DNA of 64,000 nucleotides from Isurus oxyrinchus (Eukaryota). Shown here piece by piece: positions 1 through 64,000 of the stretch. The notes beneath the pieces were generated by a model that made no database searches, was not told the origin of the DNA, and saw only the letters and a program-made list of their open reading frames with translations. Numbering within the stretch: the first letter of the stretch is position 1; the number at the start of each line of letters is the position of its first letter. Where the stretch lies: the NCBI GenBank assembly GCA_026770705.1, contig JANJGN010000026.1, positions 7,254,001 to 7,318,000 on the forward strand, in the 5' to 3' direction. Position numbers and translations under genes: made by a program.

Positions 1-1150
1 TTCTGTACGGTTAATATTAGTGTGCAATGAAGTAATTCTGCACGGTTAATATCTGTGTGTACTGCAGCAATTCTATACGGTTAACATCAGTGTGCACTGT
101 AGCAATTCTGTGCGGTTAATATCAGTGTGCACTACAGCAATTCTGTACGGTTAATATCAGTGTGAACTGCAGCAATTCTGTACGGTTAATATCAGTGTGA
201 ACTGCAGCAATTCTGTACGGTTAATATCAGTGTGCACTACATCAATTCTGTACGGTTAATATGAGTGTGTACTGCAGCAATTCTGTACGGATAACATCAG
301 TCTGCACTGCAGTAACTCTGCACGGTTAATATTAGTTTTCACAGCAGTAATTCTGTCTGGTTAATACCAGTGTGTACTGCAGTAACTCTGCAAGGTTAAT
401 ATTAGTGTTCACTGCAGTAATTCTGTATGGTTAATATCAGTGTGTACTGCAGCAATTCTGTACCTTTAATATCAGTGTGTACTGTAGCAATACTGTACGG
501 TTAATATCAGTGTGTACTGCAGTAATTGTGTTCGGTTAATATCAGTGTGTACTGCAGCCATTCTGTATGGTTAATATCAGTGTGTACTGCAGCCATTCTG
601 TACGGTTAATATCAGTGTGCACTGCAGTAATTCTGTACGGTTAATATCAGTGTGTACTGAAGTAATTCTGAGCGGTTAATACCAGTGTGCACTGAAGTAA
701 CTCTGTACGGTTAATATCAGTGTGTGCTGCAGCAATTCTGTACGGTTAATATTAGTGTGCAATGAAGTAATTCTGCACGGTTTATATCTGTGTGTACTGC
801 AGCAATTCTTTACGGTTAATATCAGTGTGCACTGCAGAAATTCTGTGCGGTTAATATCAGTGTGTACTGCAGTAATTCTGTACGGTTAATATCAGTGTGT
901 ACTGAAGTAATTCTGAGCGGTTAATACCAGTGTGCACTGCAGCAATTCTGTTCGGTTAATATCAGTGTGCACTGCAGAAATTCTGTACCGTTAATATCAT
1001 TGTGTACTGCAGCAATTCTGTACGGTTAATATCAGTGTGCACTGCAGTAATTCTGTACAGTTAATATGTGTGCACTGTAGCAATTCTATACGGTTAATAT
1101 CCTTGTGTAATGCAGCAATTCTGTACGGTTAATATCAGTGTGCGCTGCAA
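1..1150. repeat. Homogeneous 35-bp tandem satellite, ~33 copies, running off the left edge; consensus ~TTCTGTACGGTTAATATCAGTGTGTACTGCAGCAA
   Basis: Unit starts recur at 1, 36, 71, 106 and onward with few substitutions. Confidence 0.97.
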
Positions 1151-1635
1151 CATAAATTTAATACGGTTACGTTCAACGTGAACAGTTATTCTTTGCACAG
1201 CTTTATTCAGTGTCGACAACCCCATGTCATCACACTTGCATTCGGTTCTCGTGTCATCCAGTTCAACGCGATTAGTGTAGGTACAACTTGCCCTGGTCAA
1301 GCACTTCTATTCGTTGCGTACAGGCGCAGTTCAGCACGGTTATTGCCGAAATGGACTGATCCCAATAGCACGTACGACAGCGCCTGTTCCGCAGGTTTCA
1401 GTGTGGAGAACACAAGTTCATGGTGGCGATATGCGGTTTAAACAGAGACATTGTTGTGCTATTGTTTTCTATGCGGAGTAGACCTCTTCAGCATGGGTAA
1501 AATTATTTTGTAAATAATTAGAGCAGCATTTTTTCTCAGTATTGACTGATGCAATTCAGCATGGTTGCTGCCAGTGATTACTTGCTAATCGCTTTTACCT
1601 GAAAGGTGATAATGTCCAGGTTTGCACAATCACTT

Positions 1636-1736
1636 GGATAAAAACAAAAAAACTGCGGATGCTGGAAATCCAAAACAAAAACAAAAACAAGCCAGACCTG
1701 CTGAGTTTTTCCAGGTAATTCTGTTTTTGTTTTTGT
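1636..1736. mobile_element. Short head-to-head insertion of a Penelope-like terminal repeat family, with 15-bp TSD
   Basis: The family start (aactgcggatgctggaaatcc) is joined to an inverted part (gccagacctgctgagtttttccagg). The flanks carry an exact duplicate TTTGCACAATCACTT (1621-1635, 1737-1751). Confidence 0.7.
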
Positions 1737-1930
1737 TTTGCACAATCACTTCTTCAATGAGAAGATAACTCTGAATACAGTTACATTCACGTTTGACTTG
1801 TTAAGATCATTGGGATTGCATTCAGTGACGGCAGTTCGACACGGTTACATTTAGTGTGCCCGTTCCGGGTCAACGAGATTATATACAGTCTCCACAGGTA
1901 TCGTTCAGGACGATTACATCTAGTGTGGTT

Positions 1931-2160
1931 AAAAGCAAAATACTGTGGATGCTGGAAATCCGAAACAAAAACAAAAACAGCTGGAAAAACTCATCAGGTC
2001 TGATAGCATCTGCGGAGAGGAACGCAGTTAACGTTTCGAGTTCGTATGACTCTCCATCATCTTCTGTTGATGAGTCATACGGACTCTAAACGTTAACTGT
2101 GTTCCTCTCTGCAGATGCTGTCAGTCCTGATGAGTTTTTCCGGCTATTTTTGTTGTTGTT
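1931..2160. mobile_element. Fold-back (inverted repeat) insertion of the Penelope-like family, with hammerhead-like motifs
   Basis: ~1965-2052 is the reverse complement of ~2072-2160. An imperfect TSD flanks it: ttacatctagtgtggtt (1914-1930) and ttacatctaacgtggat (2161-2177). Confidence 0.75.
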
Positions 2161-2829
2161 TTACATCTAACGTGGATTGATCAGACCCGCTTTCATTTTG
2201 TTTACACGGGTCCAGTTCAGCATGTCCGGGAACGTTCAGCTCTGCACTGTGGCATTCGGTATTAACTGGTCATGATCTGTCAGGTTGCAATCCAAGTTAA
2301 ACACGGTTATGTTTACTCGATCTGGCCCAGGTTGCCGTTATTATACATAGTGAGCAGACGTTCAGTTCATCATGGTTGCATTCAGAGCACAGGCGTCCAG
2401 CTCAGCATAGTTATTTCAGTGATAACAGGCCCAATATGTATGTGACCAGAGTAACTGTGCACAATACATTTCAGTGTGGAAGATGCCAGTTCAAACTGTT
2501 TGCTTCCCCCGTTGACTAACCAAGCTCAGTACAGTTCTGCTCGACTGAGGCAGCTTTCGTGAGTAATGAAGTATTTAGTATCCATTGGTCCAGGGCTGTG
2601 CAGTGATACCTCAGTGTGCCATGTCCAGCTCTTTCTGAAATTCGCAGGTGCGCTTCAGAACAGTTTATACCATTGTGGACTTTCCACTTTCATCAGGGTT
2701 ACCTTGATTGTGGAACCCTTCCCATTTCGCACCATTATATTCATTGTTGTGAGTTCCAGTCCAGCGGGGTCAAATTCCGGGTGCACTGTCCCAGTTACGA
2801 GAAAGAATATTTGGTGTGCAAAGATCTCG

Positions 2830-3370
2830 TTCAGCAATTTAATTTCCCTACTCCTCATTTTACACACTTGTGCAAACTATTAAATTCTGTTATTACATTT
2901 GGTGCCAGTTTGCTATCATATTATGTTTCCTCCCTCTGCATTTTTTCTTTGGTTTGACCAGCGTTTATTGATATCTATAACTCCCACAATCCTCAGGCCT
3001 AATTTATTTCTCGTCAACATTATACACTACTTTTTAAAGAAAAATTACTGGTACTTGTCAGTTTATTGTTGTGCCACGGATGGACCACATTTCTCAACAA
3101 GCTTATATTTCGCGATGACATGCATGTTTATGCAAAGTATGTATATATTTTTAAATATTCACACCTGTTTATTTCCTTCTAATCTACTTTCCCAATCTGG
3201 CGTACCCATCTTGGGACTCCTACCCATGGAAATCGTTTCTTTTAACTTTAATGCACTAGTTTCAATTTTAGATGCATCATTCTTGATTTCAACTTCATTT
3301 TTTGACACGTTATGATAACTCTTCGCCAGAATACCCCGAAATATATGGCCAATAATTGCGTCCACCACAG
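2830..3370 (-). mobile_element. Degenerate CR1 LINE ORF2 fragment (endonuclease-RT linker region)
   Basis: The minus strand resembles the CR1 'EYESKLA.NIK...KSFY.YVK' segment. Heavily mutated. Confidence 0.5.
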
Positions 3371-3419
3371 TACAGAAGACAAGCTTTGAAAAAGACTCTT
3401 ATGTGATTGGATCCGTGAT

Positions 3420-5520
3420 TATTAATTGCAGGAAAATGGTTCATTAAGATCAAGGTTGACCTGATAATGGCCTCAACTCCCATTGGCTGCTTCTCCCAAT
3501 AACCCTTGACACCACTGCCCAGTCTACACAGTTTTGTGGGGAAAGAGAAACCAAAGACAAACAGATCGTTAAGAGAACAAATTCCTTTTAACCTTCATCA
3601 TAAAGGGGAGACTGTTTATTTTTAATTTGTGCTAGGTTTACAAAACCCCCGGAGGGGAAACCTTTTCAAAAATTCATTCATGGGCTGTGGGCGTCAGCGG
3701 CGAGGCCAGCATTTATTACCCATTCCCAATTGTCCTTGGGAACATGGTGCTGAGCTGCCTTCTTGAACTGCTGCAGTTCATGTGGCATAGGAAAACCCAT
3801 AACGCTGTTAGGGAGCAACTTCCCGAATTTTGACCTAGCGACTGTGAAGAAACGCCGATATGTTTCCATGTCATGATGGTGAGTGGTTTGGAGAGGAACT
3901 TCCTCGCTACCTAATCAAGCTTGTCTGAATCTTACATGCTTCGGTAAGTTCACGTCTGGATTCTTCTGAATCCCAACGAGTACAGCTAACCTGCTCACCG
4001 TTTCTTCATAAAACGTCACAGGAATAAATCGAGTTTACCTCCTCATATCACTCATTTGCAAGTATTTCCTAGCTTAAAAAATAGTTCAAAATCATACGTA
4101 GTGCTCTAGATGTTAGCTGCAACAAGGCATCTTTACATTTATATTCCATCCCACTTGCATTAAAGACACATATTGCATTTGTGTTCCTTATTAATTGTTG
4201 TATTTGCATCTAACTTTTCTTGATTTGTGTTCTGGGAGAGTCGTATCCCTGTGTAGCGCATTATTCTGCAATTTCTCTGCGCCTGAATATAATTTTCCTT
4301 TTCCATTCCTCCTACCATAATGGATAACTTCAAGTTTTTCCACATTAATGTTGCACTTGTATTTTTATTCCCATTCGCTGAAATATTTGATACGTCTTTG
4401 CAGAGTTTTGTATTCCCCTTTCAACTTGCTTTCCTCCCTATCCTTGCATCACCAGCACATTTGACTGCAGTGTGCACAGATCCATCATCTCAGTCATTAA
4501 TATAGATTCTAACACCCCACCCAATTATAGGTTGAAAGCTTTAAAGTAGCCCATTTCGGCGTACTCTATGGTTCTTCTTCACTTGTCAGTCATCTAGCCA
4601 TGCCAATATTTCACTTTGAACACCTTATCTTGCATGTGGCATCTTATTGAATGCATTTTAGAAACCCAAATACACCTCCGTTCATTAGCTCCCTTTATCC
4701 ACCTTTTGTGTTATATCTTCAAAGGAATCCATTAAATTTGAAAATACTATTTCCTTTCATAAAACCATGTTGAGTTTGCTTGATCCTATTATGATAATCC
4801 TCTTCTTTGTCTTCTTGAAAAGATAATCCTGAAATATCTTCTTCCCCCCAACCATGGCCAACATGGATCTCCAACCTGGGTGGAAACAATTAATCTCTTC
4901 ACGTGTCATTATCCCGTCTACTCTGTTACAAATCCGTGAAGCATTGATATGAAAAGCCTTTAACTTAAACGGTCCACCATTTCCCACGTCTCTGTCCTAA
5001 TTTAGGCGCTTCCTGTTAAACTCTCCTCTTCTTTTATCACTTTCCATTACCATTTACGTACATGACATGGGCTGAAGCTTCGCTGTTTTCTGAATTTAAC
5101 ATTTCTCCTTAAATTGATCAATTTACTTCAGTTTAACCACACAATTAACCATGTTTTCTTCTCTGTTTTACAATTGAAAGCCCCATGTATAGCACATTTT
5201 CTATTCGCCAGGACCTTTATCCCCGCCTGTTTCAATTGGAACGCGTCAAAACAGACCAGTTGCTTCTTCAAGAAAAGTAGAACCAATACCCCATGCATCT
5301 AAATCCGTCTCCAATAACATTCTCTGATTTACTGATTAATCTTAAAGCACCCATCAGTTGTTCCTTTATTTCTTTTCAAATGTATCCTTTTCATCATAAA
5401 CTTGGGGCTGGGTCAATGTTCTTTGATCATTTAACATTCAATTATCAAGTAATTCTTTGCTACTCACCAAGGAACTGCACTGAGCGAATGATACATTCAC
5501 CTGCTAATTTTGCATTACCA
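3420..5520 (-). mobile_element. Degenerate CR1 LINE (3' end plus RT remnants), interrupted at ~3670-3905
   Basis: CR1-type 3' tail near 3440-3600, and remnants of the RT motifs VYLxFxxAF (~4650-4676) and FADD-like (~4450). No open frame. Confidence 0.6.
3670..3905 (-). mobile_element. 3' fragment of the second LINE family (CR1/L2 superfamily, Zenon-like)
   Basis: attcattcatgggctgtgggcgtc...gccagcatttatt tail matches the copies at ~10735, ~22960 and ~37255. Encodes LPNSVMG.P..LQQFKKAAQHH. Confidence 0.8.
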
Positions 5521-5539
5521 TAAAAAATACAAATTTGCT

Positions 5540-7965
5540 TGAGAACGTAGTGGTGAACTATTGGGGTCCATGTGATGTACTAACACCCACAATGCTGTTA
5601 AGGAGGGAGTTCCAGATTTTTTATGCGCCGACTGTAATAGACTAGTGATATGTTTTCAAGTCAGGATGCTGTGTGGCATGAAGGGGAATATTCTTACCAT
5701 TGATGTCATCAGTATGGAAGGTGCTGCCGAAGAAGCCTTGGCAAGTTTCTACAGTGCATCATGTGGATGGTACACACTTAAACTACAGTTAGTGTGATGA
5801 AAGTACCGAATGCTTATCAGGGTGCCTTTCACTTGGTGGATTTCTCTTGGATGCTGTCAAACGCCTTGATTGTTGTTTCAGTTCCACTCACCCAGGCAAG
5901 TATACAGCATTCCAACTCAATCCTGACTTGACATTCTTATATGATGGACAGTTTTTTAAGAGTCATGAGATGAGTTTCTTGCCGCAGAATTCCTGGCCTC
6001 TGAGCTACTCTCCAATCCATAGTGTTTTTTGGCTAGGCCTGTTAAGTTTCTATCCAATGATAGCCACACGATGTTGAAGGTACGTTTACCATGGAACGTC
6101 AATGAGAGATTGTTAGTTTCTTTCTTGTTGGCGTTGGCCATGGCACTTGTGTAGTAATTGCGGTGCATATATTACTTGTAAGTTATCAGTACAAACCTGA
6201 ATGCAGCTCTTGCTGCAACATGTACTGGCAATTTTATTACCAAGGAGTAATAAGTGTAACAACGTTTTACAATCATTCGCCAACATAACCACTTCGGACC
6301 TTATGATGAGGGGAAGGTCATTAATGAGGCAAATGAAGATGTTTGGACCTGTATTACCGCCGTGAGTGGCTCCTGAAGTGATTTCCTGGATTTGAGATGA
6401 TTAATCTTCAACATGCACAACATTATATTTTGTTGTATATATGAGTCCGACCAGTGGGAATGTTTCTCCCTGCTTCGCATGAACTTGCGTCTTTCAAAGG
6501 ATCTCTTAATGCCACAATTTGTCAAACTCTACCTTGATATAAGGGACAACCACTTACACATCATCTCTGGATTTTAGCTCACATATCTATGTACCGGCCA
6601 CAATTGCCATGAGCTTCGAAGGCAGCTGTTCCTAGTGGATGCATTTGTGGGCAGGTCAATGACACCTTCCATCACTTTGCTGATGATGGAGTGTAGGCTG
6701 ATTGAGCATCAATGGGTCGGATTTTATTTGTTGCGCAATATCCATAGTGTTGTGTGTTCACCATGCTGGCTCCTCAGTTACACATATGCCGGGTGTTACT
6801 TCTGACCGGGTGTTCTACATTCCCCATTCCACCTGAGCGGTCCTCAGGCAGGATGGCAACTTTAGATTGTGGAATATTCTGGCCCATGGGATTTTGGTTA
6901 TGGTTGAATGCAATTATTCTGCTGATGATGGCCCACAGCGCCTTGCTTTTGCCCGGTTTTGAGTTGCTAGGTGTCTTCTGAATGCATCCCATTCAGCATG
7001 ATGGTAGTGCCACACAACACAATGGAGAATGTCTTCAATGCGAATTCTCACCTTGGTTTCGAGGAAGGCGATGCAGTGGTCACTCCTACCAGTACCAACA
7101 GATGCATCTGCGGCACATATTATGATGATGCCCAGATCAAATAGGTATTTCCCATGTGTTTTCTCTCTCCCCAGGTCCTCTCTGGTAGATATATAATTCA
7201 GATATCATTCAGCTCAGTCACTTGAGGCATTGTTGAATTGGAATTGACGTCCGAAGCCCATTTTACATGTACTTCATTGATTCTTCCTAGTGCTGCACAA
7301 CAATAATGAGCACAGATCCATTAGTGAATGGAGGTCATCAGCTGGTAACCACCAGGAACTATTCATATATGCCCTATTGCTTTAAGAGCCCATGATATTT
7401 GGTGTCAAAGTTGTATATTCCCATGGCCACGCCCTCTCAGTCACTGTGCCACCACCTGTGCCTGCTCGGCGTCTGTAACAATGGATTAAAGGCATTATTC
7501 TTTTAAGTATTACTGCACAAGGATATCCCTTGACTAGTCTGCCGACAGCTCTCAGTGTTGGCAGCAGATGCTCTCAGGTGTTCGTGAGGAAGAATTTGCA
7601 TGGTGCACTGGGCTGTATCTGCCTTTGCCATGTCCGCTGTTCAGAGTAATCTTAGGTGGGTGATCCAACTGTAATTAGGTTTTGATTTTCGTGGGGTTTT
7701 GGTACAACTGGGTGACATTCGGGACAATTTCAGGTGGAATTAAACATCATCCACCCTGCTCGTTTTCTGGAATCACATACAACCCAGGAGAGTTAATGGT
7801 GGCGATCTCATTCTTCAAGAACATTTGTTAATCAGAATTTTTTTTTTCAAATTTAACAGCCTGATAAATTTATGTTCATCATTATTACCTCCTGATCACT
7901 GTTTCAGTTGGTCAAATGAATTAAGCTTAGAATCCAAGGGTGCCGTGCTGGGAATTAGACTCATG
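5540..7965 (-). mobile_element. Old, long copy of the Zenon-like LINE including its tRNA-like 5' head
   Basis: Colinear by eye with 37252-40295: RT-region similarity at 5580-6720 and the 5' leader at 7700-7965. Confidence 0.7.
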
Positions 7966-8429
7966 TAAAATCTCACTGTATTTATATATTTAATTAATTT
8001 GGAGCTTGTCTATGTTTGTATTGCACTAGACCTTGTCTCAGTTATTGCTGCACTTCACAATATCTCTTGATGTTACATTGGGCTCTGTCTCATTATTACT
8101 GTTTCTGTTTCTTAACACTCGGTCTTGTCTGATATTTATGTAATTCTTACTGCCTTTCATAATATCACATGAGTACATTTCCTTGCATTGCTACACTAGA
8201 CACTGTCAGTATAAAATAAATTGCACAATTTCAACAGTTGCAAGTTCAGAAAAATCTGCCGTTATATGTACAAAAATCTAGAATGCTGGCCGGACAAGCT
8301 ACAGCGTTTAACTAGGCATACTTGATCACTACTCTCCAAAAAACATAAGTTAATTTTCTTCCCACTGTCATGCGGTATTAGCTTCACTATGTTCAGACCA
8401 GCCACTTTCCACATTTTTTGTATATAATC

Positions 8430-9700
8430 CAGCGAATTATTAACTGAGGCAGGGTGTAAGGTAATATAAACAAGAAGCATGTTCGAATAGAGATAGGGAT
8501 GATTAATAGAAACAGAGACACGATCGGATGTTGTTCCAAAAGAAAGAAATGGTTTTGTGTTAAAGGCCATTATAGGGTCATCGTTATATGGTTACCATCG
8601 TTGAGAAGTAAATATTCCAGGATATGCAATATTTCAAAAAAAGGCAAAGGCAAATTACAGCTGATGCTGGAAATCTGTTACAAGAATAAATAATGCTGGA
8701 TCCACCTCAGCAGGTCTGGCTGCATCTGTGGAGAGACAGAGAGAGAGACTTAGTGTTTCGAGTCTGTATGAGTCTACCTCAGTTCACAAAGACAGACAGA
8801 ATGGCTAAGGAGGAAGGATATTCCTGAGGGTAAAGAATGGCATAAGGGCATTAGTGAGAAACGATCCTGGTTCAGAAGATCATGAAGTAGAATCAACATG
8901 GGTGAATATGAGTAATATCCAGAGATAGGTAACACAGGTTGGAATTATTTATAGACACATGAAAAGTTATTATGGCTTTGGATAGAGCAGACAAGATTAC
9001 AGAGTTAATATGTGTTACAAAGGCAAACTAATAATTATGATGGGCATTAATCTTCACATATATTGGGCCAGTCAGGTTGGAAATGGTGGTCAAGATTAAA
9101 AGTTTGTAGATGGTTTCATAACAGTTCCTTGGAGCAATATTTTATGGAACCGTTTTGGGAAAGAACTCGATTCAGTATTGTGCAATGCATCAGAAGTAAT
9201 TGGAAATTTCATTTTTTAAAAGCACTGGTAATAATGAGCATAATGCAGTTGACTGTCATGTTATGACTTAAAGCAACATACACAAAACACAATCAAGAAT
9301 CTCCAATGTAAATAAAGCCTAATATAAAGCCGGGAGTGGAGAAATGGCTACGTTTGATTGGATAAATAGTTTAAAGCTTTGGCGTTATATAAACAGTTAA
9401 ACTTTTAAAAGAAAAATTCAAACAACAAAACAAACATTCAGTTGAAAAACAAAAACGCAGCACATCAGAATCATCCATGGTTTGCTCAGGAATTTCATGA
9501 TAGCATTTGTTTAAATGCAGAGGCTTCCACACAATTGTGGCATGTCTGGGAATTGCCAGTGTATCGGAAACCAATAAAGGAGAACGAAAACTTTGACGAA
9601 AGGAGAAAATAAAATGTGATGTAAACGAGCTAGAAACGTTGAAAATCATCAAGATTTGTAAGAACGTATGCCAGTATGTATAAAAAGAAAAGGATAAAAG
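8430..9700 (+). mobile_element. Degenerate CR1 ORF2 endonuclease-linker fragment, interrupted by a Penelope-like insert
   Basis: NIPGYAIF (~8610), then DRQNG.GG..., EDHEVES.WV (~8795-8905), and the linker region at ~9600-9695. Confidence 0.65.
8650..8787. mobile_element. Diverged Penelope-like terminal repeat copy
   Basis: gatgctggaaatc...ctcagcaggtctggctgcatctgtggagag...gtttcgagtc, the same family as 1931-2160. Confidence 0.7.
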
Positions 9701-9825
9701 ATGGTGTTTTACAACAATTGTCTCGTGGCCATGATTAGACTCTTAATTCCAGATTATTATTGAATTCAACTTCCGCCCTCTACCGTGGCAGGATTCGAAC
9801 CCTGGTCCCGTCAACTATACTGAAC
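9700..9825 (-). mobile_element. tRNA-headed SINE 5' fragment
   Basis: Perfect pol III B box GGTTCGAATCC on the minus strand (9791-9801). Adjacent sequence matches the SINE at 22117. Confidence 0.7.
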
Positions 9826-9879
9826 TCGTCTGTGTGTTGAATGCAACCACTTTAAATTGGGTTTTTCAAAACTGAAATA

Positions 9880-10620
9880 AAAAACATTTAGTGAACCGCA
9901 TGAATCAGAATGACACTGACCTGGACAAATTCACATTGGCCTGAAACTTGGTGAACAGCGTCATTCCAGATTGGAATTAATCTTACTGAAGTGGGCCTTT
10001 CCAGACTGAATCTCACCTCCTGTTTTCGGAATGGATCTAGTGATACTGAATAGTACAGTGCTGACTTCAGCCTATGAACAATACATTTAACCCTGCTTAG
10101 GTCCCAAACAGTACGCGGACTTGCTGAAATAAATCTGTCCATAGTGAATATAACCGCAGAGGTGTGATGATCTCCAGACAGACTATATCTCTGCAGAACA
10201 GAAGCAGGTTTACACTGAATTTAAACAATCCGAAAAGGACCTGCCAACACTGAATATAACAGCCTTTAAGTGGACATGTTTATATGGAATATAACAACTC
10301 GAAATGGATCTGTCCACTGTGAAATGGTCATTCTCACGGTGAATATATTGGCAGCGAGCTGGATAAATCCGCACTGTAAGTAACAAAGAAATGGTCCTTT
10401 GCGCGTCGAATGTGGTTGTGTTTAACTGTACCTTGACAGCCTGAATGTACTCAATTGAGTGGAAAAGAATGTACAGCTTCAGAAATATTTGTAACCATGT
10501 CGCAGGTTTGAGCCCTGTATACAGAGACTGAGTGATGATCAAGGGCGAGGACTTGGCTGCGCTTGGCCTGACAACCTGAACATATCCCATCAATGATATT
10601 TTGTTCTGAAACCACTTAAA
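9880..10620. repeat. Diverged ~35-bp repeat, inverted relative to 1-2550
   Basis: (C)ACTGAATATAAC-like cores at ~10142, ~10212, ~10247 and ~10283, i.e. 35-bp phasing. Reverse complement of the GTTATATTCAGTG core. Confidence 0.65.
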
Positions 10621-10734
10621 CGAGCGGTAAGGTGTTTAAACCTGATAACTTCTCGTGCTCAGTGTTCACTTTCACTCTGGCAGCCTCCAATTTTGTTTCT
10701 CATCATCTTTTATAAACAACTGCAAATACTTTCT

Positions 10735-11880
10735 TGTTCATTTACAGGATTTGGGCATCGCTGACTATGCCATCATTTATTAGCCATCCCTATTTGCCCT
10801 TGAGAATGTGGTGGTGAGCTGCGTTCCTGAACGGCTGAAGTTACTAAGGTGTAGATACACCTACAATGCTGTTCTGGAGGGAGTTCCAAGATTTCAACCC
10901 AGCGACAGTGAAGGGAAAAATATATATTTCCAAGCAAGGATGGTGATTCGCTTGGAGCGGAACATCCAGGTGGTGGTGTTCCCATGTATCTGCTACCTTT
11001 GTCCTTCTAGATGGCGAAGGCTGTGGGTTTATAAGTTCCCCAGGAGCCTTGGGGAATTCCTGCAATGCATCTTGTAGATGGTACACACTGCTGCCACCGT
11101 GCATCGGTGGTGGATGAAATGAGTGTTTGTGGATGTGATGCCAATCAAGAGGGCTGCTTTGTCTTGGATGGTGTCAAGCTTCTTGAGTGTTGTTGGAAAT
11201 GCACTCATCCAGGCAAGTGGAGGGTATTCCATCACACTCCTGACTTTTGCCTTGGACATGGTGGACAAGCTTTGAGGAGTAAGGATTCCTCGCCATTGAC
11301 CTGCTCTTGCAGCCATGGTATTTATGTGGCCACTTCTGTTCAATTCATGGTCAATGTTAACCCTCAAATGTTGACAGTGCGAGATTCTGCGATTGTAATG
11401 CAATTGAATGACATTGTGTAATGATTAGATTCTTTCTTGTTGAGGATGGTCTTTGCCTGGCACTTGTGTGGTCCGTACAAAATTTGCAACTTGTCAGTCC
11501 TAGCTTAAATAATGTCCAGGTATTTGTTGCGCTTGTACATGCAATGCTTCAGTATCTGAGGGGTCAACAGTGATGCTGAACATTGTGCAATCATCAGCGA
11601 ACATCCCCACTTTTGACCGCGTGATGGAACGCAGTTCATTGATGAAACAGCTGAAGATGGTTCGACCTAGGCCTCTATCCTGAGGAACTCCTGCAATGAT
11701 GTTCTGGAGCTGAGATAATGGAGCTCCAACTACTACAACTATATTCCTTTGTGCTAGGTATGATTCCAGCCTGCGGAGAATTTTCGATTTGATTCCTATT
11801 GACTCCAGTCTGTATCGGGCTGGTGATGCAGCACTCGGTCCAATGCTTCCTTAATGTCAAAAGCAGTCACTTGCAATCCT
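10735..11880 (-). mobile_element. 5'-truncated Zenon-like LINE (RT C-terminal part and 3' tail)
   Basis: ORF 11029-11403 reads KAKVRSVMEYPPLAWMSAFPTTLKKLDTIQDKA. The tail matches the other copies. Confidence 0.88.
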
Positions 11881-11939
11881 TTTCAACTATGGTCCTTCAA
11901 ACTGTAACCTCTGGGTTTTCATTTTAGAGTTTTATCATG

Positions 11940-12060
11940 TCCCTTGAAGAACGCTCCATTCCACCAAAACAAACAAAAATAAAACGATCCCAGCAGGAAT
12001 TAATAAAGAAATCAACACATCTAATCAACTCCCTGATGCATGGCATCAGGTCTGGATATG
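11940..12060 (+). promoter_or_regulatory. Decayed promoter module of the receptor pseudogene (TAATCA followed by an O/E-like TCCCTGATG)
   Basis: TAATCA-ac-TCCCTGATG at 12022-12038, 76 bp before the ATG. The spacing matches the module of the intact paralogue (77 bp). Confidence 0.4.
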
Positions 12061-12809
12061 GAATCTTTCAGCTCATGCAGATTGTGCTAAAGCTTCTGAT
12101 ACATAATGCATGGATCACCGAAAGTCCCAGTGTTTGCCATTGCCTATCCCAACTTTTCAGCTATTGGGGTTCCAGGCAATGTGTTACCAGATTGGCGGGA
12201 AACATGGTGAGCTGTATCACTGTTTCCATTTACCAATAATGCTTCTTTATTTCACTAATATTAATTCTCCCATTTAATGGAACAATTTCTCCTCTACAGT
12301 GCTATGCTTTTGCATTTTAATGTAATAGATTATTCATATAAAGGCGAAATTCAACCCTTTTAAGATTATTAAATATTGAATGAAATGATGAAATGTATTA
12401 TCTTTTCGGCCATTATTTCTCCTCATTACTGAAAATATTTGTTGCTTTTATTAGTGCCAGTACTCACTTTTAACAGCATTCATTCTTCACATTTTCACTG
12501 CATTTCCACAGTTTATACTGTATCTTAGATATATTGTGTAATTGACACGGTTTCAATTGGTGAATTATTATGCTATTCTCATGGTTTCAAAGTCGATCTA
12601 TTGTTATAGTGACGTTGTTACTGTGAGACAATTATCACATTATTACCAATCTCTAATGCAGATTTATTCAGGTATTGAGATTCGGAGTGATAGAGTAATT
12701 TCCACATGTTATCAATTCATTGAGTGTATTGGACCATTGAGTGATTTCTGAATTGTTGTAATGAAATATTTTATTGAAGAAACATTATTCAGCATAAATG
12801 TTTGGCAGA

Positions 12810-13385
12810 AATATAGAAACAGAAAATAGGAGCAGTAGTTCGTCATTGGCCCGAGCCTGCTCCGCCATTCATTACGGTCAAGGCTGATCCTCTATATCAA
12901 TGCCTTACGCCTGTTTTCTGCCTTGAAGCCTTTAGTGTCCAGAAATCTATCTAATTCGTTCTTAAATACATTCAGTGACTTGGCCCCCACATCTTTCTTT
13001 GGTAGAGAATTCTGCAGGTTCATCACATTCTGAGGAATGACGTTTCTCCTCACTCAGTCTTAAATGGGCGACCCGGTACCCTGAGACTGTCACCCCTTGC
13101 TCCAGACACCCTAACCATGGGGAACATCCTCTCTGTATCTGGTCTGTCAAGCTCTGTCAGAATTTGATACATTTCGCTGAGATTCACTCTCATTGTTCTA
13201 AACTCCAGTGAATGCAGATATGTTCGACCCAATTTCTCCTCCGACGACAATACTGACATCACAGGAATCAGTCTGTGCTCCCTCTATAGCAAGTACATTC
13301 TTTCTGAGGCAAGAAGACCAAAACTGCATCCAACAGTTCAGCTGTGGTCTCACCCAGGCCCTGTGGAGCTGCAGGGAAACATTCC
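12810..13385 (-). mobile_element. CR1 LINE 3' fragment in the pseudogene intron
   Basis: ORF 13050-13262 (LHSLEFRTMRVNLSEMYQIL...RGDSLRV.GRPFKTE) is a typical CR1 ORF2 C-terminus. Confidence 0.85.
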
Positions 13386-13734
13386 ATGAACAATCATGTG
13401 AAATATGAGCAAAATTACTGTGACCATTTTATGAGTGCCCTGCATTTCCTCCAAAAGCACAGAGTGCAGTGTTTCAACTCTCAGCCTCTAACAATGTTCA
13501 GTTCCCCCGATTGACCTCTTCCAGGTTATTAGCTGCTGCCTGTTCTACAGTGCCTTTTGCTGTCTGGGTTTCCCTTTTGCCCTATTACCTGGCAATGTCC
13601 CGCATCTTCCATTCTTCATTACTTTTCTCCACATTGTGTTTCACCGCATAATTCGAGGTATCAGTCGCATGTGAGGCACACAGTTGTCATATCAGCATCT
13701 ACTATAGGACGAAGTTCGTGATCATTGCCAACGG

Positions 13735-13985
13735 TGCAGAGCAATAGAAGGTGCAAGGCCTTGTGGGAGGGGTCTATTTCCGAACTAGGCCTCAGTATCT
13801 GTCAGTTTCACTCGGTCAGATGGACTGAAAATTTTATGGTACCTGTCAAAAGAACTCACGGTTGCTACTCACCAATGTCCCTCCTCAAAGTGAGTAAAGA
13901 CAATGGTCTGATCTCTCCTTTCCGATCGGGGATTTATTGAGCAAGTTTAATGTCATATTTCCCATCAATTAATAATTCTACAATA
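13735..13985 (+). mobile_element. Possible very old Deu-domain-type SINE remnant
   Basis: Loose resemblance, from memory, to the shark SacSINE1-type body. Not verified by alignment. Confidence 0.3.
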
Positions 13986-15574
13986 GTTTAGGTGACGAGT
14001 GGGTTATTGACCTCAAATTTCTTGTAAATTTATAGGCTTATTGTTTATTGTTCAGTTGTCTATTATCTGAAAATGTTTTCTTTATATTTGCTTTTTCTTG
14101 TCTGACTTTAGACCCCACATTGAGTTCGCAGCATTTACATTTCATTCTTCTTCTCTGCTAGTTTTAACATTCCAATGTCATTTCTTTATCTTATCTTTTA
14201 TCTGGATAGTTATTTGAAGGAACAGGCACACGCAGAGAAAGTGATAATTATTCAAATTAGTAAGGCGTCTCAAACAGATAACAGATCCTGTAAAACGAAT
14301 AATTTTTCAGAGTCCTCCTGAACTTTTCTGTTCTCCCTCTTCCGTCACGCATTCCTACACTTTTTCTTTCTCATTCAGCATCTCGCTCTCTTTCTGTCCC
14401 TCTTACAGCTAAATTTGCAGTAATTGTGATCCTCTCGCGAGGAAGATGCGATCTCTCCAGATGTATCACTTACTACCTGGTGTCCATGGGCATGATAGAT
14501 CTTTTGCTTATTATCATTGCTGTAATATTACACTGGATGGTTGGGATTTATTACCCATTGAATTCCCTGTCCATCCCACCAATATGCAGGCTGCGTATTG
14601 CCGTAAGGCAAGCAGGCATAGACTGTTCTGCTTGGTTAGCAGTCTCTTTTATATTTGATCGATTTGTGGCCATTTGTTGCCCGAAGCTGAAAATAAGATA
14701 CTGCACCCAGAAAACAGCTCATCTGATTATAGGGACGGTCTGCACACTTAGCTGTGTAAGGAATACCTTCTTATATTTCATAGATGAAGCGTTGTAGATA
14801 ATTAACAGTGTACACTGGCACTGCACCATAAAAATAATCTTTTATATGTCACCTGCATGAGCTGCATTTCACTGGGCTCTCGCAATGTTAAACCCTTGCC
14901 TCCTTTTCATTTTGATTTTACTGCTCAATGCTTTGACCGTCAGACACATTCCAGCAGCCAGTCGAACATGCAGGAGACTCCGGGCCCAGAACAATATTGA
15001 GAAACAGCGGGACCTCTGGATGGAGAAGTGGAGAAAGTCCATTGTTTTACTCTTTGCCATTTCAGGCAGCTTCATCACATTATTTTTGGTGCATTTTATA
15101 ACAATCCTCTCTATTCGAGTTGCGAAAGTTACACATTTCTCAGGTTCCGATTCAACATTTTTTCCCGAGGAAGTTGGATATATGCCACTGTTTTAGAGTC
15201 CCTGCGTCAACCCATTTATTTATGCTGGGACCCAAAGTGAATTCAAAGCGGAGTTAACAAATGTGATCATATAACCAGTACATTTAATTGTTAAATGAGT
15301 TAAATAACGTGGACCTGGTTAATTCTAGGTTAGGTCGAGATTTTTCTTGCCCATGGTCACAAAAGGCCTGCTCTCCCAATCCGTCATCACTCCCTTTGGG
15401 ATTCTGAGCACTCTGTGAATTTAATAATGTATGAAGAAAGCGTAATTTATTTAGGTTTCTAACGAGTTCCCAATTGGTTTGCCATTCTATTCCCTGTGCT
15501 GTACCAACTCAGCCTTGTTATGGATCCAACAGCCTCGCGGGCTTTTGAGTCATCATGTTTTTTTTTAGTTTCTT

Positions 15575-15900
15575 TTATGAGATGTGGGCTTCACTGCCAG
15601 AACCAACATATTGTTCCCGCCTCTGAGTGAGTGGCCAACTGGCCCATTTCACGGGCAAGTTAAGAGTCATCCACATTCCTGTGTGTGTGTCATCAAGGAT
15701 AGCAGGTTTCATTCCCTGAAGGACCGTGGTGAACCAGATGACTTGTTAAGTGCGTTCGACAATAGCTTCATGCTTGCCGTCATTGAGAGGAGCTTTTAAT
15801 TTCAGATTTATTACTGGAAATTCAATCCCACGAGTAGTTGTGGTGGGAATTGAAACGATTCCCTGGTGAGTTAACTCGTTCTGTGGATTACTATTTCTAT
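15575..15900 (-). mobile_element. tRNA-headed SINE sharing its 5' and 3' ends with the Zenon-like LINE
   Basis: Matches 22117-22352 plus 22985-23090, and also 39990-40290. Confidence 0.7.
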
Positions 15901-16809
15901 GGCAATACCATTAAACCACCATTCGCAACCCCCATCTGGGCAGTAGGGAGATCAACCTCTACTATTGAAAACAAAGGCCAAACGTTTGATCAGGGGTGTT
16001 CATTATCACACCGCCCAACCTCAGCATTGATTGCATGTTGACGCTAGGAAATAGGAGGACATACATTTGTCCCACACTGTTCTCTGCTCACTGTTCCCTG
16101 TCCCACAGCCACACATCTCCCTCCATAACTATGGAAATGAAGGAAATGCTGGTTAAAAAACATAAAAGAACACATCTCGTTCACCTCCTTATCTTTCCAT
16201 TAATAAGGGTGACATCCCGAGTGAAATTCCAAATGAAAAATCATATTTAGCAATAGTGTGTAAATGGGTGCAGAGGGTTAATTAATAATTAACAATGCAA
16301 CAAGAAACAAACAACTAAAGATATCAAACTTGATGAGTGCTTCATCTTCGCTATTGACTGCCCAGTAATTTGCTGGTCGGCACCTTGACTGTCTCATGAG
16401 GCAATAAGAAGGTTTTATTAATTATTGATCACAACCAATCTTTATCAATTATGCAATAATCCGTCGAGAAGTTACACCAGGAAAACCCAGCGTTGGATAG
16501 CAGTATATCCCAATGGCATGGAATGAACTGCAGTTGTGCAATGGAAACCTGGTGTTGCATTCTTGGCGTACAAAGCATTGAGGGACATTCATGCATGACC
16601 CACCCGCAGTTCCATTTGCAATAGGTCTAACGCTGGGACACAGCCAGCAATTAATAAACATTATCCTGATACTCGCGAGCTGGTATGACACAAGGGTGCC
16701 AAATTTAAACAATTCATTTCCACGTAATGCCTTCATAAATCCCTCTAAATGCATGGTGCAGAAGGTAGAATGGGCCTTAACTAGCATTTCAAAACGGGCT
16801 AATCCCTAA

Positions 16810-18760
16810 TTGCCTAAGCTGTAATTTTGAATTTTTTGATGGCCTGGAACTCCCGCTGCTTGGCAATCACCGTCAGCTTTTTTAATTACCCAAGTCTGGA
16901 GTTGCACATTTCCTGCCTGATCTTCCCACTCGGACCTCCTGGGAAATGTGCAGCACAGCTGTTCTGGGGTTCAGTGCAGGGATGGCAGTGTCGTGCGAAG
17001 TAAAGCTGTGCATCCATTTTAGGGGGCGACGGGGGTCGGGAGGTCGGAGGGATTGTCGTTTTGTGGGCCGGTAATCAAGGGTTGGCTTGTAACCTTTGGG
17101 TGGGAGTTAGTCGTGGATTGGGTGGGTAGTTGGTGCAGACCTTAGTCGGGAGTGATGTTAGTAGGGGCTGGAGGTAAGTACTTGGGAGATCTGGGCTAGC
17201 TGGGAGGTCGGGAAGGTGGTTGCGGAGTTGGGGGCTTTATTCAGGGGATGCGCATGGGCAGTTTGTTATAGGGTCCAGTCAGGCAGGTTTGTGGTGTTGC
17301 AGGCATCCAGTGGGACACCTGGGGAAGGAGTTACCTTAGTCACTCAGGTGATAGAAGGTCTTCCAATCCTTCCAATCTATCCTTGGAAAAAAGTCCTGCT
17401 AAGTGATTCGGCGCCAGCTGAATTCTCCGACTAAAATCGGAGCATGGAAATGTTGCATCTGCAGGGTAATGCCGAACAGAAGATTAATGTTCCTTGGTAA
17501 TTCCCATGCAGCCCTTATCCGGGGGCTTCCTTGTAGGATGAGGGGGATGGCCGGGGAGGGCGGGGTGGTGGGTAGGGGAGGACCCCCAGCGGATCTGCCA
17601 CTGGGGTTCGACTCCGCAGAGATTAGAAGTACTGGGCCATTGTTTCAACATGCTGGAAGTTTGCTGCACCGTTTATTTACTGGTTGTGGTGAGTGCCTCC
17701 ATTTCCAAGAGAGGAGCATTGCATAATCACAGGAACTACTGTGGAATTTATGATCTTCCCTTTCAAAGGCTGAAACAGGTAAAAGGCAGCATTTGCAATG
17801 CCTCTGGGTAGAAAGCTCCGCAGAGGGGTTAACATGGAGGTTGCACAGGCGGGAAGCATTGCGCAATGCAGTCTGCCAACATCCACCTGAGTTTGACAGG
17901 AGGCTGGTTGATGGTTAGTTAATACAGCCAAGAGGTCCATGTGCAATATGTAGTATTCTTTCTGAAGCCAGCCCCAGGACTTCAACTGAGACCTCTGCAG
18001 CACAGCATGCCTGTGACTGCACATTCTGGGGAGCTGGGAAAATGAGCCTCTCTTTTCCCCTGGTTTGATTTCACCCACCCTCGTGCCTCCATGACTCAAA
18101 ATCTGCTGAAAGCAATTCCATACTGCCCCCCCTCCAAGTATAAGCAGTGTTATTAACTTAACTGATAGCTGTGAGTGCCAGAGCAGCTGATGAGCCTTCT
18201 TCATTCATGCTGTGCTGTCTTCTCTCCCTCTCTCACACTCTTCACCTATGTCTACTCTGTCTGAGGAGCAGGCACTTCCTGCATTCCTGGGACAACAAAT
18301 CATGGGGATAAGTTGAAATAGAGGATTGGGTGTGTGCTGGCAAACTCACGACCCAGGGTCTCAGCACATGCAGCCTGCAAATCCTGACAGACAGTAGGAT
18401 GATGATGGGTTAGAATTTGAGAAGGCACATTAAACAGGAAGCTACCAACAGCTTCATAGAACTAAAGATCACAATGTGCCACAGACGCTGTTGCAATCAA
18501 TCCCAGGATTCTAAGAGCCAACTTTTCCATAGCATCCCAGGAACTCACTAGTTCTTCGTTTCTTGGTCAGGTTGTGTGTCATGATCTTCATCAAGAGAGA
18601 TGGCAGAATGTCAGTGATTGTGCAGAGCTGTGTCTCGGTGATGTTCCTGCCATTCCTCACTGCTGGGTATGAACCTGGTGTGTGAGGGTGAAGTGGAGCA
18701 TCTGGATCTTACGCTGGTGTCCTGAGAGCAATGAATGCTGCAAAGTGTGTTGTTTCGATG
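16810..18760 (-). mobile_element. Possible highly decayed Harbinger-like element
   Basis: GC-rich island. Minus-strand fragments HAVLQRSQL..GWL (~17960-18020) and EKLALRILG (~18500-18530) loosely resemble the Harbinger transposase and its Myb/SANT partner. Confidence 0.3.
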
Positions 18761-18854
18761 TTGAGCATTGAGAAGTGTTGACGGGTTGATGTGTGTGGGT
18801 AGACTTTACAGCATGGAATCGATGGGCCGAGTGTCTTCCTTTGGTTCTGTAATC

Positions 18855-21300
18855 ATAGAATCACTGTATCACAGAAATGTCACGGTGTGGAAGGAGGGCA
18901 CTTTGGCCAGTACTAACTGCATTGACTCTCCGAATGAACAGTTCACCCAGTGCCATCCATATGCCTTCATTCTGCAATCACACACATTCTACCTTTTCGA
19001 ACAACTGTAATTCCCTTTAAAATGTCTCGATTGAATCAGCCGCCAGCACACCCCCAGGCAGAGCATTCCAGGTCTGAACCACTCACGGCGTGAAGAATGT
19101 TTTCCTGTTGCCGTTTTGCTTCTTTTGCCAATTCATTTAAATCTTTGCCCTCTCGTTCTCCAGCCTTCCACCAACGGGAGCAGGTTCTCCCTAAATATAC
19201 TGTCCATATCCCTCATGATTTTGAATACCTCTACCAAATTTCCTCTCAAACTTTTCTTCTCCAATGTAACCAGTCCCAAATATTCAAACCTATTTTTATC
19301 ATTTTAGTTGCTCATCCCTGGAACCACTCTCGTGAATCTCCAATGCGTTCCTATATATCTGAAAGTATGGCGTCCAGACCTGGACACAATATCTCAGCTG
19401 AGGCCAAACTAGTGTCATGGACAAGTTCAACATAACCTCATTTGCCTTGTAAGCCAAGCCATTACTGATGAATCCCAGGGTTTGTGTGCTTCATTAACCG
19501 ATACTCTCAAGCAGTGCTGCCATCTTCATTGGCGAATGCAAATTTTCACCAGCATTCCTCTTATGCTGCATCCCCTTCAGAATTGTATCCATTATTTTAT
19601 ATCATCTCTCTATGTCCTTCCTAACAAAAGGGTTCACTTCCCCTTTCTCCTCATTAATTTTCCTCTGCCACTTGAGCAGCCATTCCACCATACTAGAGAT
19701 GTCCTTTTTAACTTTCACAATATACTCATGCACGATGATTGTGCATCATCCGCATTTTTTGAAGTTATGCCCTGTATACACATGTACAGGTTATTAAGCA
19801 ACATCAGGAGCTGCACAGCTCCCAAAAGTGACCACCGGAGACCTCCAAATCAAACCTTCCCATAGCCCGATTAATATCCATCAACCACTATTGACTTGTT
19901 CGCTCTCACACAAGCAATTTCACATCCATTTGCCACGTTCCCTTTAATTCCAAGAGCTGTAACTTTTCCCACAAGTCTGTTGAACGCCAGCGTACGAAAT
20001 GCCTTTTGGAAGTCCATGTAAACCACATCAACGACACTGCCAGCATCAACATTTTCCATTAAGTTCTTCATTTTCGTTAAACAGTCACAACTTCTCAAAT
20101 TGATCTTCATTTTAGAGAAACAAGATTTTATATTAACAAATCCGTGCTTGCTTTCCTCAATTAACCACTATTTACCCATGTGAGTATTAATGCTTTTCCC
20201 AAGTACTATTTCTAGAATTTTCACATTTCTGAAGTTAAACTGATGGACCTGCAGTTGCTTGGCTAATTGTTTTTAAAAAAAAATGGTCAGCAAATGTGCA
20301 ATATTTGCAATTCTCAAGTTTTTTTGGAATCACACTTGGGTCTAAGGAAGACTAAACTATTATAGCCAGAGCCTCCACAATTAACACTATAATTTCCCAA
20401 AGGGTTGTTGGATGCACCACCTCCTGTTTTGGTGCTTTATCATCTTTACATACAGACAGCCTAACTAATATAAAAGCAAAAAACTGCGGATGCTGGAAAT
20501 CCAAAACAAAAACAAAAATACCTGGGAAAACTCAGCAAGTCTGGCAGCATCTGCGGAGAGGAACACAATTAACGCTTCGAGTCTGAATGACCCTTCAACA
20601 GAACAAAGTAAAAAGTAAAATTGGAAGAGAGTTGAAATATAAGCTGGTTTAAGTGGGGCGGGTGTTTGGGGCGGGTGGGACAGTAGATCCAGTGATAGAT
20701 GGTGATAACCAAAAGATGACACAGACAAAAGGACAAAGAGGTGTTGAAGGTGGTGATATTATCTAAGGAATGTGCTAATTAAGCTTAACTAATATCTCAC
20801 CTATTTCAAATTTAAATCCATACAGTATATTATGTACCTCCTCTTTCACTGTAGGTTGAGTAGCATCTTTTTGTCTTGGTAAAAACAGATGAGAAGGATC
20901 CAATTAATACCTCAGCCATTTCCCCTGTTACTGAACGTTAACCACCTTTTTGGGCCCGAATCAACTCTTCTCGTCCTTTGGCCATTTTTCCTTTTGCTAT
21001 TAAGATGTCTGTAGAAGCCTCGGAGATTCTATTTTCTGTTAGCTGCCAGTCTCTCTTTATACTGCCTATTTGTATCTCTTATTTGCTTTTTCGCTCCCCA
21101 ATGAGCCTTCTACGTTCAGTTCTGTTCTCCATTGTTTTTATCCACCTGATATCTGTCATAAAGGTGCTTATATTTCTTCCTCATGTTAATCACCATCAAT
21201 TTCTGTCATCTAGGGAGGTTTCTATTTGATTGCACTACCTTTCCCTTTCGACAGAATACACCTCCAATATGTAAATAATGTCTCTTGTTTAAGGTGGCCT
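18855..21300 (-). mobile_element. CR1 LINE, ORF2 RT region to 3' end, decayed
   Basis: ORF 19871-20110 reads VVDVVYMDFQKAF..RLVGKV.ALGIKGNV. CR1-type tail at ~18855-19100. Continues past the insert at 20472-20785. Confidence 0.85.
20472..20785. mobile_element. Penelope-like terminal repeat insertion inside the CR1 copy
   Basis: aaaagcaaaaaactgcggatgctggaaatcc...cgcttcgagtctgaatgacccttcaacag. Flanked by duplicated TAACTAATAT (20462-20471, 20786-20795). Confidence 0.75.
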
Positions 21301-22116
21301 CGCAATGTGATGTTATGAGTAGATATCATGCGATGATGAATTTAGTCACGCAGTAGAGCATTGCTGCCAGACCCTCAAGGCTAGACTCTGCACTTTGAAT
21401 TTCTTGTTCACCGAATCTAATTCCACCCTCATGCTGGATCTGCTTGCCTCATGGTCCACCTTGAAATAATCTCCACTCTCCTTTTGTCCAACTTCCTATC
21501 TGATGCAGTGGCTTTCAGTCCTTTTTAGAACATAATGATGGTTTGCGTGTTGGTGCACGCACAAATTCACTCACAATACCTGACAGTTATGTAATTGAAT
21601 GTAAGTTGGTAGCTGCTCATTTAATTAATTTATAAGTGTAATGAATTCTTGTATTAAAGTCACAGGGCAAGATTTCAGAATGTATCACAGCAACGTTGCA
21701 ACTGGCCAATATCATCGCACAGATAGAGCAAATGGAGAAGGCAAAATCACGTGGGACAGCAGGAAACGTTCAATGTAGAAAGGCCAGCTCGTCAGGATGT
21801 GTTGGGTGGTAAGTTATTGAGGGTACAATAGTGGAAATAGGGACGGCTCTGGAAGCAAGATTTTAACTTCCCAGACGGCCTAGGACCTGAAATGTTGCAA
21901 AGGTAAAGCTCATTTTTTTTAAGGGGAGAGGCATTAACCCAGCCATCCAGGTCAGACATTCTGATATCAATGGCAGTAAAAATTCGAGTGAGCAAAGTTC
22001 TGGAAACATAATGTGTTGGAACAACAAATCGATCAAATGGACTAGGGTTTGTTTAAAACAAAGATTGTGTGAAAGAATCTTCATCGAGAATTTCAATAAA
22101 ATGAAGGCACGGACTG

Positions 22117-23090
22117 GGGGGCAGTGGTAATGTCACTGGGCTAGTCATTGAGAGGATCAGGGCAATGCTCTGGGGACATGCGCTCAATCAATAAAAACCT
22201 GGAATTAAAAGCTCTTTTCAATAATAATGATCATGATGCCCTTGGCAACTGCCGTAAGAATCCATTTTTTTTACTTTGTCGTTCAGGGGAGGAAATCCGC
22301 CCTCCTCACCTGATCTCACCTGCATAGGACTCCAGACCCACAGCAATGCGGTTAACTATATAAATATTGTGGCGACAAGAGCAGGCCAGAGGCTGGGAAT
22401 AGTGCCACGAGTTACTCACCTCCTGACGCTCCAAAACCAGTCCAACATCCACAAGGTACAAGTCTTGATTGTGATGGAATACTCACCAATTGCCTGGATG
22501 AGTGCAGCTACCACAACACTCAACAAGCTTGACACCATCCAGAACAAAGCAGCCCACTTGTTCGGCACCAGTGCACAAAATAATCACTCCACCACCAATG
22601 CACAGTGGCAGAACTGTGTGCCTTATAGATGATGCACTGCCGGAATTCACTTAGTCTCCTTCGACAGCATCTTCCAAACCCACGACGACAACCAGCTAGA
22701 AAGACAACGGCAGCAGGTAGATGGGAACACATAGAAGTTCCCCTCCAAGTCACTCACCATCCCGAATTTGGAATATATTGCCGTTCCTTCACTGTCACTG
22801 GGTCAAAATCCTAGAACTCCTTTCCGAACAGCACAGTGGGTGTATCTACACCTCATGTCTGCAGCGGTTTAAGAGGGCAGCTCAACATTATCTTCTCAAG
22901 GTCAACTCTGGGTGGCCGAGAAATACTGGCCCAGGCAGCGAAGCCCATATCCCGTGAATGAATAATAAATTGAAAAATCCTAACTAACCCTCTGAAATGG
23001 CCTAGCAAGCCAAATAGTTCCCGGGCAATTAGGGACAGACAACAAATGTTGGCCTTGCCTTCGGCGTCCAAGTCCTATCAGAAATAAACA
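22117..23090 (+). mobile_element. tRNA-headed SINE split by a Zenon-like LINE 3' fragment (~22352-22985)
   Basis: SINE head gggcagtggtaatgtcactgg..., then LINE text (MEYSPIAWMSAATTTLNKLDTIQNKA), then the SINE resumes at ccctctgaaatggcctagc (~22988). TAACTA occurs at both junctions. Confidence 0.8.
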
Positions 23091-23099
23091 ATGTTAGAC

Positions 23100-23460
23100 A
23101 TAAAATGACGTTTCTGGATCTGTTTCAGACTGAAAGTAATTGTTTATAACAGACAGTGAAGCTGTGAAGAACAGGAGTACCTAGCAGTGAATTTAAACAC
23201 ATTGACAAGGAGCTTCCCCTGTGAATGCAATGGCGCTGAAACACACATATTCATACCGAATGCCACTGATGAACTGGGCATTTTCCACGCTGGGCTTCAC
23301 CTGTTCACTTTCACTGTACTGTCAATGATCTGGGCAATTCTGCATTGGCAGCCATTATGAGGAACTGGGCATGCGCATAAGATGTGAAATGGAACGGCAT
23401 TGACCAGACTGACGACACAGAATGTGACAGTAAAGAGAGTGAGCAATCTCAGAGAGAGTG
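23100..23460. repeat. Diverged ~35-bp repeat, same orientation as 9880-10620
   Basis: cagtgaatttaaac (~23185), ctgtgaatgcaat (~23219) and taccgaatgccac (~23254), with recurrent gaactgggc. Confidence 0.5.
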
Positions 23461-23807
23461 GAAACAGTGAGTGTGGCCCGTGAACATACGGACGGAATGA
23501 TTCCCAAGAACTTCAGGAACTTGGTGGCGTTTTCCTATTGGTCGAGAATATCTCTCGACAGATGTTCCTGGGGCGCATTAGCTCAACATTAAATTGTTCA
23601 ACCTCGTAATTTCACGTGTACAGTTACTGACTTTGAGGCGGTCTGAAGTAATAATTGATCTGGGAATAGAATAACAGAAGTGAAGTGGTGAGAATACTTT
23701 TATTGGATGAATCCTGAAACAATTTACTAAGTCAACAGATAAGCTATCACGATACAGGCAGTGATTTTTGGCCTAAGGCGGTGCAGATGCTGGCAGGAGT
23801 TAAATGA

Positions 23808-26800
23808 TCACAGAATCACAGAACCACAGTGCAAAAGCAACCCTTCGGCCCATCGAGTCTGCACCGACACGTGAGAAACACCTGACCTACCTACTAATCC
23901 CATTTAAAAGCACTTGGCCCACAGCCTTGAATGTTATGACATGCCAAGTGGTCATCCAGGTACTTTTTAAAGGATGCCTCCACCACTCTACCAGACAATG
24001 CATTCCATAACGTAACCACACTCTGGGTAAAAAAAAAACCTTTTCCTCACGTACCCCCTAATCCGCCTACCCTCACCTTGAACTTGTGCCCCATTGTGTC
24101 TGACCCTTCAACTAAGGAGAGCAGATGTTCCTATCTACCCTGTCTATGCCCCTCCTAATCTTGTAGACCTCGATCAGGTTGCCCCTCAGTCTTCTCTGCT
24201 CCAACCTCTCTTCATAACTTAAATGTTTCATCCCAGGCAACATCCTGATGTATCTCCTCTGCACCCTCTTCAGTGCAATCACATCATTCCTATAATAGTA
24301 CTCCAGCTGTGGCCTCATCAAAGTTCTATACAACTCCAACATGACCTCCCTACTTTTGTAATCTATGTCTCGACTGATAAAGGTAAGTGTACCAAATGCC
24401 TTTTTCACCACCCAACTAACGTCCCTCTCTACCTTCAGAGATTTATGGACACACACGCCAAGGTCCCTTTGAATCTCAGAACTTCCTAGTGCCATGCCGT
24501 TCATTGAATACTTCCTTGTAAAATTATTCCTTCCAAAGTGCATCACCTCACAATTTTCAGGGTTAATTTCCATCTGCCTCTTATCTGCCCATTTGACCAT
24601 CCCGTCTATATCTTCCCGTAGCCCTAGACACTCAACCTCACTGTTAACTACCCAGCCAATCTTTGTGTCATCTGCAAACTTATTAATCCTACTCCCCATG
24701 TAGCCATCTATGTCGTGTATATAAATGACAAATAATAGATGACCGAGCACAGATCCCTGCGGTATGCCACAGGACACTGTCTTCCAGTCAGTAAAGCATC
24801 CTTCTATCATGACACTGGCTCCTACAACTAAGCCAACTTTGAATCCACCTTATCAAATTACCCTGTATCTCATGTGCATATGCCTTCTTTATAAGTCTCC
24901 CATGTGGGACCTTGTCAAAGGCTTTGCTGAAATCCATATAAACTACATCAACTACACAACCCTCGTCTACACACCTGGTCACCTCCTCAAAAATTTCAAT
25001 AAAATTTGTTAGGCATGACCTCCCTCTGACAAATCCATGTTGACTATCCCTGATTAAACCTTGACTCCCCAAGTGGAGATAGATACTCTCCTTCAGAACT
25101 TTCTCCGATAGTTTCCCTACCACTGACGTGAGACTCACTGGCCTTTAGTTCTCTGGCTTTTCAGTGCAACCCTTCTTAAATAGCGGAACTACATTAGCTG
25201 TTCTCCCATCATCTGCCCCCCCCCCCCCCCCCCGTGGCCAGTGAGGAATTAAAAATTCGGGTCAGAGCCCCTTGCCTCCCTCAGCAGTCTGGGGCACAAG
25301 TCATCCGGACCTGGAGATTTGTCACTCCCTATGTCAATTTGCTTAAGAACCTCGCAATCTCTCTCCCTGAGTTCAATAACTTCATCCTCATTCTCGTGGG
25401 TCAGACAGACGTGAAGTATTCATTTAACGCTCTAAAGATGTCCCCTGACTCCACCCATTTATTACCCCCTTGTTCCCTTATGGGCCCTACACTTTCCCTG
25501 TTTATCATCTTCCCATTGATATACTTATAGAATCTCTTGGGGATTTTCCTTACTTGTACCAGCCAGAGTTTTCTCATATCACCTCTTTGTTCTCCTAATT
25601 GCTTTCTTAAGCTCCAACCTCCAATAATGCCTCTGCTGATTTGCTTCCCTTGAAACTGCTAAAAGCCTCTCTTTTCCTTCTCATCGTAACCTGAATATCT
25701 CTGGTCATACATGGTTCTCTGGGCTTGTTACTCCATCCTATCAGCCTAGAGGGAACATGCTGAGCCCGTACCCTCCCAATTTCCTTTTTGAACACCCCTC
25801 ACTGTTCCTCTGTAGATTTCCCCAAAAGTATCTGTTCCCAGTCTACCTTGGCCAGATCCTGCCTTATTTTACTAAAATCCACTCTCCATCAATTTTGCAA
25901 ATTGTCAATCTCTTTGTCCATAACAAACCTAAAGTGAAGTATGTTGTGGTCGCTATCGCTAAAATGCTCTCCCACCAACACCTCAGTCATCTTCATTCCC
26001 CAGAATTAAGTCCAGCAATGCACCTTCCCTTGTTGGACCCTCTACATACTTACCAAAAAAGTTCTCCTGTATATATTTCATGAAATCCACTTCATTCAAG
26101 CCCTTAACACTGTGCCTACCCCAATTAATGTTGCGAAAGTTAAAATCACCTAATGTAATTACCAGATTGTTATTGTTTTTACACACCTCCACAAATTGTG
26201 CACATATTTGCTCCTCAATTTCCCGCTGCCTACCTGAAGGTATATAATAAATGCCTAAGAATATTATTCCCTCTTTTTTATTCCTAAGCTCTAACCACAA
26301 AGCTTCATTCGATGCCCCCTCCAAGATATCATCTCTCCTTACTGCAGTAACAGACTCCTTAACTAATAATGCAATGCCTCCTCCTCTTTAATCCCCTCCC
26401 CTGTCTCGCCTGAAGATTCTGTATCCGGGAATGTTGAGCTGCCAATCTTGCCCTTCCCTTAACCACATCTCAGTGATGGCTACTATATCGCAATTTCACG
26501 CGTCAATCCTCAACCTTTAATCGTCCATTTTACCTGTAATACTCCTGGCATTGAAGTAGAGGCCATCCAGCCTTGTCTTAATCCTTTGAAGCTTATTGCA
26601 GCTGTACTCCCTCTGAGTTGATTGTTTTATTCTATTGTTATGTGTCCCTATTCTGCTAATATTCTGTGTCCCCTCCCCCTGCTATATTAGTTTAAACAAC
26701 TCCCAAGAGCACTAGCAAAACCGCCTGCAAGGGTGTTAGTCCCGCTCTGCTTCAGATGTAGACTGTCCCGCTTGTACAGATTCCACCTTCCCCAGACACG

Positions 26801-27930
26801 GACCCAGTGATCCAGGAATCTAAAACCCTCCCACCTGCACCAACCCTTAAGCCACGTATTCATCTGTGCTATTCTCCTATTTCTGAGCTCGCTAGCACGT
26901 GCCACTGGGAGTGATTCACAGATGACAACCCAAGAGGTCTTGCTTTTTGTCTGCTGCCTAACTCCCTGAATTCTTGATGCAAGACCTCATCCCTCTTTCT
27001 ACCTATGTCGCTGGTAACAACATGTCCCATGATCTCTGCCTTATTACTCTGACATTTCAGGATGCCCTGCAGCCTTTCAGTGACCTCCCTGGCCCTTGCA
27101 CCTGGGAGGCAACGCACCATCCTGGAGTCACATTGACGGCCACATTAGCGTGTATCTGTTCCCCTGACTATAGAATCCCCTATTACTATTGCTCTTCCTT
27201 CCCTCTTGTACAGATAGGCTGCTTGTGTGCCAGAAGCTTGGCTCCAACCACACTCCCTGGAGGAACCAGCACCCTCATCAGCCTCCAAAACACAATAGCA
27301 ATTTGCGAGCGGGGCCCCATGGGACTCCTGAGCTACCTGCCTTTTCTCTTGGACTGCCTGGTGGTGTCCCATTCCCTTCCTTCCTCAAGTCCCTTCATCT
27401 GCGGTATGACGACTTATTTGAATGTGGTAACCACGATGCTCTCAGACTCACGGATGCTCCACAGTGTCCCCAGCTGCTGTTCCAGCTCTGAAAGTCATGC
27501 TTCCAGCAGCTGCAGCTGGACACATTTCCTGCACACAGGCTGATCCTGGGCACTGGAAATATCCCCGCCTTCCAACAGGGAGCATTATGAGCACACCACA
27601 GCTTTGAGCGCTCCTGCCATGACTTATCCCTTTAAATTAAAACTTTTAAGTCAATTACTCTAGGGTCCTTCTTTCCTGATCCTCGTTTCTGTAAATATAC
27701 AAACTGTAAACCACAAAATACCTTAAACTATAAGCAATTAAAGTTGTAAATACCTTACCCACTCCTTACCAGTGATTCCTTTACCTTGTAGCCTCTCCTG
27801 CTGCAACATACTCTGAAGATTTAAGATGTTGGATAGCAAGGAAAAAATACAAAGAGAACCTCGTCTCCTGTGCACCTAATTCCCGCTTTGCGTGATATTC
27901 CGAATACCCACTCTGGCTGTGCCCCACTCA
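23808..27930 (-). mobile_element. Near full-length CR1 LINE with ORF1 (zinc finger + SGNH esterase) and ORF2 (APE endonuclease + RT), disrupted
   Basis: ORF1 starts at the ATG at 27620 (MAGALKAVVC..C...VCRKC) and contains IVIGDSIVRG, RCLPGAR and DSLHL. ORF2 contains LGDFNF, LLDLILGNE, QHGFVRGRSCLTN, YMDFSKAFDKVPH, GIPQGSVLG and KFADDTK, with stops and frameshifts. Confidence 0.95.
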
Positions 27931-28096
27931 GTATGTGCTCTATCTCTTGTTCGTGTGCAAGCACGCTGTAGAGTTATCTTCTTGTAGGTTTTGTATTTTT
28001 ATGGGGCTCTTGCTCTGTGTTTCTCTGCCTTTACCCTGTCTCTTATTCAGCTGGCTCTTGTCATGGATGGGTTGTCCCCGCCATACAGAGACAAAC

Positions 28097-31000
28097 AGCG
28101 GGATTTCCCAATGGTGGTGGGCATGACAGGTGGCGTGTGCAGAAAATATGCTGCAATCAGCATCACGGCAGCAAGAAGACACGTCGCGATCGTCCACTCA
28201 GCCCGAAGATGGCAGACCGCGTTTTCCATCGTCAGTCGGCCGGGCGCTCATTGTTATACATCAGCATATAATTAAAAGGCCAGTGTGCCCGGCCCTTGGG
28301 ACTGTGCCGGATCATCCACCCACGTTGGAAGCAAAGCACAGGGACGTATTTCACAACAGCACACAGGAGACATGTACTTGGCAGCCTTCATTTTGGGGGA
28401 TAAAAATAAGTGAGTGGCTCCGTTTTCAAGAGCTCCCCTGTTACTTACAGATCTCAGGGGCCACAGGGAGGGGCTGGGACAGGCGGAGGAAACTGATGTC
28501 TGGCCCCGGAGGCGATGGCTCAGGGGCCTGTGTTTCCGGGGGGAATGTGCTGGCCAGGCTCGGAAGTGACTGCTGACGAGATGGGGTGTGGGCCGCTGGG
28601 GGAGTGGAGGCGGGGGTGTGTCCGCGGTCAAGTGCTGGTCAGCCTGGGAGGCGGTTGCTGAGGAGAGAGGGGTCAAATGCTGTCCTGGCGTTGCAAACCT
28701 CGCCCAGGTAATTGAGCTGGAGGGCAGGGCATGTGAGGGGAGCGGCCTTGCATTAGAAATTGGCCATGCTTCCGCAACTGAGATCGATCAGGAGCAGCCA
28801 CAGTGACATGATTGAGGTAATGTTGATAGCCTGCAAGCATTGCAGAGGTAGCAAAGGACCACCAAGCGCTCCATACATTACCACCACCACCCCACCAACA
28901 CCCCCCCACCACCCACCCCACACCCACACCCAACCCAGCATAGATTTTGAGTCAGCCACCACTTTATTGCACCGTAGAGCAGTTGGACTGCACACGTTTT
29001 ACAATATCCTCGCCAATGCTGGCCATGTGGCAGTCACTCCTAGAGGCGCTTGCAGCCCCTTGCAATCTCAGCATCCTGGTTTGGGCCAGTGTATCCCATG
29101 GCACAGGTTAACTGGGCAGTCAGGCAGCACACTCATTGCTGACCTTCCGAGGGGTGACCAGCACTTTCTGGGAAGCGTTAAGAGACAGTCACACAGGGAC
29201 AGGAAAAGTGCTAATTACAATCATGAAAACCACGTCTCTCTTTTTCATGCTGCAGGAGGACCACGTCAGGGTCATGGATCCTGGTGACCTAGCTGTATGT
29301 ATACTGGCCAATAGAGACCATGGACAGCAGTGGGGAGAGCGCCTCAGAGTCTTGGCTGCGCAAAGGCAGGAGCAACAGCCTCAAGAAGAAAGGGAAGCAG
29401 GTGCTCCCGTATGCAATGCCCAGGAGCGAAGGTGAACCATGACCGGTTGTCGCCTAGCCCAGGGTGTTTGGATGCTGCGTGCCATTCCTGCAGCTGACTG
29501 AGAACCAGTGTCACCAACAATAGCAAATGTCTGGGGACCCGGTGGCTCACATTTGCCACTTATTGCACAACTTGGAACCAAGGGTTTATGGAGGGCATCA
29601 ACTGACAGTGACTGTGAAAGTGACCATGGCACTCAATGTCTATGCTAGTGGTCCGTTTCAGGGGTCCTCTGGTGACCCCTGTGGGATTTCAATATCCTCC
29701 ACTCAGAAATGCATCCATAAGGTGATGGATGCCAGCTTCTCCATGGCAACACAACTTTGTACATTTTGCCTGGACCGGGCAGATTGGATTTGGCATGATC
29801 TCAGGATTCCCACAGGTGCAGGGTGTTATTAACTGCACTCATGTGGTGCTCAGGTCTCCATCATTACACCCGGTGGACATCACCGACCACAAGGGCTTCC
29901 ACTCATTGAATGTGCAGCTCGTACGCGGCCACCAGAAACACGTCCTGCAGGTGTGCTCACAGCTTCCAGAGAGTGTGGACAACGCCCACTCCCTGAGTTG
30001 CTCTCAGATCCCTGAAGTCTTCCAGGGTCCACAGAGGCTGCAAGGTTGGCTCATTGGGGACAAGGTCTTCCCACAGAGCCTGTGGCTGATAATACCTGTG
30101 TGCTGGCCTCAGACCGCAGCAGACCGGCGCTATAATGAGGCTCATGCAGCAGCTCGCAACTTGGTGGAGCAGACCATTGGGATGCTGAAGATGCGGTTCC
30201 GGTGCCTGGGCTGGTCTGGTGCAGCCCTGAAATACAGTCCACAGAGGGTGTCACATATCATTTTCATCTGCTGCACCCTTTACAACCTGGTGCTCCAACG
30301 GGAGAGAGGAGCTGGCAGAGCAGTTGATGGAGGAGCTGCACGCCTCCAATGAAGAAGTCGCTGACATGGATGAGGATGAGGGGCATTACTGGTGAAGATG
30401 ACGAGGATGAGGCTTTCACAATGGCCATACGAGGCAGTCGCGCTGGGGAGGCCCTCATAGCTGGCAGATTTTTGGCCTATGATGACAACATGCAGTGAGG
30501 TGACCCCTTAGATCCTCACATCACAGTTGTTGAAGTTTGACTCGAGTCTGGTTTATGGCAGCAACAACGTCTGCGATAATGTTCCTGTCATGGAGCCAGT
30601 GTGGGCCCTAATACTTGCTCGATCGCAGGAGTACGATGACAACATGTAGTCAGGACACTCCTTAGGTCTTCACATAGCCTCTGAGAATGTCTGACTGCTG
30701 TCTGGCCGAGGGCAGCCCACTTGTGCTACAAGATCAGGGACATCTAGAGACGCAGCCATGGAAACTTATATGCATCTGAAGCTGTAAACACCTTCAGCAC
30801 CTCAGGCCTGCAGGGGCTGGTGCACTGTATCACTGGTAGCAGATGCTGTCGTGATGGGGGCCAGCCCCACTTAAAAGGTGCTGAGAACACACAGAGACAA
30901 TCAATGAATGCTGTTGTGCCAGCTCGCTACACTCTTGAAGCAATGACCAGCACCGTCGAGGGGCAGATATCAATAATGTTTCGAGGGAGTGTGAGGCTGG

Positions 31001-31700
31001 ACCATCATGGCAGGCTTAAGGCTGCACAGAGCACAGGGAAGAGACTCTGGACTGAGACACCTGCCTTTTACCTTGTGCAAAAAGGTTTCACAATAGAGTG
31101 ACGAGAACAGTGCTCATTAGAAAAGGAAGCCACAGGCAGGGAGGCATTCTTAGGAATTTATTGACAATAGTGAACAGTATGTAAAGGTGATCAACACCCG
31201 TGGCCGGGCTGTGAAACTACTTTTATCTAACTTTCCTAACCCTGCCATTCTGTCTTGGTGCTCCCCGGACATCCACAGCAGAGCTGGAGGCATCCTGCTG
31301 ACTATGGCACCCTGACTGTGATGACTTTGGCGGGCTTCCCCTGGAGTGCCAAGGCTTGGAGGGCCTGCTTTTAGGGTCCTGCTGTGCGGCAGTGGCACCC
31401 TCCTCAGCCTAAAAATCTGGAGCTGCAGTGTTCACAGGAAGAGTGGGTCTGGATAGGCCAGTCGCTCCCAGAGTCTGCTGGGTAGATGGCCCAGAATCTG
31501 CATCTGCTGACCCTCCTCCCTATGGGTGCCTGAGGGCCGTGAGCGGAAGGGGTAGCTGGAGGATGCTGGAGCTGCCCAGCACCACTCCCGCTTACAGACA
31601 GTTGGAGGCCAACTGTGGCTTCGGCAATGGGGTTATACCCCCACAGCAGTGCAGGAGGGATGTCCTGGACCATGTCCGTGACTGTTGCTAACCTCAAACA
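28097..31700. mobile_element. PIF/Harbinger DNA transposon, decayed and probably truncated on the right
   Basis: GC-rich island containing a HARBI1-like transposase (+). A convergent minus-strand Pro/Ser-rich frame (31150-31700) with AATAAA at 31157-31162 (minus) may be the end of the partner gene. Ends are approximate and no TIR pair was confirmed. Confidence 0.75.
29274..30498 (+). pseudogene. HARBI1-like DDE transposase, frameshifted
   Basis: VKVTMALNVYASGPFQ, GFPQVQGVINCTHV, KGFHSLNVQLV, GWLIGDK, YNEAHAAARNLVEQTIGMLKMRFRCL, CCTLYNL, and an acidic tail. The catalytic Asp positions are altered (IDCTH>INCTH). Confidence 0.9.
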
Positions 31701-32293
31701 TTGATTTAAGCAATGTCAGTTGCATTCCCTAATGTATTTAATTTTTTTTGGATCGACATGTTCCTTATCTCTTCGAGAGAGACATGTGTATTCCATTCTG
31801 ACACAAACAGTTCATTCGGATAACTTCAAGATATGTTTGCAACAAGTAAACTCTTTTAAAACTTGATATAATTTCCCCATGGCTCCACTACCTTGGATTC
31901 ATTCTATATTGTACCTTATTTCCAAATGCCCCACTTTACTGTCCGACAGAGCAGAGTAGCCAAAAAAGGAAGATTTTGCTTAACAATAAAGCTAGATGTT
32001 AGTTTTTTTTTCTGAGCTGGGTCTTGGCAATTAGCCTTATGTTGGTGATCAAATAATCTTACACAGCACAAACTTCCATTTTTGAAATAATCTATTTCAG
32101 TTTCAATTGTTTTATTTAATATAAAATAACAATAACGGGATCATACTGTACACCCAGTACGTTTCATTATGGGGCGTACCAGTGCCATGGGGAACATTTA
32201 ATGCCATCTGCTCATGTGCATGGGACTGGCAACAGCTTCACAATGTTGTTTTTTTTTTCAATTAGTGTAATTCGTGGAAAAGATGAAACCATT

Positions 32294-32375
32294 TAATTGT
32301 CTCCCTGGAGCGAGGCAACTAGTATAAATTCCATAATTTTCAATTGACTCCTTGGAGCCAGACACGAAATATAAA
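32294..32375 (+). promoter_or_regulatory. Putative promoter: duplicated 47-bp module of homeodomain-like site + O/E(EBF)-like site + TATAAA
   Basis: TAATTG 32294, TCCCTGGAG 32302, TATAAA 32323; then CAATTG 32341, TCCTTGGAG 32349, TATAAA 32370. The ATG is at 32426. Confidence 0.55.
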
Positions 32376-32425
32376 CGCGACAATATTCGATTTTAAAGGG
32401 AACACACTCCGAGCTTCATCTCGAG

Positions 32426-32495
32426 ATGCACGCCGCACCAAAAGGTCTTGCCTTTGCCATTTACTATCACTTACTAGCAGTTATTGCTGTTCCAG
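32426..32495 (+). CDS. GPR139-like class A GPCR, exon 1 (MHAAPKGLAFAIYYHLLAVIAVP+G)
   Basis: ATG, 70 nt, then a CAG|GTAACG donor. A phase-1 join restores VP-ANL in TM1. Homologous to 12106-12175. Missed by the ORF track. Confidence 0.88.
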
Positions 32496-32909
32496 GTAAC
32501 GTGTTTTGCATCGTTAGCAGTTTTTGGAATCATTGCTTCGCAGCACCACTGTTCTCACTTAATTGTAGTGTTAATCGCTGGTACTAATATCCCGCCTGTC
32601 TTTTAATGGGATAATTTCTCCCATTCAATGGGAAAATTGCTTAATTTTAATTAGGATAATTAATCCCTTTGCACAGTTTAATGGCATTAATTATCCATGT
32701 AAACAATATCATTTTACTGCTTATGGACATAATTGCCCGTCATTACAGGTGTGCTTTGGAACTGCAATGACGCCATTTCTCCCCTGTACAGGCATTTATT
32801 TTCAATTGACGATACAATTCCTCACCTTTAAAGGCTATATTATCTTCCATTTACCAGAAAAAATCCATTCTTTTTAATGTACACTTTCTAGCATTTAGCT
32901 CTACTACTA

Positions 32910-33050
32910 GATTTGACTGAGGTGGAGGATTGCATCCAGTTCTCGGCGCAGCCCTTTTGGAAAGCTGTGAAGTCATTGGGGTGAGTGCAGGAAAGATTCC
33001 AGGGAATAGTTTCGCGGATTAGGTCTTCAGTTCAGAGAAGAAATCCAACT
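32910..33050 (+). mobile_element. Small CR1 RT C-terminal remnant in the receptor intron
   Basis: Decayed equivalent of LEYCIQFW.P..RK.V..LE.VQ.RF. Confidence 0.5.
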
Positions 33051-33623
33051 AAGCCCCAGCAAGAATATATGAGATGCTCTATTTGGTGCTGAACTAACTT
33101 TGTTACGAATGCTTCAAATGGTTAAGAATCAGTAGTCCAGGTTGCTTTCATTTCCCATGCACCGGGCTTATTTCCATTTAAATAATATTATAATTGTCCC
33201 CATGTGAAGCAATTTGCACTTGTCTATACCGAATGCAATTTTCTGACTTTCCGTCCATCTGTTCGATATAATATGTTCCTTGACAATTTCCGGCAACTTG
33301 AACTGTCATTGTCTTTGTACATTTCAACACATCGAATCGGAGAATGATAGATTCGATTTCTCATAACTGAGTTGCAAGTTCACAAAGTTGCAAGTTCAAT
33401 TATAAAGTAGATCCTGTAGTCTTCCTGACAGTACTGTGCAGTATAGAGAAAGGCGTGCAACTTAGAAGTGAACTTAATCCAGTGGCACATAAGGCCATCA
33501 AGCAGAAATGTTCTTCTTTCTCTCTGTGTAACTATTGCTAAGTGAATGTTTCCCACATTTTCGGTTGTACCACAAAGTCCATTCATTGCTTATTCACTCG
33601 CTGTGTTTCTCTGTGTTCCACAG

Positions 33624-34531
33624 CTAATTTGGCAGTGATCGTGATCCTATCTCAAGGACGATGCGGTCTCTCCAAATGTATTACTTATTACCTGGTATCC
33701 ATGGCTATGACGGATCTCCTTGTAATTATGACCTCTGTGATATTAAACCGGATTGTTAGTATGTATTTCCCATTTAGCTTCCTGTCCATCACTCCTGTAT
33801 GTAGCCTTAGTTTTGTACTAATTTATGGAATCAGAGATTGTTCTGTGGGTGTAACTGTTGCATTCACCTTTGATAGATTTTTAGCTATTTGCTGCCCGAA
33901 ACTGAAAAATAAATTTTGCAACGAGAAAGTAGCTGCCCTGGTTATAGGCTCTGCTTGTGTTTTTGGCTGTGTGAGAAATATTCCATGGTACTTTGTTTAT
34001 GAGCCTATTTTTATAATTAACAATGTACCCTGTTTCTGCAATGTAAAATTAATATTTTATACATCACCACTATGGGCCGCATTTGATTGGATTCTCGCCA
34101 TTTTAACCCCGTGGCTTCCGTTAGTTGTTATTCTGTTGCTCAATGCTCTGACGGTCAGACACATTCTCCATGTAAATAGAGCCCGCAGGAGACTCCGGGC
34201 CCAGAACAATGGAGAGGGTCAAAGTGACCCAGAAATGGAGAGGCGGAAAAAATCCATTGTTTTACTCTTCACCATCTCGGGCAGTTTCATCCTATTGTAT
34301 TTGTTATATTTTATAAATGTCCTTTATGTCCGCATTGCAAATATTACTTATTTCTCAGGTTCAGGCTCCAGTCAATCAACATTTCTTCTGGAGGAAAGTG
34401 GATACATGCTTCAGTTCTTGAGTTCCTGTATAAACCCGTTTATATACGCAGGGACCCAGAGTAAGTTCAGAGATGAGTTAAAGAATGGAGTGAAATATCC
34501 ACTGAGGCTATTTGCTGCAACATTTAAATGA
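33624..34531 (+). CDS. GPR139-like class A GPCR, exon 2 (spliced protein 325 aa, intact)
   Basis: Pyrimidine tract plus CAG acceptor ending at 33623. Hydrophobic TM segments with AMTDLL (TM2), FTFDRFLAIC (TM3), LLNALTVRHI (TM5) and CINPFIY (TM7). AATAAA at 34614. Confidence 0.95.
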
Positions 34532-34884
34532 TGAAAATGTAATAATCTGTACGTTACTTTCCTGTATTTTAACATGGAAACATCCAAACATGTTGTTAAT
34601 AATTGGCATTTAAAATAAACAGTGGTTTTCAACTCAAGGGCAACATCACAATCTAATGAGCACTTCTGATTTTCCATCCTAATGTTCCATGTTCCTCTAA
34701 TCCTGGCTGGTTACATTCCGGAACTGAAGGAACCTTCTGCTTGTGTCAGCATCCAGCACTTTCGGAGTGAGCAGCCTCTGGGCTAAAGGTTGAGTAATTC
34801 TATTCACTGTTCGCAGCGTTCCTCAGTTCCTGCCTGGCTTTACCCCCGGCTCTGAGCAACACAGGAGCACCAGGGCCGAAGGGA

Positions 34885-36560
34885 TAAGCACAGAATCATA
34901 CGTCACTGTGAGGCTGCTGAGCCTTTCGATACGATCATGGCTGATCTTGGACTCCATGACCACTTTTTTGCCCGCTCCCCAGGTCCCTTGATTCACGGAG
35001 AGGATAGGCATTCTCCATGGTTGTCATAAATACATTCAACGATCCAACACTGCCATAACTCTGTGATAGAGATTTACGATCTTTCACAAAACTTTGAGTG
35101 AAGAAAATTCCCCTCAAATTAGATCGATCCAGACATTCCCAGTGGACCTTCGTCGCACATAAATCCTTCTTTAAAGATAGGGGCGAAAATTTCACAAAAT
35201 ATTCCAGGTGTAGTGTCACCAGGCCCATGTGCAATTTTAGCAAGGCTTCCTTCTTCCCAGGTCATTAACCCGCTTGCATTTAATGCTAACATTCTTAAAA
35301 ATGTCCGAAGAATTTTGTCAAGCACGATTCCGTTTGGTAAAGCCATGCTGACTTATGATATTCATCCTAGACTTTTTCAAAGCGCATTGTTTAAGACTTG
35401 CTTAATACCAGATTCCAGCTCCTTCCCGATGATGAACAAAAGGCTCAGTGGCCTGTCACTCCATGGTATCAACATCCTCCACACCACCCTCTTAATTAAA
35501 TAACACGGTTACATTTGCGGAGTCCCAATCTGTAGTGAGCGGTCCAGACTCTAAGGAATTTTAGGAAATTATACCCATCCGATCAGCTATCACTGCTGCT
35601 AGTTGTCATTTTTAGAACCAGAGGGTATAGGTCACGGGTTCCTGGTGATCTTCTGGCTATATTAACTTGAGTTTCTCCATTCATTGTTTCATTGCTGAAG
35701 ATTAATTACCGTAATTTCCTCTCGCCTTCAGCCCTTAGATCATCCTTTGTTTCTTGTTTGTAGCTGATTACTTTTCCTGTGAAAACAGGCACAATTAATT
35801 TCTTCAATATTTTGATATTTCCTTATTCCTCGTCATACTTTCTCCTCTCTTCTTCAAAGTGGCAGGCGTTTACTTTTGCTTCTCACATGTATTTCTGACC
35901 ATCTATGTATCTATGTATCCATATTTGTATACATCCATCCATCTATCTATCTATCTTTCTACCGATCTATCTACCTGCCTATCTATCTATCTATCTGTCT
36001 CTCTGTCTGCATGTCTGTCTATATATATGTATCTATCTGCCTATCTATGCAACTACCTATCTGTCTATTTCTCTATCTATCTGTATATATAATAATTATA
36101 ATATTCCATCGGTGCATTTTAATTAATTAAATGCATTTATTTTGAATATTATTAATTGATTATTAAGAACATTCCCACAGTTTATTTATCACGATACCAT
36201 TTACTCTAATTATGCAATCAACCGCCTTTCCCCTCACAGCTACTTAACTGGTTATGATTAAGTTTACGAAATATTGTTGGGGTTGCATTATGTCTTTTTC
36301 AAATTTTACATGAAATTCAATTATATTGTGATGACTATTTCCCACTGCATGGTTACCATGACGTTACTAATTAACCCTGCCTTATTGCACCAGGCCAGAT
36401 GGAAAACAGCTTTACCCCGAGTTGCATCATGGACATGTAGTTCCAGTAAACTGTCAATAAAACATTTTACAAAATCATCATGGAGACCGATTTTGAGAAG
36501 AAGATTTTGAACACCTCTATCAAATCTCCTCCCTACATTCTCTTCCCCATGATGAACAGT
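34885..36560 (-). mobile_element. Degenerate, internally deleted CR1 LINE
   Basis: CR1 tail at ~34890-35120, L...HLEY.VKF motif (34935-35243), and endonuclease remnant EATRG.A...L-like (36321-36578). Confidence 0.7.
35900..36090. repeat. Imperfect (TATC)n microsatellite
   Basis: atctatctatctatct... runs with variants. Confidence 0.95.
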
Positions 36561-37251
36561 CTCAAATGCTGCATCCATCTACAGAATTAAATTTCCTCAT
36601 CCCTGGAACTATTCCCATGATTCATTTTTTTCTTCACCCAGTCGAATGTCATTGCGTCCAATTCAATTTCTGCTCAATTGTAAGGCTTAATGGTGGTGAT
36701 TGGGGTTGTGGTGCTTCTGGGAAAACGTCATCAAATGTGAAGGAGACTAGTTTGTCTATCTTGTTGTGGATGAGCAGTTGCAGGACAGTTTATGATTTGA
36801 GTAGAACTTGCCAAACCCCAACTCAAGCCCTATTTGTCGGGGATCTGCTGTGTGTGGATGTAAACTATCTAAAATTCTAAACAATAGTAAATGGTACTTC
36901 ACATGGTACAAGCATCAGGAGACTTGTCCGTTTCTGGCCTCATTGAAGTAACTGATGTAACAGCTGAAGGTGGTTGGATCCAGGGCCCTTCTCTGAGCAA
37001 CTAGTTCAGCAATGTCCTTGGAATGAGCTGGTTAGAGTACCTCACATGAATCATATTTCATTGCGTCAGGTATGATTTTAGCCACAAGGGGCATATCCAC
37101 TAGACACACTGCCTGCAGATTTAGCAGGGCTACTTTGGAGAACCTTTAGTTTAACACTGTCTTAACGTAAATCGTTGTTATAAGGAGCAGGGTAGCTCTG
37201 AATGACGTCAAATTGAATATAGGTGATTGTTGTATAATTGTCATTTTTCAT

Positions 37252-40200
37252 ATTCATTCACTTGTGATCTGGGGATGTCGCTGGCAAGGCCAGGGTTCAT
37301 TGCCCATTCATAATAGCCATTAAGAAGGTGGTGGTGAGCTGACTTTTTGGACAGCTGCTGTCCATGTAGTGTGGGTACACCCATAGTGCTGCAATGGAGA
37401 GAGTGCCAGGACTTTGACCCAGCAGCACTGAAGGAACGGCGATACATTTCCAAGTCAGAATGGTGAGTGGCTTGGAGGGCAACTTCAAGGTGGTGTTGTC
37501 CCCCCTTGTATAGGATGCCCTTGCCATTCTAGATGCTGGTGGTCGTGGGTTCGCAATGCGCTCTCTAAGGAGGTTTGATGAGTTCCTGTAGTAAATGTTG
37601 TAGATGATACACTCTGTTGCCACTGTGCATCAGTGCTAGAGTAAGTTTATGTTTCTGGGTGGGGTACCAATAAAGCGGGGTGCATTTTCTTCGATGGTAA
37701 CGAGGTTCTTGAGTATTGTGGGAGCCGAATTCACCAGGCATGTGGAGAGTATTCTATCAGAGTCCTGACTTGTGACTTGTCAATGATGGCCATACTTTCT
37801 GGAGACAGGAGGTGAGTTATTTGCCACACGATTCCTAGCATCTGAGCTGCTCTAGTAGCCACAGTATTTATATGCGTACTATAGTTCTGTTTCTGGTCTA
37901 TGGTAACCCCAAGATGTCGAAAGTGGAGGATTCAGCAATGGTAATGCCATTGAACATCAAGCGGAGATGGTTAGATCCTCTTTTGTCGAATATCGTCATT
38001 GCCTGACACTTGTGTCAGCCCTGGCCTGGAATTTGCCCATGTCTTGCAGCATTTGGACATGGACTTCCTCAGTATCCAAGGAGTCACAAATAGTGCTGAA
38101 CATTGTGCAATCGTCAGCAAGCATCCTTCCTTCTGAGCTTATGATGGAAGGATTGTCATTCTTGTAGCAGCTGAAGATGGTTTGGCTGAGGACCCAATGC
38201 TAAGGAATTCCTGCAGTGATGTCTTGGAACTGAGGGGATTGGCCTCCAAAAACTACAACCATCTTCGTTTGTGCTAGGTATGACTCCAGCCTGCGAAGAG
38301 TTTTCTCCTTGTTTCCCATTTACTCAATTTTTGTTAGAGCTGATTGATGCTATACTTGGCCCAATGCTGCCGTCATGTCAAGTGCACTTACCCTCACCTA
38401 TCCCCTATTGTTCAGCTACATTGTCCAGGATTAAACCAAGGATAAAATGAGGTCAGGAGCTGAATGGTCTGCCTGATCCCAAACTGAGCGTCACTGAGAA
38501 GCTAATTGTTAAGCAAGTGTCGCTTGATAGCAGTGTTGATGACCCCTTCCATTAAGTTACTGATGATCGAATGCAGACTGATGGGGCCGTACGTGGACAG
38601 ATTTGATCTGACCTGCATTTATTTTGTGAATGGGACATACCAGGGCAAACTTGCACACTGCCAGGGAGATCCCAGTTTTGTCGCTGTACTTGGCTGGGGG
38701 CACGGCATGTTCTGGAACTTCTCCTTTTGGAGAAGGCCGAGATGGATCATCCACTCGGCATTCTGGCTTAAGATTCCTAGAAATGCTTCAGCCTTATGTT
38801 TTGCACTGATGTGCTGGGCTCCCCCATCATTGAGGATGTGTGGAGCCTCCTCCTGCATTGAGTTTATGTAATTGACCCCCACCTGTCGCGACTGGATGTG
38901 GCAGGGCTGGAGAGTTTAGAACTGATCCGGTGATTGTGGAACCGCTTATCTATACTTCCTATCAATTGCTGCTTATACTGTTTGGCACACAGGCAGTCCT
39001 GTGTTATAGCTTCACCAGGTTGACACCTCATTTTTAGGTATGCCTGCTGCTACTCCAGGCATGCCTTCCAGCACTCTTCATTTAACCGGGGTTGGATCCC
39101 CGGTAATGGATGAGTGGGGTATATGCTGGGTCATGAGGTCACCGCTGGTGGTTGTATACACTTCTGCTGCTGATGGCCCACAACGCCTCATGGGTGCCCA
39201 GACTTGAGTTACTAGATCTAGCACGGTGGTAGTGCCCCACGACACAATGGAGGCTATAGTCAATGTGGTGATGGGATTATAACTCTACAACGACTGTGTG
39301 GTGGTCATTGCTGCCAATACTGTCACGGACAGATGCACCTGCAGCAGGCAATTTTGTGAGGATGAGGTCAAGAAGGATTTGGCCTCCTTTTAATTTCCTT
39401 ACCCCATGCCGAAGTCCAAACTAGCAGCTATGCCTTTTAGGAATCGGCCTGTAGTGGTGTTACTGATCCATTCCTGCTGATGGGCAATAAAGTCCCCAAA
39501 CGTGAATGTATTCTATGTGCTTTGCCACCCTCAGTGCTTCCTCAAAGTCATGTTTAACATGGAGGAACACTAACTCATCAGCTGAGGCTGGCGGTACATA
39601 TTAATAAGCAAGAAATCTCAGACCCCATGTTTTAACTGACAGCGAGAGGCTTCTGGTGGATTGGAGTGAATGTTGAGAACTGGCAAAGAAACCCCTCCCC
39701 ATTGGGAGATACTGTGCCTCCACTCCTGCTCGCTTTGTACTGTCAATCGGACGAAACATACCCAGGGATGGTGATGGTGATGTCTGGGACCTTATATGTC
39801 AGGTATGATTCCGTGTGTATGACCATGTCAGGCTCCTGTTTGACTAGTTTGTGAGGTGGCTCCAACAACTTTTGCAGAAGCTCACAATGGCTATTAGCGA
39901 GCACTTTTCAGGGTCGACAGAGCCGGGTTTGCCGTTGTTGTTCTTGGTGCCACGGTTTGTCTGCCCGGTTTCAAGTTTTTTAGACTTGTTAATGTTTTAA
40001 TACAACTGGGTCGCTTGAGAAGCCATTTCGAAGGCTAAATGACAGTCAACAACGCTGCTGGATGGTTGGACTCACCTGTAGGCTAGATCAGATAAGGATG
40101 ACAGGTTTCCTTCCTTAAAGGACATCAGTGAACCAGATGTGTTTTTACGACAATCAACAAATGTTTCATGGTCACGCTTAAGCTTTTTATTCAAAATCCA

Positions 40201-40295
40201 CGTTGGATTCAAATTCCAACCACCTGCTCTGGTGGGTTTACTACCCGATCGCCCAGAGCATTACCCTTCCCCTCTTGAACACTGTTCCAGTGACA
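37252..40295 (-). mobile_element. Near full-length Zenon-like LINE with tRNA-like 5' head, disrupted
   Basis: 3' tail at 37252. RT and linker remnants (PHILNDGGAQHISAKHKAEAF; KYSDKTGI). The 5' leader at 39990-40290 matches the SINE head. Confidence 0.88.
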
Positions 40296-40857
40296 AGACT
40301 TTTCCTTATCATAATACATTTGCGTACGGTTGAATACATCCAATCGGTAACCGGCACACCGGTCCCATGCTAAATCTATCCTACTGAGTCCATAAACATG
40401 TAATTCTGCTAACCAATTGTTCTAAAGAACGTATGCACAATTATATTATCAAATCAAAATTAAAACACATACGCAAGGACCTTGGTTCTCACAACTCAAG
40501 ACTGTTTGTGTTTCATCACAGTCCCCTCTTTGTCTATTGTATGGCCTCCCATATCTAAGCTAAACCATCTAACTCTTCTCTGTGCGAGAGGGGAGTCCAC
40601 ATAATCTGATTTATGACCTTTATTGAGTCTCTAGTCTGACTCTCAAGGCTGTACAATGTTCATCTGGTAATCTTCGACTCTCAATATGTTTAGCAGCTAT
40701 GTCTGCTTCGAGATTTTAAGGGTTTTTCAGTTAATTTGTACTGTATTCTCTTTTAGCATTTTTAATTTCCCACTTTTGGCTCTTGGCTAAGCCCAAGCTG
40801 GCCACACATTAAGTTGAGAATTCCTCTTCTGGTCCTTTGGCTGGCCAGTCATCCAGA

Positions 40858-40956
40858 CCTGTCGAAGGGTCATGAGGACTCGAAACGTCAACTCTTTTCT
40901 TCTCCGCCGATGCTGCCAGACCTGCTGAGTTTTTCCAGGTAATTCTGTTCTTGTTT
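40858..40956 (+). mobile_element. Penelope-like terminal repeat fragment with the best hammerhead-like motif in the window
   Basis: CTGTCGA-A-GGGTC-ATGAG-GACTC-GAAAC-GTC at 40859-40889, followed by gatgctgccagacctgctgagtttttccagg. Confidence 0.7.
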
Positions 40957-42231
40957 CCTATTAATATCCAACCTTTAAAAATGTAAATTCCCTTTTGAGA
41001 ACTTTATCAAGAAAGAAACCTCAAAATTTTAAACTTTGTAAGAACTGTAATTTACACTATCAAAACTAAAACGTCTTTTTCAGGTGTAATGATTTGTAAC
41101 CAGATTAGAATTCCCGTATGTTCATTGACACATTCTTTATCTTTGGACAGTATCCTCGTTATTCAAAGTAACCTGTTAAATTACACTGCACTTTACATCT
41201 CAAGATTGTCCCAAATTCAAATTACAGTGCTCTTGGAATGCAGATCTCCTTTTAATATTTAATTCGTCTCTTCAAAAGAAACCCCTTTTTATCCATTGGA
41301 ACCACCTAAATCGTGTGTTTATGTCTTGGTTTTCCTGTAATCCTTATGAATTTCAGGTAATTTTTTTTCCCCTCAGAATTTTAGCATACCAACTCGTATG
41401 TATTAATCCCACTCAGCTTGGAAGCTGGTGATGAGGGTTATTCCCTACTAGTCTGCAAGGGGGTGGTTCAAGGGTTGGTTCATCTCAAACAAAGGAAAGC
41501 CCTTTTTTATCTTTACACTACCTTCAAATTGCGATTTTTGCCAGAAATCTCAACTCAAACCTTATACTCAAAACATTAGAATATTTGAGTATACTTTGCA
41601 CAAACAAACACACACATAAAGGTATGTAATTATATTCCTATAATATTGAACTTAACTCCAAATGAAGCTTCAAGTAGCAGTGGGCGGGATAAAGAGATCT
41701 TGGAGGTTCCACCTATTGGGACAATCGAACTGACTGAAGCTCACAATTTCTCTGCTGCTGCCTGACACTGCTCATTAACCCCCCAGAGGAACCCCCGTTC
41801 TCTCTCTCTCCTCAGCTCTTGAATTTTAGATCAATTCCTGTATTTTAAGTGACAAAAATTCAATAGGGGACATTTCAGGTCTCCTGCCGCTGCGACCAGT
41901 GCAACTTCCCTAAGATGTTTCTATATGATTTTAGTTTGTTGCAGATACAGACTCAGAATGAGTACTGTAGCTTTGTCAGTTTTATCTTTAGCCTGACATC
42001 TCCACCACTCCTTGGATCGTAAGGGCCGGTCACTCGGCTGCCAACCTTGTTGTTTCATTTTGCTGAGCAGCTTTCTATGTGTCCTGGCGAGGTGAAGAGG
42101 TGAAGGGACAGGGTTCCTTCACATCCCCCATTCTGCAATGAACTCGAATTCGGCCTTCTCGGCCATATTGACAAACACACACTCACAAACCGGCCCCCAC
42201 AAACTAAAACAGGGATGCACAGATCCCCCGA

Positions 42232-42533
42232 GCTCCTGGGACTCATTCGCCCCACAATAACCGGGACTCATTCACTCCACAGGAATCGGAACTCGTTAAA
42301 CCCACAATAATTGAGACCCATTCGCCCCATAATAACCGGGACTCGGTCGCCCCACAATAACCGGGACTCACTCACCCCACAATAACCGGGACTCGTTAAT
42401 CCCACAATAACTGGGACTCGTTAATCCCACAATAACCAGGACTGGCTCGTCCCACAATAACCAGGACTCATTAATCCCACAATAACCGGGACTCGTTCGC
42501 CCCATAATAACCGGGACTCGTTTGTCCCACAAT
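42232..42533. repeat. 25-bp tandem repeat (~12 copies, CCCACAATAACCGGGACTCGTTCGC) in the LTR element leader
   Basis: CCCACAATAA recurs at 42251, 42301, 42351, 42376, 42401, 42426, 42451 and 42476. Confidence 0.95.
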
Positions 42534-43544
42534 TGTCCACCTGAGTCTTCCTGGCCTAAACGTTTGGATTCGCAAAATTAGACCTCCATTCTAGCCTGAT
42601 GTGAACAACCAGAGAGCATCTTTCAAAAGGAAAATACTCACCAGGACATTGTTCCCCCTTCACAGAGGTCCGGGTGAATCCTGTTTGTGATGCCAATTGA
42701 AGAAGGGCACACCCTCCAATCCCGCAACTACCACCTAGGCCATTTGAAGTGGAGAAGTTACACTCGCCAATCACACAGTGACCACAGAGACTCAGGATTT
42801 CTTTACCGGTTTTTTTCAAGCATATGCAGGGGAGCCACATTCATTCCCGAGAAGGAAGACCCGGCAGCTCCCTGACTGATCACATTTCACTACTTTTGTA
42901 CATTTTCTTATCGAAAGACATTTGAGTACATTTGAATACATCCAATCGGTACCCGACACACAGGTACCATGTTAAAACTATCCTACTGAGTACATAAACA
43001 TGTGATTCTGCTAACCAATTATTCTAAAGGGTGTATACATAATTATATTATCCAAGCAACATTGAAACACGTAAGCAAAGACCTTGATTCACATAACGCA
43101 GAACTGTTTGTGTTCCATCAAAGCCCTCTCCTTGTCTTTGTAGGTCCTCCCATATCTAAGCTAAACCATCTGCTCGGTCCCTATCTGAGAGAGGAGTATA
43201 CCTAATCTAAATTTATGTCATGTTTTATCTCCAGTCCAGCTCTCAAGGCTTCAATGCACCATTGCACATTTGAATGGTTCTGTCTGCACCTGGTCATTAG
43301 CTCATCTCATGAAACTCTGTAAATCACACAAACTCAAAGCCCCTTTGTAAGCAATGTCCATCTGCTTACCCTCAGCTCTCAATAGGTTAAGCATCCATGG
43401 CTGCTTGGAGATTTTAAGTTTGTTCAGAAAATTCTTATTGTGTGCTTCTTTTTTTATTATATATAGTTAATTTCCCCTAACAGTCTAGATGGGATATTCT
43501 ACAAAAAATCACCACAATATGATTGCTGTAATATGAAACTGAAG

Positions 43545-46500
43545 GGAGTGGGATGGCGAGATTGAGGGGAGTGTGATGTTATGAATGAGGCAAGTGGGAT
43601 ATGGTGGCTGAGGGAAGTAGTACTTAGTGAGGGAGAGGAGTGAGATGCAGAGACTGAGGGAAGTGGGATGTTATGACTGGGGAACCGGGATGTAATGAAC
43701 AAGGAACTGGGATGAATTGACTGAAGGGAGCAGGATGGAGCGACTCAGGGGAGAGGGATGTAATGACTGAGGAGAGTGGGACGTATTGAGTGATACGAGT
43801 GGGATGAAGTGACTGAGGTGAGACGGATGTCATGAGTGAGAGGAGTGGGATGCAGTGACAGAGGGGAGTGGGATGCAGTGACAGAGGGAGTGGGATGTAG
43901 TGACAGAGGGGAGTGGGATGCAGTGACAGAGGGGAGTGGGATGCAGTGACAGAGGGGGGTGGGGGGCAGTGACAGAGGGGGTAGGATGCAGTGACAGAGG
44001 GGGGTGGGGGGCAGTGACAGAGGGGGGTGGGATGCAGTGACAGAGGGGAGTGGGATGCAAAGACAGAGTTGAATGCGGTGCAGTGACAAGTGGAGTGGGA
44101 TGCAGTGACTGAAGGGAGTGGGATGCAGTGACAGAGGGGAGTAGGATGCAGTGACAGAGAGGAGTGGGATGCAGTGAAGGAGCGGGGTTGGATGCAGTGA
44201 CGGAGGGTCTGGGACGCAGCGGTGGAGGGGGTGGGATGCAGTGACAGAGGGGGCTGGGATGCAGTGACGGAAAGTAGTGGGTTGAAGAGACAGAGTGTGT
44301 TGAGAGGCAGTGACAGAAGGGAGTTGGATGCACCGACAGAGGGCAGTGAGATGCAGTGAAGGAGGGGGGGGATGCAATGACTGGGGGTTGGGATGCATTA
44401 GTGGAGGGGGGTGGTATGCAGTAACAGAGTGCGTGGGATGCAGTGACGGAGGGTGGTGGGATGCAGTGACATAGGGGGATGGGATACTGCGGCAGAGGGG
44501 TGAGGGTTGCCCTCACAGATGAAGTGGCATGCAGTGACTGAGGGGGGTGGGATGCAGTGACAGAGGGAGAGGAATGCAGTGACTGAGGGGGTGGGGTGCA
44601 GTGAATGAGGTGGGTGGGATGCAGTGACAGAGGGAAGTGGGGTGCAGTGAGAAGGGCAGTGGGATGCAGTGATAGAAGAGAGTTGGTTGCAGTGACAGAG
44701 GGGTGTGGGATGAAGTGAAAGAGGGGAGTCGATGCAGTGACAGAAGCGAGTGGGATGCGCTGACAGAGGGGTGTGCGGTGCAGTGACAGAGGGAAGTGGG
44801 ATACAGTGAAGGAGGGGGTGGGATGCAGCGGCGAAGGGGGGGAGGATGCAGTGACAGAGGGGGGTGGGATGCAGTGAAGGAGGGGGTGGGATGCAGTGAC
44901 TGAAGGGCGTGGGATTCAATGACTGAGGGGGTTGGGATGCAGAGACAGAGGGGGTTGGGATGCAGTGACGAAGTGGAGTGGGATATAGTGAGATAGGGGA
45001 GGGATGCAGTGACTGAGGGGCTTGGGATGCAGTGACTGAGGGACTTGGGATGCAGTGACTGAGGGGGGTGGGGTGCAGTGAGAAAGGGAGTGGGATGCAG
45101 TGACGGAAGGGAGTTGGTTGCGATGACAGAGGGGAGTGGGATGCAGTGACAGAGTTGAATGCGGTGCAGTGACAAGTGGAGTGGGATGCAGTGACTGAAG
45201 GGTGTTGGTTGCAGTGACAGAGGGGTGTGGGATGAAGTGAATGAGGGGAGTCGATGCAGTGACAGGAGAGCGTGGCATGCGCTGACAGACGGTAGTGCGG
45301 TGGAGTGACAGATGGAAGTGGGATGCAGTGAAGGAGGTGGGTGGGATGGAGTGACAGAGGGGGCTGGGATGCAGTGACGGAAGTAGTGGTTGAAGAGACA
45401 TGGGTGTTGTGAGGCAGTGACGGAGGAGGGTGGGATACCGTGAAAGAAGGTAATGGAATGCAGTGACAGAGGGAAGTGGGATGCAGTGACAGAGGCGAGT
45501 GGGGTTCAGTGACTAAGGGGGTTGGGATGGAGTGTCAGAGAGGGGAGGGATGCATTGACTGAGGGGTTTGGGATGCAGTTACTGATGGGGGTAGGTTGCA
45601 GTGACTGAGGGGGGTGGAATTCAGTGAAAAAAGGGCAGTGGGATGCAGTGACTGAGGGGATTGGGATGCAGTGACTGAGGGGGTGGGGAGGCAGTGACTG
45701 AGAGGGTGGGGTGCAGTGAATGAGGTGGGTGGGATGCAGTGACAGAGGGAAGTGGGGTGCAGTGAGAAGGGCAGTGGGATGCAGTGATAGACGGGAGTTG
45801 GTTGCAGTGACAGCGGGGTGTGGGATGAAGTGAAAGGGGAGTCAATGCAGTGACAGAAGCGAGTGGCATGCGTTGACAGAGGGGAGTGCGGTGCAGTGAC
45901 AGAGGGAAGTGGGATGCAGTGAAGCAAGGGGTGGGATGCAGCGGCGGAGGGGGGTAGGATGCAGTGACAGAGGAAGTGGGATGCAGTGAAGGAGGGGGTG
46001 GGATGCAGTCACGGGGGGCTGGGATGCAGCGGTGGAGGGGGGTAGGATGCATTGACAGAGGGGGCTGGGATGCAATGATGGAAAGAATTGCGTGAAGTGA
46101 CAGAGGCTGTTGAGAGGCAGTGACAGAGGGGGGTGGGATACAGTGAAAGAGGGTAGTGGAATGCAGTGACAGAGGGAAGTGGGATGCAGTGACTGACTGG
46201 AATGGGATGCAGTGACAGAGGGAAGTGGGATGCAGTGACAGAGGTGAGTGGGATTCAGTGACTAAGGGGGTTGGGATGCAGTTACAGAGTTCGGAGAGAT
46301 GCAGTTACAAAGGCAGGTGGGCTGCAGTGACAGAGGGGGTGGGATGCAGTGACAGAGGCGAGTGGGGTTCAGTGACTAAGAGAGTTGGGATGCAGTGACT
46401 GAGGATGTGGGATGCAGTGACAAAGGGAAGGGGGATGTAGTGAATGAGGGGCTTGGGATACAGTGACAGAGGTGGGTGGGATGCAGTGACTGAGGTGGGT

Positions 46501-49500
46501 GGGATACAGATACAGAGGAGGGCGGCTGCAGTGACAAAGGGAGGTGGGATGCAGTGAGAGAGGGGGGTGGGGTTCAGTGAGTGAGGAGGTTGGGATGCAG
46601 TGACTGAGGGGGGTGGGAGGCTGTGACAGAGGTGTGTGGGGTTCAGTGACACAGGGGTGTGATATGCAGTGACAAAGGGGAGTGGGGTTCAGTGACATGG
46701 GGAGTGGGATGCAGTGACAGATGGGATTGGATACAGTGACAGTGGGGAGTGGGATTCAGTGACATACAGGGTTGGGGTGCAGTGACGGGGTGGTCTGGAG
46801 ATGCGGTAACGGACGACGGTGGGATACAGTGACAGAGGGGAGTGGGCTGCAGTGACAGAGGAAGTGGGCTGCAGTGACAGAGGGGAGTGGGGTTCAGTGA
46901 CAGAGGAAGTGGGCTGCAGTGACAGAGGAAGTGGGCTGCAGTGACAGAGGAAGTCGGCTGCAGTGACAGAGGCGAGTGGGGTTCAGTGAGTGAGGAGGTT
47001 GGGATGCAGTAACTGAGGGGCTTGGGATGCAGTGACTGAGGGGGTGGGGATGCAGTGACTGAGGGGCTTGGGATGCAGTGACTGAGGGGGTGGGGATGCA
47101 GTGACTGAGGGGGTGGGGTGCAGTGAGAAGGGGAGTGGGATGCAGTGACGGAAGGGAGTTGGTTCCGGTGACATAGAGGGCTGGGATGCAGTGAAAGAGG
47201 GTAGTGGGAAGATGTGATGGGGGGCTGGGATGCAGAGGCGGAGGGAGGTGGGATGCAGTGACAGAGGGGGCTGGGATGCAGCGATGGAAAGAATTGGGTT
47301 GAAGTGATAGACGGTGTTGAGAGGCAGTGACGGAGGGGGGTGGGATACAGTGAAAGAGGGTAATGGAATGCAGTGACTGAGGGGAGTGGGATACAGTGAC
47401 AGAGGGAAGTGGGATGCAGTGACAAAAGCGAGTGGGGTTCAGTGACTCAGGGGGTTGGGATGCAGTGATAGAGGGTGGTGGGATACAGTGACAGAAGATG
47501 TGGGATGCAGTGACAAAGTGGGGAGGGATGCACTGACTGAGGGGCTTGGGATGCAGTGACAGAGGGTGGTGGGATACAGTGACTGAGGGAGGTGAGATGC
47601 AGTGACAGAGGGCAGAGGGAGGCCGTGACAGAGAGGGGTGGAATGCAGTGCAAGAGGCGGGGGTGGGATGCATGACTGAGGTGTTTGGGATGCAGTTACA
47701 GAGGCAGGTCGGCTTTAGTGACAGAGGGGTTAGAAAGCAGTGACAGAGGCACATGTGATGCATTGACAGAGGGAAGTGGGATGCAGGGACAGAGGCATGT
47801 GGGGTTCAGTGACAAGGGGAGTGGGATGCAGTTACAGAGGGGGCTGGGATGCAGTGACGAAGTGGAGTGGGATACAGTGAGATGGGGAGGGATGCAGTGA
47901 CTGAGGGGCTTGGGATGCAGTGACTGAGGGGCTTAGGATGCAGTGACTGAAGTGAGTTGGTTGCGATGACAGAGGGGAGTGGGATGCAATGACAGAGTTG
48001 AATGCGGTGCAGTGACAAGTGGAGTGGGATGCAGTGACTGAAGGGTGTTGGATGCAGTGACAGAGGGGAGTCTGATGCAGTGAAGGAAGGGAGTGGGATG
48101 CAGTGAAGGAGGGGGGTTGGATGCAGTGAAGGAGGGTCTGGGACGCAGCGGTGGAGGGGGTGGGATGTAGTGACAGAGGGAGCTGGGATGCAGTGACGGA
48201 AAGTAGTGGGTTGAAGAGACAGAGTGTGTTTTGAGGCAGTGACAGAAGGGAGTTGGATGCACCGACAGAGGGCAGTGAGATGCAGTGAAGGAGGGGGGGG
48301 GGATGCAATGACTGGGGGTTGGGATGCATTGGTGGAGGGGGGTGGTATGCAGTAACAGTGTGTGTGGGATGCAGTGATGGAGGGGGGTGGGATGCAGTGA
48401 CATAGGGGGGTGGGATACTGCGGCAGAGCGGAGAGGGTTGCATTGACAGATGAAGTGGCATGCAGTGACTGAGGGAGTGGGATGCAGTGAAAGAGGTGGT
48501 TGGGATGCAGTGACAGACGGGTGTGGGATGCAGTGAATGAGGTGGGTGGGATGCAGTGGCGGAGGGGGTGGGGATGCAGTGACTGAGGGGCTTGGGATGC
48601 AGTGACTGAGGGGCTTGGGATGCAGTGACTGAGGGGGTGGGGATGCAGTGACTGAGGGGCTTGGGATGCAGTGACTGAGGGGGTGGGGATGCAGTGACTG
48701 AGGGGGGTGGGGTGCAGTGAGAAGGGGAGTGGGATGCAGTGACGGAAGGGAGTTGGTTCCGGTGACATAGAGGGCTGGGATGCAGTGAAAGAGGGTAGTG
48801 GGAGGACGTGATGGGGGGCTGGGATGCAGAGTCGGAAGGGGGTGGGATGCAGTGACAGAGGGGGCTGGGATGCAGTGACAGAAAGAATTGGGTTGAAGTG
48901 ACAGACGGTGTTGAGAGGCAGTGACGGAGGGGTGTGGGATACAGTGAAAGAGGGTAATGGAATGCAGTGACTGAGGGGAGTGGAATGCAGTCACTGAGGG
49001 GAGTGGGATACAGGGACAGAGGGAAGTGGTATGCAGTGACAAAAGCGAGTGGGGTTCAGTGACTCAGGGGGTTGGGATGCAGTGACAGAGGGTGGTGGGA
49101 TACAGTGACAGAAGATGTGGGATGCAGTGACAAAGTGGGAAGGGATGCACTGACTGAGGGGCTTGGGATGCAGTGACTGAGGGGGGTGGGATTCAGTGAC
49201 TGAGGGAGGTGAGATGCAGTGACAGAGGGCAGAGGGAGGCCGTGACAGAGTGGGGTGGGATGCAGTGCAAGAGGGGGGGTGGGATGCATGACTGAGGTGG
49301 GTGGGATGCAGTTACAGAGGCAGGTCGGCTTTAGTGACAGAGGGGTTTGAAAGCAGTGACAGAGGCACATGTGATGCATTGACAGAGGGAAGTGGGATGC
49401 AGTGACAGAGGCGTGTGGGGTTCAGTGACAAAGGGAGTGGGATGCAGTGACAGAAGGGGCAGGGATGCAGTGACGAAGTGGGGTGGGATACAGTGAGATA

Positions 49501-52500
49501 GGGGTGGGATACAGTGACTGAGGGGCTTGTGATGCAATGACTGAGGGGCTTGGGATGCAGTGACTGAGGGGGGTGGGGTGCAGTGAGAAGGGGAGTGGGA
49601 TGCAGTGACAGAAGGGAGTTGGTTGCGATGACAGAGGGGAGTGGGATGCAGTGAAGGAGGGGAGTGGGCTGCAGTGACAGAGTTGAATGCGGTGCAGTGA
49701 CAAGTGGAGTGGGATGCAGTGACTGAAGGGAGTTGGATGCAGTTACAGAGGGGAGTATGATGCAGTGAAGGAATGGAGTGGGATGCAGTGAAGGAGGTGG
49801 GTTGGATGCAGTGACGGAGGTTCTGGGACGCAGCGGTGGAGGGGGTGGGATGCAGTGACTGAGGGGGTGTGCTGCAGTGACTGAGGGGGGTGGGATGCAG
49901 TGACAGAGGGGGTGGAATGCAGTGACTGAGGGGGTGGGGTGCAATGAATGAGGTGGGTGGGATGCAGTGACAGAGGGAAGTTGGGTGCAGTGAGAAGGGC
50001 AGTGGGATGCAGTGATAGAAGGGAGTTGGTTGCAGTGACAGAGGGGTGTGGGATGAAGTGAAAGAGGGGAGTCGATGCAGTGACAGAAGCGAGTGGGATG
50101 CGCTGACAGAGGGGTGTGCGGTGCAGTGACAGAGGGGAGTGGGATGCAGTGAAGGAGGGGGTGTAATGCAGTGACTGAGGTGCGTGGGATTCAATGAATG
50201 AGGGGGTTGGGCTGCAGAGACAGAGGGGTTTGGGATGCAGTGACGAATTGTAGTGGGATACAGTGAGATAGGGGAGGGATGCTGTGACTGAGGGGGTGGG
50301 ATGCAGTGACTGAGGGGCTTGGGATGCAGTGACTGAGGTGCGTGGGATTCAATGAATGAGGGGGTTGGGCTGCAGTGACTGAGGGGGGTGGGGTGTAGTG
50401 AGAAGGGGAGTGGGATGCAGTGACGGAAGGGAGTTGGTTGCGATGACAGAGGGGAGTGGGTTGCAGTGAATGAGTGGAGTGGGATGCAGTGACAGAAGGA
50501 AGTTGGTTGCGATGACAGACAGGAGTGGGATGCAGTGACAGAGGGGAGAGGGATGCAGTGACACAGTTGAATGCGGTGCAGTGACAAGTGACGTGGGATG
50601 CAGTGATAGAAGGGAGTTGGTTGCAGTGACAGCGGGGTGTGGGATGAAGTGAAAGAGGGGAGTCGATGCAGTGACAGAAGCGAGTGGCATGCGCTGACAG
50701 AGGGGAGTGCAGTGCAGTGACAGAGCGAAGTGGGGTTCAGTGACTAAGTGGGTTGTGATGGAGTGTCAGAGAGGGGAGGGATGCATTGACTGAGGGGTTT
50801 GGGATGCAGCGACTGATGGGGGTAGGTTACAGTGACTGAGGGGGGTGGAATTCAGTGATAAAGGGCGGTGGGATGCAGTGACTGAGGGGGTGGGGGGCAG
50901 TGACTGAGGGGGTGGGGTGCAGTGACAGAGGGGGGTGGGATGCAGTGACAGAGGGAGGTGGGGTGCAGTGAGAGGGGCAGTGGGAGGCAGTGATAGAAGG
51001 GAGTTGGTTGCAGTGACAGAGGGGTGTGGGATGAAGTGAAACAGGGGAGTTGATGCTGTGACAGAAGCGAATGGGATGCGCTGACAGAGGGGAGTGCGGT
51101 GCAGTGACAGAGGGAAGTGGGATGCAGTGAAGGAGGGGCTGGGATGCAGCGGTGGAGGGGGTGGGATGCAGTGACAGAGGGGGCTGCAATGTAATGATGG
51201 AAAGAAGTGCGTGAAGTGACAGAGGCTGTTGAGAGGCAGTGACAGAGGGGGGTGGGATACAGTGAAAGAGGGTAGTGGAATGCAGTGACAGAGGGGAGTG
51301 GGATGCAATGACTGACTGGAATGGGATGCAGTGACAGAGGGAAGTGGGATGCAGTGACAGAGGGGGTGGGATGCAGTGACTGAGGTGGGTGGGATGCAGA
51401 TACAGAGGAGGGCGGCTGCAGTGACAAAGGGGGGTGGGATGCAGTGAGAGAGGGAAGTGGGAGGCAGTGACAGAGGCGTGTGGGGTTCAGTGACACAGGG
51501 GTGTGATATGGAGTGACAGAGGTGAGTGGGGGTTCAGTGACAAGGGGAGTGGGATGCAGGGACAGATGGGATTGGATACAGTGACAGAGGGGAGTGGGAT
51601 TCAGTGACAGATAGGGTTGGGATGCAGTGACGGGGTGGTGTGGGGATGCGGTAACGGACGACGGTGGGATACAGTGACAGAGTGGAGTGGGCTGCAGTGA
51701 CAGAGGAAGTGGGCTGCAGTGACAGAGGCGAGTGGGGTTCAGTGAGTGAGGAGGTTAGGATGTAATGACTGAGGGGCTTGGGATGCAGTGACTGATGGGG
51801 TGGGGATGCAGTGACTGAGGGGCTTGGGATGCAGTGACTGAGGGGGTGGGGATGCAGTGACTGAGGGGCTTGGGATGCAGTGACTGAGGGGGTGGGGATG
51901 CAGTGACTGAGAGGGGTGGGGTGCAGTGAGATGGGGAGTGGGATGCAGTGACGGAAGGGAGTTTGTTCCGGTGACATAGAGGGCTGGGATGCAGTGAAAG
52001 AGGGTAGTGGGAGGACGTGATGGGGGGCTGGGATGCAGAGGCGGAGGGGGGTGGGATGCAGTGATGGAAAGAATTGGGTTGAAGTGGCAGACGGTGTTGA
52101 GAGGCAGTGACGGAGGGGGGTGGGATAGAGTGAAAGAGGGTAATGGAATGCAGTGACTGAGGGGAGTGGGATGCAGTGACGGAAAGAATTGGGTTGAAGT
52201 GACAGACGGTGTTGAGAGGCAGTGACGGAGGGGGGTGGGATAGAGTGAAAGAGGGTAATGGAATACAGTGACAGAGGGAAGTCCGATGCAGTGACAAAAG
52301 CGAGTGGGGTTCAGTGACTCAGGGGGTTGGGAAGCAGTGACAGAGGGTGGTGGGATACAGTGACAGATCATGTGGGATGCAGTGACAAAGTGGGGAGGGA
52401 TGCACTGACTGAGGGGCTTGGGATGCAGTGACTGAGGGAGGTGGGATTCAGTGACTGAGGGAGGTGAAATGCAGTGACAGAGGCAGAGGGAGGCCGTGAC

Positions 52501-55500
52501 AGAGAGGGGTAGGATGCAGTGCAAGAGGTGGGGGTGGGATGCATGACTGAGGTGGGTGGGATGCAGTTACAGAGGCAGGTCGGCTTTAGTGACAGAGGGG
52601 TTAGAAAGCAGTGACAGAGGCACATGTGATGCATTGACAGAGGTAAGTAGGATGCAGTGACAGAGGCGTGTGGGGTTCAGTGACAAGGGGATTGGGATGC
52701 AGTGACAGAGGGGGCTGGGATGCAGTGACAAAGTGGGGTGGGATACAGTGAGATAGGGGAGGGATGCAGTGACTGAGGGGCTTGGGATGCAGTGACTGAG
52801 GGGCTTGGGATGCAGTGACTGAGGGGGGTGGGGTGCAGTGAGAAGGGGAGTGGGATGCAGTGACTGAAGTGAGTTGGTTGCGATGACAGAGGGGAGTGGG
52901 ATGCAGTGAAGGAGGGGAGTGGGATGCAGTGACAGAGTTGAATGCGGTGCAGTGACAAGTGGAGTTGGATGCAGTGACAGAGGGGAGTGGGGTGTAGTGA
53001 CAGAGGGGAGTGGGATGCAGTGACAGGGTTGAATGCGGTGCAGTGACAAGTGGAGTGGGATGTAGTGATTGAAGGGAGTTGGATGCAGTGACAGAGGGGA
53101 GTAGGATGCAGTGAAGGAAGGGAGTGGGATGCAGTGAAGGAGCGGGGTTGGATGCAGTGACGGAGGGTCTGGGATGCAGCGGTGGAGGGTGTGGGATGCA
53201 GTGACAGAGGGGGCTGGGATGCAGTGACGGAAAGTAGTGGGTTGAAGAGACAGAGGGTGTTGAGAGGCAGTGACAGAAGGGAGTTGGATGCACCGACAGA
53301 GGGCAGTGAGATGCAGTGAAGGAGGGGGGGGATGCAATGACTGGGGGTTGGGATGCATTGGTGGAGGGGGGTGGTATGCAGTAAACGAGTGCGTGGGATG
53401 CAGTGACGGAGCGGGGTGGGATGCAGTGACATAGGGGGGTGTGATACTGCGTCAGAGGGGAGAGGGTTGCACTGACAGATGAAGTGGCATGCAGTGACTG
53501 GGGGGAGTGGGATGCAGTGACTGAGGGGGTGGGGTGCAGTGAATGAGGTGGGTGGGATGCAGTGACAGAGGGAAGTGGGGTGCAGTGAGAAGGGCAGTGG
53601 GATGCAGTGATAGAAGAGAGTTGGTTGCAGTGACAGAGGGGTGTGGGATGAAGTGAAAGAGGGGAGTCGATGCAGTGACAGAAGCGAATGGGATGCGCTG
53701 ACAGAGGGGAGTGCGGTGCAGAGACAGAGGGAAGTGGGATGCAGTGAAGGGGGCTGGGATTCAGCGGCGGAGGGGGGTAGGATGCAGTGACAGAGGGGGC
53801 TGGGATGCAGTGGCGGAGGGGCTGGGATGCAGTGATGGGGGGCTGGGATGCAGCGGCAGAGGGGAGTGGGCTGCAGTGACAGAGGAAGTGGGCTGCAGTG
53901 ACAGAGGCGAGTGGGGTTCAGTGAGTGATGAGGTTAGGATGTAGTGACTGAGGGGCTTGGGATGCAGTGACTGATGACGTGGGATGCTGTGACAAAGTGG
54001 GAAGGGATGCACTGACTGAGGGGCTTGGGATGCAGTGACTGAGGGGGGTGGGATTCAGTGACTGAGGGAGGTGAGATGCAGTGACAGAGGGCAGAGGGAG
54101 GCTGTGACAGAGAGGGGTGGGATGCAGTGCAAGAGGGGGGGTGGGATGCATGACTGAGGTGGGTGGGATGCAGTTAACAGAGGCAGGTCGGCTTTAGTGA
54201 CAGAGGGGTTAGAAAGCCGTCACAGAGGCACATGTGATGCATTGACAGAGGGAAGTGGGATGCAGAGACAGAGGCGTGTGGGGTTCAGTGACAAAGGGAG
54301 TGGGATGCAGTGACAGAGGAGGCTGGGATGCAGTGACGAAGTGGGGTGGGATACAGTGAGATAGGGGAGGGATGCAGTGACTGAGGGGCTTGGGATGCAG
54401 TGACTGAGGGGCTTGGGATACAGTGACTGAGGGGGGTGGGGTGCAGTGAGAAGGGGAGTGGGATGCAGTGACGGAAGGGAGTTGGTTGCGATGACAGAGG
54501 GGAGTGGGATGCACGGATAGAGTTGAATGCGGTGCAGTGACAAGTGGAGTGGGATGCAGTGACTGAAGGGAGTTGGATGCAGTGACAGAGCGGAGTAGGA
54601 TGCAGTGAAGGAAGGGAGTGGGATGCAGTGAAGGAGGGGGGTTGGATGCAGTGAAGTGGGGTCTGGGATGCAGCGGTGGAGGGGGTGTGATGCAGTGACA
54701 GAGGGGGCTGGGATGCAGTGACGGGAAGTATTGGGTTGAAGAGACAGAGTGTGTTGAGAGGCAGTGACAGAAGGGAGTTGGATGCACCGACAGAGGGCAG
54801 TGAGATGCAGTGAAGGAGGGGGGGATGCAATGACTGGGGGTTGGGATGCATTGGTGGACGGGGGTGGTATGTAGTAACAGAGTGCGTGGGATGCAGTGAC
54901 GGAGGGGGGTGGGATGCAGTGACATAGGGGGGTGGGATACTGTGGCAGAGGGGAGAGGGTTGCACTGACAGATGAAGTGGCATGCAGTGACTGAGGGGGG
55001 TGGGATGCAGTGACAGAGGGGGACGAATGCAGTGACTGAAGGAGTGGGGTGCAGTGAATGAGGTGGGTGGGATGCAGTGACAGAGGGAAGTGGGGTGCAG
55101 TAAGAAGGGCAGTGGGATGCAGTGATAGAAGGGAGTTGGTTGCAGTGACAGAGGGGTGTGGGAGAAGTGAAAGAGGGGAGTCGATGCACTGACAGAAGCG
55201 AGTGGGATGCGCTGACAGAGGGGAGTGCGGTGCAGTGACAGAGGGAAGTGGGATGCAGTGAAGGAGGGGGTGGGATGCAGTGGCGGAGGGGTGTAGGAAG
55301 CAGTGACAGAGGGGGGTGGTATGCAGTGAAGGAGGGGATGGGATGCAGTGACTGAAGGGCGTGGGATTCAATGACTGAGGGGGTTGGGATGCAGTGACAG
55401 AGGGGGTGGGATGCAGTGACTGAGGGGGGTGGGGTGCAGTGAGAAAGGGAGTGGGATGCAGTGACGGAAGGGAGTTTGGTGCAGTGACAGAGGAGAGAGT

Positions 55501-58500
55501 GATGCAGTGACTGAGGGGCTTGGGATGCTGTGACTGAGGCGCTTGGGATGCAGTGACTGAGGGGGGTGGTGTGCAGTGAGAAAGGGAGTGGGATGCGGTG
55601 ACAGAGGAGAGTGGGATGCAGTGACGGAAAGTAGTGGGTTGAAGAGACAGAGGGTGTTGAGAGGCAGTGACGGAGGGGGGTGGGATACCGTGAAAGAAGG
55701 TAGTGGAATGCAGTTACTGAAGGGAGTGGGATGCAGTGACTGAATGGAATGGGATGCAGTGACAGAGGCCAGTGGGGTTCAGTGACTAAGGGGGTTGGGA
55801 TGGAGTGTCAGAGAGGGGAGGGATGCATTGACAGAGGGGCCTGGGATGCAGTGACTGATGGGGGTAGGTTGCAGTGACTGAGGGGGGTGGAATCCAGTGA
55901 TAAAGGGCAGTGGGATGCAGAACTGAGGGGCTTGAGATGCAGTGACTGAGGGGGTGGGGTGCAGTGAATGAGGTGAGTGGGATGCAGTGACAGAGGGAAG
56001 TGGGGTGCAGTGAGAAGGGCAGTGGGATGCAGTGATACAAGGGAGTTGGTTGCAGTGACAGAGGGGTGTGGGATGAAGTGAAAGAGGGGAGTCGATGCAG
56101 TGACAGAAGCGAGTGGGATGCGCTGACAGAGGGGAGTGCGGTGCAGTGACAGAGGGAAGAGGGATGCAGTGAAGGAGGGGGTGGGATGCAGCAGCGGAGG
56201 GGGGTAGGATGCAGTGACAGAGGGGGCTGGGATGCAGTGAAGGAGGTGGTGGGATGCAGTGACGCGGCTGGGTGGGATGCAGTGACAGAGGGGGCTGGGA
56301 TGCAGTGACGGAAAGAAATGGGTTGAGGTGACAGAGGGTGTTGAGAGGCAGTGACGGAGGGGGTTGGTGTGCAGTGAGAAGGGGAGTGGGATGAAGTGAC
56401 AGAGGGGGCTGGGATGCAGTGGCGGAGGAGCTGGGATGCAGTGACGGGGGCTGGGATGCAGCGGCGGAGGGGGGTGGGATGCAGTGAAAGAGGGTAGTGG
56501 AATGCAGTGACAGAGGGGGGTGGGATGCAATGACTGACTGGAATGGGATGCAGTGACAGAGGGAAGTGGGATGCAGTGACAGAGGTGAGTGGGGTTCAGT
56601 GACTAAGAGAGTTGGGATGCAGTGACTCAGCATGTGGGATGCAGTGACAGAGGGGAGTGGGATGTACTGACTGAGGGGCTTGGGATGCAGTGACAGAGGG
56701 GGGTGGGATGCAGTGACTGAGGTGGGTGGGATGCAGATACAGAGAAGGGCGACTGCAGTGACAAAGGGGGGTGGGATGCAGAGAGAGAGGGGGGTGGGGT
56801 TCAGTGAATGAGGAGGTTGGGATGCAGTGACTGAGGGGGGTGGGAGGCAGTGACAGAGGCGTCTGGCGTTCAGTGACACAGGGGTGTGATATGCAGTGAC
56901 AGAGGGGAGTGGGGTTCAGTGACAAGGGGAGTGGGATGCATTGACAGATGGGATTGGATACAGTGACAGAGGGGAGTGGGATTCAATGACATACAGGGTT
57001 GGAATGCAGTGACGGGGTGGTCTGGAGATGCGGTAACTGACAGGGGTGGCATACAGTGACAGAGGGGAGTGGGCTGCAGTGACAGAGGAAGTGGGCTGCA
57101 GTGACAGAGGAAGTGGGCTGCAGTGACAGAGGCGAGTGGGGTTCAGTGAGTGAGGAGGTTGGGATGCAGTGACTGAGGGGGTGGGGATGCAGTGAAGGAG
57201 GGGGTGGGATGCAGTGACTGAGGGGCGTGGGATTCAATGACTGAGGGGGTTGGAATACAGTGACTGAGGGGGGTGGGGTGCAGGGAGAAAGGGAGTGGGA
57301 TGCAGTGACGGAAGGGAGTTGGGATGCAGTGACAGAGGGGACAGTGATGCAGTGACAGAGGGGAGTGGGATGCAGTGACAGAGTTGAGTGCGGTGCAGTG
57401 ACAAGCGGAGTGGGATGCAGTGACTGAAGGGAGTTGGATGCAGTGACAGAGGAGAGTACGATGCAGTGAAGGAGGGGGTGGGGATGCAGTGACTGAGGGG
57501 CTTGGGATGCAGTTCCTGATGGGCTTGGGATGCAGTGACTGAGGGGGGTGGGGTGCAGTTAGAAAGGTAGTGGGATGCAGTGTCGGAAGAGAGTTGGTTG
57601 CAATGACAGACGGGAGTGGGATGCAGTGACAGAGTTGAATGCGGTGCAGTGACAAGTGGAGTGGGATGCAGTGACAGAAGGGAGTTGGATGCAATGACAG
57701 AGGGGTGTAGGATGCAGTGACTGAGGAGGGTGGGATGCAGTGACTGAGGGGGTGGGGATGCAGTGACGGAGGGGGTGGGGTGCAGTGAATGAGGTGGGTG
57801 GGATGCAGTGACAGAGGGAAGTGGGGTGCAGTGAGAAGGGCAGTGGGATGCAGTGATAGAAGGGAGTTGGTTGCAGTGACAGAGGGGTGTGGGATGAAGT
57901 GAAAGAGGGGAGTTGATGCAGTGACAGAAGCGAGTGGGATGCGCTGACAGAGGGGAGTGCGGTGCAGTGACAGAGGGAAGTGGGATGCAGTGACTGAGGG
58001 GGTGGGGATGCAGTGACTGAGGGGCTTGGGATGCAGTGACTGAGGGGGTGGGGATGCAGTGAAGGAGGGGGTGGGATGCAGTGACTGAGGGGCGTGGGAT
58101 TCAATGACTGAGGGGGTTGGGATGCAGTGACTGAGGAAGGTGGGGTGCAGTGAGAAAGGGAGTGGGATGCAGTGACGGAAGGGAGTTGGAATGCAGTGAC
58201 AGATGGGATTGGATACAGTGGCAGAAGGGAGTGGGATTCAGGAACAGACAGAGTTGGGATGCAGTGACGCGGTGGTCTGGAGATGCGGTAATGGACGGGG
58301 GTGGTATACAGTGACAGAGGGGAGTGGGCTGCAGTGACAGAGGAAGTGGGCTGCAGTGACAGATGAAGTGGGCTGCAGTGACAGAGACGAGTGGGGTTCA
58401 GTGAGTGAGGAGGTTGGCATGCAGTGACTGAGGGGCTTGGGATGCAGTGACTGAGGGGGTGGGGATGCAGTAACTGAGGGGCTTGGGATGCAGTGACTGA

Positions 58501-61500
58501 GGGGGTGGAGATGCAGTGACTGAGGGGGGTGTGGTGCAGTGAGAAGGGGAGTGGGATGCAGTGACGGAAGGGATGTCGTTCCGGTGACATAGAGTGGTGG
58601 GATGCAGTGAAAGAGGGTAGTGGGAGGACGTGATGGGGGGCTGGGATGCAGAGGTGGAGGGGGGTGGGATGCAGTGACAGAGGGGGCTGGGATGCAGTGA
58701 CGGAAAGAATTGGGTTGAAGTGACAGACGGTGTTGAGAGGCAGTGACAGAGGGAGGTGGGATATAGTGAAAGAGGGTAATGGAATGCAGTGACTGAGGGG
58801 AGTGGGATGCAGTGACAAAAGCGAGTGGGGTTCAGTGACTCAGGGGGTTGGGATGCAGTGACAGAGGGGGTGGGATGCAATGACTGAGCGGGTGGGGTGC
58901 AGTGAATGAGGTGGGTGGGATGCAGTGACAGAGGGAAGTGGGGTGCAGTGAGTAGGGCAGTGGGATGCAGTGATACAAGGGAGTTGGTTGCAGTGACAGC
59001 GGGGTGTGGGAAAAGTGAAAGAGGGGAGTCGATGCAGTGACAGAAGCGAGTGGGATGCGCTGACAGAGGGGAGTGCGGTGCAGTGACACAGGGAAGTGGG
59101 ATGCAGTGAAGCAGGGGGTGGGATGCAGTGGCGGAGGGGGGTAGGATGCAGTGAAGGAGGGGGTGGGATGCAGTGACGGGGGGCTGGGATGCAGCGGCGG
59201 AGGGTGGTAGGATTCATTGACAGAGGGGGCTGGGATGCAATGATGGAAAGAAGTGCGTGAAGTGACAGAGGCTGTTGAGAGGCAGTGACGGAGGGGGGTG
59301 GGATACAGTGAAAGAGGGTAGTGGAATGCAGTGACAGAGGGGAGTGGGATGCAATGACTGACTGGAATTGGATGCAGTGACAGAGGGAAGTGGGATGCAG
59401 TGACAGAGGGGGCTGGGATGCAGTGACGAAGTGGGGTGGGATACAGTGAGATAGGGGAGGGATGCAGTGACTGAGGGGCTTGGGATGCAGTGGCTGAGGG
59501 GGGTGGGGTGCAGTGAGAAGGGGAGTGGGATGCAGTGACGGAAGGGAATTGGTTGCGATGACAGAGGGGAGTGGGATGCAATGAATGAGGGGAGTGGGCT
59601 GCAGTGACAGAGTTGAATGCGGTGCAGTGACAAGTGGAGCGGGATGCAGTGACAGAGTTGAATGCAGTGCAGTGACAAGTGGAGTGGGATGCACTGACTG
59701 AAGGGAGTTGGATGCAGTGACAGAGGGGAGTAGGATGCAGTGAAGGAAGGGAGTGGGATGCAGTGAAGGAGGTGGGTTGGATGCAGTGACGGAGGGTCTG
59801 GGACGCAGCGGTGGAGGGTGTGGGATGCAGTTACAGAGGGGGCTGGGATGCAGTGACGGAAAGTAGTGGGTTGAAGAGACAGAGTGTGTTTTGAGGCAGT
59901 GACAGAAGGGAGTTGGATGCACCGACAGAGGGCAGTGAGATGCAGTGAAGGAGGGGGGGATGCAATGACTGGGGGTTGGGATGCATTGGTGGAGGGGGGT
60001 GGTATGCAGTAACAGAGTGCGTGGGATGCAGTGATGGAGGATGGTGGGATGCAGTGACAAAGGGGGGTGGGATACTGCGGCAGAGGGGAGAGGGTTACAC
60101 TGACAGATGAAGTGGCATGCAGTGACTGAGGGGGGTGGGATGCAGTGACTGAGGGGGGTGGGATGCAGTGACTGAGGGGTGTGGGATTCAGTTACTGAGG
60201 GGGTTGGGATTCAGTGATAGAGGGCGGTGGGATGCGTGACAGAGGGAAGTGGGGTGCAGTGAGAAGGGCAGTGGGATGCAGTAATAGAAGGGAGTTGGTT
60301 GCAGTGACAGAGGAGTGTGGGAAGAAGTGAAAGAGGGGAGTCGATGCAGTGACAGAAGCGAGTGGATGCGCTGACAGAGGGGTGTGCGGTGCAGTGACAG
60401 AGGGAAGTGGGATGCAGTGAAGGAGGGGGCTGGGATGCAGCGGTGGAGGGGGGTAGGATGCAGTGACGGAGGGCTGGATGCAGCGGTGGAGGGTGCTAGG
60501 ATGCCGTGAAGGAGGGGGTGGGATGCAGTGGCGGAGGGGGCTGGGATGCTGTGAAGGAGGGGGTGGGATGCAGTGACAGGGGTCTGGGATGTGGCGGCGC
60601 AGGGTGGTAGGATGCAGTGACAGAGGGGGCTGCAATGTAATGATGGAAAGAAGTGCGTGAAGTGACAGAGGGTGTTGAGAGGCAGTGACGGAGGGGGTGG
60701 GATACAGTGAAAGAGTGTAATGGAATGCAGTGACAGAGGGGTGTGGGATGCAGTGACAGCAGGAAGTGGGATGCAGTGACTGACTGGAGTGGGATGCAGT
60801 GACAGAGGGAAGTGGAATGCAGTGACAGAGGCGAGTGGGGTTCAGTGACTAAGAGAGTTGGGATGCAGTGACTGAGGGGCTTGGGATGCAGTGACAGAGG
60901 GAAGTGGGATGTAGTGACTGAGGGGCTTGGGATGCAGTGACTGATGGGGGTGGGATGCAGTGACTGAGGCAGGTGGAATGCAGTGACACAGAGGGGTGGG
61001 AGGCAGTGACAGTGCCGTGTGGGGTTCAGTGACAAGGGGAGTGGGATGCAGTAAGAGAGGGGCTTGGGATGCAGTGCCTGAGGGGGGTGGGAGGCAGTGA
61101 TAGAGGCATGTGGGGTTCAATGACAAGGGGCGTGGGATGCAGTGAGAGAGGGTAGGAGCATGCAGTGACAGAGGGGAGTGGGGGTTCAATGACAAGGGGA
61201 GTGGGATGCAGTCAGATGGGATTGGATACAGTGACAGAGGGGAGTGGGATTCAGTGACAGACAGGGTTGGGATGCAGTGACGGGGTGGTGTGGAGATGCG
61301 GTAATGGAGGGGGGTGGCATACAGTGAGAGAGGGGATTGGGATGCAGTGAGAGGAAGTGGGCTGCAGTGACAGAGGCTAGTGGGATTCAGTGAGTGAGGA
61401 GGTTGGGATGCAGTGACTGAGGGGCTTGGTATGCAGTGACTGAGGGGGTGGGGATGCAGTGACTGAGGGGGTGGGGTGCAGTGAGAAGGAGAGTGGGATG

Positions 61501-64000
61501 CAGTGACGGAAGGGAGTTGGTTTCGGTGACATAGAGGGGTGGGATGTAGTGAAAGAGGGTAGTGGGAGGACGTGATGGGGGGCTGGGATGCAGAGGCGGA
61601 GAGGGGTGGGATGCAGTGACGGAGGGGGCTGGGATGCAGTGACGGAAAGAATTGGGTTGAAGTGACAGAGGGTGTTGAGAGGCAGTGACGGAGGGGGTGG
61701 GATACAGTGAAACAGGGTAGTGGAATGCAGTGACTGAATGGAGTGGGATGTAGAAACTGAGGGGAGTGGGATACAATGACAGCGGGGAGTGGGATACATT
61801 GACAGAGGGAAGTGGGATGCAGTGACAAAAGCGAGTGGGGTTCAGTGAATCAGGGGGTTGGGATGCAGTGACAGAGGGTGGTGGGATACAATGACAGATG
61901 ATGTGGGATGCAGTGACAAAGTGGGGAGGGTTGCAGTGACTGAGGGGCTTGGGATGCAGTGACTGATGGGGGTGGGATGCAGTGACTGCGGGGGGTCGGA
62001 TGCAGTGACGGATGCGGGTGGGATGCAGTAACTGATGGGGGTTGGGATGCAGTGACTGAGTGGGTTGGGATTCAGTGACTGAGGGAGGTGAGATGCAGTG
62101 AATGAGGGCAGAGGGAGGCCGTGAAAGAGAGGTGTGGGATGCAGTGCAAGTGTTGTGGGGGGGGGGGTGGGATGCATGACTGAGGTGTTTGGGATGCAGT
62201 TACAGAGGCAGGTCGGCTTTAGTGACAGAGGGGTTAGAAAGCAGTGACAGAGGCACATGTGATGCATTGACAGAGGGAAGTGGGATGCAGTGACAGAGGC
62301 GTGTGTGGTTCAGTGACAAAGGGAGTGGGATGCAGTGACAGAGGGGGCTGGGATGCAGTGACGAAGTTGGGTGGGATACAGTGAGACAGGGGAGGGATGC
62401 AGTGACTGAGGGGCTTGGGATGCAGTGACTGAGGGGCTTAGGATGCAGTGACTGAGGGGAGTGGGGTGCAGTGAGAAGGGGAGTGGGATGCAGTGACAGT
62501 GAAGTGCGATGCAGTGACAGAGGGAAGTGGGATACAGTGATTGAAGGCGGTTGGAATCAGTGACTGAGGGGGGTGGGATTCACTAATAGAGGGTGGTGGG
62601 ATGCAGTGACAGATGGGAGTTGAATGCAGTGAAAGAGGGAAGTGGGATGCAGTGAGATAGGGGAGGGATGCAGTGAAGAGGGGAGTGGGATGCAATGACT
62701 GAGGGAAGTGGGATGCAGTGACAGAAGGAAGTGGGATGCAGTGACAGAGGAAGTGGGATGCAGTGACAGAGGAAGTGGGATGCAGTGATTTGAGGGGGTT
62801 GGATTCAGTGACTGAGTGGGGTGGGATTCACTAATAGAGGGGGGTGGGAGGCTGTGGCAGAAGGGAGTTCTATGCCGTAACAGAGGGGACTGGGCTGCAG
62901 TGACGGAGGGGGGTGGGATGCAGTGACAGAGGGAAGTGGGATGCAGTGACAGTGGTGAGTGGGGTTCTGTGACTGCGGGAGTTGGGATGCAGTGACAGAG
63001 GGGGGTGGGATGCAGTGACAGAGCGAAGTGGGGTGTAGTGAGAAGGGGAGTGGGATGCAGTGACAGAGCAGGTGGGATACAGTGACAGAGGAAAGTGGGA
63101 TGCAGTGACAGAGGGGAGTGGGATGCAGTGACAGAAGGGAGTTGGATGCACAGACAAAGGGGAGTTGGATGCAGTGAAGGAGGGGGTGGGATGCAGTGAC
63201 TGGGGGTTGGGATGCAGTGGTGGAGGGGGGTGGTGTGCAGTCACAGAGGGCGTTGGATGCAGTGAGAGAGGGGGTTGGAATTCAATGTCTGAGGGGGGTG
63301 GGTTTCAATGACTGAGGGGGGGTGGGATTCGGTTACTGAGGGGGTCGGGATTCAGTGATAGAGGGCGGTGGGATGCGTGACAGAGGGGGGGGGGGGTGGA
63401 ATGCAGTGAGTGCAGGGAGTTGAATGCAGTGACAGAGGGGAGAGGGAAGCAGTGACAGAGGAAGTAGGCTGCAGTGACAGAGGCTAGTGGGATTCAGTGA
63501 GTGAGGGGGTGGGGATGCAGTGACTGAGGGGGGTGGGTTGCAGTGAGAAGGGGAGTGGGATGCAGTGAAGAAAGGGAGTTGGTTGCGATGACAAAGTTGA
63601 GTGCGGTGCAGTGACAAGTGGACTGGGATGCAGTGACAGAAGGGAGTGGGATGTAGTGAAGGAGGGGGGTGGGATGCAGTGACTGAGGGCAGTGGGATGC
63701 AGTGACAGAGGCGAGTTGGGTTCAGTGACTAAGGGGTTTGGGAGGGAGGGACAGAGAGGGGAGGGATGCATTGACTGAGCGGCTTGGGATTCAGTGACTG
63801 AGGGAGCTGAGATGCAATCACAGAGGGCCGACAGATGCAGTGACAAGTAGAGTGGGATGCAATGACAGAGTTGAGTGCGGTGCAGTGACAGAAGGGAATG
63901 GGATGCAGTGAAGGAGGGGCTAGAATGCAGCGGCGGAGGTGGGTGGGATGCAGTGACAGTGGGGGTTGGGATGCAGTGACGGAAAGAAGTGGGTTGAAGT
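43545..64000. repeat. G-rich ~23-bp satellite (GGGATGCAGTGACAGAGGGGAGT), >20 kb, with mosaic higher-order repeats, running off the right edge
   Basis: Continuous GGATGCAGTGAC cores. Decayed units at 43545-43850. Recurrent diagnostic variant blocks. Confidence 0.98.

What the first reader, a model, noticed from the sequence alone, without database searches (positions are those of the whole stretch)
12106..34531. Tandem GPR139-like receptor array undergoing birth and death: candidate lineage-specific chemosensory family
Seen: two same-strand paralogues ~20 kb apart with identical architecture (70-nt exon 1, phase-1 intron in TM1 at VP|ANL), one intact and one dead, in transposon- and satellite-rich DNA. 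Known: mammalian GPR139 and GPR142 are single-copy receptors for aromatic amino acids, and from memory GPR139 has an intron at the equivalent LP|ANI position. Inference: tandem duplication, pseudogenisation, a tiny N-terminus and olfactory-type promoter motifs suggest an expanded amino-acid/peptide sensing repertoire distinct from OR/TAAR/V1R/V2R.
Basis: partly seen in the sequence, partly recalled or inferred. Interest (0 to 1): 0.75.

Follow-up and report, generated by a model that had tools for sequence, protein, structure and literature searches.

The report
Large overlooked shark receptor gene family
These two genes, one intact and one broken, belong to a family of cell-surface receptors that sharks and rays carry in dozens of varied copies and that looks like a repertoire for detecting many different chemicals, although where in the body it works is not yet known.

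Summary
Observation confirmed: two + strand class A GPCR genes lie 20.3 kb apart, each with a 70-nt exon 1 and a phase-1 intron before N1.50. Copy 2 is intact (325 aa). Copy 1 has five premature stops and a GC donor. The DNA is elasmobranch. The family is large: 77 of the 120 best hits are distinct horn-shark paralogues, 53 on one 59.5-Mb sequence, against 20-62 known olfactory receptor genes per cartilaginous fish. These are not GPR139 orthologues (human GPR139 E=2.8e-4) but a GPR139-clan branch that is apparently single-copy in amphibians and sturgeon. The two copies are old paralogues, not sisters (p-AU 1.6e-5), so this is no recent tandem duplication. Pocket positions vary 1.4-2.2x more than other helix positions among paralogues, and less in single-copy relatives. 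GPR139's R6.51/N7.39 anchor is lost, so Trp/Phe sensing is doubtful. Copy 2's promoter has a duplicated homeodomain-Ebf-TATA module spaced like the mouse Lhx2/Ebf composite (modest significance). No expression or ligand data were reachable. Ten literature searches found no description. Best reading: an unrecognised chemosensory repertoire (about 0.5); immune or somatosensory use are the main rivals.

The parts
12106..12175 (+). Copy 1 (pseudogene) exon 1, 70 nt: N-terminus and first half of TM1; followed by a non-canonical GC donor
   Evidence: homologous to copy 2 exon 1 and the first ~350 nt of its intron
12176..14408 (+). Copy 1 phase-1 intron, 2233 nt
14409..15307 (+). Copy 1 exon 2: rest of the 7TM; premature stops at 14795, 14858, 15194, 15272, 15296; N1.50K, P5.50L and other conserved sites decayed
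12006..12045 (+). Copy 1 upstream block homologous to the copy 2 promoter module; degenerate homeodomain/Ebf-like site at 12022 (10 of 14 positions)
   Evidence: local score reached by 35 of 2000 shuffles and 0 of 1939 genomic controls
32294..32311 (+). Copy 2 promoter module A: TAATTG homeodomain site, 2 nt, imperfect Ebf (O/E) site; TATA-like site downstream at -103
   Evidence: 12 of 14 positions; 4 of 84,564 positions score this high
32341..32375 (+). Copy 2 promoter module B: 47-bp-period duplicate of module A (34 of 50 nt identical), ending in TATAAA at -56 from the ATG
32426..32495 (+). Copy 2 (intact) exon 1, 70 nt, GT donor
   Evidence: matches N-termini of shark homologues
32496..33623 (+). 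Copy 2 phase-1 intron, 1128 nt
33624..34531 (+). Copy 2 exon 2; with exon 1 encodes a 325-aa class A GPCR (N1.50, D2.50, C3.25, DRF, ECL2 beta-hairpin with Cys, P5.50, NPFIY, helix 8)
   Evidence: (model of exon 2, mean pLDDT 78.2)

Best explanation
The locus is part of a cluster of an elasmobranch-expanded class A GPCR family on a side branch of the GPR139/GPR142 clan. SHOWN: the gene structure; a large paralogue repertoire in sharks and a ray; a mix of cross-species orthologous subclades and species-specific blooms plus a pseudogene (birth-and-death); a conserved scaffold with a diversified ligand pocket; apparently single-copy relatives in amphibians and sturgeon that keep a GPR139-like pocket. 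INFERRED mechanism: an ancestral receptor for an aromatic amino acid or peptide was duplicated in clusters. The copies kept the cytoplasmic G-protein face, lost the R6.51/N7.39 anchor and diversified the pocket. Each copy now detects different water-borne small molecules or peptides in a sparse subset of sensory neurons. These are most likely the microvillous Go/TRPC2-positive olfactory neurons described in the catshark nose, chosen through homeodomain (Lhx2-type) plus Ebf promoter modules and signalling through Gq/Go-PLC. Copy 2 is a working member; copy 1 is a long-dead member of a different subfamily. Odds: expanded birth-and-death family about 0.97; not the GPR139 orthologue about 0.95; detection of external chemicals by sensory cells about 0.5; specifically olfactory neurons about 0.35.
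For: Size: 2237 of 4769 candidates at E<=1e-5, of which only the best 120 were listed. 119 of 120 carry elasmobranch names (12 species); 77 of 120 are Heterodontus, 53 of them on one 59,489,666-bp sequence (tallied by hand). They are distinct genes: pairwise core identity 0.61-0.96, 76 clusters at 95% and 69 at 90%; 77 of 77 have a complete exon-2 core without X. Known olfactory repertoires of cartilaginous fishes are 20-62 genes (PMC10869828 passage). Pocket diversification: among the 77 paralogues, 33 pocket vs 169 other TM positions give entropy ratio 1.89 (p 1e-5) and BLOSUM ratio 2.19 (p 1e-6). Against only the 70 other extracellular-half positions the ratios are 1.44 (p 0.014) and 1.70 (p 0.002). 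With 19 published GPR139 site residues the ratio is 1.61 (p 0.034). The same tests give ratios 0.30-0.34 in 19 amphibian/sturgeon relatives and 0.63-0.80 in 33 members of the other single-copy lineage. Purifying selection on the scaffold: copy 1 vs copy 2 dN/dS 0.28 over 308 codons, despite one being dead. Short N-terminus without a sequon (0 of 57). Promoter: the same order, orientation and 2-nt spacing as the mouse Greek Island Lhx2/Ebf composite probe (PMC5608512 supplement 7); 2 of the 4 top-scoring sites among 84,564 positions lie in the 300 bp before copy 2; the block is conserved in copy 1. Catshark olfactory neurons are all Go/TRPC2-positive microvillous cells, and the V2R co-receptor labels only 5.94 cells per mm (PMC10116579); my inference is that this leaves room for another family. 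A 'probable GPR139'-labelled gene and srw expansions are enriched in a snail chemosensory organ (PMC10638732 passage), a loose parallel.
Against: No expression or ligand data at all. The catshark top-50 'brain & olfactory epithelium' list contained no GPCR (PMC11979771 passage); this is weak, since V2Rs were absent too. The promoter evidence is post hoc and thin: 2 matches vs 0.74 expected, 17 of 100 shuffles; 3 vs 2.24, 39 of 100; 12 of 825 other 300-bp windows also hold a 12/14 site. The strict Ebf palindrome is absent from both promoters, and 0 of 18 extended gene models convincingly matched either promoter. Ebf and homeodomain factors also act in B cells and many neurons (own knowledge). 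The 33-position pocket list is recalled and was fixed after seeing the conservation table. The deep-family contrast weakens in the extracellular control (1.13, p 0.057; 1.22, p 0.03). Pocket variability is also expected of immune sensors or relaxed constraint. No tree with true GPR139/GPR142 could be built, and the family profile scores TRHR (5.6e-14) and GPR139 (1.2e-13) about equally.
Confidence: 0.5

Rival explanations
1. Immune sensing repertoire: the family is expressed on leukocytes, mast-like cells or B cells and detects microbial, parasite or damage-derived peptides, like mammalian FPR or MRGPR expansions.
For: Birth-and-death with a variable pocket is equally typical of immune receptors (own knowledge). 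Ebf sites are also B-cell elements (own knowledge). The ECL2 beta-hairpin resembles peptide receptors. Cartilaginous fishes lack MAS1 and related receptors (PMC8455134 passage), leaving that niche open.
Against: The homeodomain site sits directly next to the Ebf-like site at the olfactory composite spacing. The closest named mammalian relative, GPR139, is reported mainly from CNS regions (PMC7318219 passage).
Confidence: 0.2
2. Somatosensory or diffuse chemical sense: the receptors work in skin or gill solitary chemosensory cells, taste buds, or trigeminal and dorsal-root neurons, as a functional analogue of MRGPRs rather than as olfactory receptors.
For: The same family features. The MAS1 family is absent in sharks. 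GPR139 turns up in mammalian sensory-ganglion papers (search listings only). About 0.15 of the best explanation's 0.5 is this reading.
Against: No direct data. The promoter module points more to olfactory neurons, though weakly.
Confidence: 0.15
3. Internal endocrine, gut or reproductive receptors: nutrient or peptide sensing in enteroendocrine cells like GPR142, or gamete and gonadal peptide signalling like sex-peptide receptors.
For: GPR142 is a Trp receptor of pancreatic beta cells (abstract start in listing). The GPR139 clan is related to MIP/sex-peptide and FMRFamide receptors (PMC12208981 passage; Atlas neighbours). Catshark V2Rs are also expressed in testis and rectal gland.
Against: An endogenous ligand normally fixes the pocket, as seen in both single-copy sister lineages (ratios 0.30-0.80). 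It does not explain at least 77 divergent copies.
Confidence: 0.1
4. Neutral copy-number drift: a dispensable orphan amplified by unequal crossing-over in repeat-rich DNA, with no repertoire function.
For: Transposon- and satellite-rich setting, and one of the two local copies is dead.
Against: 77 of 77 listed horn-shark models have intact cores, though protein collections exclude pseudogenes. Subclades are kept across shark orders and a ray. dN/dS is 0.28. Variation is concentrated in the pocket rather than spread evenly.
Confidence: 0.05

Closest known systems
GPR139 / GPR142 (mammalian Trp/Phe-responsive orphan class A GPCRs)
   Same: Nearest named mammalian clan. TM1 aligns closely (VP|ANL vs LP|ANI), both genes have two exons, N5.58 is shared, and aromatic residues are kept at 3.33 and 6.48.
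   Different: Very distant: phmmer E 2.8e-4, whereas zebrafish GPR139 is 70% identical to human. Many copies instead of one. R244(6.51) and N271(7.39) are not kept: copy 2 has Y and Y; N7.39 is in 0 of 77 horn-shark paralogues and R6.51 is not among the four commonest residues. P6.50 is mostly lost.
Single-copy amphibian/sturgeon orphan (P0237 Pleurodeles, P0390 Xenopus, P0409 Acipenser; auto-named 'probable GPR139')
   Same: Falls in one 99%-supported clade with the shark expansion; same 24-26-residue N-terminus.
   Different: One entry per species in the 24 hits. The pocket is highly conserved and GPR139-like (F3.33 19/19, W6.48 18/19, K6.51 19/19, N7.39 19/19).
Single-copy gnathostome orphan P0230 clade (coelacanth, sharks, sturgeon, teleosts, amphibians, turtles, squamates); possibly the GPR210A/B orphans placed beside GPR139/142 in PMC6504862 (identity not tested)
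   Same: Profile-profile E 7.6e-50. Same intron position, judged from fragment starts. Its profile finds human GPR139 first in the PDB at E 4.7e-28, next family 2e-15.
   Different: A separate 99% clade in which sharks have their own orthologue (P0271, P0274, P0278), so the expansion is its paralogue. The pocket is conserved (R6.51 33/33).
Vertebrate chemoreceptor families OR, TAAR, V1R/ORA, V2R/OlfC, T1R, T2R
   Same: Works like them in genomic behaviour: clusters, pseudogenes, variable pocket, short N-terminus (as in OR, TAAR and V1R), and a homeodomain plus O/E-like promoter.
   Different: No match to their specific Pfam families (only 7tm_1). No D3.32 amine anchor. Has a coding intron in TM1. 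Not counted among the six families surveyed in PMC10869828.
Invertebrate Srw / FMRFamide / MIP-receptor-related expansions; mammalian MRGPR and FPR expansions
   Same: Peptide-type class A receptors recruited into expanded sensing repertoires. Atlas neighbours include FMRFamide-receptor-like and Srw-bearing clusters.
   Different: Independent expansions; Pfam Srw was not matched by 10 of 10 family proteins scanned. The MRGPR/FPR comparison is an analogy from own knowledge.

Membership tests
Class A (rhodopsin-like) GPCR | 7tm_1 domain, seven helices, N1.50, D2.50, C3.25-ECL2 Cys, D/E-R-x, P5.50, NPxxY | tested here: met
   Pfam E 2.1e-23; model with the helices, ECL2 hairpin and helix 8; motifs
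GPR139 orthologue | High conservation to human GPR139 (70% even in zebrafish) | tested here: not met
   phmmer E 2.8e-4, rank 32 of 36 PDB hits; benchmark from PMC7318219
GPR139 orthologue | Single copy per genome | tested here: not met
   77 horn-shark paralogues among 120 listed hits
GPR139 orthologue | Trp/Phe site F3.33, H5x43, W6.48, R6.51, N7x38 | tested here: not met
   Copy 2 has Y, L, Y, Y, Y (mapped through the alignment; residues from PMC5430874)
GPR139 orthologue | Intron at the LP|ANI position | not testable with these tools
GPR139/GPR142 clan (broad homology group) | GPR139 is the nearest named receptor by profile search | tested here: met
   Sister-lineage profile: GPR139 4.7e-28 vs next 2.1e-15, linked to the family at 7.6e-50; the family's own profile ties TRHR and GPR139
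GPR139/GPR142 clan (broad homology group) | Monophyly with GPR139 and GPR142 in a tree | not testable with these tools
   No true GPR139/GPR142 sequence was returned as a usable protein; trees lack them
GPR139/GPR142 clan (broad homology group) | Closest fold is the GPR139 structure | tested here: inconclusive
   Foldseek ranks 7VUI 12th among near-tied peptide receptors; VIA Z 23.2-25.0 across the 50 shown
OR / V1R / T2R / V2R / T1R | Family-specific Pfam domains | tested here: not met
   Only 7tm_1 at E<=0.01 for copy 2; none of these families in 10 of 10 relatives at E<=0.1
TAAR | Aminergic Asp at 3.32 | tested here: not met
   Ile in copy 2; N40, I16, S8, Y3 commonest of 77; feature recalled
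Chemosensory receptor repertoire (functional class) | Large clustered multigene family with lineage-specific gains and pseudogenes | tested here: met
Chemosensory receptor repertoire (functional class) | Ligand pocket more variable than scaffold | tested here: met
   (protein variability only; no site-wise dN/dS)
Chemosensory receptor repertoire (functional class) | Homeodomain plus O/E promoter elements enriched across members | tested here: inconclusive
   Present in copy 2, degenerate in copy 1, modest statistics; other promoters unavailable
Chemosensory receptor repertoire (functional class) | Sparse expression in sensory neurons | not testable with these tools
   No expression data; catshark atlas supplement unreadable
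Chemosensory receptor repertoire (functional class) | Activation by external chemicals | not testable with these tools
   Needs heterologous ligand screens

The most novel reading that the evidence does not exclude
Sharks and rays have a further olfactory receptor family, derived from the GPR139 clan and larger than OR, TAAR, V1R and V2R combined. It is expressed sparsely in microvillous olfactory neurons and controlled by the same Lhx2/Ebf logic that bony vertebrates use for OR genes. This would resolve the paradox of large shark noses with tiny known receptor repertoires.
Probability: 0.35. Interest if true: 0.93.

Novelty: new variant of a known kind. Interest (0 to 1): 0.78.

Why it matters
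The papers read describe cartilaginous fishes as poor in GPCRs (PMC8455134) and as having the smallest olfactory repertoires among the vertebrate groups surveyed (mean 43.8 genes; PMC10869828), despite a reputation for keen smell. At least 77 intact paralogues of one uncounted class A family in a single shark genome, hidden under automatic labels such as 'probable GPR139', challenge that picture whatever the tissue. If they are olfactory, vertebrates recruited a further GPCR lineage into smell, and existing shark tissue RNA-seq makes this directly testable. The single-copy amphibian and sturgeon relatives with a GPR139-like pocket give a handle on the ancestral ligand.

Tried and rejected
Recent tandem duplication of copy 1 from copy 2: rejected (AU test on 28 rows, log-likelihood 51.7 lower, p 1.6e-5; the same test on 124 rows did not finish). 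True GPR139 orthology: rejected. More copies or fragments in the window: none by tblastn or family HMM. Other host genes: 0 among 89 stop-free frames of 80 aa or more in 1150-43600 apart from transposon domains (5 of 89 had Pfam hits: RT twice, endonuclease, GDSL-like esterase, DDE transposase; 3 of the 92 frames, all from the receptor copies, were left out). No Rfam hit in 1-43600 and no tRNA. Structure search does not separate GPR139 from other peptide receptors: no verdict. Promoter conservation sought through N-terminally extended gene models: 18 tested against each promoter, best 0.028 of controls for one, nothing convincing. Window-wide motif counts were not significant. Cluster membership and taxa of the unnamed 50%-representatives could not be looked up, so most 'deep family' rows have no species. 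The profile search of basal members scored only the 7991 candidates sharing most words and returned 24 hits, so absence from teleosts, amniotes, lungfish or chimaeras is not shown. Literature: ten searches with GPR139/GPR142/'receptor 139' plus shark, cartilaginous, elasmobranch, lamprey, olfactory and expansion terms listed no paper on this family. Full-text term searches of PMC11979771, PMC10620051 and bioRxiv 10.64898/2026.08.31.747588 had 0 GPR139 mentions. All 24 supplements of PMC8455134 had 0. The library lacks most subscription papers, and the supplement of PMC11979771 (tissue expression) was unreadable, so prior description or expression data there cannot be excluded.

Full report
1. 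Observation. The window is repeat-rich vertebrate DNA; its last 20 kb is a G-rich 23-bp satellite. Two class A GPCR genes lie on the + strand with start codons 20,320 bp apart. Each has a 70-nt first exon and a phase-1 intron that splits the Ala codon just before N1.50. Copy 2 (32426-32495, 33624-34531) gives an open 325-aa protein (Pfam 7tm_1 E 2.1e-23; model of exon 2 with mean pLDDT 78.2, an ECL2 beta-hairpin and helix 8). Copy 1 (12106-12175, 14409-15307) is 70% identical (679 of 969 nt), has no frameshift, five premature stops and a GC donor, and departs at 20 of 95 conserved sites against 6 of 95 for copy 2. No third copy exists in the window.

2. What the genes are. A search with copy 2 found 2237 proteins at E<=1e-5 among 4769 candidates; only the best 120 were listed, so the taxa of the other 2117 are unseen. 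Of the 120, 119 are named from 12 sharks and rays and one is unnamed; the best are 77% identical, so the window is elasmobranch DNA. They are distinct genes (core identity 0.61-0.96; 76 clusters at 95%, 69 at 90%), all with complete cores, and a lower bound because only the nearest hits were shown. The exhaustive search found 109 further 50%-identity representatives at E<=1e-30 (168 at 1e-10, 742 at 1e-3), showing much deeper diversity, but these have no names. Sources label the family mostly 'probable GPR139', also 'GPR15-like', 'capa receptor-like', 'TRH receptor-like', 'SIFamide' and 'sex peptide receptor-like'.

3. Relationship to GPR139. Human GPR139 is a weak hit for copy 2 (E 2.8e-4) and ties with TRHR for the family profile (1.2e-13 vs 5.6e-14), while real orthologues are 70-96% identical to human (PMC7318219 passage). 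Two apparently single-copy sister lineages turned up. One is an amphibian/sturgeon gene (22 of the 24 hits) that lies inside a 99% clade with the expansion. The other is a gnathostome-wide orphan in which sharks have their own orthologue; two of its models are annotated as TMEM183A isoforms, suggesting linkage. Its profile picks GPR139 clearly (4.7e-28, next 2.1e-15) and matches the family at 7.6e-50; it may be the GPR210 orphan of PMC6504862 (passage; not tested). The TM1 intron position is shared by all these lineages, judged from where mis-predicted models and exon-2 fragments begin. So the family belongs to the GPR139 clan by profile chaining, but no tree with true GPR139/GPR142 could be built, and fold searches do not discriminate.

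4. Birth and death. In a tree of 124 rows (119 named hits, 3 outgroups, 2 window copies), species-specific blooms (a 31-member horn-shark-only clade, 99%) sit beside subclades spanning several shark orders and a ray. Copy 2 groups with whale shark P0001 and white shark P0003; copy 1 falls in another clade (98%). Forcing them together is rejected (p-AU 1.6e-5 on 28 rows chosen from that tree). The pair is therefore an old cluster remnant, not a recent tandem duplicate. Because a ray sequence nests among shark subclades, the expansion probably began before the shark-ray split (over 270 My, figure from PMC11979771); this rests on SH-aLRT 89-93 only. Pairwise dN/dS is 0.28 over 308 codons.

5. Ligand pocket. 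Using Ballesteros-Weinstein anchors (TM4 anchor approximate) and a recalled list of 33 class A pocket positions, fixed after I had seen, pocket positions among the 77 paralogues are 1.9-2.2 times as variable as 169 other TM positions (p about 1e-5 to 1e-6). They are 1.4-1.7 times as variable as 70 other extracellular-half positions (p 0.014, 0.002), and 19 published GPR139 site residues give 1.6 (p 0.034). In 48 deep representatives the effect is 1.5-1.6 overall but 1.13-1.22 (p 0.057, 0.03) in the extracellular control. The single-copy lineages show the reverse: 0.30-0.34 (p<=0.02) in 19 amphibian/sturgeon proteins and 0.63-0.80 (p 0.01-0.19) in 33 of the other lineage. Of GPR139's Trp/Phe residues (PMC5430874 passages), aromatic 3.33 and 6.48 persist. 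H5x43 is kept in 46 of 77, N7.39 in 0 of 77, and R6.51 is replaced (F27, L19, Y11, H5 commonest). The amphibian/sturgeon gene keeps F, W, K and N. Inference: the ancestor bound an aromatic amino acid or peptide, and the shark copies moved on to varied ligands.

6. Promoter. Copy 2 has TAATTG at -132, followed after 2 nt by TCCCTGGAGC, a 47-bp-period duplicate at -85, and TATAAA at -103 and -56; the transcription start is unknown. Order, orientation and spacing equal those of the Sfaktiria Lhx2/Ebf composite probe, whose spacing matters for binding (PMC5608512 passages and supplement 7). With a pattern fixed from two published probes, after I had noticed the likeness, 4 of 84,564 positions score 12 of 14; two are in copy 2's 300-bp promoter and one in its intron. 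However, 12 of 825 other overlapping 300-bp windows also hold such a site. The block is the best-conserved upstream stretch in copy 1 (35 of 2000 shuffles, 0 of 1939 genomic controls). Against this: the Ebf half-site is imperfect, the strict palindrome is absent, window-wide counts are not significant and no third promoter could be examined. It is a lead, not proof.

7. Mechanism and rivals. Most likely each intact copy is a G-protein-coupled sensor of a different external compound in scattered sensory cells (0.5 overall; 0.35 olfactory neurons). Catshark olfactory neurons are all microvillous, Go- and TRPC2-positive, with 34 V2Rs and 4-9 genes in each other family; labelled densities are 0.45-5.94 cells per mm per probe (PMC10116579 passages and sections 7-8). 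That many neurons lack an assigned receptor is my inference; total neuron density was not in what I read. G-protein coupling was not tested; GPR139 is Gq-coupled (listing). Rivals: immune sensing (0.2), somatosensory or diffuse chemical sense (0.15, overlapping the main reading), internal endocrine or reproductive use (0.1), neutral drift (0.05).

8. Novelty. The proteins are in public annotations, but ten searches of the held library listed no paper on them. What I saw of each paper: passages of PMC8455134 (plus a search of 24 supplements), PMC11979771, PMC10620051, PMC6504862, PMC12208981, PMC5430874, PMC7318219, PMC10869828, PMC10638732 and bioRxiv 10.64898/2026.08.31.747588; passages and two sections of PMC10116579; passages and supplements 2 and 7 of PMC5608512; PMC5818035 had no hit for the terms. 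The unreadable supplement of PMC11979771 and subscription papers may bear on both expression and priority. Verdict: a real and large elasmobranch expansion of a GPR139-clan side branch, a new variant of a known kind; interest 0.78, or 0.93 if olfactory.

Noticed in passing
window 43538-63980: 20-kb G-rich satellite of a 23-bp unit (about 899 copies, 72% matches, higher-order periods 46, 68 and 91; GC skew +0.66), running to the window end; possibly subtelomeric (inference).
   Followed up: no
window 1-1149, 42238-42533, 35901-36088: Further tandem arrays: 35-bp unit x33, 25-bp unit x12, and an ATCT microsatellite.
   Followed up: no
window 24115-27000 (- strand): Decayed LINE with RT (RVT_1), endonuclease and a GDSL-like esterase frame, an arrangement typical of CR1-type elements (type recalled).
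   Followed up: partly
window 29726-30349 (+ strand): DDE_Tnp_4 (PIF/Harbinger-type) transposase remnant about 2 kb upstream of copy 2.
   Followed up: partly
window 10730-11860, 37246-38381, 22358-22969, 3672-3903: Copies of one interspersed repeat (68-74% identical; looks like a LINE ORF2 end, no Pfam hit); one copy ends about 250 bp upstream of the dead gene and may have truncated its distal promoter.
   Followed up: partly
window 1930-2162, 20471-20603, 40859-40957, 8646-8781: Short interspersed repeat family present in both orientations (71-85% identity), SINE- or MITE-like; no tRNA or Rfam match.
   Followed up: no
window 40298-40754 and 42900-43452: Local duplication of about 450 bp (76-81% identity) just before the satellite.
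   Followed up: no
window 12176-12530 vs 32496-32840: The first ~350 nt of the two introns still align (59% over 433 columns including exon 1) although the genes are old paralogues; a 12/14 composite-like site also lies in the copy 2 intron at 33191.
   Followed up: no
proteins P0237, P0390-P0410: An apparently single-copy orphan in frogs, salamanders, caecilians and sturgeon with S1.50 and N2.50 but a GPR139-like pocket (F3.33, W6.48, K6.51, N7.39): a candidate non-mammalian aromatic amino-acid or peptide receptor.
   Followed up: partly
proteins P0230, P0271-P0388: A second conserved orphan mislabelled 'probable GPR139' in fish, amphibians, turtles and squamates; no mammal or bird among the 120 of 145 hits listed; two models are fused with TMEM183A.
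   Followed up: partly
family alignment, ECL3: An N-glycosylation sequon sits in ECL3 in 66 of 77 paralogues and in the first 14 residues in 0 of 57, unusual for class A receptors.
   Followed up: no
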